Shown piece after piece: positions 1 through 64,000 of a stretch of 64,000 nt of DNA. How positions within the stretch are numbered: position 1 is the first letter of the stretch; every line of letters begins with the position of its first letter. The notes beneath the pieces are model-generated. The model was not told the DNA's origin. It was given only the letters and a program-made list of their open reading frames with translations, and ran no database searches. A program made the translations under genes and the position numbers. The DNA comes from Oculina patagonica (taxonomy: Eukaryota). Location: assembly GCF_052425735.1 (NCBI RefSeq), contig NC_135767.1, positions 14,880,001-14,944,000 of the forward strand, written 5' to 3'.

Positions 1-84
1 GAAAGCTGCTCTTACACTTTAAGTCTCCTAATAAAATAAAACCTGTCGGAGAGTTCCGGACTGTAGCTGCGAGTAACTTGTGTA

Positions 85-498
85 CCGTATTTATTCGATT
101 AAACGCCGCGCGGTTTATTATTTTTTTTCGCGATTCGAGTGCGGCGTTTATTCGAGAGCGGAGTTTATACGATGGCGGCGTTTCTTAAAAATTCAGCTTA
201 TTTTTTTGCTAACAATAGCATGGTTGACAACTGAAAATTTGAGTTTAAAAAACAAAAAATGTTTTAGTGCTTCTCTAAAAAAGTCATTTTTGATAGCTTT
301 TAACATTGTTACAATCAAGGAAAACATTATTAGGCTTCCTCAAACTTGATTTTTACTGAGTTTGCTTTTTGACCCTATTAATGGAATAAACGCCGCATTA
401 TGATGCGGCGTTTATTCGAGGGCGGCTTTTATTAATATTTCTACCATTATGTGCGGCGTCTGATCTATTCGAGGGGGCGTTTAATAGAATAAATACGG
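85..498. mobile_element. Tc1/mariner-pogo-type MITE (CCGTATTT...AAATACGG), TA TSD
   Basis: TA|CCGTATTTATTCGATTAAACGCC ... GGCGTTTAATAGAATAAATACGG|TA; internal repeats of (g)cggcgtttattcga; related termini at 6673 and 17182. Confidence 0.85.
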
Positions 499-826
499 TA
501 TATATATATGAAAATTCAATCAACCTAGTGGGTAACGGTGCGTGACATAACCGTAAGCGAAAAGGCGGACTAATGCAAACAACAAATCTGGCAGCGAGCG
601 GAAATAGCGAGTCGAAGCTATCAATAAAGAAGACAGATGGTGTTTTTTTTTTTCTTGTATCTCAGTATTTTCTTTTTCAGCACGAAACTTACCTTTGTTA
701 TAGCATTCATTCAAAGTTTACTACGATAATAAAAAATCAACTGACATTTACGATCGCGCAAGACATTAAACATCTAATCTGCGCCGTAAACTATACTGCC
801 GTTATTTACGTCAATAGACTCTGGCC

Positions 827-991
827 AATAGCCCAATTTCGATATATTAAAATTCAGCCTAAAACAATAGTCCTCAGGACGAGACTCCGGGACCAATTTA
901 TAGAGTTTGTGGGGTTTATTCCCCGGAGCCTCGTCCTGAGGTCTATTGTTTTAGGCTGAATTTTAATATATCGAAAAAATTTTGGGCTATT
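827..991. repeat. Short hairpin (foldback) MITE
   Basis: aatagcccaatttcgatatattaaaattcagcctaaaacaatag...ctattgttttaggctgaattttaatatatcgaaa...gggctatt: near-perfect ~70 bp arms. Confidence 0.8.
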
Positions 992-2590
992 AGTGTCGAT
1001 TCCGACCGGGCAACCTTGGGCAAGTCAATTGATATCACTGTGTAAGCGTGAGGTTCATTAACTATACCAATACCTTTTACCTAAATACCTATAAATATTT
1101 CACCTATACCTATACCGTTATGAATGATAATAATTCACCTGTACGTTTACCCAAACCTAAACCTATACCCTCACGGGGCATATCTTTTTCCATGGTATAC
1201 CACTTATGATAATGAGTTTGATCCTTAATATGCTAAGTCCGGATTATTCCGGGATTTGGAGGAAAGGCCATTCAACCACCTATGACATCACCAACTTACA
1301 CGTCAGAAGATTTTTGTGACGTGCAACTTATAGTGTTTGGATAGATTTTTCCACAGGAATGTCCGTCTTGACTACTGACTGCATTCTGACAGAGCTAATC
1401 ATAAAAAACGCGATCAGTTTTTGGTGTAAAATTGGAGCTAAAACATGCAGGCCAATATACCCGTACTTGATCATGGTCTCCTTTCCAGGGCTTTCCATTG
1501 ATTAAGATCAAAACTTTACAGGCCTGTAGAAGAGGTGCACAAAGTAAAAGATAAAGACAATAAGAAAGAAGAGAAAAACGAAAAGGAAAGGAGCAAGGAA
1601 AAAAGTCGGAACAGTTCAGCAAAAAAAAAAATTGGCTTATGCGCATGCGCCAAGTAAAATGTTGTACATTTTTACAAGGAAATTGCATCAAAAACCTACT
1701 GCAGAGAAAGTTAGGACAGTAGAGCCAAGAAAATCGATTAACGTTTAAAAAAACCTGTTTTTGGAGAAATTTCAGCATATTAAGGGTTAAAACAAAAGAA
1801 AATAACGTTTGGTCCAAGGATAAATTTGAACCACATCATATGTACATGTTTTGTTGTTGTTGTGGTTGTTATGTGTGTTTTTTTTAACAGGAGTTCACTG
1901 TTTTTTTAACTGCCAAGTATTTGTATCTTTTCCACTACTCAGTCATATTGAATATTTATTTGACCATCCCCCTGTAGCCATCCATCTGACTGTTCTGATT
2001 CCAGTTTGTAGTGCCACAGACTAAACGTTCCTCCCGTTCTTTTAATTCAGAAAACTGCTTTCTTTATGATACCATTGCAAAACTAATTTATCTGTATTGA
2101 GTGAATATTTCTCATATACAATTGCCCAGACTTCCATGGCTAAGTAGAGCAATTAAAACTCCGTCGGTCGGCAGGATGCATCATCGAAACATTTTCTTTT
2201 CACAAATTAAAAGTCAAATATGGGCGACGGTATCAGATTTGTTTTTGTCCTGTAGTTCCGCGATAATTAGGTGTTCTGTCATTCCGCATTCAGTCTAAGG
2301 AACCCCTCATGTTATTTGAAGTTTTCGCATGCTTGACGAACATGTGCCTCGTTATGATGACTGCGCTATCTTTTCAGCTGTTCTCACAGCCTAACAAACT
2401 TTAGGAACTGTTTCACAGTAATCCTCAACCGTACCTTGCGTCCATTCAATTGTTCGAACAAATAAAACGTTGACATTTTGGATTAACGTCTCTATCGATT
2501 GAACGAACTGCCATCTGTTTTCGAAAGCCAATATAACTCACTCGTTGTTTGCTCTGACGCGCTTAATTGAAATTATTCGAATTCTGAATC

Positions 2591-2732
2591 AATTTTCGTG
2601 GTTCATTTAGCGACTGTGACTTTGGTCTACTTAAACTCATCTCTGAACCCGATTCTTTACTGTTGGAAGATAAAAGAGGTGAGACAAACGGTTAAGGACA
2701 CGATCAGACAGTTTTGCTGTTTGTGTAATTAA
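2591..2732 (+). pseudogene. GPCR 3' fragment (TM7-helix 8 only)
   Basis: Translates to ...[41 protein letters not shown]; no upstream TM1-6 sequence visible. Confidence 0.85.
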
Positions 2733-3736
2733 TCCTGTGTGACCAAATGACAATTCAACGAATGGAGTATAGTTTAAGCGATATTCTTGGCGTGCCAAAA
2801 GCCGCGAATGATTATTTTTTGTGATATGCATTATGGTTCGAAACACTGGTATCAAGAAACAAACCTTAGGGAAGGAGAATTTTTCTATTGTCTTACTAAA
2901 GCAAATAATTTTATTACAAGGCCATTTCAGCACGCTTAGTCGGCTTCCACTTTAAAATGGGCAAATGGCCTTACAGAAAGTAACTGCTTTGTTTGCTGTT
3001 GAATAAAACTTCTTTTACAGATCCGGAATGCGTTGTTCTGTAATTACATTAGCTGAAGGGTATCTTTAGCCAAATTAGTCTAAATGGCAATAAGTGGGAT
3101 AGCAATAACAAGTAACTGCCATCTTCTCTAAATAAGTTGTATTTGAATATTGTATATAATTAAAAAAGAGAAAATAAAGCATTTTTAACGAACCCGCAAG
3201 CACTGTAGTGCAATTCCGAATCAGTTAGCGCCGTATTATTACAGGGGTTTGCAAAGTTTCACCTGGCCTTTATTTCAATATGCGATGATTTCAAAGATAG
3301 CATGATGAGTGGTCATTTAAATATGACGTAAGCTAGCCAGGGCATGGTAATTATTAGGTCCTGCTTTCATTTCTTAAGCTATACGAGTTATGTTAGCCCT
3401 TCAATTCGGCAGCAAAGAATAATTAATCTCAAAGAGTTAAAATACATAAGGGCAGTCACACCACGACAGCACTGCAAGACAGCAAACGATTTAACAAACA
3501 CATTTGACGTCTTAAGCTACAACATTAACTAAATGCAAGGCTTGAACTCATGCCTGTAGATAATGAAATACAAACAGCACTCGGGGATAACTAAATATGA
3601 AATGTTACCGGATATTGTTCTGTCAATCATCCATCGGACAGAAACTAAAACTACAGTTGCAAATACTGTAGTCTTCTCATCTACAAAACTACTTTGTGCA
3701 GCAAACAAACTGAAGAAGCTTTACTACCAAGAGCAA

Positions 3737-3957
3737 ATGGCGAACTTTAGTTTGAGAATCGGAAACTGTACAAGTGTGTTGAACCAAACAAAGCACAGAA
3801 TCGTGGACAGCAGGCGAACCTTTATTATTTTCTGCTTCGAACATTTCTCTATCCATCACCGCATCACTAGGCAATACTCTGATCCTCATTGCTTTTCATA
3901 AAGATTCTTTTCTTCAACCGCCAACAAAACTTTTGCTGCGATACATGGCGTTCACTG
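3737..3957 (+). pseudogene. GPCR 5' fragment (N-terminus to TM2), frameshifted and truncated
   Basis: atggcgaactttagtttg...aaccaaacaaagcacagaatcgtgg...ccaacaaaacttttg...ggcgttcactg matches paralog 5' ends; preceded by the family upstream cassette (~3230-3736). Confidence 0.85.
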
Positions 3958-4483
3958 TTTGCTTTTGATAATGGGTTCTCTATAATGATGTCCAACGGTG
4001 TATCAGAAAGCAAATATCATTTTTGCTAATGCAATCAAATGTATCCTACATGTCTGTACTGCATTGTTCTTTAATTACACAGTACAGAAGAGAATCAATT
4101 TAGTCAAATTGGGCTAAATGAGAATTATGTGGGAAAGCATTCATAGAAAACGATGATTCCTTTAAAAATGTTCTGTTATAATTTACAAACAGAATTTACC
4201 TAACTAAGAAGCACTGATGAGCACTAAAAAGCGTCGTATTATTATAGGCCTGAGTTCAATTAATAACTAAAAATTTTCATTTCAAGATCTGAAACGATCG
4301 CGTCAGAGGCAGGTGGTTTGGGGAAGCTTCTCGTGCCTTTTTAACTAAAATTTGTTTTCTAGCTGACAGCTCGGTGTTTCATAAAGTGGCGGATCCTATA
4401 AAGACGTAAATAGTATCGCGGCACTTTTATAATCTCTTTGAAACTCAAGCGTACTTGTGCGTTATGTAACTGAAGTGAGTCGA

Positions 4484-5362
4484 ATGGCCAACTCAGCTAT
4501 AGACGAAAACTACACAAGCGAGCTGAACCAAACAAGCACATCAACATGGCTTACAGGCACAGCTGCTTTTCTTACAGCATTGAACATCTTTCTATCATTC
4601 ACCGCATCACTGGGCAATGCTCTTATCCTTGTCGCTCTTCATAAAGAGACTTCTATTCATCCTCCCACCAAACTTTTGTTCAGATGTTTGGCGGTCACTG
4701 ATCTTTGTGTTGGACTTATTACACAACCGATCTTTGCATTTTTAATTATTGCTTTATTCAGTGGTAAAATTATAAACGAAGAAGATCTTAACAATCTCTA
4801 CGAAGGAGCAAGAATTTCAAACGCTATGTTGGGTGGGATTTCAATCTTAATATCAACCGCAATAAGTGTGGACAGGCTTCTCGCCCTCTTGCTGGGTTTA
4901 AGATACAGACATATTGTAACTTTGAGACGAACTCGTGCAGTTACATTTTGCATCTTTGTAATTGGTGTTTCATGTGGAGCTGTGTATTTTTGGAGTGAAA
5001 GTATTTTCTGGATTACAGGCAATGTAATAGGAGTACTTTTTGTTTTAATCTCAATTATTTCCTACACGAAGATTTACTTAACATTACGACAACATCAAGC
5101 TCAAGTACAAGGCCATGTTCACCAAGGCCAACCGACCGGTGAAGGAATTCCACTTAATATAGAACGATACAAGAAGACAGTGTCCAGCATAGCATGGGTG
5201 CAGTTTGCGTTAGTTGTTTGTTATGCTCCATTTCTTGTTGTGTCTATACTTTTCAAAATATATTCGAATCAAATATCAGTTTTCATGGTTTATCTTGCTA
5301 CGGCAACTCTAGTCTACTTAAACTCATCTCTGAACCCGATTCTCTACTGTTGGAAGATCTAA
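4484..5362 (+). CDS. Intronless class A GPCR (subtype C), truncated by AAA->TAA right after NPILYCWKI; ancestral frame continues to TAG at 5410
   Basis: 7 hydrophobic segments, GN (TM1), LAVTD (TM2), SVDR (TM3), CYAP (TM6), NPILY (TM7). After the stop the frame reads EVRQAAKDTIRRLCC*. ATG at 4484 matches the paralog starts. Confidence 0.85.
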   Translation: MANSAIDENYTSELNQTSTSTWLTGTAAFLTALNIFLSFTASLGNALILVALHKETSIHPPTKLLFRCLAVTDLCVGLITQPIFAFLIIALFSGKIINEEDLNNLYEGARISNAMLGGISILISTAISVDRLLALLLGLRYRHIVTLRRTRAVTFCIFVIGVSCGAVYFWSESIFWITGNVIGVLFVLISIISYTKIYLTLRQHQAQVQGHVHQGQPTGEGIPLNIERYKKTVSSIAWVQFALVVCYAPFLVVSILFKIYSNQISVFMVYLATATLVYLNSSLNPILYCWKI

Positions 5363-6254
5363 GAAGTAAGACAGGCAGCGAAAGACACGATCAGACGGCT
5401 TTGCTGTTAGTGCAGTTTATTTGTTTGGCCAAACTACAATACGCTCTTTGGAAAGAAAATTAAAGCGATCGATATTTGTGATATTCAGAGGACCAAGAAT
5501 CATCATCATCATAATCATCATGATGTTAAAAAAACACACGATAGATCGCTTTGTAACGTTTAAATATGATCTCGATAAAAGAAGAATAGTGTTTCAAAAG
5601 AAATAAATGCCTGGCAAATTAACTTTATGGGATGTAAATCAAGAAAAGCATTTAGAGAAGGAGTATATTTTTATTTTCTTAAGCGAATATTTCAAGGCCA
5701 TTCAAGCTTAGCAGGCTGGTACTGAATAATGGGCTCTCTATGATGTTATCCAACTTAATGTATCAGAAATTAATTATTGTTTGCTTATGCAATAAAATGT
5801 ATCCTACAGATCCGGAATGCATTGTTATTTAATTACACAGTACAGAAGAGAATCAGTTTTGTCAAATTGGGTTAAATGAGAATTATGTGGGAAAACATTC
5901 ACAATAAATGATGATTTCTCTAATATGTTTAAAATTTTCTGTTATAATTTACACACAGGTTTCCTTTATCTAACTGGGAGCACTGGTGTTTAAAGCGCCG
6001 TATTATTACAGGCCTGAGCTCGAGTTCGATAACTTCAATTTTTCCTTTCAAGATCTGAAACGATCGCGTTAGGGGCAGGTGGTTTGGGAAAGCTTTATCG
6101 TGCCTTTTTAACTAAAAGTTGTTTTACCGCTAATAACTAATGTCGGTTTTTCATAAAGAGGCGGATCTGACAAAGTCGTAAATAGTATCGCGGTACTTTT
6201 AAAATCTCTTCGAAACCCAAGCGTATTTGTGCGTTATAACTGAAGTGGGTCAGA

Positions 6255-7328
6255 ATGGTGAACTCAACTGTAGACGAAAACTTCACAAGCGAGCTGAACC
6301 AAACAAGCACCTCAACATGGCTTAGCAGGCACAGCTGTTTTTCTTACAGCCTTGAACATCTTTCTATCCATCACCGCATCACTGGGCAATGCTTTGATTC
6401 TCGCGTTGCTCTTCGTAAAGAGACTTCTATTCATCCTCCAACCAAACTTTTGTTCAGATGTCTGGCGGTCACTGATCTTTGTGTTGGACTTAGTTCACAA
6501 CCGATCTTTGCATTTTTAATTATTGCTTCATTCAGTGGTAAAATTATAACCGAAGATGATCTTAACCAGAACGGAGAATGAACTCCGCTAAACATCACCA
6601 CGATACAAAAAGTCAGTTTTCAGCATAGCATGGGTATAGTTAGCACCAGTCGTCTGCTATGCTCCGTACATACCGTATTTTCTCGATTAAACGCCGGACC
6701 TCGATTAAACGCCGGCCTCGTATAAACGCCGGGTCAAAGTTGCTAGTTTTTAAAATAAACGCCGGGGGCGTTTGTTCGAGGTCCCGGCGTTTATTTGAGG
6801 TCAAGCTAACAAGTAAATCTGATTCTGTTTGTCACAAATCTTGATTGCAACATAAACTATTCAATCCGTAATAACAGTGTAATAATGTAACCTTGGGTAA
6901 TAATCACCTTTGGATACCCAGGGACAGTTTTTCGAGGAAGAACGAAGAGAAAAATCGTCCCGCCTTGACAAAATGCCCCTTGGTCTCAAAGATCGGTAAC
7001 AATAAATCAATCTGACAAATAGGCAGAAAATTGCAGTCCTTTAATAAACGCCGGGCCCCGATTAAACGCCGGCTTCAAATAAACGCCGGGTTTACCAAGC
7101 CAAGTTTGAAATAAACGCCGGGGGCGTTTAATTGAGAAAATACAGTAACTGTGTCTTTATTCAGATTAAATATCACATGTTGTATAGAAAATTAATTTTC
7201 GTGCTCTTTTTAGCTACGGTAACTTTTGTTTCCTTTAACTCATCTCTGAACCCGACTTTTTACTGTTGGAAGATCAAAGAAGTGAGACAAGCAGTGAAGG
7301 ATTCAGTAAGGCAGTTTTGCTTTTTGGG
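6255..7328 (+). pseudogene. Chimeric GPCR pseudogene (5' subtype C, 3' subtype A), TM3-TM5 deleted, MITE inserted in TM6
   Basis: 6255-6567 is near-identical to the 4484 gene but frameshifted; it then jumps to ICL3/TM6 (cgatacaaaaagtcagttttcagcatagcatgggta). After the MITE it resumes ...[38 protein letters not shown]. Confidence 0.85.
6673..7145. mobile_element. Tc1/mariner-pogo-type MITE with TA TSD inside GPCR pseudogene
   Basis: TA|CCGTATTTTCTCGATTAAACGCC...GGCGTTTAATTGAGAAAATACAG|TA; subterminal taaacgccgg repeats; GPCR homology is continuous across the site. Confidence 0.9.
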
Positions 7329-7748
7329 TACTCGAAAAAGTTTTGTACGGGGAGGCTCCGCCCGGAGATCGAACCCCTTACCCTTTTATATACCATTTTG
7401 ATAGAAAAGGTACCCCTTTTGTATACCTTTTATTGCAAAAAGGCACCCCTTTCATATACCTACACGACATCACTTTTACCTAAAACAGGAAGATTTCTTG
7501 TCATTTTTATGTAGCGCTTAATAAATTAAGACGATACAGCCAAAAGTTGCGTCTGCTCGAAATATTTAATGTAAAGGCCTTTCAAAATATCATTATGGCA
7601 GATTTCCCTACCCTTTCATATACCTAAATTTGTGAAATCCCTACCCTTTTATATACCTGGAGCCTGAAAAAAGTACGCCTTTCGGGCGGAGCCTCCCCGT
7701 ATAGGCCATTATAGGGAGTATCCCCTCCCCCCCACCCCCCTCCCCGGG
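7326..7748. mobile_element. Non-autonomous inverted-repeat element (MITE)
   Basis: tacggggaggctccgccc ... gggcggagcctccccgta inverted pair; internal repeats of acccttttatatacc. Confidence 0.65.
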
Positions 7749-8696
7749 TCCACGTCTTCAGAAGATGTAATTTTACGTGTGTATATTAGATTACTTAGAA
7801 ATGACCACTGGTACTACAAGCTAAGTTATTGCATTGACCAATAAAATTTCCCGTTAAAAAAGGGCGAGGGCTTTAGATGCTTTCTTTAACAAACTTGTGT
7901 ATAATTTTTTAAGACTTTATTTTGCAATAAACTCATTATGTATACTACTGACACATTTGTCACTTTGCAAATAAGCAATATCTCATAATAGTCAGTCTGG
8001 AATCTTCTCCAAGTCATGGGTATACATATGAAAACCCTTCTCCACATAATGGTTCAGCAGATATCGTTATTCGGGTTGGGGCGCGGCAAATCAATAAATA
8101 TACAATGCGGTGTCTTTAAAAACCTATATTATATGCGTATATTTTCAAAACGAAACACGGAACACGCAGAAAACAACACACACTCAGCGGGGACAGTGGT
8201 TCAACATTATCCTCCCTTAAGCTGTTTTTTTTTTTTTCCGCGGTTTCTTTAGAATGCGTCAATGTTACATGGTACGCTATCCCCAACACTTTAGCAAGTT
8301 CAATAGCAGTCAGTCTCGAATGTTCTCCAACTCACTGATATACATATAAAAACCTTTCTACAGGAAATGAATCAGCAGATGCCATTATTCAGGTTTGGGC
8401 AAAGCAATGAATATACAATGAGGCGTTTTTGAAAACCTATATTATATGCATAAATTATAAACCGCAACATGGAAAAGAAACCGCAACAAGGAACACACGG
8501 GAAACAAAACACATTCAGAAGGGACAGATCGTTCAAACGTTTTTCGCGGTTTCTTTAGAATGTGTCTATAGTCCATGGCAGGTTACCCCCAATATTGTAG
8601 AAATTTCAATAAGTATGCACCTCTACACCCGTTTACACTTTTAGGTAGAGAGAGCAGTTTGGCATGAAACCAACGTAACTCTACAAACAATAAACA

Positions 8697-8841
8697 NNNN
8701 NNNNNNNNNNNNNNNNNNNNNNNNNNNNNNNNNNNNNNNNNNNNNNNNNNNNNNNNNNNNNNNNNNNNNNNNNNNNNNNNNNNNNNNNNNNNNNNNNNNN
8801 NNNNNNNNNNNNNNNNNNNNNNNNNNNNNNNNNNNNNNNNN
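8697..8841. other. Assembly gap (N run) inside an upstream cassette
   Basis: 145 consecutive N. Confidence 1.
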
Positions 8842-9259
8842 TTTGACAGATCAAAGATAGATGATCAATTATCGCAGGCTAGCGTTGGCGTAATTAGGTT
8901 CTTCTTTCATTACTTTGTGAGCTGCGTCAGGTCCTTTCATTAGTCAGCAAAGAATAGAATTAATCTAAAAGAGATAAGACAGATCTATGTAGCCATACGA
9001 CGACATCAAATATACACTGACGGCCTAACGCTACAACATGCTCTAAATGCATGGTTTAACGACGTGCGTTAAGTAAGTTAGGTTCAGACACAAGCGGCAT
9101 GTCAAAGACAATTTTACATGAAATATACTTGATATTTATCCGTAAATCATTGATTAGGCGGAAACTAAAACTGCAGTTATAAATATAATACTGTAGTCTT
9201 GTCATCTAGAAATTACTTTGTGTACGGAAGAAACTGAAGAAGTACTGACGACCAAGAAC

Positions 9260-10186
9260 ATGGCCAACTCTACTTCGGGATACGGAAACTACACAAGCGA
9301 GATAAACCAAACAAGCAAAGAATCATGGCCAGAAGGCGTACTCGTATTTCTTTCAGCCTTGAACATTTTTCTATCCGTCACCGCAACACTGGGCAATACT
9401 CTCATCCTTGTAGCTCTCCATAAAGAGTCTTCTCTTCATCCACCAACAAAACTCCTTTTTCGATGCCTGGCAGTCACTGACCTTTGTGCTGGACTTATAT
9501 CACAGCCACTATTCGCTGTCGCTCTTATAGGGCGTATAATTAAGATGAACTACCTCGACGAAGTCGACGAAGGATACATTGTTACAGCCTTTACTTTGTG
9601 CGGAATATCCATTTTAACATTGACAGCAATAAGCGTGGATAGACTTCTCGTTCTCTTGCTGGGTTCGAGATACAGACATGTTGTAACATTGAGACGAACT
9701 CGTGCAGTTATAGTTTGTTCCTTTGCAATCTGTGCTCTATGTGGATCGATGCATTTTTGGAGTACTCGTATTGCCTGGGTCGCAATTATTGTATTTGCTG
9801 TACTTTGCCTTATAACTACAACCTTCACTTACACAAAGATTTACTTAACATTACGACAATATCAGCCTCAAGTACAAAACCATGTTTACCAAGGCCGACC
9901 GAACGTAGAAAGAACTTCACCGAACATTGCACGATACAAAAAGACAGTTTCTAGCGTAGCATGGGTACAGTTAGCTCTAGTCTCTTGCTATGCTCCGTAT
10001 ATTATTGTATCTTTGCTCAGATTTAATATGTCACATGGAAGATTACTGTTCGTGTTCTATCTAGCTACGGTAACTCTAGTCTTTTTCAACTCATCTCTGA
10101 ACCCGATTCTCTATTGTTGGAAGATCAAAGAAGTGAGACAAGCAGTGAAGGACACGATCAGACAACTTTGCTGTTCCTTTAGTTAA
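9260..10186 (+). CDS. Intronless class A GPCR, subtype A (308 aa), intact
   Basis: N-terminal sequons NST/NYT/NQT, GN, LAVTD, SVDR, CYAP, NSSLNPILY, C-terminal CC; ATG context aacATGGCC shared with paralogs. Confidence 0.93.
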   Translation: MANSTSGYGNYTSEINQTSKESWPEGVLVFLSALNIFLSVTATLGNTLILVALHKESSLHPPTKLLFRCLAVTDLCAGLISQPLFAVALIGRIIKMNYLDEVDEGYIVTAFTLCGISILTLTAISVDRLLVLLLGSRYRHVVTLRRTRAVIVCSFAICALCGSMHFWSTRIAWVAIIVFAVLCLITTTFTYTKIYLTLRQYQPQVQNHVYQGRPNVERTSPNIARYKKTVSSVAWVQLALVSCYAPYIIVSLLRFNMSHGRLLFVFYLATVTLVFFNSSLNPILYCWKIKEVRQAVKDTIRQLCCSFS

Positions 10187-10659
10187 TTAATTATCTATTC
10201 TAAGCGGAAAAACTAAACAGTCATCTTCTATAAGTTTTGTATAAAGCTCAGCCCCAAAAATATGAAAACTTCAATAAAAGAACCTCCAAGTCTAATTTCT
10301 GCATGTATAGATTTTTTCCTACGGTCACTGACTTTAGTAATGGCTAAGGATAAGCCGACCCGAAACATAACATACAGTTTTGTTTGTAAATATCTTTGGG
10401 GCTGTAAAACATTCTCAAGTCTCTAGAAAGTTCTTATTCGTGACTGAATCTAGGATTGGCTGAAAGATCCTTGCGGAAAAAATTGATGAAAATTAATTTA
10501 AAAAGTTAAAAATTAATTAAATTAAAAAACTAAATATTCAAATGAGAAAAAATGACACTAATGCCATGTGGTAAAATGGCTTTAAAAAAACGTATTATTA
10601 CCGTTAACCTCCTGCGACACAATTTTAGTCTGCACAGGAGCATTACCAAAGCCAGGTGT

Positions 10660-12120
10660 ACACGTTTTCAGGAGATGTTATTTTAAATAATGTACAGGTT
10701 AGTTCATTCAAAATTACCACTGCTTTTTCAAACCACGTTATTGAAACCACCCTTGGTATTTGCCTTGAATGGGATCTTTTAATGCCTTCCTAACCAAACT
10801 TTTAAATGAAATGTTATAACTAGGTTTTGCAATATTATAAGACCATTCTACTGAAATTGTCACCTTGGAATATTTAGCCATATCTTAACAGAGTCTTTGA
10901 AACCCATTTTGCGTTTTCGACGAGACCACAAAAAAATAAAAAGAGACCATCCTTTAAGAAGACTTAATACGAAACACGCTGGGAAAACGAAACACGGAAA
11001 ACCGAAACAATAACACATTCAGAGGAGCTTAGTGGTTCAGTCGTTCCCCTTCCTAACGCCTTTTCGCCGCGTTTTCTTTAGAATGTGTTTATAGTCCATA
11101 GAAGGTTACCCCCAACATTTTATCAAGTTCAATAACAGTCAGTCTCGAATGTTCTCCAACTCACTGATATACAAATAAAAACTTTTCGTCAGATAATGAT
11201 TCAGCATGTGTCATTTTTCAGGTTGGGCAAAGCAATGAATATACAATGCGGAGTTATTGAAAACCTATATTGTATGCGTATATTAAAACCGCAACACGAA
11301 ACACACGGGAAACAAATCACATTCAGAAGGGACAGATGATTCAAACGTTTTTTCGCGGTTTCTTTAGAATGTGTTCGTAGTCCATGGCAGGTTAACCCCA
11401 ATATTTAAGCAATTCCAATAAAAATTCGCCGTTATACCCGTTATTACTTTTAGGTGGAGAGAGCAGTTTGGCATGAAACGAAAGTAACTCTATCAACGAA
11501 GTAAACAACTTTTCATTCGACTTAACTTAAGTCATTACATAAAAAGATTGGCGAGAAAGACACTCTCTTTTTATATTTTCTCTTTCTTTTTTTTTTTACA
11601 GTATTTTTTATTGAAGTACTTTTGTTGATGCGTTTTCCGCTGTTCTAAACGTAGCCGTTATTTCAATATGCAATGATTTGACAGACCAAGATAGATTATC
11701 AATTATCACAGGTTAGCGTTGGCGAAATTAGGTCCTACTTCATTTCATTCCTTTTTGAGCTAGGTCAGTCCTTTCATTAGTGAGCAAATAATATAATTAA
11801 TCTGAAAGAGAATTAATTATTAAATCTAAACGGAAAAAACAAATAAGAAAGATCTATGTAGCAATACCACGACATTAAATACACATTTGACGGTCTAACA
11901 CTGCAACATCCTCTAAATGCATGGTTTAATGCCATGCGTTTAGATAGATTCAAACACAAGTAGCAGTCGAAGACAACTAAACATGAAATATACCGGATAT
12001 TTATCTGCCAATCATTGATTGGGCGGAAACTAAAACTGCAGTTATAAATACTGTAGTCTTGTCATCTAGAAATTACTTTGTGCACGGAACGAACTGAACA
12101 AGTACTGACGACCAAGAGCA
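10660..12120 (+). promoter_or_regulatory. Conserved upstream cassette of the GPCR family (representative copy); proximal CCAAT/ATTGG, GGGCGG, TATAAATA
   Basis: The same ordered blocks (cagtcagtctcgaatg; gataatg.tcagcagatg; acacggaa; tagtccatggcaggtta; aagtcattacata; ggcgtaattaggtcctac; gcggaaactaaaactgcagttataaata) precede the genes at 9260, 12121, 20021, 22849, 44423, 51412, 55397 and 59118. TATAAATA at 12043-12050, 78 bp before the ATG. Confidence 0.6.
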
Positions 12121-13048
12121 ATGGCCAACTTTACTTTGGGTGACGGAAACTACAAAAGGGAGATGAACCAAACGAGCACAGAATCATGGCCAGCAGGGGT
12201 TCTTGTATTTCTTTCAGCCTTGAACATTTTTCTATCCATCACTGCAACACTGGGCAATACTCTGATCCTTGTAGCCCTCCATAAAGAGTCTTCTCTTCAT
12301 CTACCAACAAAACTTCTATTTCGATGCCTGGCAGTCACTGACCTTTGTGCTGGCCTTCTATCACAGCCACTATTCGCTGTCGCTCTTATAGGGCGTATAA
12401 TTGAGATGAACGACCTCGACGAAATCGACGAAGGATACATTGTTACAACATTTACTTTGTGTGGAATATCCATCTTAACATTGACAGCAATAAGCGTGGA
12501 TAGACTTCTCGCCCTTTTGCTGGGTTTGAGATACAGACATGTTGTAACTTTGAGACGAACTCGTGCAGTTATAGTTTGTTTCTTTACAATCTGTGTTCTG
12601 TGTGGATCGATGCACTTTTTGGAGTACTCGTGTTACCTGGGTTGCAGTCATTGCATTTGCTGCACTTTGTCTTGCAACTGCAACCTTCTCTTACACAAAG
12701 ATTTACTTAACATTACGACAACATCAATCTCAAGTACAAAGCCATGTTTCCCAAGACCGACCGAAAGTAGAAAGAACGCCACCGAACATTGAACGATACA
12801 AAAAGACTGTTTCTAGCGTAGCATGGGTTCAGTTAGCACTAGTCGCTTGCTATGCTCCGTACATTATTGTGTCTTTGCTGAGATTAAATATCTTGCGTGG
12901 AAATATAATTTTCGTGATCTATCTAGCTACGGTTACTCTTGTTTACTTTAACTCGTCTTTGAACCCGATTCTTTACTGTTGGAAGATCAAAGAAGTGAGA
13001 CAAGCAGTGAAGAACACGATCAGGCAGTTTTGCTGTTTTTGTACCTAA
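12121..13048 (+). pseudogene. GPCR subtype A with +1 frameshift at ~12615-12620
   Basis: atgcactttttgg vs atgcatttttgg in paralogs; ORFs 12121-12792 and 12593-13048 join into one complete 7TM. Confidence 0.9.
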
Positions 13049-13728
13049 TCCGCCGTTTGACCAAAGCGGGGACAGTATGTTTTGGGGGAAGTTACGGCGA
13101 CTTATTTGGCGTTCAGTAAATTTGCCAAAATATATGTTTGTATTTCTGCTGCTTTGAGACACTAAGATATCATCTTAATAAAAGAAAAACACTGCTTTCA
13201 ACAACAAATACCAGGCAAACAAAAAGGTTAATTTCAGTTTATAAGATTTAGATCACGAATCGTAAGGAAGGAGTGCGTTTTTTCGTTATATTTTAGAAGT
13301 AATATTAATCAAGCCAGGTGTACACTTCTTCAGGAGATGAAATTTTGTAATTTTATAGTCAAGGCTAGATTATTTAGAAATTGCCACTTGTATTACAAAC
13401 TACGTTATTGCATCAAGCCATTAAATTTCCCCGTTAAAAACGGGTACTTTAAAAGCTCAGTTCTTTCCAAACTTGTGTATAAATCTTTATGACTATGTTT
13501 TGTAACCAACTCATTACGTATACTACTGACGCATATGCCACGTTTCAATTTTAACCAATATCGCAAAACAGTCAGTCTCGAATGATCGCCAACTCTCTGA
13601 TATACAAAATATTTTTTTGTTTTCAGATAATGGGACAGCAGATGTCGTTTCTAAGGTTCCGGCAATTAGTCCAATTTATATACAAGGCGGAGGGTTTGAA
13701 AACCTATATTATATGCTTATTCTATTAA

Positions 13729-14323
13729 CCCCCGGAAAAGCAAACTCATACCCCCACCATCGTAAAAAAGAGGGGGGAGTGGGGGGGGGGGGGTGGGGTT
13801 GGATGGAACCCTTCCCAAGAGTTTTCGTCCTATAAAGGGGCACCGAAATATTTTTGAACTGGGTAAAAAGCCCGAAGCATACTCTACAAGATGACATAAT
13901 TCTTGTTGGTGTGACGTCATATGACGTCAGGTGACGTCATTATAGCCGCCATCTTGGATCCGCCATCTTGGATTCTACCATTTTCTGTGAAAGTGAGAAA
14001 ATAACGGAAATCGATGCAAAATCAAACCAGAATGCTAATGGAATGCAAAAATAATCAAATCGTACAATTCTGTTTCAAACAACTGGAAAAAATTAAGAAC
14101 AATGTTAACAATGACGATTTTTGGCAAAACCTGCTTGTAATTATGACGGGGCCATGGCAACAACAAATATCATGGACACATGGTTGACATATCAAAATTT
14201 CCGAAAGGGATGAATGAACAGCTACTGAAAGTTTAAGCATTGTAGAGTAAATCCTCTTTTCAAAGTTTTGAAAAACCCTTATGGGGAGGGGGACGGCATC
14301 CCCCCCCCTTGTACGTCCGAGGG
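13729..14323. mobile_element. piggyBac-type MITE, TTAA TSD
   Basis: TTAA|CCCCCGGA ... TCCGAGGG|TTAA inserted in an upstream cassette (paralogs are uninterrupted); internal ccgccatcttggat repeats. Confidence 0.75.
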
Positions 14324-14963
14324 TTAAACGGAAGACGGAACATGCGGAAAACGGAGCACATTAGAGAAAACAGATAGTTACCCTCCCATAAGCTTTTTTC
14401 TTCATTTTTTTTATTTTTTCTTGCGGTTTCTTTAGAATGTTTCTAAAGTCCATGGCAGGTTACCCCGTACATTTTCGCAAGTTCCATAACTACCGCATTC
14501 GCCGTTATACTCGACCATACCCTTAGGTGAAGAGAACTGTTTTGCATGTAACCAAAATGACTCTATCAACAATATTAAACAAAAAGTAAACAACTTTGCA
14601 TTAGGGAAAGTCATTACATAATTAGATTAACGAGAAAGCCATTCCTTTTTATTTATTCATTTCATTTTTTTTTTTTTATTTTTTTTTTCGATTGTATTTT
14701 TAGATGTATGTGTTTTCGTTGATGCATTTTCCTCTATCTTGAACGCAAAGCTTCACGTGGCCGTTATTTCAATATGTGATGATTTGGCATACCAAAGATA
14801 GATTGTCATCAACTTATCAATTATCGCAGGTTAGCGATGGCGTAATTAGATCCTACTTTCATCTCTTTGTGAGCTGCCTAAGTCCTTTCATTAGTGAGCA
14901 AAGAATAATTTATTTTGAAGAGTTAAAACACATATATGCATCTATAACACGACACCACTACAT

Positions 14964-15240
14964 CACACGAAAAGGCAACTTTACTGTTCCGTAAAACCGC
15001 CGTAAAGCTGCCATGAAGCCCGCCTTTACGGAACTTAATGCACCTTTACCGAGACGTAAAGTTGAACTTTACGCATTTTTACATTACGTCATAAATCTCC
15101 GCAAGGGGCTCCATTTACGCAACTTTACTTCGTAATAAAGTTGCGTAAAGCTCTACTTTACTGTGGCCGAAAAGCCCTTTAAAGCGTTGCAAAGGATCCC
15201 TTTATATACCTTAATACCCTTTATTCCTGCTTTACGGGCA
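14964..15240. mobile_element. One end of a DNA transposon with CAC terminus and CTTTAC/GTAAAG subterminal repeats (CMC-like)
   Basis: The upstream cassette breaks at cacacgaaaagg; many ctttac/gtaaag motifs in 270 bp; partner end not found. Confidence 0.4.
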
Positions 15241-16160
15241 TCACAACCCCGAAAATCATGTCTTAAAACAACGTAAATTCCGTCAATGAAATGGAAATTG
15301 ATTCGCTTTGTTTGTCGTAATTGTGAGAAAAGCTACATTCATAACGCTTGTTTTGTACTAAATCTTCCCCAGAATTGCTATATCACTGAAACAGTTTCTT
15401 TCTCTAACTCATATCTTCCCAAATATATAGAACATCGATCCCAGTAAAATAAAAAAAAAGATACCAAAAGCCAGAAGCTAGTTTGATCATTATTTATACT
15501 GTTTGAAAGCACTAACTTGATTCTGTTGGCGACGGCCTTTGAAGCAATTGTTTAATTGGTATTTAAGAGCGAGTAAGGAGTGCCAGTTTCTTTTTAATAA
15601 AGTAGAGCTCTGCGTCTTTCTTTTGAATGAGTTTATGTGGTACGTCTTTGAGTAATGGACATGCTTCCTTAATCAAATGCGATTTTGCCAGAATTTCGAA
15701 CTCTTCATGCCAGGAATCGAAATTCGAATCGTGGATAAACGAATTTCGAATCACTCTTGTCGGTCTTCGGCGGCTTGTTGGCAGATTGGCAAAAAACAAG
15801 CGATGAAACGTGGTGTTGCATCTAGATCTCGGAATCTTTATTCTACTGGTCCTCTAGTGTATGTAGGATTTTATTTTCGCAACAGCTTAAGTTGTGTTTA
15901 TAACTGCGAGGATCTTTTCTTCATTTATACTTCATCCGCAGTTTAAATACATGATTTTATATATTCATAATTTCAGGAGTTACTATTGTTAATTTCGGGG
16001 GCAATGGGCATTTTTCTGACATTTGTTCTATTGTTTTCTCGAAAGGAACGAGCCATTCATGTGAGACCTCGCGAGAGCTGCTACCCGATCTCCTTAGGCA
16101 GCCAATTACCTTATTCGAGATGTTATCACAAAGTATTAGAAAGATCACATTTTAGCATAT

Positions 16161-16619
16161 CCCCCACTACTAGCTCAGTTGGTAGAGCGCCGGACTGCCG
16201 TGCGGGAGGTCTCGGGTTCGACTCCCAGACCGGATCAACACCCAGGGTCTTAAAATAATTGAGGAGAACTTGCTGCCTTTTTAATTACATCTGCAAATGG
16301 TTAGGCGTTCTAGTCTTCTCGGATAAGGACGATAAACCGTAGACCCCGTCTCCTGCATCTTCAGTGTTACAATCAGCAGGGGACGTTAAAGAACCCACAC
16401 ACTCATCGTAAAGAGTACATAGGGCATGGAGTTCCCGGTGTTGTGGTATTTTCTATTCTATGGATTGGGTGGTGGGGTGAGATCATACACATGGACGGAT
16501 AGGGCTGCCAAAGGCGCCTGATATGCTGATGTCCGTTCCCATCCAATAAAATTCTAACTGTGAAGCGCATTGAGCTTTGTAAATGCTCTATATAAGCACC
16601 TATATCATTCATTCATTCA
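16161..16619 (+). mobile_element. tRNA-derived SINE (Deu/Nin-domain-like core, LINE-like tail)
   Basis: A box TAGCTCAGTTGG (16171) and B box GGTTCGACTCC (16215); core gggtcttaaaataattgaggagaa...ggataaggacgataaaccgtag...ggacgttaaagaaccc; 3' tgtgaagcgcattgag and (ATTC)n tail. Confidence 0.85.
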
Positions 16620-17181
16620 CTATGACTTGATTTAAATAACCTTCTTTAAGATGATTCGCCGTACGCCACTACGCTGTACTATCACTGCCAGAGAAAAATC
16701 AGGTACGATCACCTTAAGTCCCAACGGTTAGTTTTCAAATGTGTTTCTTAGCACGGCCTTAAGGTGACATATCAGGGCCGACCCAACGGTTAATCATGCG
16801 AAAATGTGAAAACCGATGCGCAATTTTTATTTTAAAAAGTATTTATTAGGTGTCCTTGTTTTTAATTAAATCGGCTTTCATCGTTTGCAGCTTAACTCTG
16901 GATCGTTGATAATGTAACAGAAATCTTAGTTCTCTAACATCACTTTATCTTACCTTACCTTTACTTAAACACGGTTATCTTTTTTAAGCTCAGAGAAACT
17001 TGTGGGACCATGTTTTCCTGATCAAATTTGAATTTGGCAGTAGAGTTTTTTTTTTTTTTTCGCTCTCCTTTTCACGCCACTTACACAGATGTGAAAGAAA
17101 AGCTACGTCAGTCTGTAGCTAGCTTCTTTTAAAGCCAGTTTGGTTGTTTTTTTTTTTTTTTCAGGAGGTCTCTTATTCGTA

Positions 17182-17443
17182 CCGTATTTTCTCGATTAAA
17201 CGCCGGGCACCGAATAAACGCCGGGTCTCCAAGGTGGAGTGGTAAATAAGCCGTTCAGGCATTTATTCGACGTGTAACATGCTTCAGGTATAATGGCAAG
17301 AGGCATCCATGTCACAAATAATGATTAAAAGCCCTTTCTTAATCCAAATTTTGCTCGAATAAACTGCACCATTCAAATAAACGCCGGATCCACGAAGCCA
17401 AGTTCGAAATAAACGACGGGGGCGTTTAATTGAGTAAATACGG
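17182..17443. mobile_element. Tc1/mariner-pogo-type MITE, TA TSD
   Basis: TA|CCGTATTTTCTCGATTAAACGCC...GGCGTTTAATTGAGTAAATACGG|TA; same family as 6673. Confidence 0.85.
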
Positions 17444-18000
17444 TACTCTCATACCCGTGTAATTTGTTCGCTCAATAGTTAAATGAAAGTCCGGTATAGT
17501 AATCAAACATGACTTGCGTTGCCAGAATCTTATAATGATAACACTGACATATAAAAAGAAGAGAAGAGAAAGAAAACATTCATCTATTTCTTTTTTATAA
17601 CCTATATGATATGAACATTTATGATAAACGGCCACGTTTATTTTGAATTCTTGTAAGATAACTGCCGTTGTCATGGTCGGAAACTAAATGAATTTGTAAA
17701 CATGGCAAGATGAATACAACAAAAATAATGTATTTTATTGTAATTTTCTTTCTAAAAAGCAGCAGAAAACGTACAGAATTGAAAGGAGTCTTAGGCTGGG
17801 TTAGGACGAGGGCGCGCAGAAGACAACTGACACATATGATTGAAAATTTTGTTTATTAACCTTGGGGGGGGGGGTCGGAACCTCCCGCCTCCCGTACCTT
17901 TAACTCCCGCCTCTCGCCCCTTTCCGTAGCTGTTCTCTCCTGTTTGTTTCATGTCCATTGCGAAATATTATGAAATGTTACGAAATTTCACTCGTTTTCT

Positions 18001-19160
18001 CAGATATGTCCAGGATTGAACGCTAATGAGATGCACGTTCCTCATGACAGGCATCACAAAGTGTCCTTATTAATAAAAATTCACCAAAACACACCAAATT
18101 ATGTCAAATGTGAAGTATTATTATATGACTAGCTCCGTGAGCGGTCAAGATGAAGCGAAATTCGTGTTCTGATTGGCTACCCGAGCGGTCAAGATGGAGC
18201 CATCTTGACCGCTCGGGATCGCCCGCTGTGCTCCCGCAAGCGAAAAACTTTTTCCGACGCTACTTGAAAAAGCTTTTCGTCGTAATTTTTCGCTATGAAA
18301 CTATTTTCCGAAACAACACAAAGATTTTCCAGCTAAAGAAAGTCCAATAACAAAGAAATAGGTTTTGAAGCGAGAGCAAATTAAACAACAAGTTTACGAG
18401 TTTCGTGAATTTTATTTGCCGCAAAAACCGGCTAATATAAAAATTAATACGCAAAGCGACTTCAAGACATGATACCAGTTTTGTTTGACGGAAAAGGGAG
18501 AGACTGAGGACAGTAGCATACCTGAAGAAGCACTCGGCAAACTTGTGTGACATCTTCAAAACTGCATGGAATATTAAAAGCGGATGGCACGGCGAACCAG
18601 GCACTGCAAGCTTAACATCTTTTCACCGGAGCCTCTAACGCTCACGTCGAAAAATGGGTGGGTCGAACATTTAAATTAATGATGTAGAAAAGTTCAAGCT
18701 TTTCCCGTGAAGTGGAAAGTCCCAAACGCTTTCAACAATCACAATTTCAGCTCGTGTCTCGGCAGGTTTGCACAACTAAAGCGCCAGAAGCGAGCAAATA
18801 CTCTGAAAAACGTCCAATATACTCAATAGCTGGTGGCCAGATGGAATGAACATTCTCGTTTCAAGGCTTCAAACTCAACGTTGATTCGAAAATTTAAGAA
18901 ATTTCGATATCCTTTTGAGGTTAAAAAAGAGCTAAAATTCGCTGTTGTCGCATCGTGTTACTTCGTCTCGATTCATTCAAGAATTTGACAGTCACTCATT
19001 AAACTTCCAAACCAATGAAATGATTTTAGCGTGCGCCATTGATTGTGCATGCAACTGGCTTCCTTTTCAGTGCTCGAAAAAAGTCATATAATAAATCCTT
19101 TATTGACCAAGCTCGTTCGGTCAAGATGACAGGATATTGGCCTTGTTCTTTTTTTGCGTA

Positions 19161-19193
<33 letters not shown>

Positions 19194-19339
19194 CACGCAA
19201 AAAAAAAGAACTTGGCCAATATCCTGCCATCTTGACCTCACGCTTGGTCAATAACCCATATATATGGAAATGTCAAATAACACAGTCAAACATGAAGTAC
19301 TCATTAAACAATACCTGCGTTCAATCCTGGAAATAAGTG
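18001..19339. mobile_element. Non-autonomous hAT/P-type element, 8-bp TSD CGTTTTCT
   Basis: TIR cagatatgtccaggattgaacgc / gcgttcaatcctggaaataagtg; CGTTTTCT at 17993-18000 and 19340-19347. Confidence 0.85.
18118..19263 (+). mobile_element. Decayed Crypton-like (tyrosine recombinase) element
   Basis: Ends tattatatgactagctccgtgagcggtcaagatg and ccatcttgacctcacgcttggtcaataacccatata with internal caagatg/catcttg palindromes. The broken reading at 18570-18730 (KADG..EPGT..LTSFHRSL*R...FKLSREV) resembles the Crypton/DUF3504-associated N-terminal region. Confidence 0.5.
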
Positions 19340-20020
19340 CGTTTTCTCCCGGCTCCCGCCACCTTGAGAATACCCTTTCCCGCCCTCTCTCCTCCCGCTT
19401 CCCGCCCCTTTTCTCCCGGGCTCCCGCCCCCTGTCCCCCTCCACAACCTTGGCATGCAAACAGTTTGTGCCAACTGAGTCATTGTTACTATGCCTATTTA
19501 AAATTCTAAATTAGAACTTGTCTTCAAGAGCTTTTGCCCAAACCAAACTGAAAAAGCTAACCTGTAGATAGTGGAGGGGGACAGGGGGGCGGGAGCCCGG
19601 GAGAAAAGGGGCGGGAAGCGGGAGGAGAGAGGGCGGGAAGCGGGATTCTTAAGGTGGCGGGAACCGGGAGAAAACGAGTGAAATTTCGTAACATTTCATT
19701 ATATTTCGCAATAGACATAGAGCAAACAGGAGAGAACAGCTACGGAAATGGGCGGGGGGCAGGAGTAGAAGGTACGGAAAGCGGGAGTAAAAGGAACGGG
19801 AGGCGGGAGGTTCAGACCCCCCTGTCTCCCCCCCCCCCCCCCCCAGATACGTGCCAGTAGAAAATGAAATACAAGCAGCTAACTAAATATTGAATGTACC
19901 TGATAATTAACTGTCAATCATCCATCAAGCAGAAACAGCAATTACAAATATTGTTGTCTTCTCATCTAGAAATTTATTTGCGCAATGAACAAAAATGAAG
20001 AAACTTGATCAACAAGAGAA

Positions 20021-20960
20021 ATGGGGAACTTGACTTTGGAAGGCGGAAACAACACTAGCGTGATGAACCAAACAAGCACGTCAACATGGCCGATAGGCGT
20101 ACCTGTTTTTCTCTCAGCCTTGAACATTTTTCTATCCATCACCACATCACTGGGAAATGCTGTAATCTTCATTGCTCTTCATAAAGAGTCTTCTCTTCAT
20201 CCACCAACAAAACTTTTGTTTCGATGCCTGGCGGTCACTGATCTTTGTGTTGGCTTTATTTTACAACCCCTATTCGTGACATTTATCTTTGCTACATTCG
20301 ACATAAAAAAGATGACATGGCTTGCCCTCTACTACCTAGACGAAGGAATTCATGTTTCAAGCATAACGTTGTGTGGGATGTCGATCTTAACATCAACCGC
20401 AATAAGTGTGGACAGGCTTCTCGCACTTTTGCTGGGTTTGAGATACAGACACGTTGTTACTTTGAGGCGAACTCGTGCAGTTGTAGTTTGCGTCTTTGTA
20501 ATCGGTGTTTCATGCGGCGCGGTGTATATTTGGAGTGATAGTATTGCCTGCATTGCAGTCAAAATATTCGGAGCTCTTTCTGTTATAATCTCAATCCTTT
20601 CTTACACGAAGATTTACTTAACATTACGACAACATCAAGCTCAACTACAAGAACATGTTCAACAGGGACAACCGAATGGAGGAGGGGTTTCCACTGAATG
20701 TAGCACGATACGAGAAGACAGTTTCTAGCATAGCATGGGTGCAGTTGACGTTAGTAGCTTGCTATGTTCCGTTTCTTGCTGTGAGTATACTCAAAAGTAC
20801 AATGTCAACTGACCTAAATCTTTACATGGTCAACCTAGCTACCATCACCTTCGTCTACTCAAACTCATCCCTGAACCCGATTCTTTACTGTTGGAAGATT
20901 AAAGAAGTGAAACAGGCAGCGAGGGACACGATCAGACAATGTTATTGTTTATGTTACTAA
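20021..20960 (+). pseudogene. GPCR subtype B with +1 frameshift in ICL3 (~20688-20690)
   Basis: ggaggggtttccactg vs ggaggaattccactg; ORFs 20021-20728 and 20655-20960 join into a full 7TM. Confidence 0.9.
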
Positions 20961-21748
20961 CGTTATATATGCTAAGCTTTTTTGAGCTTTGTATTATGCG
21001 ACAATTTTAAGGTTTTGAAAATTTCAATAAAAGAACCTACAAGGGCATGTACAGATCTGTATACATTTGTCTCTAAGATCGCTTTGGTGTTCTATGGATG
21101 AGGTGAATCCGAACGTTTATTACAAACAGTCATACATGGGCTTTACTTATGTCCAGCTCTAATAAACGTATAACATTCTCATTCTCTAGATAATTGGATA
21201 AGTGGACTACTTTTAGTCACGAGAGGACAGCAACAGTTTTGATAATTTATATTGCTCAAACTAATGATTTGCAAGAAGTTGTATACAATCGGGTTTTATT
21301 GTTTTTGTGATGTGCACGTCACGGAGATGTAATTTTACTTGTGTAGGTTAAATTATTTACAAAGAAGAACCTGGGGTCTTTTTGAGGCAAAGAAGGTATT
21401 TTAATCCTTCTTTGCCAACTTCTGAATGAGTATTTATGGCTAAATTTTGCAATACTGACACATCTGCTTCTTTGAAAATTTAGTGATATCTCTAACAGTC
21501 AGTCTTAATTGTTCTTCAACTCTCTGTTTTACTTATGAAAACCTTTCTTTAGATAATGGATCAGCAGATGTCGTTATTGAGGTTCCGGTAATTTCTTAAA
21601 ATGAATATAAAATGACGAAGCTTTGAAAACCTTTATAGCGTATATTTTAAAACGGAACACGGAAAACGCGAAAACCGGAACACATTAAGAAGAAGCAGAT
21701 GGTTCAAACGTTTTCCTCACTTAGGCTTTTTATTTTCTTTCTTTTTCT

Positions 21749-21885
21749 GGATCAATTTAGGTTTCTGGGAAACTGCTCACCTACCCCTCCCCAAACCAAA
21801 CATTTTGCCCAAAGCGATAAGTAAGGGTTAATGTTAGGTTTGGGGAGGGGTAGGTGAGCAGTTTCCCAGAAACCTAAATTGATCC
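21749..21885. mobile_element. 137-bp hairpin MITE, GG...CC termini, 8-bp TSD CTTTTTCT
   Basis: ggatcaatttaggtttctgggaaactgctcacctacccctcccc / exact reverse complement; empty site at ~43313-43320. Confidence 0.88.
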
Positions 21886-22054
21886 CTTTTTCTCACGTTT
21901 TCCTTAGAATGTGTCTATAGTCCGTGGTAGGTTAACCCCAACAATTTAGCAAGTTCGATAACTACGGTATTCGCCGTTATACTCGTTTATATCCTTAAGT
22001 GGCAAGAGCCGTTATGCATGAAACTAAAATGACTTTATCAACAATATAAAACAA

Positions 22055-22224
22055 AAGCAAATGAAAGATCATCGCAGTAATGTACTCAAGCAGTTGAGAA
22101 AAGCAAGCCTGAAGCCTTCCCGTTCAAACCTGATTTTTTTTTTCAGGCTTGCTTTTCTCAACTGCTTAAGTTGAGTAAATTACTGCGATGATCTTTCATT
22201 TGCTTAAAATGTATATCCGCAGTA
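22055..22224. repeat. Palindromic interspersed repeat (gatcatcgcagt...actgcgatgatc family)
   Basis: ~60 bp inverted arms; absent from the paralogous cassette at ~43480; related half copy at ~15875-15975. Confidence 0.7.
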
Positions 22225-22848
22225 ACAACTTTGCAAACGGCATAATTAAAGTCATAACATAATTAGGTTGGTGAGAAAGCCACTTTCGTTTTTTTTATTA
22301 TTATTATTTCTTTTCTTTTTTGACAGAATTTATTATTTGTTTGTTTTCGTTGATGCGTTTTCCTGTCTTAAACACAAAGTTTCACGTGGCCGTTATTTCA
22401 AAATGGGATGATTTGGCATACTAAAGATAGATTGTCATCAACTTATGAATTATCGCAGGTTAGCGATGGCCTAATTAGATCCTACTTTTAATTCTTTGTA
22501 AACTCCCCAACTTATTTCATTAGTGAGCAAAGAATAATTAATCGTCTTGAAGAGTTGAAACACATCAGTCTATGCAGCCATACAACGACAGCACCGCAAT
22601 ACAAGAAACAGTTTAACGAAGACACATTTGACGGTTTAACTCTATGACTTCTGCAGATTTGTCGTACCTGTTGATAATGAAATACAAGCAGCTGTCAACA
22701 ACAATCTAAATATGAAATGTACCAAATATATATCTGTCAAACATCCATCAGGCAGAAACTAAAACTGCACTTACAAATATCGTAGTATTCGCATCTAGAA
22801 ATTAATTTGCGCCAGGATCAAACGGAAGAACTTTAACCACCAAGAGCA

Positions 22849-23790
22849 ATGGCGAACTTTACTTTGGCAGGCGGAAACTACACAAGCGAGATTAACCAAA
22901 CAAGCACAGAATCATGGCCAGTAGGCGTACTTGTATTTCTTCCAGCCTTGAACATTTTTCTATCCATCACCGCATCACTGGGCAACGCTCTGATTCTTAA
23001 TTCTCTTCATAAAGAGTCTACTCTCCACCCATCAACAAAACTATTGTTTCGATGCCTGGCGGTCACTGATCTTTGTGTTGGCTTTATTTCACAACCCTTA
23101 TATGTAACTTTTATCTTTGCTATATTCGACATTAGAAAGATAACATGGGATTTTCTCTTCTACATCGGCGAAGGAATTCATGTTACAAGCATTATATTGT
23201 GTGGAATGTCAATCTTAACATCAACAGCAATAAGTGTGGACAGGCTTCTCGCACTTTTGCTGGGTTTGAGATACAGACATGTTGCAACTTTGAGAAGAAC
23301 ACGTGCAGTCATTGTTTGCTTTTCTGTAATAAGTTTTTCATGCGGAGCGGTGTATTTTTGGAGTCATAGTATTTCCTGGATTGTAATCTATATATTCGGT
23401 GTACTTTGTCTAATAATCTCGATCCTCTCCTACACTAAAATTTACGTAACATTACGACAACATCAAGCTCAAGTACAAGACCATGTTCACCGAGGACAAC
23501 CGAACGGAGGAGGAATTCCACTGAACATAGCACGATACAAAAAGTCAGTGTCCAGCATAGCATGGGTGCAGTTCGTGTTAGTAGTCTGTTATGTTCCGTT
23601 TCTTGTTGTGACTATACTGATAAATACAACGGAAACTGGACTAACACTTTACATGGTTTGGCTTGTTACGATTACTTTAGTCTACTTAAACTCATCTCTG
23701 AACCCGATTCTTTACTGTTGGAAGATCAAAGGAGTGAGACAGGCAGCGAAGGACACGATCAAACAGTTGTGCTGTTGTTTATGCAGTTAA
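22849..23790 (+). CDS. Intronless class A GPCR, subtype B (313 aa), intact
   Basis: GN, LAVTD, SVDR, CYVP, NSSLNPILY, C-terminal CCCLC. Confidence 0.93.
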   Translation: MANFTLAGGNYTSEINQTSTESWPVGVLVFLPALNIFLSITASLGNALILNSLHKESTLHPSTKLLFRCLAVTDLCVGFISQPLYVTFIFAIFDIRKITWDFLFYIGEGIHVTSIILCGMSILTSTAISVDRLLALLLGLRYRHVATLRRTRAVIVCFSVISFSCGAVYFWSHSISWIVIYIFGVLCLIISILSYTKIYVTLRQHQAQVQDHVHRGQPNGGGIPLNIARYKKSVSSIAWVQFVLVVCYVPFLVVTILINTTETGLTLYMVWLVTITLVYLNSSLNPILYCWKIKGVRQAAKDTIKQLCCCLCS

Positions 23791-24690
23791 TGCTAAGCAT
23801 TCACCTTGCTTGAGCTTTGAATATTGTACCGACAGTAAAATATGGACAACTTTAATAAACAACTTACAAAACTTGTATATAAAGGAGCGTAGAAACTACA
23901 CAAGCGAGCTAAACCAAGCAAGCATGCCAATATGACCAACAGGCGTATTTCCTTTCAGTAATATTTTAGAGAACCTATTTATTTTTTTAATATGTATATT
24001 GTCTTGAAAACTCTGATCTGTTCGCAGTATGGGAGGATACTGTTCATAGAAATTACATTGCTGGCAAATTACAAGTTTTACAAACGTTTAGGAGATTTAT
24101 AATTATTAAATCAAGAAACACATGTATTGGAGTAGTACATTATTATTCCCTTATACTACAAGCAAATATTACAAGACCATTCTAGCACGCTAAGTCTGTT
24201 TGCACTTTATAAAAGAGCAAAATGGATTCTCTATAACATTTTCTATCTTGTACATGTGTCAGAAAGCAACTATTGTGCTTCCTTATGTAAAAACTGTTCA
24301 CTGTTAGAAATTAAAAGCTTTACCGAAGTGGGGCAGGACGAAGGAGACGTTTTTTAACCATTTTATCGTACGGAGCCGAGATACTTACTGTACGTGTCAC
24401 TGAGCTTTCGTTGCTACTAAGTATATTCTTTAACCACTTGGATTAAAAAAAATCAAATTATGATCACCGATCTCATTATCTCTGTGTAAAACAATTATTT
24501 TCGCCATACTTTTTTGTGCCTCGTTTTCAGTTGTTAAAAATATTGAGCGAGTTCCCTTTACTTCTGTCAATAGTAATTTATCAAATGGAGGTGGAAACTT
24601 CCTTTGCCAATAATTGGCATTTAAAGAGTTACATGTAAGTTCCTTTTTAAAATTGCATGCACTAAAGCTGGGACACCGAAACATGCTTAA

Positions 24691-25563
24691 GTGGCTGTCC
24701 AGCTAACAGCGGTCTGGCGATTTTCGGGTCGCGGGTAAACCTTCCCTTTATTTTTTGTGACTGAAAAGGACTTAAGGTGAAATGATTAAAATCGATCTAA
24801 TTTTTTCCAGAAACTTTTTCTTTGCTTCGCTACAGGACAAAACGTATTTTACTATCTGAGAGCGGTTTTCAGGGTTATTCGATGACCGAAATTCGGCGAT
24901 TTTAAAAGCCGCGTTTCTTCGAAACGGATAAATATCGCTAAATTTTAAATAGATCATTACATTAAGCCGCATTTACCTTGTCTTATCAAGGAATATCGAA
25001 TTATTTGATGAAAAATTAAATTAACTTAATTAAATCAAAGACAACGCGGTTTGCGGTATCTTTTCTTGCATGACAGATTCCTCAAAAGTAAAAGCTAAAA
25101 TCTTCAAAGCGGTACGAAAATCACAGGTAAAATGCACTTCACAGCAAAGATCTAACCCTATTCTAATAGAAAATAAATTAAAAGGTCCGGGTATCGTTCT
25201 ACTTTGGACGCGAACAAACGTTTTTAAGAGCTCATTTTGGCAATATTTACATTAGATTGCTCGTTTGACGGTTATGCCCAGCGCATGTGATTAGATAGAA
25301 ATATTTTATCCAGCAGCTCAGAGTCTTGCTGTACATCCTCGAAAAACGAGTACTTTTGGTTTTTATGGCCGTTGAAGTTTGTATAAATAAAAACGGCTGA
25401 AATGCCATAAATAGGAATCGTTCGTCCGCTCGCACAATATGCAAATTTTGCTCATTTTCAACAGGTTGTCGATTTCAGCAAAGTCAAAATTATCTCAAAG
25501 ATTAAAACTTACTTTTTCTCAAACGTTTTCCTTCTTGAGTTGAGACACACGGCAACTGGAGGC
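24691..25563. repeat. Left terminal inverted repeat
   Basis: Reverse complement of 32330-33205 with only scattered mismatches; mirrored short ORFs 24772/32924 and 25070/32641. Confidence 0.95.
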
Positions 25564-26712
25564 ATTTACCTTATTCTGACATAAAACAAACTTAAAGGTG
25601 AAGGTATCATTTTGCTTCGCACGCGAACAAGTGGTTAGGAGCTTCTTGGTCAATATTTACATCAGAAATACTCGTTCGACGGTTACACGCAATGTCCAAC
25701 GCAAACTGTATTACTGAATAGATTTATTTCTTTACATCTCAGATTCATTTTATGCCTCTTCAGAATAACAAGCATGTTTTTTTCTAAGCCTTTGTTAGTT
25801 TGTAAACAAAACATTAAAGCGAAAAAAATGCCATAAACAAAAATTCTGTATCTTATTTACAGCGGGCTGTCGATTACAGCTTTGTTTGTTTACATCGCAA
25901 AAACGATAAAGCTCTTCCCTACTCAGTTATAGTCCAACCTTATCGTATCACCTGGACGAAATTAATCACGTATTTAAATTAATCTCGCATTACACATGAA
26001 AACATCACTGACAATCCGTATATCAATGGCTTTCTTTTAGTAAGGGGTGGCCGTGTTGCGGGGGGGGGGGGGGGGGGGGGAAGTGGACAAATACCCAAAT
26101 AAATATCCAGATGCGCTTTTGATTTTTGGAGCAAATATCGAGCTCTAAGAAAAAGTTACCGTGCAAGGACCGGAAAAGAAAAATATCAAGAAATGAATTT
26201 TACATCAAAATATCAAATTCATGCATCTCCCTCTCCATTTCAACAGTAATGTTTTGGCACACCCCTATGAACATGGCAAACACCACACTACTTGTAGCTA
26301 AAACTAATTAATTAACAGAAATTACTCGGTACTTGAGCTCACCTAAAATCGCAAAAACGATCTTACTGCTGTTTTCGTGACATGCGTTTTACACAATAAT
26401 TCCACCTTGCTCCTGGTTTATGTATTTTGTAACTTTTCTTTCTCTTATCGTTAAAACATACAATTTAATAAACTGTTATCCTTAACAACGACTCCAAATC
26501 AGAACATGACCGCGTGCATGCACAACTTTTTCCCTTTTCTCATTTACAACTATCGGTAAACAAAGCTTACGTACAGGGCAAGGTTTTTGTCAAGTTAGAA
26601 ATTGCGATTTATTCGACTGGTGCTTGGAAACTTTGTCCACAGCAGACTCAAACGACGTAAAATGCCCACCAAAATTTCCGAGAACATCCTCCCCGGCCTT
26701 AAAGTTATAGGG

Positions 26713-29700
26713 CTATTCAGTGGTTGGGCGGCAGCAGCTGCATTCTTTCACCATGTCTGTGATTTTGTTTACAAGGGTAGCCTTTGTATCTTTAGATTTG
26801 AATGGCAGTTCAAAATGATTGCAGATGGCTTTCAGTGTTTTCACATTGAATTTTGAGAGCCCTTCTTGTTTGGTCTGCTCGCATATATCATAGCCATCGT
26901 ACATCATAGGATGCATTACACCCACGTTGTTAAAAATATCCTCGACCTCTTTGTCCCGACGTTTATCATTCAGAAATGATACTTCTTCTTGCAAAAGCAG
27001 ATCCCCTTCGTCATCACTTTCAACACTCTCGGCTCCGGACGACCCTTTTCTTCTTCTGAGTGCAGACAGTCTCGAAAAGAATGACTGAACTTGCTCCTTC
27101 GTCAGCCATTCGTCTCTGGGAAATCTTCTTGAGCCATCTGCATTTCTGGTCGTTCTCATGTCTGCTGCGACCTGAACAGGATCTGCTTTCCGGCCTGTTT
27201 GCGCGCCGACATCAAATCGTACTGTGAGGTAAGACCTGACATTCTCGCTAAACCTTGTCCCGCCTCCCCTTGGCTTCTGTAGGGCCCATCCACTAGCCTC
27301 AAATTTGCAAACACCACTGGGAGAGTCAGGTTGGCGAGAGTCTTCGGTTGGCGGCAATTTCTGTCTTGAATCGATGGACATTGTTGCGAACTTGAGCGCC
27401 CAGTCTCGGCGTAATCGATCGTATATGCTTTCCTGATTCGCTTGAACACTTGAGACATGTTCTCCAAAGTGAATATGATCTTGTAGTTCGTCAAATGTTT
27501 TAAAAACGGAAGAACAGCCAGGCTCTTTACATTCAAATAATGCTGCTTCTTTCTCTGACTCCTGTGTCTCACACAGTGACAGCTTCATTTGCCTGGGCGT
27601 AACAGCAAAGAAGCCTTGTTCGTTAACTTCCCTCACGAGAATTGGACCTTGTCTCTGAACGTTGAGTTGCGACCATGGTATCAATTTTCCCGGGCCAATT
27701 TCATAGGCTTTTGAGACGCGGACACCCTCTGCTTCATACGAGAAATTATGGAATGAACTGAAATTGCTAACGCGGTCAACTTTAATACTTTGGCTGCAAT
27801 CTAATTCGCACACCGCTGCGGTGGTTCCCTTTACCTGCCGTAAAGGGAACGTCGTATCTGGAAAAACAAAATACAAGAGATATCTATCCTATGGAAGTAT
27901 TCCTGTAAAGCTGTAAGTCTCGCGGATCAATTTCATAAACTCATATATGCCCTGGGATTGGGGTGTCTCGGTGTTTGGATACCCCAATGAAACACTCGCT
28001 CTCGCTTTGGAAATAGTACATGAAGGTTCAGGATAGCGGAAAATCGTAAACTAACCGGAAATTATCGCCTTCATTTAGACACAAAATATCACGCACTATC
28101 ACTGACTATCACTAGATAAATGAGCTTGAGATTAATTAATAGACTTAATAGTTAGGAAAAGCAGTTCCTCAGGGAAGCCCAGGAAGAGACGGAAAGAATA
28201 AGGCAGTGGTTTATGTGTATATCTCAGAGTTCATTCGAAATCGCCTTCCAGTTATAAAACAAAAATTGCGCCTGAAGTTAGAACTAACTCCATGAGGACG
28301 ATTTATATTATGGGCATCTTTGACCAATAACTACAAGCCAATGTTGCGAGAATTCTGACTTTGTTGGATAATCAACTTATTAAAAGCATTTAGCCCTTCT
28401 CCAAACAAGCATGGAAAACCATAGTTTATTTTATTATTTCAAATGGAATGGAATTACCTCAGAACTCGTATCCCAACCTGCTTGCCAATGTCGCTCACAG
28501 CTGCAATTAAGTTATTATTGTGGTAGCATCCAGCGCCATCGGAACGAATGTAGGCCGTATTCACGTACGGTCGTTCAGCTTTGACGGTCGTCAGCAGGTG
28601 TGTTAGGATTGCACATACTGCGTACCAGTCCTGAGCGTAGCTATCCAGGAGGTGGACATACGATACTATCTCTTGATCTTGACCCTCTGCAGGCTTGGAG
28701 ATGACGCAGCTGACGTGCCAGCTCATTCCCCGTTTGCCGTACCACTCGGACCGTTTTTCTCGATACTTCATTTGGTTGAATTTCATCGCCCAATCCATTA
28801 GCACTAGTATAGAGTCATTTGGTAGAGACCTGAGTGCATCTTGTTTGGCTTGGTCTTGATTCTCTGCCCGAAGGATATGCGCCTTCCATTGAAGCACCAT
28901 ATCCTGTGCCTGTTTGGCATCATACAGCAGGTCTTCCTTTTGGTCTTCTCCATACAAACTGATTACTGGTGACTGGATCTCTGTCAATATGGAGATCATT
29001 GCGTTTTTCAGTGATTCGCATTGTTGGCACGGTGTATAGTGTTCGTGGTTGCAGGAAGCCTGGAAGTCAGTGCTCTGGGGATCACTAAGAGCATAACGTC
29101 CACAATGGTCCGGGCATGGGCTCTCGCCTTCTCGACAGTGCGCTCGGTATTCTGTCTTAGGGTAGCGCTTTCCTTCTTTCAATTCCTTCCTTGTTGCTTG
29201 ACACCATTCCGGCCGCGATCCGCTTTGCTCCAGCCTGTCTATGATCTTATTCAGAGCATCGAAGCCGTCTGCACCACTTGCTGCGGTATTGTCGAGCCCT
29301 TGTAAGGACTTCCGTTGAGATGATTTCCTTACTTTTAAAATCTGAAACAAAGTCGACCGTCCAAGGGGTTCGAATTCTTCATCACGGCAGTGGCTGAAAT
29401 ATTGGGCTATCGTGGTTGATCTAGCGACAGTTCTCACAACGTTGGGCATGACTAACTGCTCTCCGGAATCTAGTTTTAAAGTCCGAGTCCCGTAGGAAAC
29501 ATCCTGGTAAAAATATGGTTGGTCGGCAAATGAAAGGAAATGGTTCAGCTTCATCAAATCGATACGGGTTCTGTGGAAAGGAGCTTTCTCTAGAATCAAT
29601 CCAGCACCGACTGTCTTTGCGTGGGCCCTGGCCTTTTTGATCTGTCGATCACTTAGATTTTCAAAGTGGCCATGCATCTTTTTTAATTCACTGAAAGAAT

Positions 29701-32209
29701 ACTGCAAAGCGTAAATACTAAGAATTTGTGTTTTCAGATTCTTTGTTGGGGCATGTCTGTATGCAGCTATCAGGGCGTTTTCGCCTTTATCTAGCGTCGA
29801 CGAGTTTTTGTATGCGTTTAACAGTTCATCACTGGCATTAGGGGCAATAACCTTGCATACAGCTTGACAAGCTTCATCGACCTTTTCTTCGCACAACGCT
29901 TTTTCATTTGCGGACGCACTTTCCCAATCTGACGCAAGCCTGAACGTAAGTTGCTCAACTGTTTTCATATCAGTCAACGATGCAATTTGTGACATTGCGT
30001 CATTGTACACCTTGAGTGGGTCAGGTGTCGATTCGTCAGCTGAACCATCAGATTCCTCTTCGCGCCACTGGCCTGGTGTCCATGGCGGATCTGACGAGCT
30101 GACGCCTGGTCCTGGAGTGCCTGGTGACCAAGTTCGCATCGCCAAGTAAGCATCGTGCTTAGATTTTCTAGAATAGTTAAAAAATGAAACATTTTACTGA
30201 CTGAAACGTTCCCCGAAGAACATATTCATTCCTCAACTTAAGAACGTTTAGGACGGTACCTTGTCGTATTTTTATGGTTTGACCCAGATTTCATTACTGT
30301 ACTATAGCACAACACCTCAGCTGTTAGTCTCTTTTCTTATCTCCAGACTAATAACGCTCCTCCTCTTTCTGCTAACCCCATTCAACCTTAACATGCCTTA
30401 AAAACTGAAAAACTGAACATGGCGCTAAATAAACTTTTATGTACTTGTTGTGCAGGCTGTGGTACAATATGTTTGTTGCAGTGTCAAATTCGCCATGGAA
30501 ATTCTTTTACGCCACCTCTGTATCAATACAACTACTGAGAAAATATTGCAATGATAAAAAAAGAAGAAGAAAGAATACCTCGAAAACTGTTCTGGTTTTT
30601 CGACCACCCCCTCATACAGCCATTTCCACTCGTTTTTTAATCTTTCCTTGTGACTCTTTCGGCAGCTGTTGCACAAGGCTGAAACAGAAGCATGTTGTAG
30701 AACGTTTTTTAATTGATCTATTTAACATACAAACAGACCTGCGTAAGAATGAGAGAAGTGCACGTGTGACGCCTTATCGGTGAAAAATAGGCGTGTCGGT
30801 TAAAAAGTCCACTCTAACCGAGGCATGGGCCTGGGTCGAGGCCAGTTATATTTAAATTTTTTTCTCATGTATTTTTTACCTCGTTTTTTTTCTTTATTTT
30901 TCTCAAGTTAAATGATTTCCGAAATTCTGGTTCTTCTGAAATTACAAACAATAAAAAGTATTTTAAGGAAAAAGGAAAAAAACAGTTAAAACAAAAAAGA
31001 GGAAGATGTAATAACAGTTTATGAAGTGCACGCCCCCAATCCGGCCTTGGCCCCGGCAACGGCACCGACCTTCTCGGCATTTTATCGATCACAGGAAAGG
31101 TTTCGGGTTTTGTAGAATACAGAGCTTACCTTATTTGTTAATAGGTAATTTTAAATTGATGCTGGGTTGTCAGAACGAATTTAACGGACAGAATGATTCC
31201 AGTTGAATTGATTTCTCCAGTTTCGTGACCGTTTGATAATTTAATTAGTTGTTCTTCTTTCAGTTGAATGAAAACATGGGCTTTAAAAATCTTTTCTTTT
31301 AAATTTTATCACAGAGAATTCAAGTCCATTTATTGTTTCCAGCTTGGTTCAAGGGTACACAAAAAAAAACAAAAGAAATCAAATGGAGTTAAAAGTTTGG
31401 TAAATTAAATTAAGAGAAGTTTTAATTTTGGCAACAGATAGCATTTCTCTATGGGAAAATGAAAAAGAACGGAGAATACTTCCCTCTCAGCTACATGTTA
31501 ACTATAAACATCGTAGATGGATGGGGTAGGTGCATGATAAACTGAAACTATAGTCCGTTTGAGCTGTAAAAGGAATGAGCAAAAACCGACGCAAAATCGA
31601 AAACATTGAAAAGTGTCAAATACACTGAGTTAATTAAGCGCAGGTAATTTTCAAAACGCAAAAAAATTCCTTAATCCTTTATATAGAATTTGGTTAAATA
31701 AGACAATGATGCGTGATTTGAACTATATTATGCCCGTATTGTGTGAATGTCATTAGAGAAGACAGAAAAAAGAATGGAGAAAATGTTGTTTCTTGCTATT
31801 ACTTACGTGATCCAACAGGAATAGCAACGTCAAAAACTTCCATCACTTCTCGTGCAATTTTCACAGTCACGACTCTGTCACTTTTAACACTTTTCTGCTT
31901 ACCCTTGTGATCGGGATAATGGCATGCTGTGCGGCCAGTTTGATTTCTCCAGTCTTTGCCAAGGTTCGCACGATGTCTTGGGCACACAAACATATTTTCA
32001 ACTTGTTGGGCAGTTTTACTAAAATAGCCAGCCCGTAGTAAAATAAGTTCGCTTTCTGAAATGTCTTCTTTTGTTAAATGACATCTCCTCAGGTGAGCCG
32101 TAATATCACTTTTGCATTCACTTAGAGGCACCAACTTTGTCTCTCCGTTATTTTCCCCACATCCAATTTCATCCTTCGCCGACATGAAACATGTCGTTGA
32201 AGACGCCAT
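26713..32209 (-). pseudogene. Spliced Sola3-like transposase; proposed exons 32209-31807, 30678-30579, 30167-28458, 27857-26713; frameshifting lesion near 27850
   Basis: GT-AG junctions with compatible phases for exons 1-3 (c|GTAAGT; ttcAG|cc; ag|GTATTC; ttctAG|a; ag|GTAATT; ccAG|a). Motifs MDWAMKF..KYRE..EWYGKRGMSWH and YIRSDGAGCYH; C2H2 finger CKEPGC..F...L..HIHFGEH; GWAL; C-terminal SAP-like helices. Exon sum of 3358 nt is out of frame. Confidence 0.75.
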
Positions 32210-32329
32210 GTCTCGCACTCTCGGGTACATTGCGTGACAACAACACATCAACATTGCAAATGACATCATTACATTGGGAAGAGAACTTATTAATAAAAAA
32301 AACGAAGTCAAAATCTGTCTTTTTTACGA

Positions 32330-33205
32330 GCCTCCAGTTGCCGTGTGTCTAAACTCAAGAAGGAAAACGTTTGAGAAAAAGTAAGTTTTAATCTTTGAGA
32401 TAATTTTGACTTTGCTGAAATCGACAACCCTGTTGAAAATGAGCAAAATTTGCATATTGTGCGAGCGGACGAACGATTCCTATTTATGGCATTTCAGCCG
32501 TTTTTATTTATACAAACTAAAACGGCCATAAAAACCAAAAGTACTCGTTTTTCGAGGATGTACAGCAAGACTCTGAGCTGCTGGATAAAATATTTCTATC
32601 TATAATCACATGCGCTGGGCATAACCGTCAAACGAGCAATCTAATGTAAATATTGCCAAAATGAGCTCTTAAAAACATTTGTTCGCGTCCAAAGTAGAAC
32701 GATACCCGGACCTTTTAATTTATTTTCTATTAGAATAGGGTTAGATCTTTGCTGTGAAGTGCATTTTACCTGTGATTTTCGTACCGCTTTGGAGATTTTA
32801 GCATTTACTTTTGAGGAATCTGTCATGCAAGAAAAGATACCGCAAACCGCGTTGTCTTTGATTTAATTAAGTTAATTTAATTTTTCATCAAATAACTCGA
32901 TATTCCTTGATAAGACAAAGTAAATGCGGCTTAATGTAATGTTCTATTTAAAATTTAGCGATATTTATCCGTTTCGAAGAAACGCGGCTTTTAAAATCGC
33001 CGAATTTTGGCCATCGAATAACCCTGAAAACCGCTCTCAGATAGTAAAATACGTTTTGTCCTGTAGCGAAGCACAGAAAAAGTTTCTGGAAAAAATTAGA
33101 TCGATTTTAATCATTTCACCTTAAGTCCTTTTCAGTCACAAAAAATAAAGGGAAGGTTTACTCGCGACCCGAAAATCGCCAGACCGCTGTTAGCTGGACA
33201 GCCAC
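32330..33205. repeat. Right terminal inverted repeat
   Basis: Reverse complement of 24691-25563. Confidence 0.95.
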
Positions 33206-34537
33206 TTAATATGACTGACTAGCACTTAGCGCCAAACACTCATTATATCCTCCGCAAACTAACATAATTTCAGGACCCTTTAGGCCTATTTAATAACTAA
33301 GTCAATATCATCAAGTAGTGCGCTAAAAGCATCGATGCAAACATCTGTTCTTGTCTTTTCGCACAAGTCAGTGTTTTCATGCTAAACATCACTTCTCTTT
33401 TTGCAACTAATGACATAGTACTACAATGTTTACCTTAATTTAACATCGACACATTTTTTATCAAATTCATTTCAGTTTAGAGTGGTCTTTTTTTTATTCA
33501 TCAGGCCCTGTACCATCATTAAACCATTTACTCGTGAATTTATAACGTATGAATTCGAAGCTTTTAATTTGTAACGTCAAAAGGTGATTCAAGTTTCCGT
33601 TTTAATTTCTCACAATAAAAAGCCGTTTGCTTTCATGACTGGCAGAAAATTGTTTAAAAGAGATGGAGTAACGCAGCTGTATTATATACTGCTTAATATT
33701 CAAGCCAAATGCCAAACTGTTTCTCTTTGAAAAAGAAACAGGTCTATTTAAGGAGGCTTACAACGGTTTTCAACACCTTTTAGCTCTTAAACGTCAGTAC
33801 ATCGAATCTTAAACAGTAGCTGCTACAATAATGATATCAAACCAATGTTCAATCATCGCTGAACAAGTTGGGGTCATTTTCATAACGTCACTGGTAGCCA
33901 TAGCATTTCCCTTTAAGCGCTTATACTGAACTCAAAAACAATCCCGGTGACCCCCATTTTAGTCCGGCGGCTTAGCTCCTGAATTGTGCGATTTTTGATA
34001 CAAGCACCAAACTTTGCAGGATTTCAAGCATTCGCATACTAATCAATTCTTGATATAGTGCCAACTCCAATAACCTATTTTTAGCTAGTAAACAGCAATG
34101 AAATTTTCCGCCGAGAGGCCCCCCTGCCCCGGCCTTTCCCACAAAGTATTTCTTCTTGTACTTTTATAAACCTTTTATTGTTGATTTTTATTCATAAATA
34201 CAAGTATGAATGCTTTTAATTAGGCTTACAATTGTTATTTTTTACCGTCTGTTTGATACCAATAATTTAATAAGAAATTATTGCATGGGAAAAGATTTTT
34301 CGTTCCCCGCCCTCTGCTCCCTCGCGTCTCTCGTTTTGCGCTAGCGTCCAGGTCTCTCGCGATCGGTGAACCGTTCGCTTATAGAAGAAAAGTAGGAAAA
34401 TATAGGGCTGTGAACAGTCTAAATTACAGCATTTCATTCTAAATTTTGTATGTGCGACTTGGTATCACTACCTGGCATAATAGTATTTGTCTATAAACCA
34501 GAACAAACAAAATTTCACGAAATTTCATTGATTTTAA

Positions 34538-35118
34538 CCCTATCCAGACCGGGAGGGGCGGAAAGTGCCCGCGCTGACTTTGAACGCTTATAACTTTTTC
34601 AAGATTCAACCAAACGCTACCAAACTTTGCGAGTTAATCTAAAATTTATCTGGAAATGATTTGGTAGGGCAATTTGTTGTGTTAGAAACTTGACGTCACC
34701 ATGGCAACGGCATTTTGACAGGCATGTTTTCCCAAATTGGAAAGTTTCGTGTTTCTATTAATGAAAAATAACTTTAATGCAATCATTTTCACCTTTTTAC
34801 GGATTTTAAGCACACTTTTATTGATTTTGAGTACTTTCCAGTAATTTTGGGCGGTTTTCTGACGTTGTGAAAAAATTTCGAAATCCAAGATGGCGGATCC
34901 AAGATGGTGGATGTTTTGGCATTATGATGTTATTGTCACGTGATGTGACGTCATCATCCCACGTGATGTATACCAAAAGTTAGATTTTCGGACATACTAT
35001 ATATCCTGTAAGTTTCATTGTGATTGCTTAAATATTCTGTAAGTTACGGGGGGCGGTATCCGCCACCCCCCCCCCCCCCCCTCTAAAAAGATCCAAAAAA
35101 AGCCCGGTCTGAATAGGG
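34538..35118. mobile_element. piggyBac-type MITE, TTAA TSD
   Basis: TTAA|CCCTATCCAGACCGGG...CCCGGTCTGAATAGGG|TTAA; internal atccaagatggcgg repeats. Confidence 0.88.
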
Positions 35119-35122
35119 TTAA

Positions 35123-35273
35123 TATGTTCCAAGGGAAAATAATTTTCGTGTTGTATTTTGCTTCGGTAACTCTAGTCTACTTCAACTCATCTCTGAACCC
35201 TCTTCTTTATTGTTGGAAGATAAAGAAGCACTGAAGGACACAATCAGACAACTTTGTTGTTCCTGCAGCTTAA
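35123..35273 (+). pseudogene. GPCR 3' fragment (TM7-C terminus, subtype A)
   Basis: atgttccaagggaaaataattttcgtgttgtattttgct...aactcatctctgaaccc...tgttggaagat; this and the downstream 35273-35750 match the 55397 gene and its 3' flank. Confidence 0.85.
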
Positions 35274-36756
35274 TAATCCATACTAAGCAGAGACATTAAA
35301 CAGCCAGCTTCCATTAGTTATTTACAATGTTCAGCCCCGAAATGATGTAAACTTCAACAAAAGAAACTTCAATTCTAATGTTCACATACTTTTTCCCACG
35401 GTCACTGACTTAGGTAATAATAAGCAGGACCCGAAATATCACAAACAGTCGTGCTCAAAAGTCGCTTTCAGACAAGCTCAAATGTATTACTTTCTCAGTC
35501 TCTAAAATGTTCTCATTCTTGACTGAATCTAGGATTTCCTGAAAGAGCCTTGCGGAGAAATTGCATGAAAATTAATTAAAAGCTAAGTATTCAAATAAGA
35601 AAAAATGACACCAATACCATGTGGTATGGTTTTAAAAAAACAATTTTTTTTTTTTGCGTTGTCCTGCAGCTTTAGATAAAGCGGACTAAATAGACAGAAA
35701 AGACGACGATGTGATCAGAATACAATAGTCAAGGTTGCAGCTTGTCATTATGTTCTCCAGTTGGATGTACACGCCTCGGAGATGTTATTACATGAGGTTA
35801 GAATATTTACAAATAAGAACCGTGGGCCTTAATGCCTTCTTTGGCAACTTTTGAATGAATGTTTATGTATCCTGTTCCTCCTAGATTAGATGCCATGCAT
35901 ATAAACAAGTATGTATGTGTTGCTTTGGCAAAGCTCTGTTTGATTGGCAGATTTTGGCCACGGGTGTGGCCGTTTATTTTTTATATCAAGGATAGAAAGC
36001 TTAAAATATGGAAACCTTAAAGTATTATACCAGCAAAGGTGAGGGAGAACCAGCCAACCCAAACCAACAACAACAGAACGCAGGGAGCGGAGGGAGGGGA
36101 AACTTTTCTTCACTCGTTTACGCCATAAGCGTAAAGACGATGTAACCGCGCCTTCATAACCTAAAAGCCCGCGAAAATGTAACCGGAAGTGATAGTTGGA
36201 GAGAATTTCACCGGAAGCTGGTAAAGACTTACGAAACAAGCTACATAAAACCATTTATTTTTGCAAAATAAATATCCTTTATGTATGACTAAGTTTTGCA
36301 ATACTGACACATCTGTCACTTTGAAAATTATTCATAACAGTCAGTCTCTAATGATCTCCAACAGAACACGGGACACGCGAAAACCGGAACACATACAGAA
36401 AAAGCAGTTGGTTCAAACGCTATCCCCTTACGTTTTTTTTTCCTTTCTTTCGCCTTCTCGCGGTTTCTTTAGATTGTGTCTATAGGACAAAATGATTAAA
36501 AATTAATGTATTCTTAGTGTTGTCCTCTTACAACAATTTGCACCACTAAACAAAGGGAAATGAAGAAGGAATGTAATTAAAGAGGAAGAAGTGATCATAA
36601 CACAATAGTTGTCTTTCCAAAGCTATATTAACCAAGCCAGGTGTTCACGTCTTCAGAAGATGTTATTTTACATGTGTAGGTTAGTTTATTTCAAATTACA
36701 AACTAGCCTATTGGAACAATCCAAACCACCCATGCAATTTACTCTTACCGGTCACC

Positions 36757-38524
36757 TATGGCGTACGATCCCCGCCAAAATTCATTGTTTGGATTTTAAC
36801 TTCATCATTTAAATTTTCAACTTCAACAATTGAATTTTATATATAAATTCAAAATTTTACACCTTTCTTTCAGATTTCACATTATTGGAGATGTGTTGTA
36901 CACTTATCTTTCCATTTTCTAACTCAACGTTTGTACTTGACCTTGCTCGCTGTACATTTTTAACTCACGTAGAAAATTTTCAACTCGACTTTTTAATTTT
37001 TGTTTACGCTTCAGTGATCATTTGTCAAGACAATAATCCTTTGTCGGGGAGGGAGGGGAGGGGGATAGACCTCCTCCTCAGGCTCTTTCGGCTAGATTCC
37101 TGCCAGGTAGGCATGAATAGATTGTGCTAGTAAATTCTGGAAAAGTTGCTTCACCATATACCCAAAACTTGCTCAAATATCAAAAAGTTGCCACCAAAAT
37201 GTAGAAAAGTTGCTTGCTCTAGAGTCGTTTTGTTTTAGATAAATACTCAACGTGTTTGTTTGTTTGTTGCCATTAAAACATTTTCATTAAATATTCTTAC
37301 AATCATTAAAAGAGGCCAAAAATCCATTGTTATATGATAAATATAAATACTTTGTTGTAATCAATATACTCTTCAATAATAGATAAAAAAATAAAAAAAT
37401 AGATAAAAAATAATAAAAATAAGATTAAAAAAAAATCCTTCGAAATGAAACGACCTTTTATGGTTTGGATAGGTTTTATGTCAATGTGTTGCTCAAAAGT
37501 TTCCAAGGAAGGCAAAAGTTGCCCTAGGTTGCTGGTACTACAGAAAGTTGCTCAAAACGCTAAAAGTTGCGCAAAAGTTGCCGAGCACAATCTATTTATG
37601 CCTACTGCCAGGACGGTGATTATAGTAGAATGTTGCTTCGATTGGAGTATTTAAATCGTATTCTTATAAATTTTGGGGAATTGCCATAATCGCCCTAGCA
37701 TGTTTATCGAGTGCACAGCAATCGAGCGTTCCTACATACAGGACAGACCGTTCTTTCACTGGTCGACCGCAAAGGTCGCCCTCCTTTTATTGTATCGGAT
37801 CGAGGATCAACTGATTTTCCTGGTAGATAAGACCAAGACAAGACCAAGAACCTAATAGCTCACTTGATATCCTGATTCCAAACATAGATATCCTCCTTTC
37901 CACCGTCCTTTTTGAAATTCCCAATAGCTCACTGATTTTAGGTACTGTAAACCCATTATCTACCAGGAAAATCAGTTGATCCTCGATCCGATACAATAAA
38001 AGGAGGGCGACCTTTGCGATCGACCAGTGAAAGAACGGTCTGTCCTGTATGTAGGAACGCTCGATTGCTGTGCACTCGATAAACATGCTAGGGCGATTAT
38101 GGCAATTCCCCAAAATTTATAAGAGTACGATTTAAATACTCCGATCGAAGCAACATTCTACTATAATCACCGTCCTGGCAGGAATCTAGCCGAAAGAGCC
38201 TGGGGAGTAGGTATATCCCTCTCCCCTCCCTCCCCGACAAAGGCTTATTGTCTCGACAAATGATCACTGAAGCGTAAACAAAAATTAAAAAGTCGAGTTG
38301 AAAATTTTCTCAGTGAGTTAAAAATGTACAGCGAGCAAGGTCAAGTACAAACGTTGAGTTAAAAAAAGGAAAGATAAGTGTACAACACATCTCCAATAAT
38401 GTGAAATCTGAAAGAAGGGTGTAAAATTTTGAATTTTGATATAAAATTCAATTGTTGAAGTTGAAAATTTAAATGATGAGGTTAAAATCCAAACAATGAA
38501 TTTTGGCGGGGATCGTACGCCATA
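36757..38524. mobile_element. IS3EU-type non-autonomous foldback element, 6-bp TSD GTCACC
   Basis: GTCACC|TATGGCGTACGATCCCCGCC...GGCGGGGATCGTACGCCATA|GTCACC; ~570-bp inverted arms; minus-strand HTH remnant EDQLIFLVDNGFTVPKISELLGISKRTVERR (37870-37990). Confidence 0.85.
37108..37604. mobile_element. hAT-type MITE, 8-bp TSD CTGCCAGG, nested in the left arm of the IS3EU element
   Basis: CTGCCAGG|TAGGCATGAATAGATTGTGCT...AGCACAATCTATTTATGCCTA|CTGCCAGG; aaagttgc subterminal repeats; the right arm (38170-38190) is the empty site. Confidence 0.92.
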
Positions 38525-39717
38525 GTCACCCGGATTCTAAATGCTTCATTACCAAACATAGTATAATTTTTTTCGACTAAGTTTTGCAATTATAATAACA
38601 ATCTACAGAAACATATGTCACTTTGAAAATTAAGCCATATCTCATAAAAGTCAGACTCGAAAATTCGTCTCCAACTCTGATATACATATCTTCAGATAAT
38701 GATTCAGCAGATCATAGCTATATAGATGCCATTATTTAGGTTGCTGTAGTTTATTTTCGTTCTTTGAATAACAATGCGTGGCTATTGAAAACTTATTATA
38801 AGCGCCTATTATTTGACAATTGCAGACAACCGAAATAAATTTTAAACAGACAGATACTGCCTAAAACACTTAGTTGGTAACTACAGCATCTAATACATAA
38901 AAATCGTGACAGTTTTGAACAGGGAGAAAATAAAACTCTATAAATGGGCATGCAGTTGTCGTTCTTTCGAGCTGATATTTAAATCGGGGAAGAAAAGAAA
39001 GCCATTCTCAAATTATTATCTCTTATATTTTCTTCTTTTTAAAAGCATTCTAGGATTTACACGTTTTCGCCTATCACTAATAAATGCGAAGTTTTACGAG
39101 ACGTCACTTCAAGATGCGATAATTTGGCAGACCGTTAAGTAGCAAAAAAAAGAAAAAAAACCGTCAAGCGATGTCGTTGCAGAATTTAAAAATATATGAT
39201 TAAATATTTACTATTTCTGAGAAAATTCACGAAAAATAAATAGTTGAAAACGATGCATTTTATGTTTATTTACCATTCTCACTGTTCTCTTATTTCTCAT
39301 TTGTTTATAAATTAACAATTAAAAGATCGTGGAGACTATATGACAAGAACTTCTAACTAAAAGCATAGTATGCTTTTAGTTAATTTGACATTTGATTTGG
39401 AAGTGTTTTGTTACTAGCCAAGCCAGGTGCTCTATTTTTATTTTTTTATTTTTTTATTTATTTATTTTTTTTCAGTTTTAGATCTAACCCCTTGCTATAA
39501 CTTTACCCATTCAAATGTTTGCCTAATAAACAACAAATTGAAGCGACTTTTCTTTAATTCTTTTGTATTAATTTAAGCTGGCAGCCACTTGTATAATTAT
39601 GTTTTCCTTTAATTTATTCTGAACTACAAATTTAGGCCTTACATTAGTGGGCAAAAATAATTATTTAAAGGCTGCAAGACAGCAACCGATTTTACGAATA
39701 CGCATTCGACTTTCTTA

Positions 39718-39872
39718 AGGTGGATTTCCACTGACGCGTAATTTTTTACGTGCGTAAAAAAATTAGAGACAATGTATGAACGGCTTGCGTACACGTTTAC
39801 GCAGGCCGTTCATACATTGTCTCTAATTTTTTTCACGCACGTAAAAATTTACGCGTCAGTGGAAATCCACCA
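39718..39872. mobile_element. Hairpin MITE in the upstream cassette of the 40119 gene
   Basis: ggtggatttccactgacgcgtaa...ttacgcgtcagtggaaatccacc, ~75 bp arms, at a ttaa site. Confidence 0.82.
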
Positions 39873-40118
39873 TAAGGCTACAGTTAACATCCTTCAATAC
39901 ATCGTTTAACGTGGTACCTGTATGTAATTCAATACAAGTGGCTTCGGAGTGAAATAATTTATTTAGGTGAAAACTACAATATAAACGGTAATCGAGAAGG
40001 ACAGGGCATATACCAGATATTTATCTGTCAATCATCCAAACACAGGAACTGAAATTGTAGATAAAGTCTTCTCGTCTTTGTGCACCGAAAAACTTTAGAA
40101 GAACTGACCCAAAGAATA

Positions 40119-41057
40119 ATGGCCAACACTTCTTTGCGAGACAACAACTTCACAAACGAGTTGAACCAAACAAGCACCTCGACGTGGCCAACGAGCTTGT
40201 TGTTATTCCTTGTAGTCTTGAATGTTTTCCTATCCATCACCGCAACACTGGGCAATGCCCTAATCCTTGTGGCTCTTCATAAAGAGACTTCTCTTTATCC
40301 TCCAATGAAACTTTTGTTTCGATGCCTGGCTGTCACTGATCTTTGTGTTGGACTTATTTCGCATCCACTCAATATTACCTCGCTCATGTCTTCTATAGTA
40401 ACTGGAATAAACTGGAAAATAATTTACTATGTCGGCAAGTTAGATTATGCTTCAAGCTTCATTTTGTGTGGAGTATCGGTCTACACATCCACCGCAATAA
40501 GTGTGGACAGACTTCTTGCCCTGCTGTTGGGGCTGAGATACAGACACATTATAACATTAAGGCGAGTTCGTGCACTTATAGTATGTTTCTGGTTAATGGG
40601 TATTTTGTGTGCATCAATCTACTTTTGGAATAGAAGTACTGCCTTTTCTGTATACTTTGCTTTTACATTACTTTCACTAGTAACCTTAATCTTCGCTTAC
40701 ACGAAGATATATCTCAAGCTTCGACATTATCAATTTCAAGTGCACGGCCCCAAACGACAACCTAACAAGGGAGGAATTCCACTGAACATCGCACGATACA
40801 AGAAGTCAGTTTCCAGCGTATTATGGGTGCAGTTGACATTAGTTGCTTGCTATGCTCCATTTTTAATATTTGCTATACTACACACATACGGCCAAATGAT
40901 GTTTGGAAATGAGCTTGAAATAACATTCTACTTTACAGGAACTCTTGTTTACTTAAATTCATCTCTAAACCCGATTCTTTACTGTTGGAAGATAAAAACG
41001 GTGCGACAAGCCGCGAAAGACAAGATCAGACAATTAATCTGCTGTAAATCAATCTAG
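40119..41057 (+). CDS. Intronless class A GPCR, divergent subtype D (312 aa), intact
   Basis: GN, LAVTD, SVDR, CYAP, NSSLNPILY, CC tail; distinct ECL1/TM3 (GINWKIIYYVGKLDY). Confidence 0.93.
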   Translation: MANTSLRDNNFTNELNQTSTSTWPTSLLLFLVVLNVFLSITATLGNALILVALHKETSLYPPMKLLFRCLAVTDLCVGLISHPLNITSLMSSIVTGINWKIIYYVGKLDYASSFILCGVSVYTSTAISVDRLLALLLGLRYRHIITLRRVRALIVCFWLMGILCASIYFWNRSTAFSVYFAFTLLSLVTLIFAYTKIYLKLRHYQFQVHGPKRQPNKGGIPLNIARYKKSVSSVLWVQLTLVACYAPFLIFAILHTYGQMMFGNELEITFYFTGTLVYLNSSLNPILYCWKIKTVRQAAKDKIRQLICCKSI

Positions 41058-41252
41058 ATCTTTTAGTAAAGTAGATTCATTGAAGAGTGTTTGTGAACAT
41101 TGACTGCAATGTGTACAGTTGTAGGCTTATTCCTTGTAGTTTGTAGATGTTACGTATTTAGTGGTCCATGTTCAGGTTAAAATTGCTTTTTTAATTTCGG
41201 CTGTGACTTATACTGTCTATACTATCAAGTTTAATGACAAATGGTCTAATCA

Positions 41253-41340
41253 TTTTCGTGGTTTGGGTAGCTACCATAACGCTGGTCATCTAATTCTTTA
41301 CTATTGGAAGATCAAAGAAGTGAGACAGGCAGTGAAGGAG
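41253..41340 (+). pseudogene. Small GPCR TM7/helix 8 fragment
   Basis: ttcgtggtttgggtagctaccataac...attctttactattggaagatcaaagaagtgagacaggcagtgaagga. Confidence 0.75.
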
Positions 41341-43633
41341 AGAGAGAAACTACCACAATGTTCAGTATTTGGCGTGGAAAAATAAATTGTTAGGGAGAAA
41401 TGGATTCTGGAATAAAAAGGCACTCGTTGATATTCATTTTTCCTTGTCATTAACTAATGCGCTTTTATTTCCTACACATTTAATCATTTTTTGGTTGCCT
41501 CTTTCTATATACTTTGAAAACTCACAAATATAAATAAATGAGACGTTGCGGATAAAGGCGGTGAGAATGAAAATCTTCCATAGTTAGAAAATAATTCCCT
41601 TTAGCTAGGCGGCTGTTGTTTTTCCTCTGACGGTTGTGTTGTTTCGCCGATAAAATTATTTTCTGCCAACAAGCTAGCCGCCAACAACATTTGAAATTCA
41701 CTACACGGGCTGAAACTCACGCGAGGTTAACTTTAACATTAAGTAAAATGGTCAAGCATACGTACATATCTACATTAAAAATATATATTGGAAATTAAAA
41801 ATTGGAAACTTTGTGAGCACTTTTTTAAGTAAAAGTAAAAAGCTTCATACGTTATAAATTCATGAGTGATAGGTTTAATTATGGTGCAGAGCGTGATGAA
41901 TCAATCTAAGGGACCAATGTAAACTTAAATAAATTCGGCTGGCAATCAATGTGTGTCTTTGTTAAGGTACACATTGAAGTATTTTGTCATTAGTTGCAAA
42001 AAGAGAAGTAAAGTTTAGCATGAAAACACTGGCTAGTACGAAAAGAAAAAAACAGCTGTTGCTATCCCATGCTTTTAACCAACTACTTGACGATATTGAA
42101 TCAGGTATTAAATATGCGTAAAGTATGCCGAAATTATGTTGGATTACAGATTATATATTAGTGTTTGTCGGTAGGTGTCGGTCAGTTTTATTGCGTGCAA
42201 GCTTGAAAGGGTTATTTTTCTTTAAATGCCAACTATTCGAAAAAGCAGTTTCCACCTCCATTTGATAAATCACTATTGACAGAAGAAAAGAAGATTCACT
42301 GAACATATTTTAAAATTGAAAACAAGGCACTAAATACATACATAAAGAATATATTAATTAGTAGCAACAAAGGCTCAGTGACGCGACAATATCGCGGCTC
42401 CGTACGAAAAAAGGGGTAAAAAACGTATTCTTAGTCCTGCCTACACTTCCGTAAAGCTTCCAATTTGTAGCATTAAGTTAAGAGGGATGAATTAGGAAGA
42501 AAACATTCGATCGGAAAAGGGGATCAAACTACAATAGTCATCGATACAGCTTGTCATTATGTTTTGGATGTGCACGTCTCGCAGATGTTATTTTACTTGT
42601 GTATGTTAGATTACACAGAGAAAAAAACCGGGGGCCTTAATGCCTTCTTTACCAAACTTTTGAATGATTGTTAATGGCTAAGTTTCTGTTAGTGTTAAAT
42701 GTTTCCAACTATTAAATACAGCTATTTCAATAAAAGTTGTCGGGTCAAAGCTTAAAGCTAAAAGGCAATACCGTATGGCGTTCTGGGTATTCACTACAAA
42801 TTTGCATATAAGCTTCATTAAATGCACAAATTTGTATTTCGCACGTGGAGAATTCACGAGTTTGTTTTTCTTTTCAGGAGGCCTTCCTGTAGCTTTACTT
42901 TCACTATCGCTTAGCTCTGACATTTGTCAGTGTGGCTAAAAGCACCTTGTTTCACATGTCTGAAGAGAAAGAAAACGTGCAAATTCGCGTTTGTCATGTT
43001 ACTATATATTTTGGTATTCAGCACGCGCAGTTGCTCTCTTCTTCTACCCATACTGCCTTTCAGTCTTGTCTTTTACCTTTGATCCGGACAACGTTAACTG
43101 AAATAGCTGTATACATATGAAAACCTTTCTCCAGATAATGGATCAGCACATGTCGTTACTTGGGTACCGGAAATTTCGTCCAAGGAAAATGAAATGAAAA
43201 CCTTTATAGCGTATATTATAAAACGGAACACGGAACACACGAAAACCGGAACACATTCAGAAAAAGCAGATGGTTCGCGCGTTATCCTCCCGTTAGGCTT
43301 TTTATTTTCTTTCTTTTTCTCGCGTTTTCTTTAGAATGTGTCTATAGTCCGTGGCAGGTTACCCCAAACATTTTAGCAAGTTCCATAACTACCGTATTCG
43401 CCGTTATACTCGTTTATCCTCTTAAGTGAAGGGAGCCGTTCTGCATGAAACTAAAATGACTCTATCAACAATATAAAACAACTTTGCAATCGACATAATT
43501 AAAGTCATTACATAATTAGGTTGGTGAGAAAGCCACTTTCTTTTTTTCTTTCTTTCTTTATTTATTTTTTCTTTTCTAATCGACAGTATCTTTGGATTTA
43601 TATGTTTTCGTGGATGCGTTTTCCGCTGTCTTT

Positions 43634-43992
43634 AAATAATAAATAATAATAATAATAAAAGCTTTTATTTATACACGATAAATGTTTTGCAGCATAGCTG
43701 ATGTGGTCGTGTTTACAAATTACTATTGAAGCTAACTAAACCCTTAAATAACAAATAAAGACTACAAACTAAGCATTCCAAACTAACGAAAATACACAGC
43801 CTCTAAATCCCTAATACTTTCAAAGCACCCTTGAAACTTGCCAACGATTCTTTAAGGCGGGCCTCGTTATTCAAAGAATTCCATAATGTGGCCCCTTCAT
43901 AAGTAATCGACTTTTTGAGAAAATCAGTCTTTGGTCTTGGTACTGACAAGCAATTTTTCCTTCTAAGATTGTAATTAGTCTTCTGCTCCGTC
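43634..43992 (-). mobile_element. 5'-truncated LINE (CR1/L2 group) 3' end with (TTA)n tail
   Basis: YNLRRKNCLSVPRPKTDFLKKSITYEGATLWNSL...SFK is typical of the ORF2 C-terminus; tail at 43634-43660; absent from the paralogous cassette (~22370). Confidence 0.8.
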
Positions 43993-44422
43993 CACAAGTT
44001 TCACGTGGCCGTTATTTCAATATGTGAAGATTTGGCAGATCAAAGATAGATTGTTAACAACCTTTCAATTATTGAAGGTTAGCGATGGCGTAATTAGATT
44101 CTACTTTTATGACTTTGTGAGCTACCTAAGTTATTTCATTAGTGAGCAAATAATTAATATTAAATCTTGAAGAGTTAAAACACATCTATGCAGCCATACC
44201 ACGACAACACTGCAATACAACAAACGATTTAACGAATACACATTTTACGACATCTTCTAAATGCAGGTTTAACGTTGTACCTGTAGATAATGAAATACAA
44301 GCAGTATCTGTCAAACATCCATCAGGCAGAAACTAAAATTGTAGTAACAAATATTGTAGTCTTCGCATCTAGGAACTAATTTGCGCCATGAACAAATGGA
44401 AGAAATTTACCCACCAAGAGCA

Positions 44423-45354
44423 ATGACGAACTTTACTTTGGAAGGCGGAAACTACACAAGCAAGATGAACCAAACGAGTGCAGAATCATGGCCGATAGGC
44501 GTACTTATATTGCTTTCAACCTTAAACATTTTTCTATCCATCGCCGCATCACTGGGCAATGCTCTGATTCTCAATTCTCTTCAAAAAGAGTCTACTCTCC
44601 ATTCATCAACAAAACTTTTGTTTCGATGCCTGGCGGTCACTGATCTTTGTGTAGGTTTTATTTCACAACCCTTATATGTAACTTTTATCTTTGCTATATT
44701 CGACATAAGAAAGATAACATGGGATTTCCTCTTCTACATCGGCGAAGGAATTCATGTTACAAGCATTATATTGTGTGGAATGTCGATCTTAACATCAAAA
44801 GCAATAAGTGTGGACAGGCCTCTCGCACTTTTGCTGGGTTTGAGATACAGACACGTTGCAACTTTGAGAAGAACACGTGCAGTCATACTTTGCTTCTCTG
44901 TAATTAGTGTTTCATGCGGAGCGGTGTATTTTTGGAGTCATAGTATTTCCTGGATTGTAATCTATATATTCGGTGTACTTTGTCTAATAATCTCGATCCT
45001 CTCCTACACTAAGATTTATTTAACATTACGACAGCATCAAGCTCAAGTTCAAGACCATGTTCACCAAGGACAACCGAACGGAGGAGGAATTCCATTCGGA
45101 ATATAGCACGATACAAAATGTCAGTGTCCAGCATAGCGTGGGTGCAGTTGGCGTTACTGGCTTGTTATGTTCCGTTTCTCGTTGTGACTATACTGATAAA
45201 TACAACGAAAACTGGACTAACACTTTACATGGTTTGGCTTGTTACGATTACTTTAGTCTACTTAAACTCATCCCTGAACCCGATTCTTTACTGTTGGAAG
45301 ATCAAAGGAGTGAGACAGGCAGCGAAGGACACGATCAAACAGTTGTGCTGTTGA
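44423..45354 (+). pseudogene. GPCR subtype B, recent duplicate of 22849, frameshifted at ~45095
   Basis: ccattcggaatatag vs ccactgaacatag; also T->K and L->P around SVDR and an early TGA at 45352. Confidence 0.9.
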
Positions 45355-45868
45355 TTATGCAGTTGATGCTAAGCATTCGCCTTGCTTGAGCTTTGAATGT
45401 CGTACCGTCGGTAAAATTTGGACAACTTTAATAAACAACTTACAAAACTTGTATATAAAGGTGCGTAAAAACTACACAAGCGAGCTAAACCAAGCAAGCA
45501 TGCAATATGACCAACAGGCGTATTTCCTTTCAGCGATATTTTAGAGAACCTATTTTTTTTTTTTAATTTGTATATTGTTTTGAAAACTCTGATCTATTCG
45601 CAGTATGGTGGGATACTGTTCATAGAAATCACATTGCTGGCAAATTACAAGTTTTAAAAACGTTTAGGAGATTTATAATTATTAAATCAAGAAACACATA
45701 TATTGGAGTAGTACATCATTATTCCCTTATACTACAAGCAAATATTACAAGACCATTCTAGCACGCTAAGTCTGTTTCCACTTTATAAAAGAGCAAAATG
45801 GGTTCTCTATAACATTTTTTATCTTGTACATGTGTCAGAAAGCAACTATTGTGCTTCCTTATGTAAAT

Positions 45869-48483
45869 CAAAGGCTCTATGAGCAAAGTCGTGAATGTGG
45901 TATATTATAAATTGATAGCCCAGAATTAGCCAAAATAAATTTTAAATGAATGCTGACAAACGACAATTTTTGTAATTGTCTATGAAATCTGTTAAACGTA
46001 CGTTATAGTTGAGTCATGTTTAAAATTCTAGCTGGTAAGTGATAAACAACCCCATATTCTAACTGAAAACTAACCATCCAGTAGTCCATCGAGGCCTTCT
46101 AGCTAAGCAGCTAAGAAGTGAAGATTATTTCAGAGCTCAAAATAATTAATGCTGAGAGAGACACGTATAGTGGTAACAAGATATGAGGTACCTTAAGATG
46201 CTGCGAAGCTGGTAATGGAAAGAAGCTAGGGATTTTTTTTTCACCAAACTGTTTCACATTTGCTAAAGGGTTCTTTAATTAATAACCAGGTAACTCAGCC
46301 ATTTTGTACAGGACAGTGGTATTATTTGACATACATTTTTCTCTGTTAAAGAATGGCAGACACTGTGACAGAAGGAAAATGATTAAAAGAAACTAACAGA
46401 TGCCTCATACATGTGACTTCTAAGAATTAAAATTGGCAGGAAACAGTAAAGTCAACATAATTTATTATCAATTTAGAGGCCTGATACATGTAACAAATGA
46501 AAACTGCTGCTTATTTCCTTTTCTGGTACCTTTACTTGCAACAAAAAAGTTTACTTTACCCCTTTACATGCCACGAAAATCATCAATGCATTTTAATCAG
46601 CCTTATTAATTCGTTTTTAAATAATCTCTATACAGTGCCAGCCGTTCTGCATAGATTTGGTGGCCATGTTGGATCTGAACCTTAAAGCTTGTTTACCTTT
46701 TACTCTTTGTTTTCAGCGGTCAATAACAATAACTTCCAAATATTTTATTTTGCAAGCCTTACAGTCTGCTAAAAGTCAATTTATAGAGAGCAGTATTCAC
46801 TGTCTGTGAAATGAGAGTAAATTTGAAATAAAATTCTTTTTCTGATCATGTGTTTCATACAAGTTACTGCAGGATCTTCATTTCAGCCCACACCTCTTGA
46901 CAGCCTAGCCCCATGCAGAGTTCAGTGATGTGCTGTATTGCAGGATATTGTTTTGGCGAATCTGTAAATTAATTCAAAATTCTATGTGCCTTGTTAAAAT
47001 AAATCTGTAGGACAACACGTACAACAAACCATTCAAGTGTAAGCAATTTGTTATTTATCAACATGACATGCAACCAGGTTCCTTTTCGGCTGAGATGACT
47101 GCATGCATTTATTTGGGGGGGAGGGGGGGGGCATAGGACATGTACAGAAATCAACCTTAAGGTTACTATTGTTATATTAGTGGCTATATATTACATTTTA
47201 GCGATTTTAGTGAGTTGGGCAAAAATCGCTTAATTTAGTACTTGCTAAAATTTGTCTTGGTCAAATTTCAAGTACCTCCCCGGTACCCCCTTCCCACCCT
47301 AATGGAACACAAAAATGGATACTGGTAACTTTGTTCTTTTAGGCAATGCAATTTATGTTCATTCAATGTCAAGAGACAACGGTAGTTTTTTTCTTTTACT
47401 GAACATTTATTTTCATCTTAGCCATATGTTCATCACCGGCCAGTAAAAGCTGGTTTACACGATATTACTATTTTTTGAAGTTTTTGGAAAATCCCTATAT
47501 TAAAATATAGGGATTTTCCAAAAAAAGTCGCTAAATCTTGCTCAGAAAAAATAAATTAATAGCCGCAAACAATAGTACTCTCTCAGTATTTCTTTGAATG
47601 TCTACCCCATAGCACTCAGTGAATGTTGACAAAGCAAAAAATTACCTGAGTGCAATGATACACCCCTGAAGAACTACAGTTACCACATTTGAACTAATAT
47701 GTCCCTTTTTTGACAGACCATGTGTATGAAGAAAAATAATTGTAAGGGACTGATGCATAATACTGTGTTTACAAATGTAGTTTTGCCTTCAAAAGCGGCA
47801 GAGCAAATTTATCATTCACATAAGGCTTGCTACCTAATGAGCTACGAATGCCAAAGGACATTTTGATTTAAGTTTAAGTCACGAGATAGATGTACTTGGG
47901 AATTTCGTTAACGAGAGTGTGACAACGAATATAAAATATTACTAGATACAAAAACTTGACGAACGTGCAAATGAATGATCGACCGAAAGACAAAGCAAGC
48001 CAACTATAAATATCTCTAAACGAATCAGTTTAATCTTGCTGAGTGAGACTAATTTGTAGCGGAAAATACAGCCTTATTTAGGGTGATTTATTACTTACCA
48101 ACTATTTGATTGCATTTCAATGAAAGATAATCTCATATCCGCGGACTTTCAAAATAAGCTCTTGATCGGCGTGTAAGTTTCTTGCTTCCTTGGCCATCCT
48201 TTCCGTTGCATTGTGTGTAAATGTGGATTCGAGCACTGGCCTCACTAGAAAAATTCCTTCCAGAAAGGAAAAAATATTCGTATTCTCCTGATGTACATCC
48301 ACAAGTTCGCATTACAACTCGGGAAACCAGCCCTTGTCCACGTTCGTCCGCCATTTTGAACTTAATTTAAACTTAATATAAAATTGCCAGGTTACCAAGG
48401 GAGTTTACACAAATTTAATTGAGTTTCTCCAGCAAACCGCAATAAGTCGTTCATTGCATTCACGACTTAAAAATGGTCCTTTG
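45869..48483 (-). mobile_element. 2.6-kb putative DNA transposon remnant with CAAAGG...CCTTTG ends
   Basis: Absent from the duplicate copy (24290/24296); imperfect inverted ends CAAAGG-n8/10-AAGTCGTGAATG; broken minus-strand ORF starting ttcaaaATGGCG at 48354; no TSD seen. Confidence 0.5.
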
Positions 48484-50350
48484 TTCACTGTTAGAAATTA
48501 AAAGCTTTACCGACGTGGGGCAGAACTAAAAGGAGACGTTTTTTAACCATTTTATCGTACGGAGCCGAGATACTAACTGTCGTTTCACTGAGCTTTTGTT
48601 GCTACTAAGTATATTCTTTAACCACTTGGATTAAAAAAATCAAATTATGATCACCGATCTTATTATCTCTGTATATTATTATCTCGCCATACTTTTTTGT
48701 GCCTCGTTTTCAGTTGTTGAAAATATTGAGCGAGTTCCCTTTTCTTCTGTCAATAGCAATTTATCAAATAGAGGTAGAAACTTCCTTTGCCAATATAACT
48801 GGCATTTAAAGAGTTAAGTTCCTTTTCAAAATTGCATGTATTAAAGCTGGGGACACCGAAACATGCTTAACTTGAACGACTAGCACTTAATTAGCGCCAA
48901 ACACTATATCCTCCGCAAACCAACATATTTCCGGGCCTATAGGCCTATTTAATAACTGAGTCAATATCATCAAGCAGTGGGCTAAAAGCATCGATAAAAA
49001 TATCTGTTCTTGTCTTTTCGCACTTGTCAGTGTTTTCGTGCTAAACATCACTTCTCTTTTTGCAACTAATGACAAAGTACTACAATGTTTATACTAATTT
49101 AACATCGACACATTTTTTTTGTCAAGTTCATTTCGGTTAAGATAGGTCATTTATTTTTATTCATCAGGCTCTTTTCCATCATTAAACCATTTACTCGTGA
49201 ATTTATAACGTATGAAGCTTTCAATTTATTACGTCAAAAGATGATCAAAGTTTCCGTTTTTAATTTCTCACAATAAAAAGCCGTAAGCTTTCATGACTGA
49301 CAGATAATTGTTTAAACGAGATGGAGTAACACAGCTGTATTGTATACTGCTTAATATTCAAGCCAAATGCCAAACTGTTTCTCTTTGAAAAAGAAACAGG
49401 TCTATTTAAGAAGGCTCACAACGGTTTCCAACACCTTTTAGCTCTTAAACGTCAGTACTACGAATCTTAAACAGTTGCTGCTACAATAATGATATCAAAC
49501 CAATGTTCAATCATCGCTGAACAAGTTGGGGTCATTTTCATAACGTCACTGGTAACCATAGCATTTTCCCTTTAAGCGCTTATAACTCAAAAACAATCCC
49601 GGTGACCCGCATTTTGTATCATTGAATAACGATCAGCATGTTAAGATACAACTTTTTGCAAAGTTAAAAAAAAATTCTCTGAAGCCGTTTAAGAGCCACG
49701 CAAAATTTTTGAAAATTGTAAAGTTTTGATGAATTGAAGTAAAGGACCAATCTAAACTGAAATAAATTTGATAATGAATGTTTCGATGTTTAATTTAGGT
49801 AAAAGATGTAGTAATTTGTCCTTAGTTGCAAAAAAAGAAAAGTGATGCATGAAAACACTGCAGACTTGTGCGAAAAGACAAGAACAGCTGTTTGTATCGA
49901 GGCTTTTAGCCCACTACTTGATGATATTGAACCAGTCAATATATTGGCCCAAAGGATTCCGGGATTATGTTAGTTTACAGATGATATAGTGTTTGGCGCT
50001 AAGTGCTGGTCAGTGTCAGTTTTAATGTATGCAAGTTTGAAAGGGTAATTCCTCTTTAAATGCATACTATTGGCAAAGGCAGTTTCCACCTCCATTTAGT
50101 AAATCACTATTGAGAGAAGAAAAGAGGATTCACAACATATTTTAAAATTGAAAACAAGGCACTACATAGGATTTATATGGCGAAAAAAGTTTAAATTGAT
50201 TAATCCAAGTTGTTAAAAAACATTAATTAATTGCAACAAAGGCGCAATGGCACGACAGTTTCCCTTGCTCCGTACGATTAAATGGGTATAAAACGTATTC
50301 TTAGACCTTCCCTACTTCATTAAAGCTTCCAATTTCTACCATTGAGCAAA
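48484..50350. repeat. Diverged long inverted pair of an old repeat family
   Basis: 48484-~49150 is the diverged reverse complement of ~49750-50350. Further copies at 24296-24690+33210-33600 (forward) and 41820-42475, 52670-53425, 57070-57475 (reverse). Confidence 0.7.
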
Positions 50351-51411
50351 GTATGAATGTATCCATGAATTGGGAAGAAAACATTCGGCAAAGAGGATCA
50401 GACTACAACAGGCAGCGATGCGGCTTGTCATTATGTTTTGGATGTGCGCGTCTCGCAGATGTAATTTTACTTGTGTATGTTAGATTAGACACAAAGAAAA
50501 ACCGGGGGCCTTAATGCCTTCTTTACCAAAGTGTTAAATGATCGTTAATGGCTAAGTTTCTGTCAGTCTCGAATGTTTCAAACTATTAAATATACATATG
50601 AAAACCTTTTTTCAGATAATGGATCAGCAGATGTCGTTACTTGGGTATTGGAAATTTCGTCCAAGGAAAATAAAATGAGGAATATTTGAAAACCTATATT
50701 ATATATTTATATTATATAAACTGAACACGGAACAAGCTTAGAACGGAAAAACCTCTCAGTAGAGACAGATGGTTCAAACGTTATCCTTTCTTAAGTTTTT
50801 TTTTCCTTAATCTTTTCTTTTTCGCGTTTCTTTTTTAAGAATGTGTCTATAGTCCTCGTTAGCTATAGGTTAAGCCCAACCTTCTATCAAGTTACATAAC
50901 TATTCGGCCGTTATACTCCTTGATACTCTTAGGTTGAGAGATCCGTTTTGCATGAAACCAAAGTGACTCTATTAGCGTCATAAAAAAATATCCAGCTTTG
51001 CATTCGGCGTAATTAAAGTCATTACATAATTAGGTTGGTGAGAGAGCCACTTCCTTTTTTATCTCTTTTCTTTTTTGACACTGTATTTTTGGATTTATGA
51101 GTTTATTTGATGCGTTTTCCCTGTCTAAAACGCGACGTTATACAAAATGGGATAAATTTGGCAGACCAAAAGAAAAAGACCAACTTATCAATTACCGCAT
51201 GCAGGCTAGCGTTGGCGTAATCAGATCCTACTTCCATTTCTTTGTTAGTCATGTAGGTCCTTTTATTAGTGAGCAAGGAAAAAATTAAACTGGAAATGTA
51301 CAGGATATTTATATGTTAATTACCCATTGGGCGGAAACTAAAACTGCAGTTATAAATGCTGTGGTCTTTTGTGCACGGTACAAACTCAAGAAGTACTGAC
51401 GACCAAGAACA

Positions 51412-52323
51412 ATGGCCAACTGTAGTTTGGAACACGGAAGCAACACAAGCGAGCTTGACCAAACAAGAACATCAACATTGGTCACAGGCCCAGTTGTTTT
51501 CCTCTCAGTCTTGAACATCTTTCTATCCATCACCGCATCACTGGGTAATGCTCTTATCCTCGTTGCTCTTCATAAAGAGACTTCTCTTCATCCACCAACA
51601 AAACTTTTGTTTCGATGCCTGGCGGTCACTGATCTTTGCGCTGGCCTGATTTCACAGCCACTATTCGCTGTCGCTGTTATAACAGGTGAAATTAAGATCG
51701 AAGAAGGGTACATTGTTACAGGATTCATTTTGTGTGGAATATCGGTCTTTACATCAACCGCAATTAGCGTGGATAGACTTCTCGCCATCCTCCTGGGTTT
51801 GAGATACAGACATGCTGTAACTTTGAGACGAACCCGTGCAGTTATAGTTTTTTTCTTTGTAATCCTTGTTCCATGTGGATCGATGCAGTTTTGGCGTACT
51901 GCTATTACCTGGGTTACATTCACTGTACTTCTTGTACTGTGTCTTGTAACTTCAACATACTCATACACGAAGATTTACCTAACTCTGCGACAACATCAGT
52001 CTCAAGTGCAAAACCATCTTTCCCAAGGCCGACCGAACGTAAAAGGAACTCCACTGAACGTTGCACGATACAAAAAGACAGTTTCTAGCATAGCATGGGT
52101 ACAGTTAGCAATATTCGTTTGTTATGCTCCGTTCATGATTGTTTCTTTATTCAGATTTAATATCGTATTGAAAGGAAAGTTAGTTCACGTGTTCTATTTA
52201 GCTACGGTAACTCTAGCCTACTTCAACTCATCTCTGAACCCGATTCTTTATTGTTGGAAGATCAAAGAAGTGAGGCAAGCAGTGAAGGACACAATCAGAC
52301 AACTTCGCTGTTCCTTGAGTTAA
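51412..52323 (+). CDS. Intronless class A GPCR, subtype A, short ECL1 (303 aa), intact
   Basis: GN, LAVTD, SVDR, CYAP, NSSLNPILY. Confidence 0.93.
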   Translation: MANCSLEHGSNTSELDQTRTSTLVTGPVVFLSVLNIFLSITASLGNALILVALHKETSLHPPTKLLFRCLAVTDLCAGLISQPLFAVAVITGEIKIEEGYIVTGFILCGISVFTSTAISVDRLLAILLGLRYRHAVTLRRTRAVIVFFFVILVPCGSMQFWRTAITWVTFTVLLVLCLVTSTYSYTKIYLTLRQHQSQVQNHLSQGRPNVKGTPLNVARYKKTVSSIAWVQLAIFVCYAPFMIVSLFRFNIVLKGKLVHVFYLATVTLAYFNSSLNPILYCWKIKEVRQAVKDTIRQLRCSLS

Positions 52324-53541
52324 ATTATCCATACTAAGCGAAAAAACTAAACAGCCAGCTTCCATAACTTTTGTACAATGTTAAGCCCAGAAATTACGAA
52401 AACTTCAATGTTAACTTTGAGATTAAGTACAATGGTCAGGCATACATACATTTATACATTAAAAAAAATATATCGAACGTTATAAAGAAAAAAAAGAATA
52501 TTCTATAATAGACGTGTTTTATTTGGCATTTGAATTGAATATTAGTAGACAATCACTTAGCTGCTCTGCTTCACCTTGTTTAAACAATTATTACACACCG
52601 GGCAAGAAGGCTTCTGAATATTTTGTGAGAATTTTAAAATAGAAACTTTGTGAGCACCTTTTCACGTTATAAATTAAAAGCTTCATACGTTATAAATCCA
52701 TGAGTGATCGTGAAAAGCTTAATTATGGCACAGCGCCTGATAAATCAAAACAAAAGACCACTGTAAACTGAAGTAAATCTGACAGTGAATGTGTCGATGA
52801 TTTAAGTATACATTGTTGTACTTTGCATTTGTTGAAAAAAGAGAAGTGATGTTTAGCATGAAAACACTGACTTGTGCGAAAAGACATTAGCAGCTGTTTC
52901 TGACGATGCTTTTAGCCCACTGCTTGATGATATTGACTCAGTTATAAAATAGGCCTAAAGGATCCCAGGATTATGTCAGTTTACGGATGATACATTGTTT
53001 AGCCCTAAGTGTGCTAAAGTGTTCAGCGCTTAAGTGTTCAGCACGTTTCGGTGTTCCTAGTTAAAATGAATGCAAGTTCAAGTTTTTGGCCAACATATTG
53101 GCAAAGACAATTTCCACTTGCATTTGATAATTTATTATTGACTAAAAAAGGGTAACTCGCCAAAAAAAAATTGAAAAATTGAAAAACACGGCATAAAATA
53201 GGATTTATACGACAAAAAAAGTCTGTTTTACAGTGAGACAATTAGACCAGTAATCCAAATTGAAATTTATTAATCCAAGCGGTTATAGAATGTTAATTAG
53301 TAGCAAGAAAGGCATAGTGATACGACACTTAGTATCCCGGCTTTGTACGATAATATTGATAAAAAAAAATGTATTCTTAGTCCTGCTCCACTTCGGTGCA
53401 ACTTCCACTTTCTATCATTGAACAAAGTGGCACACATAGGGAAGAAAACAATGGAAAAAGAGGGTCATAATGCAACAGTCATTGGTGCAAACTGTCATTA
53501 TATCAGTATATGTTTTGGGTGTACTCGTCTAGAAGCTAAAG

Positions 53542-53773
53542 CACCGGGAGCAGAGGGGCCGAATTCGACCTTTTCAAATATTAAAATGTTCGATCTATTG
53601 AGCGAGACGCGAAGACGGTCATTAAGCCTGCGGCTACGCCAAGCGTAACAGGATTCCCGCTCGTTTAACCGTCGCGTAAACAAAAATATCAAGAAACGTT
53701 TGACAAGGGCCACGAAATAGATCAAACAAGTTAATATTTACAAAGATCAAATTTGGCTTCTCTGCTCCCTGTG
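53542..53773. mobile_element. Short inverted-repeat MITE
   Basis: caccgggagcagag...aaatattaaaatgttcgatctatt / aatagatcaaacaagttaatattt...ctctgctccctgtg. Confidence 0.7.
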
Positions 53774-55396
53774 GTATTACAAACTACGTTATTACAGCAA
53801 CCAATGAAATTTACCTCCCAAAAATGGGTCTTAATTTATATGCTTTCGTTACCAAACGTTTGTAAAAAAAATTATGACTATGTTTTGCAATAAACGTATT
53901 ATGTATGCCTGACGCATCTCTAATTTTAGTTTGAAGTATCACATAACAGTCAGTCTCGAATGTTTTCCAACCCTCTGATATATGTACTGGGAAACCTTTC
54001 TTCAGATAATGGATCAGCAGATGTCGTTATTTAAGTTATTTTCGTCCGATGAACATACAAGGCGGAGTTTTTGAAACGTTCATTTTTATAGTTTATATTT
54101 ATTGTTTATAGTATAGACCGGAACACGGAACGCGCGAAAAACGGAACACATTTAGAGAAGACTCTACTCTTAGGCGGAAAGAGCAGTTTGGCATGAAACC
54201 AAAGTGACTTTATCAACAACATAAACAGAAAGTAAACAACTTTGCATTCGGCATTATTTAAGTCAATACATATTTAGATTGGCGAGAGGCACTACCTTTT
54301 TTATATTTTCTCTTTCTTTTCTTTTTTGACAGTGTTTTTGGATTGATGTGTTTTTGTTGATGCTTTTTCTGCGGCTGGATTAAACGTAGCCGCTATTTCA
54401 ATATACAATAATTTGACAGAGCAAAGAAAGATAATCAATTATCACAGGCAACCGTTGGCGTAATTAGGTCCTACTTTCATTCATTACACACGCGAAAACC
54501 GGAAACCCTCTGAGAAGACACAGATGGTTTAAACGTTATCCTTTCTTTAGCTCTTTTTTTTTCTTTTTTTTTCTTTTTTTTTTCGTGGTTCATTTCTTAG
54601 AATGTGTCTATAGTCCATGGCAGGGTATCCTCGACAATTTAGCAAGTTCAATAACAGTTCGGCCGTTTTACTTGTTTATACTCTTAGAGGTGGAGAGAGA
54701 GCTGTTTGCATGAAGCCAAAGTGATTATATCAACGTCATAAAACAAAAAGTAAACAACTTTGCATTCGACATAATTAAAGTCATTACATAATAAGGTTGG
54801 CGAGAAAGCCACTTTTTTTTTCTACTTTTTGTTTCCTTTTTTTTCTTTTTTTGACAGTGTTTTAGTTGATGCATTTTCCGCTGTCTTAAACGAAAAGTTT
54901 CATCTGGCTGCTAATTCAATATGCGACGATTTGACAAACCAATGATACGTTTCCATAAACTTATCGATTAACGCAAGCTGGTGTTGTCGCAATTAGGTCC
55001 TACTTTAATTTTTTTTGTAAGTTACGTCAGTCATTCCATTTGTGAGCAAATAAGAATTTTTAATTAATATTTTTATCTTCCAGATTTTGACACAGATCTT
55101 TGCAGCAATACCACGAAATCGCTTCAAGATGGCAAATCCCTTTGCTGGACGAATACACATCTGACGGTCAAACGCTACAACGTCCTTTAAATGCATGGTT
55201 TTACGTCCTGCGTGTAGATATTTTCAAATACAAGCAGCAGTCGAAGACAACTAATCGTATGAAATGTACCGGATATTTATTTGTCAATCATTCACTGGGC
55301 GGAAATTAAAACTGCAGTTATAAATACCGTTCTCTTTTCATCTAGAAATTATTTTGTCAGGAGAGCAAAGTGAAGAAGCTCCTGCGACCAAGAACA

Positions 55397-56332
55397 ATGG
55401 CCAACATTAGTTTGGGAGAAGTAAACTACACAAGCCAGATGAACCAAACAAGCACAGAGCCATGGCTAATAGGTGTACTTGTATATATTGGCGTATACCT
55501 TTTTCTTTCGGTCTTGAACATTTTGTTGTCCATAACCGCAATACTGGGCAATGTTGTTATCCTTCTTGCCCTTCAAAAAGAGACTTCTCTTCATCCACCA
55601 ACAAAACTTTTATTTCGATGCCTGGCTGTGACTGACCTTTGCGCAGGCCTGATTTCACAGCCACTATTCGCTGTAGCCGTTGTGGAGCAAATAATTGATA
55701 TAAGTTACAAAGACGAAGGATACATTGTTACAGCCTTCACCTTATGTGGAATGTCGATCTTAACATCAACCGCAATAAGTGTGGACAGACTTCTCGCCCT
55801 CTTGCTGGGTTTGAGATACAGACACGTTGTAACTTTGAGACGAACCCGTGCAGTTATAGTTTCTTTCTTTGTAATCAGTGTTCCATGTGGATCGATGCAT
55901 TTTTGGAGTACTAGTATTACCTGGGTTTCAAACATTTTTATTCTTGTACTTTGTCTTGCAACTGCAACCTTTTCTTACACGAAAATTTACTTAACATTAC
56001 GACAACATCAATCTCAAGTACAAAACCATCTTCACCCGGGCCGACCGAACATAGTAGGACCTCCACCGAACATTGCACGATACAAAAGGACAGTATCTAG
56101 CATAGCATGGGTACAGTTAGCACTAGTCGCTTGCTATACCCCGTACGTTATTGTATCTTTTCTCAGGTTTGATATGTTCCAAGGTAAATTAATTTCCGTG
56201 TTGTATTTTGCTACGGTGACTCTAATCTACTTCAACTCATCTCTTAATCCCATTCTTTATTGTTGGAAGATCAAGGAAGTGAAACAAGCAGTGAAGGACA
56301 CAATCAGACAACTTTGCTGTTGCTGCAGTTAA
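55397..56332 (+). CDS. Intronless class A GPCR, subtype A (311 aa), intact
   Basis: GN, LAVTD, SVDR, CYTP, NSSLNPILY, CCCS tail; short in-frame duplication IGVLVY/IGVYLF before TM1. Confidence 0.93.
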   Translation: MANISLGEVNYTSQMNQTSTEPWLIGVLVYIGVYLFLSVLNILLSITAILGNVVILLALQKETSLHPPTKLLFRCLAVTDLCAGLISQPLFAVAVVEQIIDISYKDEGYIVTAFTLCGMSILTSTAISVDRLLALLLGLRYRHVVTLRRTRAVIVSFFVISVPCGSMHFWSTSITWVSNIFILVLCLATATFSYTKIYLTLRQHQSQVQNHLHPGRPNIVGPPPNIARYKRTVSSIAWVQLALVACYTPYVIVSFLRFDMFQGKLISVLYFATVTLIYFNSSLNPILYCWKIKEVKQAVKDTIRQLCCCCS

Positions 56333-59117
56333 ATTATCTATACTAAGCAGAGACATTAAACAGCCAGCTGCCATTAGTTATGTACAATATTCAGCCAAAA
56401 TGATGAAAACTAATAAAAGAACTTTCAGGTCTAATGTATACATTTTTTCCTCCGGTCACTGACTTTAGTAATGATAAGCAGAACCCGAATTATTACATAC
56501 AGTTTTGCTTGTAAACCGCTTTCAGTCAAGCTCGATTGTATAACATTCTCGGTCTCTCAAAAGTTCTCATTCATGACTAAACCTAGGATTGACTAAAAGA
56601 GCCTTGCCAAAAAAGAAACTCCCCTACTCTCCCAGAGGAGAGTTAGGATTAAGAAGAAATAACTATTCAAATGGTAATCAATGACACCAATAACATGTGG
56701 TGAAATGGTTAAAAAACGTATTCTTTGGGTTGTCCTTCTACCGGCGACACAACTTTCAGTCCGCAGCTTCGGATAAAGTGAATAAATAGACGAAAAAGAC
56801 GAAGAACGAGATGTGATCAGAATACAATAATCATCGATGCGTTTTGTCATTATGTTTTGGAAGAAGATTTAGCCAAGCTAAATCAAACTACCTTATTGAA
56901 ACCTCATGGAATTTTCCCTCGATGGGATATTTTAACGCCTTCCTTACCAAACTTGTGAAAAAATTGTTATAACTAAGTTTTGCATACTTTTTATGGCACC
57001 TTTGAAAATTTAGCTATATCTCAATCGTTCTACCCCCTAAAGCCTTTTCTTCTCTCGCTATTTCTTTAGGATACAGTGTTTGGCGCTCAGTGCCGGCATA
57101 TTAACTACGGTGCCGTCGGTGTTAAACAAGTATCGGTGTTTTTTCCAGCTTTAATGCATGCAAGTTTAAACAGGAACTCATTCGTAAATGCCAACTAATG
57201 GCAAAAGCAGTTTCTTCCTCCATTTGATATTTACCATTGGCATAATAAAAGGGAACTCGCTCAATATATTAAACACTTGAAAACGTAGCACAAAATAGCA
57301 TGGCAAATTAAAAAGGTCTGCTTTACACCGAGATAATTATATCAGTGATCTTAATTCGAATTTATTAGTCCACGTGGTTAGAGAAAATTAGTTAAAAAGC
57401 TAAAATGGTTAAAAAAATAAACAATTTATAGTCCTCTCCTACTTTGGTACATCTTTCAGTTTCTATCATTAAAAGAGGTGGCATAAATTGGGAGGAAAAC
57501 TTTGAAAAAAAAAAGGCAGAATAGAATAGTCATCGATGCGGCTTGTCCTTATATTTTAGATGTGCACGTCTCGCAGATGTAATTTTACATGTATAGGTTA
57601 GATTATTTACAAAGAAGAACTGGAGCCCTTAATGCCTTCTTTGCCAACTCTTGAAAGATTGTTTATGACTAAGTTTTGCAATACTGACACATCTGCCATT
57701 TTTAAAATTTAGCAATATCTCATAACAGTCAGTCACCAACTCTCTGATATACATAAGAAAACCTTTCTCTAGATAATAAATCAGCAAATGTCGTAACTTA
57801 TTTAATAGGTTCCGGCAATTTCGTCTAGTGGATATACAAGCGGAATTTTTTAAAAACCGATATTATATAATTATATTATAAAACGGAACATGAAACACGC
57901 AAACGCCGGAAAACCCAGTTCCGAGAAGAGACAGATGGTTGAAACGTTATCCTCCCATAAGCTTTTTTTTTTTTCCTTTCTCTTTTTTTTTTCGCAGTTT
58001 CTTTAACTAGTGTCTATAGTCCATGGACTTTTACACCCAACAGTTTTAGCAAGTTCAATAACAATTCGCCGTTATACACGTTTGTACTTTTAGATGGAGA
58101 GAGCCGTTTTGCACGAAGCCAGAATGACTCTATCAACAATATAAAACGAAAAGTGACCAGCTTAATACCATTCGGCATAATAAAAGTCATTACATAATAA
58201 GGTTGATCAGAAAGCCAGTCCTTTTTATTTTTTCTTTCTCTTTCTTTTTTAATAGTATTATTACCTGGCTTCACACTAGAAGCTAAGTTCGTTTCAAGAA
58301 AGCACTTAAGGTGCGCTTGAAAATCTCAAGTCGCACTTTACAAAATTTTGCATCACACTTGATAACAAATAAATTACATGAGGTACAAGCTGTCAATCAT
58401 CTTCAGAATCGTGACAATGCTGCACGTCGCTTTCATTTGGCTTCCATTTCCTATTGGTCAAGTGCGTTCTCAAGTGTGGTGTAAACCATACTTGGCGGCG
58501 CACTTGGAAGCTTTGAAAGCTACGAAAGTTTTCATGGTCACCAAGTAAAGTTCAACCCCATTTAATTCCCCATACTCAAAGTAGGTCCCTAGTGCCCTTA
58601 GCTTATACTTTCGAGCTTTATTGTGAGCCAATTTTATTTTTTTTGTTTCGTTCATGCGTTTTCCGTTGTTGCCATGATTTAACAGACTAAAGATAGATGG
58701 TCATCAACTTGTCAATTAACTGAGGCTAGCTTTGGCGTAATTAGGTCATACTTTCTTTCCTTTGTGAGTAACGTCAGTCTTTTCATTAGTAAGCCAAAAA
58801 AAAATAATATGAAAGAGTAAAAACAGATCTATGGAGCAATACCACAGCATCGCTGCAAGGCGGTAAATCCTTTGACAAATACACATTGACGGTCTAACGC
58901 TACAACATCCTATAAATGCATAGTTTAACGTCGGGCGTGTAGATAGGTCAAATACAAGCAGCAGTCAAAGTAACTAAAATAAAATGAACCGGATATTTAG
59001 ATGTCAATCATCCATTAGGCGGAAACTAAAACTACAGCAATAAATACTGTACTTCTCGAATCTAGCATTTACTTTATACACGAAGCAAAGTGAAAAAAGT
59101 ACTGACGACCAAGAGCA

Positions 59118-60053
59118 ATGGCCAACTTAAGTTTGGGAGACGGAAACTACACAAGCCAGATGAACCAAACAAGCACAGAATCATGGCCAACAGGCATACT
59201 TGTATTTCTTTCAGCCTTGAACATTTTTCTTTCCATTACCGCAATACTGGGCAATGGTCTAATCTTTGTTGCTCTTCGTATTCACAAAGGGTCTTCTCTT
59301 CATAGACCAACAAAACTTCTGTTCCGAAGTCTGGCATTCAATGACCTTTGCGCTGGCCTCTTTTCGCAGCCACTCTTTGCTGTCGCTGTTATGGCGCGTA
59401 TAGTTAAGATAAACTACCTCGACGAAGTCGACGATGGATGCATTGTTACAGCCTTCATTTTGTGTGGAATATCAGTCTTAACGTTAACCGCATTAAGCGT
59501 GGATAGACTTCTCTCCCTCTTGCTGGGAATGAGATACAGACACGTTGTAACTCTTGGACGAACTCGTGCAGTTATAGTTTGTTTCTTTATAATCAGTGTT
59601 TTATGTGGATTGATGCATCTTTGGAGTAGCAGTATTACCTGGGCTGCAGTCACTGTAATTCTTGCATTTTGTCTTGTAACTGCAACCTTCTCTTACACGA
59701 AGATTTTCTTTACATTACGACAACATCAATCTCAAGTACAAAACCATGTTTACCATGGCCGACAGAACGTAGAAAGAACTCCAGCGAACATTGCACGATA
59801 CAAAAAGACAGTTTTCAGTATAGCATGGATACAGTTAGCACTAGTCGCTTGCTATGCTCCGTACATTATTGTGTCTTCACTCAGATTAAATTTTATGTTA
59901 CATGGAAAATTTATTTTCGTTATCTATTTAGCTACGGTAACTCTAGTCTACTTTAATTCATCTCTGAACCCGATTCTGTATTATTGGAAGATCAAAGAAG
60001 TGAGACAAGCAGTGAAGGACACGATCAAACGAGTTTGCAGATCCCGTAGTTAA
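59118..60053 (+). CDS. Intronless class A GPCR, subtype A (311 aa), intact but with motif drift
   Basis: GN, LAFND, SVDR, CYAP, NSSLNPILYY. Confidence 0.9.
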   Translation: MANLSLGDGNYTSQMNQTSTESWPTGILVFLSALNIFLSITAILGNGLIFVALRIHKGSSLHRPTKLLFRSLAFNDLCAGLFSQPLFAVAVMARIVKINYLDEVDDGCIVTAFILCGISVLTLTALSVDRLLSLLLGMRYRHVVTLGRTRAVIVCFFIISVLCGLMHLWSSSITWAAVTVILAFCLVTATFSYTKIFFTLRQHQSQVQNHVYHGRQNVERTPANIARYKKTVFSIAWIQLALVACYAPYIIVSSLRLNFMLHGKFIFVIYLATVTLVYFNSSLNPILYYWKIKEVRQAVKDTIKRVCRSRS

Positions 60054-61067
60054 ACTATTCATACCAAGCGGAATAACTAAACAGCCAGTTCCATAAGTTT
60101 TGTACAGTGCTCTGAGCCATGAAACTATAAAAACTTCAATAAAAAAAACCTCCAAGTCCAATTGATACATGTATATATATATTCTTTCCTACGGTCACTT
60201 TAGTTGTTGTTGGCAACTCCTTCGAATATGGAGTAAGATGTTCACCTGGCAGCAATTTAAATTAGTTTACATGAGTTCATAGGTGACCATTCAGACCGAT
60301 TCTCAGTGGAGGTTGGAACTGCGTTGGAACGTGTTGTGACTTTAGTAATAAATTATGATAAGCCGAACCCGAAATTTTGTCAGATACAGTTGAGCTTGTA
60401 AACCGCTTTCAGTCAAGAACGAACGTATAACATTCTCAGTATTCAGACAGTTCCCTTTCATGAATAAATCTATGATTGCCTGAAAGAGTCTTCCGAAGAA
60501 AATTTTTATGACAATAAATTTGAAAACTAAACATTCACGCAGCCAGGACAGCTTGTTGTCCTTTTCTCGGCCTGTAAATGACAATTTAAACTACTTTAGC
60601 GGAAAAGTCATCTGAGGAAAGTAACAGTTAATAAGTTATGTGACTGAATAAATCAGTGGCGGTTGGAAGTTTCATTGTTTGGTAAGTTTTTACCCCATTC
60701 TTTGGATGGAAAACAAGTCTTCATCAGACCGGGATGAAATGTGACGAAAAACGCCATGTAAACAGTCTTTCCGGAATGTAATGTAAGGTAAGCACGGGCG
60801 AGATGAATGCAACTCGGGCGGGCCGACTTACGTCCGGGCACTCCGGGATGAACACCCTAACGTAAAAATGATTTTTTTTTCATCCCGGGACAAAATTCAT
60901 CCCGGGACGAAACTATTAGTTTATTTACATTTTGAAGTCGTTACTGTAATATTTCAGTTAAATCTATGACCAGTTGGTCAGTGCCGAAATTTCCTAAAAC
61001 TGTGTGACATAGCCCCTTTAATATTTCGTGTCTCCTAAACTAGGTTACGTAATTATTATATATACTT

Positions 61068-61360
61068 AATTCTGAACGTTGTCGCTCCTTGTGTTCAATA
61101 GATTGCTTTCATATTTTAGATGACGCCTCTACCAGCTTTCAACTTAAGATAAAGGAGGCTATCCATATTCAAAAGGAACTACCTTGCCTCAATCAGCAAT
61201 TACACCATGTAAATCTAAAATTATCCTTCTAATTCACACATTTTCACGTTCTGTTGTTACTACTTGTCTTAATTAGCATTTTGTCTACTTTTTATTCAAC
61301 TCTCTGTGCTTTGTAAACTATTCAACTTAAGATGACAGATGCTCTGTCGAATGTCTTTAA
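61068..61360 (+). mobile_element. Penelope-like element 3' fragment (GIY-YIG endonuclease C-terminus)
   Basis: Reads SERCRSLCSIDCFHILDDASTSFQLKIKEAIHIQKELPCLNQQLHHVNLKLSF* (F.IL...L.IKEA.HI....P.LN motif), followed by aagatgacag...gtcgaa. Confidence 0.8.
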
Positions 61361-61814
61361 AACTTAAAAAAAATTGTCGTTTTTCTTAAAATATATACTT
61401 AATGCAATCACTGTACCTTAGCCAGCTGAACGCTTCGACTCCAATCCAGAGCTTAACTAATCTAAAAATTATTTTAACCGATATTGAGTAGAAAGCAAAT
61501 AATAGTATAGGAAATAAGGAGAACTGAGGCTAACAGCTTTTAACAAGCGCTGAGGTTTTGGGAATAATTAAAGGAAACCTAAAGAAACTAAGACAATTGC
61601 CCGGATGTACGTACATTCAGTATACTTTGTGCTATTTCAACACCTTTTAACACTTTTTTTAGGTTTTGGGAATCCGCGTTAGAGAAGGAAACAAAGTTTA
61701 ACAGAAAAAAGTTAAATGTACAGAAACTGTTGAAATCTTTATTTCCTTTTAAAGTTTTTGATCAGTTTCCTTTGTTTAAACGCAAAAAAGCATCCACAGC
61801 TTTAAATGCGCGAT

Positions 61815-62250
61815 ACAGTAAAAACCCGCGAGTAATTACATAACATTTAAAAACCTGTTAGACTAAAATTTGCAAATTAGACCCCATTTTTATGAGAACC
61901 TATTTAGCCTCAAATTTGGAAACAGGTTGTTATATTCAAAAATTGATTAAAAATGTTTACTTTTGGGAAATACGTTTGAACAAGGCATAATTTTGCATGT
62001 ATATAATGCCATATTCTAAATGAATTGTGCTTCATTTTTTACATAAGCACTCACTTATGTAGTATGAAAATTGTATACAAAAATAGGCCGAACGTATACC
62101 ACTAAAAGTTCTAGTAGCATCAATGTACAATTTCGTCACAAAATAAGAACTTATTAAGAACCTTAAAAGCCTAAATGTGTACTAACTAAAATTTAAATAA
62201 GAACCTGTTTAAGCTAACCTGGAAAAAATAGGTTCTTACTCGCGGGTTTC
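61815..62250. mobile_element. Decayed Tc1/mariner-type MITE
   Basis: tacagtaaaaacccgcgagtaa ... ttactcgcgggtttc; internal ataagaacct repeats. Confidence 0.55.
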
Positions 62251-62361
62251 GTTAGGTAGACTGTTGTTTCAAAACTGTCATTTGCGCTAAAAAACGCACC
62301 TGTAAAATGAAGCTTTATAATAGGACCTTGAACGTTATGCTTGATTTGTCTATCACGCTTA

Positions 62362-62482
62362 GGGACGGACCATTATGTTTTTGGAGGGGGGGATGAAAAA
62401 TATTGAAAAAAAAATCGAAAAAAAAAATGTTTGCAGAGGAAAATTTTTCATCCCCCCCTCCAAGAAAATAATGGTCCGTCCC
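62362..62482. mobile_element. PIF/Harbinger-type MITE, TTA TSD
   Basis: TTA|GGGACGGACCATTAT...ATAATGGTCCGTCCC|TTA. Confidence 0.85.
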
Positions 62483-62956
62483 TTACGTATACAGTTTCGT
62501 GTGAAATAAAACAAGGGAATTTTATTTGTGCAGGAAGTGCAGAAGATCAAAACGCACATGTTTTAGTGTTTTTGTTACAGCCAAAATTAAAGGCGTTATC
62601 GTAGGTTCCTTTCTTGATCTTGAAAGGCACATGCCCACCTTTCATTAGTCTGTATTTTCTTCATTTAAAAAAAACATTAACTATTACAAGCGCTTAAAAA
62701 ATACCTCTATAAGTGTACAGTTGAAAACTTCAATTATTTTGCACAGCTTTCAGTGACCTTTACACAAAAATGGATATATAGAAGTCTTAATAATATTTTA
62801 ATCAAAGTTTGAAGTTTTCAAAATGAACTTTTCCGTACCTCTGATGTTTTTTTTAGTAATAGTAATGGTAGAAGAAGTTAAAATATATTTTTAGGTAGTT
62901 TTTCTGAGAATTAGAGTATGTACTAGTATGTAGTAGTATGTAATTTTTAATAAGCA

Positions 62957-63389
62957 AGAGAGACTCATTCTAAACGATGCAACCATGATGCACAAGTGCA
63001 ATAACAAACTTGTTCCAGACTATATTGTCGATATGTTTAAACTACGTTCCCATGTCCATAATAGACAAACTCGATCGTCTAGTGCCTTGGATATACCCTT
63101 ATGCCGCCTGCCCACAGGACAACGCTCTTTTACCTACAGAGGAGCTAAACTCTGGAACTCTTTTAATAGTAATATCAAGTCTTTAAAATGCCCGAGGAAT
63201 TTTAGGCGCCATTTCGCAAATGTATTATTAGGTTATTTTTTTACATTTAGAATATTTTTGACATATTTATTGTAATAATAATTATACGTATATTCTTAAT
63301 TAATCTAAATTTTGAAATTTTTAATCTGTATTTGTAATTTTATTATATTGAGCTGAAAAACCCTTTTTAAGGAGTGTCAATAAAGTATG
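62957..63389 (+). mobile_element. 5'-truncated LINE (CR1/L2 group) 3' end
   Basis: MMHKC..KLVPDY...F..RS.VH.RQTR....LDIP..RL.TGQRSF.YRGAKLWNS motif; aataaa plus GTAT tail; flanked by a ~33-bp direct repeat. Confidence 0.82.
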
Positions 63390-64000
63390 TAGTATGTAGT
63401 AGTATGTAATTTTTATTAAGCAAAAACGTGTAAGGTTATTAAAACTTACTGAGCAGTTTTGGAATATATAATTATTTGCTGATCACTGGCTGTTAAATAA
63501 AGCTATCAGTACAGAAGAATTCCAATTTCTCGTTTCCCTTTTTTCCAGGGGAAAAAATTGCATTGAGAAATCGGGAGGTTCTAGAGAACGAAAACATCGA
63601 AAATGTAGAAATAGACTTAATAAAGCAAGAATGGCTAAGAAGTAAGATGATTTGAATTAAGTGTCCCTTTCCTTGAAATAGCTATTTCGATCATCGCAAC
63701 AATGTTTTAAAAATTTGATCAATTTTGATATTGGCCGAGTTAATTATAATATTGACTGATTAAAGAAGAAACAACTGCATGAGAGGTTGTCTGCAAATGT
63801 TCAGTTTCATTTATTTCCTTTTCAGAGCAGTTTTGGAAGACTTGAAAGTACATGCCACTTTGTTTGCAAAACAGGGACATTCTCTTCCTTCGCGCAAATC
63901 TAAAGACAATGGAATGACAAACAAATGTTCAGAAAATGAAACGAAAGATAACGCTTTTAGTTTCACATTACTGTTGTTTCATCGGAGACTGATAACAAAC

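Follow-up and report, generated by a model that had tools for sequence, protein, structure and literature searches.

Organization of the receptor gene cluster

The analysed stretch of 64,000 nucleotides (hereafter, the window) is in all likelihood part of a tandem cluster of orphan class A GPCR genes, whose family has expanded in stony corals. It contains 10 full-length loci of a single class A GPCR family (designated by "c" and the start coordinate) and five or six fragments, all on the plus strand, which agrees with an earlier, sequence-only reading of this DNA as a set of co-oriented, clustered class A GPCR genes with a single coding exon. The count given in that reading (at least 12 genes or pseudogenes) is reached only when fragments are included. 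Further copies of the family lie just beyond both ends, which makes the cluster larger than the window; on chromosome CM126644.1 of the stony coral Oculina patagonica it occupies ~84 kb (approximately 14.867-14.950 Mb) and comprises 14 full-length loci. The repeated unit consists of a short upstream block and one coding exon of ~930 bp, encoding a receptor of ~310 aa, and amino-acid identity between copies ranges from 55 to 92%.

Five of the full-length loci are intact, one is open, one carries a nonsense codon and three contain single frameshifts. The intact genes have already been annotated by NCBI and their products are identical to public proteins. Three of them represent subfamily A, namely c09260 (9260-10186; 308 aa), c51412 (51412-52323; 303 aa) and c55397 (55397-56332; 311 aa), while c22849 (22849-23790; 313 aa) represents subfamily B and c40119 (40119-41057; 312 aa) is the sole member of subfamily C.

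The disabling changes were defined by DNA alignment and translation. In c04484 (4484-5425) an AAA>TAA change at 5360-5362 creates a stop immediately after the CWKI motif and before helix 8, and thereby removes helix 8 and the Cys-Cys tail. The pseudogene c12121 (12121-13048), a sister of c09260 (dS 0.22), has one additional nucleotide near 12615, with both frames open past the frameshift. One additional nucleotide is also present near 20688 in c20021 (20021-20960; placed in subfamily B by the tree), next to short runs of G and T. Finally, c44423 (44423-45354) has gained two nucleotides at ~45097-45098 and carries DRP instead of DRL; it is a young duplicate of c22849 (a 1.9-kb unit with 90% identity, dS 0.14). 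These three frameshifts are known from one assembly, and an exact look-up of the truncated frameshift products in a second assembly (GCA_044670265.1) found none.

The open locus c59118 (59118-60053; 311 aa) is probably decaying, although its frame is still open here. At 10 sites it departs from alignment columns with a family-wide conservation of 90% or more, and its product was not found in the public protein collection. A comparison over 847 nt with its counterpart in the second assembly revealed seven differences, one of which, TGG>TAG, turns codon 237 into a stop (W237*).

The fragments were identified with tblastn. A C-terminal fragment nearest to subfamily A (2571-2729; equivalent to aa 256-308; 75% identity, E 2e-21) is followed by an N-terminal one (3737-3956; aa 1-73), whose frame changes near 3790 and which is also preceded by an upstream cassette from ~3252 (blastn, 3252-3957 vs 22375-23068). 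A 5' partial duplicate of c04484 (6255-6672; aa 1-133; E 6e-39) overlaps a longer duplicated segment (blastn, 3968-4792 vs 5726-6566, 85%), and together with a C-terminal fragment (7165-7320; aa 253-304; 65% identity, E 5e-19) it possibly constitutes one broken locus. The others are C-terminal: one with a frame change (35115-35269; aa 257-308), and a weak match (41263-41367; 49% identity, E 3e-5) located 200 bp 3' of c40119. With fragments included, 9 or 10 of about 15 loci in the window (~60%) are disabled, and the earlier estimate of about half was a fair one.

A proximal upstream block of ~150 nt has been duplicated with every copy and retains 61-73% identity between subfamilies (alignment of 10 copies, the c55397 part starting at 54977). 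In the example copy (9110-9259, plus strand) it contains TATAAA at -82, and such blocks may act as core promoters. Another upstream motif, GTCAATCA, was considered as a PBX-MEIS or CCAAT-like site and set aside, since it is kept in only 4 of the 10 copies. Within the coding sequence, only the initial 150 nt look homogenised between subfamilies.

The array is interrupted by a DNA transposon of 8.5 kb (24687-33209, minus strand) with terminal inverted repeats of ~880 bp (24687-25563 vs 33209-32330, 98%), whose insertion explains the largest inter-gene spacing. Its two ORFs (391 and 579 aa) gave no Pfam hits, and their Atlas neighbours carry DUF7869/DDE families.

There is also an assembly gap of 145 N (8697-8841), located ~420 bp upstream of c09260 (-563 to -419 from its ATG) within the upstream cassette and crossed by no reading frame. 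In blastn, the sequence on the left of the gap (8147-8696) matches 10984-11507 in the next unit, and that on its right (from 8842) matches this unit from 11677 on; the unit has 169 bp in place of the 145 N. The flanks match the next unit in order and are therefore colinear with it, the gap lying in non-coding DNA. A gap inside the region, together with frameshifts seen in one assembly, might suggest that the array is an artefact (haplotypes that were collapsed or duplicated, or repeats joined wrongly). We consider the probability of this negligible and have rejected it, since DNA divergence between the copies (10-35%) greatly exceeds allelic variation, and the second assembly, colinear with 49529-63027 at 99.0-99.5% identity, repeats three neighbouring genes with equal spacing (c51412 without any difference, c55397 with one, synonymous). 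The occurrence of comparable arrays in other corals also argues against an artefact.

Features of the encoded receptors

All seven open copies tested matched Pfam 7tm_1 (PF00001) with 70-94 bits, against a curated cut-off of 30.5 bits, as did 56 of 56 relatives; c09260, c22849 and c04484 scored 83, 75 and 78 bits, respectively. These scores and the identity among the copies exclude chance similarity. The receptor comprises a glycosylated N-terminus of ~25 aa, seven helices joined by very short outer loops, helix 8 and a Cys-Cys tail. An AlphaFold2 model of c09260 (pLDDT 82, pTM 0.78) reproduced the seven transmembrane helices with helix 8, gave an ECL2 of approximately one residue, and was matched by Foldseek to A2A, beta1, MC4R/MC5R and TAAR structures (TM 0.7-0.8).

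The class A hallmarks N1.50, D2.50, R3.50, P6.50 and NPxxY are kept in 10 of 10 copies. The family deviates from the class in the replacement of Y3.51 by L (P in c44423) and of W6.48 by Y, and in the lack of P5.50; by inspection of the TM4 stretch of the alignment, Trp4.50 is retained only in c40119. Position 3.25 is occupied by D, G, E or Y (Asp in 5 of 10 copies) and position 3.32 by A, T, S, G or N, while 3.29 is never acidic. The nearest solved relatives are alpha-group receptors (~20% identity), and the family profile hit the D3 dopamine receptor (E 6e-23), MC5R (E 4e-20) and adenosine A2A (E 7e-20).

Duplication, decay and distribution in corals

The ten full-length copies represent three old subfamilies (A, B and C) and one local burst of five. 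The five copies of the burst form a clade restricted to the window (100/99 support), with no orthologues from other corals interleaved. A single clade for all ten copies was rejected by the AU test (p 3e-58), the group being one defined after the first tree. Synonymous divergence (dS) among copies ranges from 0.14 (the c22849/c44423 pair) to 0.97. Both the five-copy clade and this young pair bear out the earlier proposal of birth-and-death evolution.

In a homologue search, 7950 of 8000 candidates matched the family, which comprises 421 clusters (50% identity) at E<1e-30. The Atlas clusters are cnidarian, the distant members that carry a name are from Orbicella and Acropora, and the subfamilies are present across Robusta and Complexa corals. 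Another coral contig has a matching architecture, with truncated copies next to a reverse-transcriptase ORF. The subfamily C gene c40119 groups with genes of other corals (100/98 support).

Units multiply locally, probably by unequal crossing-over between them, and diverge, and many are subsequently lost, whether to a single indel, a nonsense codon, truncation or the insertion of a transposon.

Selection acting on different layers of the receptor

Selection was measured as maximum-likelihood omega for each structural layer. The outer third of the receptor evolves at about the neutral rate, whereas the cytoplasmic half is under purifying selection: GY94 omega amounted to 1.00 in the outer third, 0.40 in the middle and 0.32 in the inner third, at similar dS, and the NG86 bootstrap ranges were 0.67-1.06 (outer) and 0.19-0.34 (inner). 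For the outer third of the helix bundle, values of ~1.0-1.1 were obtained, compared with 0.54 for the whole gene. The constrained cytoplasmic half holds N1.50, D2.50, DRL with ICL2, Y5.58, CYxP, NPxxY and helix 8. An inside that is constant and an outside that varies had been proposed from sequence, and this pattern was confirmed (omega ~0.3 vs ~1.0), as was the presence of the intracellular motifs quoted at that time in the translated and aligned copies. As omega differs by layer at similar dS, the constancy of the cytoplasmic motifs can be ascribed to purifying selection. Gene conversion was rejected as its source, because dS in this part (0.45-0.8) is no lower than elsewhere.

Since the omega range of the outer third includes 1, positive selection is not supported, and relaxed constraint would give such a value too. 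It might be argued that the majority of copies have no function, having arisen because the region is prone to duplication, and that the outer face varies through relaxed constraint and not through ligand diversification. This would agree with the proportion of disabled loci, with the decay of c59118 while still open, and with the clusters formed at 90% identity around the five intact proteins, where only genome-derived entries and no assembled transcript were found. (One probable RNA run contained 0.20-0.29 of the sampled words, which may reflect transcript or DNA carry-over.) We consider this explanation very unlikely, given that the five intact genes alone keep an omega of 0.30 (inner) and 0.36 (middle) at dS of ~0.5-0.6, that all activation residues are retained, and that the subfamilies persist across the two coral groups. 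The comparison of assemblies points in the same direction, with seven differences in c59118 against none and one in c51412 and c55397.

Possible function of the cluster

The intact copies may all signal through one shared transducer while binding different ligands, and would thus constitute a ligand-diversified receptor repertoire. Corals rely on chemistry to choose where to settle, what to eat and which microbes to partner with, and arrays of such receptors are obvious candidates for coral chemosensing. The ligands may be external chemical cues, such as those of food or settlement or the metabolites of microbes or symbionts, a view which we regard as plausible, if short of probable.

Alternatively, the receptors might recognize endogenous ligands (neuropeptides, hormones or lipids), their expansion serving internal signalling instead of environment sensing. 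This seems to us somewhat unlikely. The whole-gene omega and that of the outer third are high for receptors of conserved endogenous ligands, and neither the large share of disabled loci nor a local five-copy burst free of interleaved orthologues favours such a role; moreover, the nearest solved relatives, alpha-group receptors, reveal no special tie to peptide receptors. On the other hand, the melanocortin-like build (~310 aa, a nearly absent ECL2, and neither the Cys3.25 disulfide nor Pro5.50) would suit endogenous ligands, cnidarian peptide-receptor families have expanded independently and are mostly still orphan (PMC11087051), and many rhodopsin-type GPCRs are expressed in coral neurons (PMC8162421).

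The recognition of external cues can also be framed more narrowly. The family might correspond, in stony corals, to the OR-like clade of cnidarians; it would then be a chemosensory repertoire whose members are each expressed sparsely, in exposed sensory cells of larvae or polyps, and tuned to different external cues, for instance symbiont metabolites or inducers of settlement from crustose algae or bacteria. Such a correspondence is doubtful in our opinion; if real, it would provide a tractable molecular handle on coral settlement and partner choice. We know of no cnidarian chemosensory GPCR with a known ligand. The five intact, closely related receptors form a convenient panel for expression mapping and ligand screening, as their variable positions have been mapped and null copies occur naturally beside them.

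Comparison with known receptor systems

The cluster is chemoreceptor-like in its genomic style, which denotes an architecture and not a homology class. Like the vertebrate OR and TAAR repertoires, it consists of co-oriented, clustered genes with a single coding exon, contains many pseudogenes, has undergone lineage-specific bursts, and combines a variable pocket with a cytoplasmic face that stays constant. Vertebrate ORs have a Cys3.25-ECL2 disulfide and a long ECL2; the coral receptors have no Cys at position 3.25 for this disulfide and, in the model, an ECL2 of about one residue. Pfam 7tm_4 matches partial stretches of the copies with scores (21-34 bits) far below those of 7tm_1; partial hits to it occur in 40 of 56 relatives, and no OR is found among the 60 best solved relatives. 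Membership in the vertebrate odorant receptors is thus ruled out by the 7tm_4 scores, the OR motifs (see below), the disulfide and ECL2. Membership in the TAAR/aminergic receptors is likewise ruled out, by the lack of the Asp3.32 counter-ion in all copies.

The similarity to melanocortin receptors concerns the very small size, short termini, an LH.P-type ICL1 motif, the lack of Pro5.50 and of the TM3-ECL2 disulfide, a minimal ECL2 and, in half of the copies, Asp3.25; the sequences can be aligned to MC5R and MC3R over their full length. The acidic ligand/Ca2+ site of melanocortin receptors is formed by E2.60, D3.25 and D3.29. Judged at positions 3.25 and 3.29, the coral family does not have this site. 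It also differs in having DRL instead of DRY and Tyr for Trp6.48, identity is only ~20%, and dopamine, adrenergic and adenosine receptors match at least as well. On the defining residues, membership is unlikely. Automatic annotation names the family melanocortin- or adenosine-receptor-like; on sequence comparison, these names probably reflect best hits and not orthology.

Closer parallels exist within the Cnidaria. The OR-like genes of Nematostella vectensis are mostly single-exon, tandemly arranged class A genes conserved near the intracellular loops, and most of them lack the Tyr of the OR motif (Churcher & Taylor 2011, PMC3017388). They share with 72-75% of the coral family the ICL1-TM2 skeleton L..P...L...L...D........P. 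In contrast, none of 220 family members carries OR motifs 1 and 2 of Churcher & Taylor in the strict form with this Tyr, the position being always Lys or Arg.

Among the orthogroups amplified in stony corals, mostly by tandem duplication, the domain encountered most often is that of rhodopsin-like GPCRs; these orthogroups have genus- or species-specific copy numbers, and roles in immunity or symbiosis have been guessed for them (Noel et al. 2023, Genome Biol, PMC10236652). The present family resembles these orthogroups in its domain, tandem duplication, distribution across stony corals and lineage-specific copy number. That study was conducted at the orthogroup level; this cluster, its pseudogenes, the layered selection and the structural peculiarities are absent from it. 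With coral and Nematostella arrays published (PMC10236652, PMC3017388) and five of the genes annotated by NCBI, the suggestion that the locus represents an undescribed system did not hold. Tandem GPCR arrays have been described before and are common in corals, and the value of this cluster, a concrete case in another coral species, is therefore that of a worked example and not of a discovery.

Composition and extent of the array

We showed that the array of receptor genes in the Oculina patagonica window is real. A stop-to-stop ORF scan, together with tblastn searches in which the intact copies served as queries, located a single protein family on the + strand, comprising 10 full-length loci and 5-6 fragments between positions 2571 and 60053. 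The sequence-only reading had counted at least 12 copies, a figure which holds if the fragments are included but not for the full-length loci alone; all of the motifs it had listed were found in the aligned copies. The large protein search assigned the window to the 23.46-Mb chromosome CM126644.1 (GCA_052425735.1), on which window position x is record position 14,880,000 + x.

The state of each copy was called from a DNA alignment of the 10 full-length loci and from frame-aware translation. Five + strand loci, named by their start coordinates (c09260, c22849, c40119, c51412 and c55397), are intact and equal the public proteins P0002, P0011, P0088, P0003 and P0001, respectively, from which it follows that the annotated products are single-ORF translations. 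Another + strand locus, c59118 (59118-60053), is open in the assembly of the window. The remaining copies, also on the + strand, are disabled: c04484 by a nonsense codon immediately 3' of the CWKI motif, with loss of helix 8, and c12121, c20021 and c44423 by one frameshift each (+1, +1 and +2 nt, respectively). In these last three, translation showed that both frames are open downstream of the frameshift, so the inactivations are young or, at worst, assembly errors. The earlier estimate that about half of the copies are disabled was fair.

A second assembly (GCA_044670265.1, contig JADOBR010007231.1) is colinear with positions 49529-63027 at 99.0-99.5% identity, which rules out an assembly artefact for this part of the array. 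Between the two assemblies c51412 shows no difference and c55397 differs by one synonymous base, while c59118 and its counterpart (9454-10164 of L004, the matching stretch of the second assembly) show seven differences over a compared length of 847 nt, one of them being TGG>TAG in codon 237. The same locus deviates from the family at 10 alignment columns with conservation of 90% or more (homologue median, 3), and its 311-aa product was not found in the protein collection. In our reading, constraint on c59118 is relaxed and the gene has a null allele or null orthologue; the stop at codon 237 may be a segregating null allele.

To explore the flanks, we looked up Oculina paralogues in the neighbourhood and then ran tblastn on the flanking DNA. 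The DNA before the window (L001, record positions 14,860,996-14,881,919) holds three further full-length family loci: an intact-looking copy detected by tblastn approximately 0.2-1.1 kb before the window start, the gene of P0004 on the opposite strand approximately 8 kb before it, and, upstream of P0004, a 305-aa family gene, which adjoins a gene with VWA and hemicentin-type domains at the upstream end of the cluster. Beyond the window end lies the gene of P0021 (window-equivalent 69147-70082). With family genes outside both window ends, the cluster extends over approximately 84 kb and contains 14 full-length loci.

The spacers contain DNA of other kinds. An 8.5-kb element (24687-33209), whose insertion accounts for the largest spacing in the array, has inverted ends of approximately 880 bp (98% identical) and carries two large minus-strand ORFs of 391 and 579 aa. 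Neither ORF had a Pfam match; their Atlas neighbours bear DUF7869/DDE transposase families, and the element appears to be a young DNA transposon that has landed within the array. The intergenic segments 41894-42718, 48479-50592, 52522-53501 and 33205-33960 are repeated in both orientations (67-90% identity) and probably represent degenerate repeats or remnants of transposons that occupy the space separating the receptor units. No reading frame is broken by the N run at 8697-8841, which has a fragment on one side and c09260 on the other. In a blastn-type self-alignment its flanks are colinear with the next unit (10984-11507 and 11677 onward, with 169 bp there versus 145 N), which places the gap inside a non-coding upstream cassette, approximately 420 bp 5' of the c09260 ATG.

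Birth-and-death of the copies

Two trees, a quick one of 125 rows and a careful one of 60 rows, assigned the window copies to three old subfamilies. Subfamily A (c51412, c55397, c59118, c09260 and c12121) is a window-only clade (support 100/99); subfamily B (c20021, c22849 and c44423, with c04484 nearby) is interleaved with genes of other corals; and subfamily C (c40119) forms a group with genes from other corals plus one distant paralogue in Oculina (support 100/98). A single clade of all 10 copies was rejected by the AU test (p 3e-58), the group having been defined after the first tree was seen. Pairwise dS ranges from 0.14 (c22849/c44423, whose duplicated unit of 1.9 kb is 90% identical in DNA) up to about 0.9. 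The history of the array is one of birth-and-death: old lineages persist side by side, a single burst of local copies is recent, and losses have recurred.

Elsewhere, in another coral sample, three subfamily-B copies with the same orientation lie approximately 4.3 kb apart on a 3.5-Mb contig, two of them truncated and one of these beside a reverse-transcriptase ORF. The gene of P0007, an Orbicella relative, has no other family copy within 10 kb on either side, at a locus which includes 4.4 kb of N.

Family identity and receptor structure

Each of the seven open copies that were tested scores 70-94 bits against Pfam 7tm_1, and the odorant-receptor and nematode chemoreceptor profiles gave only partial and much weaker matches to them. 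Among 56 relatives, 7tm_1 matches every one and 7tm_4 matches 40, with lower scores. The family is very large: an exhaustive search at E<1e-30 yielded 421 clusters (50% identity). Its members bear automatically assigned names, among them melanocortin receptor 5-like, adenosine receptor A3-like and TAAR9-like, and the cnidarian clusters that are its Atlas neighbours bear the same ones. Named distant members (approximately 40% identity) occur in Orbicella and Acropora, and the family is thus present in both major coral clades.

When c09260 was modelled with AlphaFold2 from an alignment of 56 homologues (pLDDT 82), the model had seven helices and helix 8, with very short extracellular loops (approximately 4 residues in ECL1, 1 in ECL2 and 4 in ECL3). 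Among solved structures, Foldseek and a family profile search both returned alpha-group receptors at approximately 20% identity (adenosine A2A, beta1, dopamine D3, 5-HT1A, MC3-5R and TAARs), none clearly preferred; no odorant receptor was among the best 60 solved-structure matches. Conserved generic positions include N1.50, D2.50, P2.59, C3.36, D-R-L, Y5.58, C-Y-x-P and NPxxY, and Trp6.48 is replaced by Tyr. The generic-number check found none of Cys3.25, Asp3.32 and Pro5.50 in the family copies. The missing Asp3.32 rules out an aminergic identity, and without Cys3.25 there is no TM3-ECL2 disulfide. Small size, lack of this disulfide, a minimal ECL2 and lack of Pro5.50 are traits of melanocortin receptors, which explains the automatic melanocortin names, although the acidic site of those receptors is incomplete in the coral family.

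Layered selection

Whole-gene omega is 0.35-0.6 pairwise and 0.54 by maximum likelihood. When codons were binned into three layers by the helix boundaries of the AlphaFold2 model, GY94 omega for all 10 copies was 1.00 in the outer (extracellular) third, 0.40 in the middle layer and 0.32 in the inner (cytoplasmic) third; for the five intact copies it was 1.10, 0.36 and 0.30, respectively. NG86 bootstrap ranges were 0.67-1.06 for the outer and 0.19-0.34 for the inner third. The outer value is indistinguishable from 1, and local omega peaks at 1.56 from the top of TM4 through ECL2 to the top of TM5, over only 21 codons; diversifying selection on the outer third is plausible rather than demonstrated.

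The constant cytoplasmic blocks could also have been homogenized by gene conversion. This was rejected, since the reduced synonymous divergence that we looked for in these blocks was not found. The blocks are therefore conserved by selection on the protein. In the layer comparison, NG86 dS is approximately 0.5 in both the outer and inner thirds and 0.65 in the middle layer. The 5' end of the coding sequence behaves differently, in that the first 150 nt are approximately 90% identical between subfamilies A and B (e.g. 9260-9410 versus 22849-22999), as against approximately 74% for the rest, and dS there falls to 0.14-0.22. Either a short tract of gene conversion or a constraint on the nucleotides close to the start codon could account for this.

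Upstream region and expression

The approximately 150 nt 5' of every ATG are 61-73% identical across subfamilies, and TATAAA or GATAAA occurs at -59 to -87 in six of the 10 copies. We infer that every copy has its own putative compact promoter, duplicated along with the gene.

A conserved block, GATATTTATCTGTCAATCA, lies approximately 110-130 nt 5' of the ATGs (e.g. those at 20021 and 40119) and precedes the TATA-like box; its core, GTCAATCA, is retained in only four of the 10 copies. This core resembles a CCAAT box or a PBX-MEIS composite site, and the block is part of the upstream cassette.

In one probable RNA run from the same organism, fractions of 0.20 and 0.29 of the words sampled from two stretches were present. 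In the 90%-identity clusters of the intact proteins all entries derive from genomes, a pattern compatible with low expression but no proof of it.

Comparison with known systems

Nematostella has approximately 1000 class A GPCRs, mostly orphan (Thiel et al. 2024, PMC11087051), and its OR-like genes are single-exon and lie in tandem arrays (Churcher & Taylor 2011, PMC3017388). The strict OR motifs of the latter study were found in none of 220 family members; what is common in the coral family is a Tyr-less motif skeleton of these genes. Many rhodopsin-type GPCRs are contained in neurons of a coral cell atlas (PMC8162421). A chemosensory function, with external cues as ligands, is a tentative though quite possible reading of the array.

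Among coral-amplified orthogroups the rhodopsin-like GPCR is the commonest domain (34 of 192), and most of these orthogroups arose by tandem duplication, differ in copy number from genus to genus and have no known function (Noel et al. 2023, PMC10236652). To conclude, the chemoreceptor-like genomic behaviour proposed from the sequence alone was confirmed, and the array is another case of a phenomenon already described.
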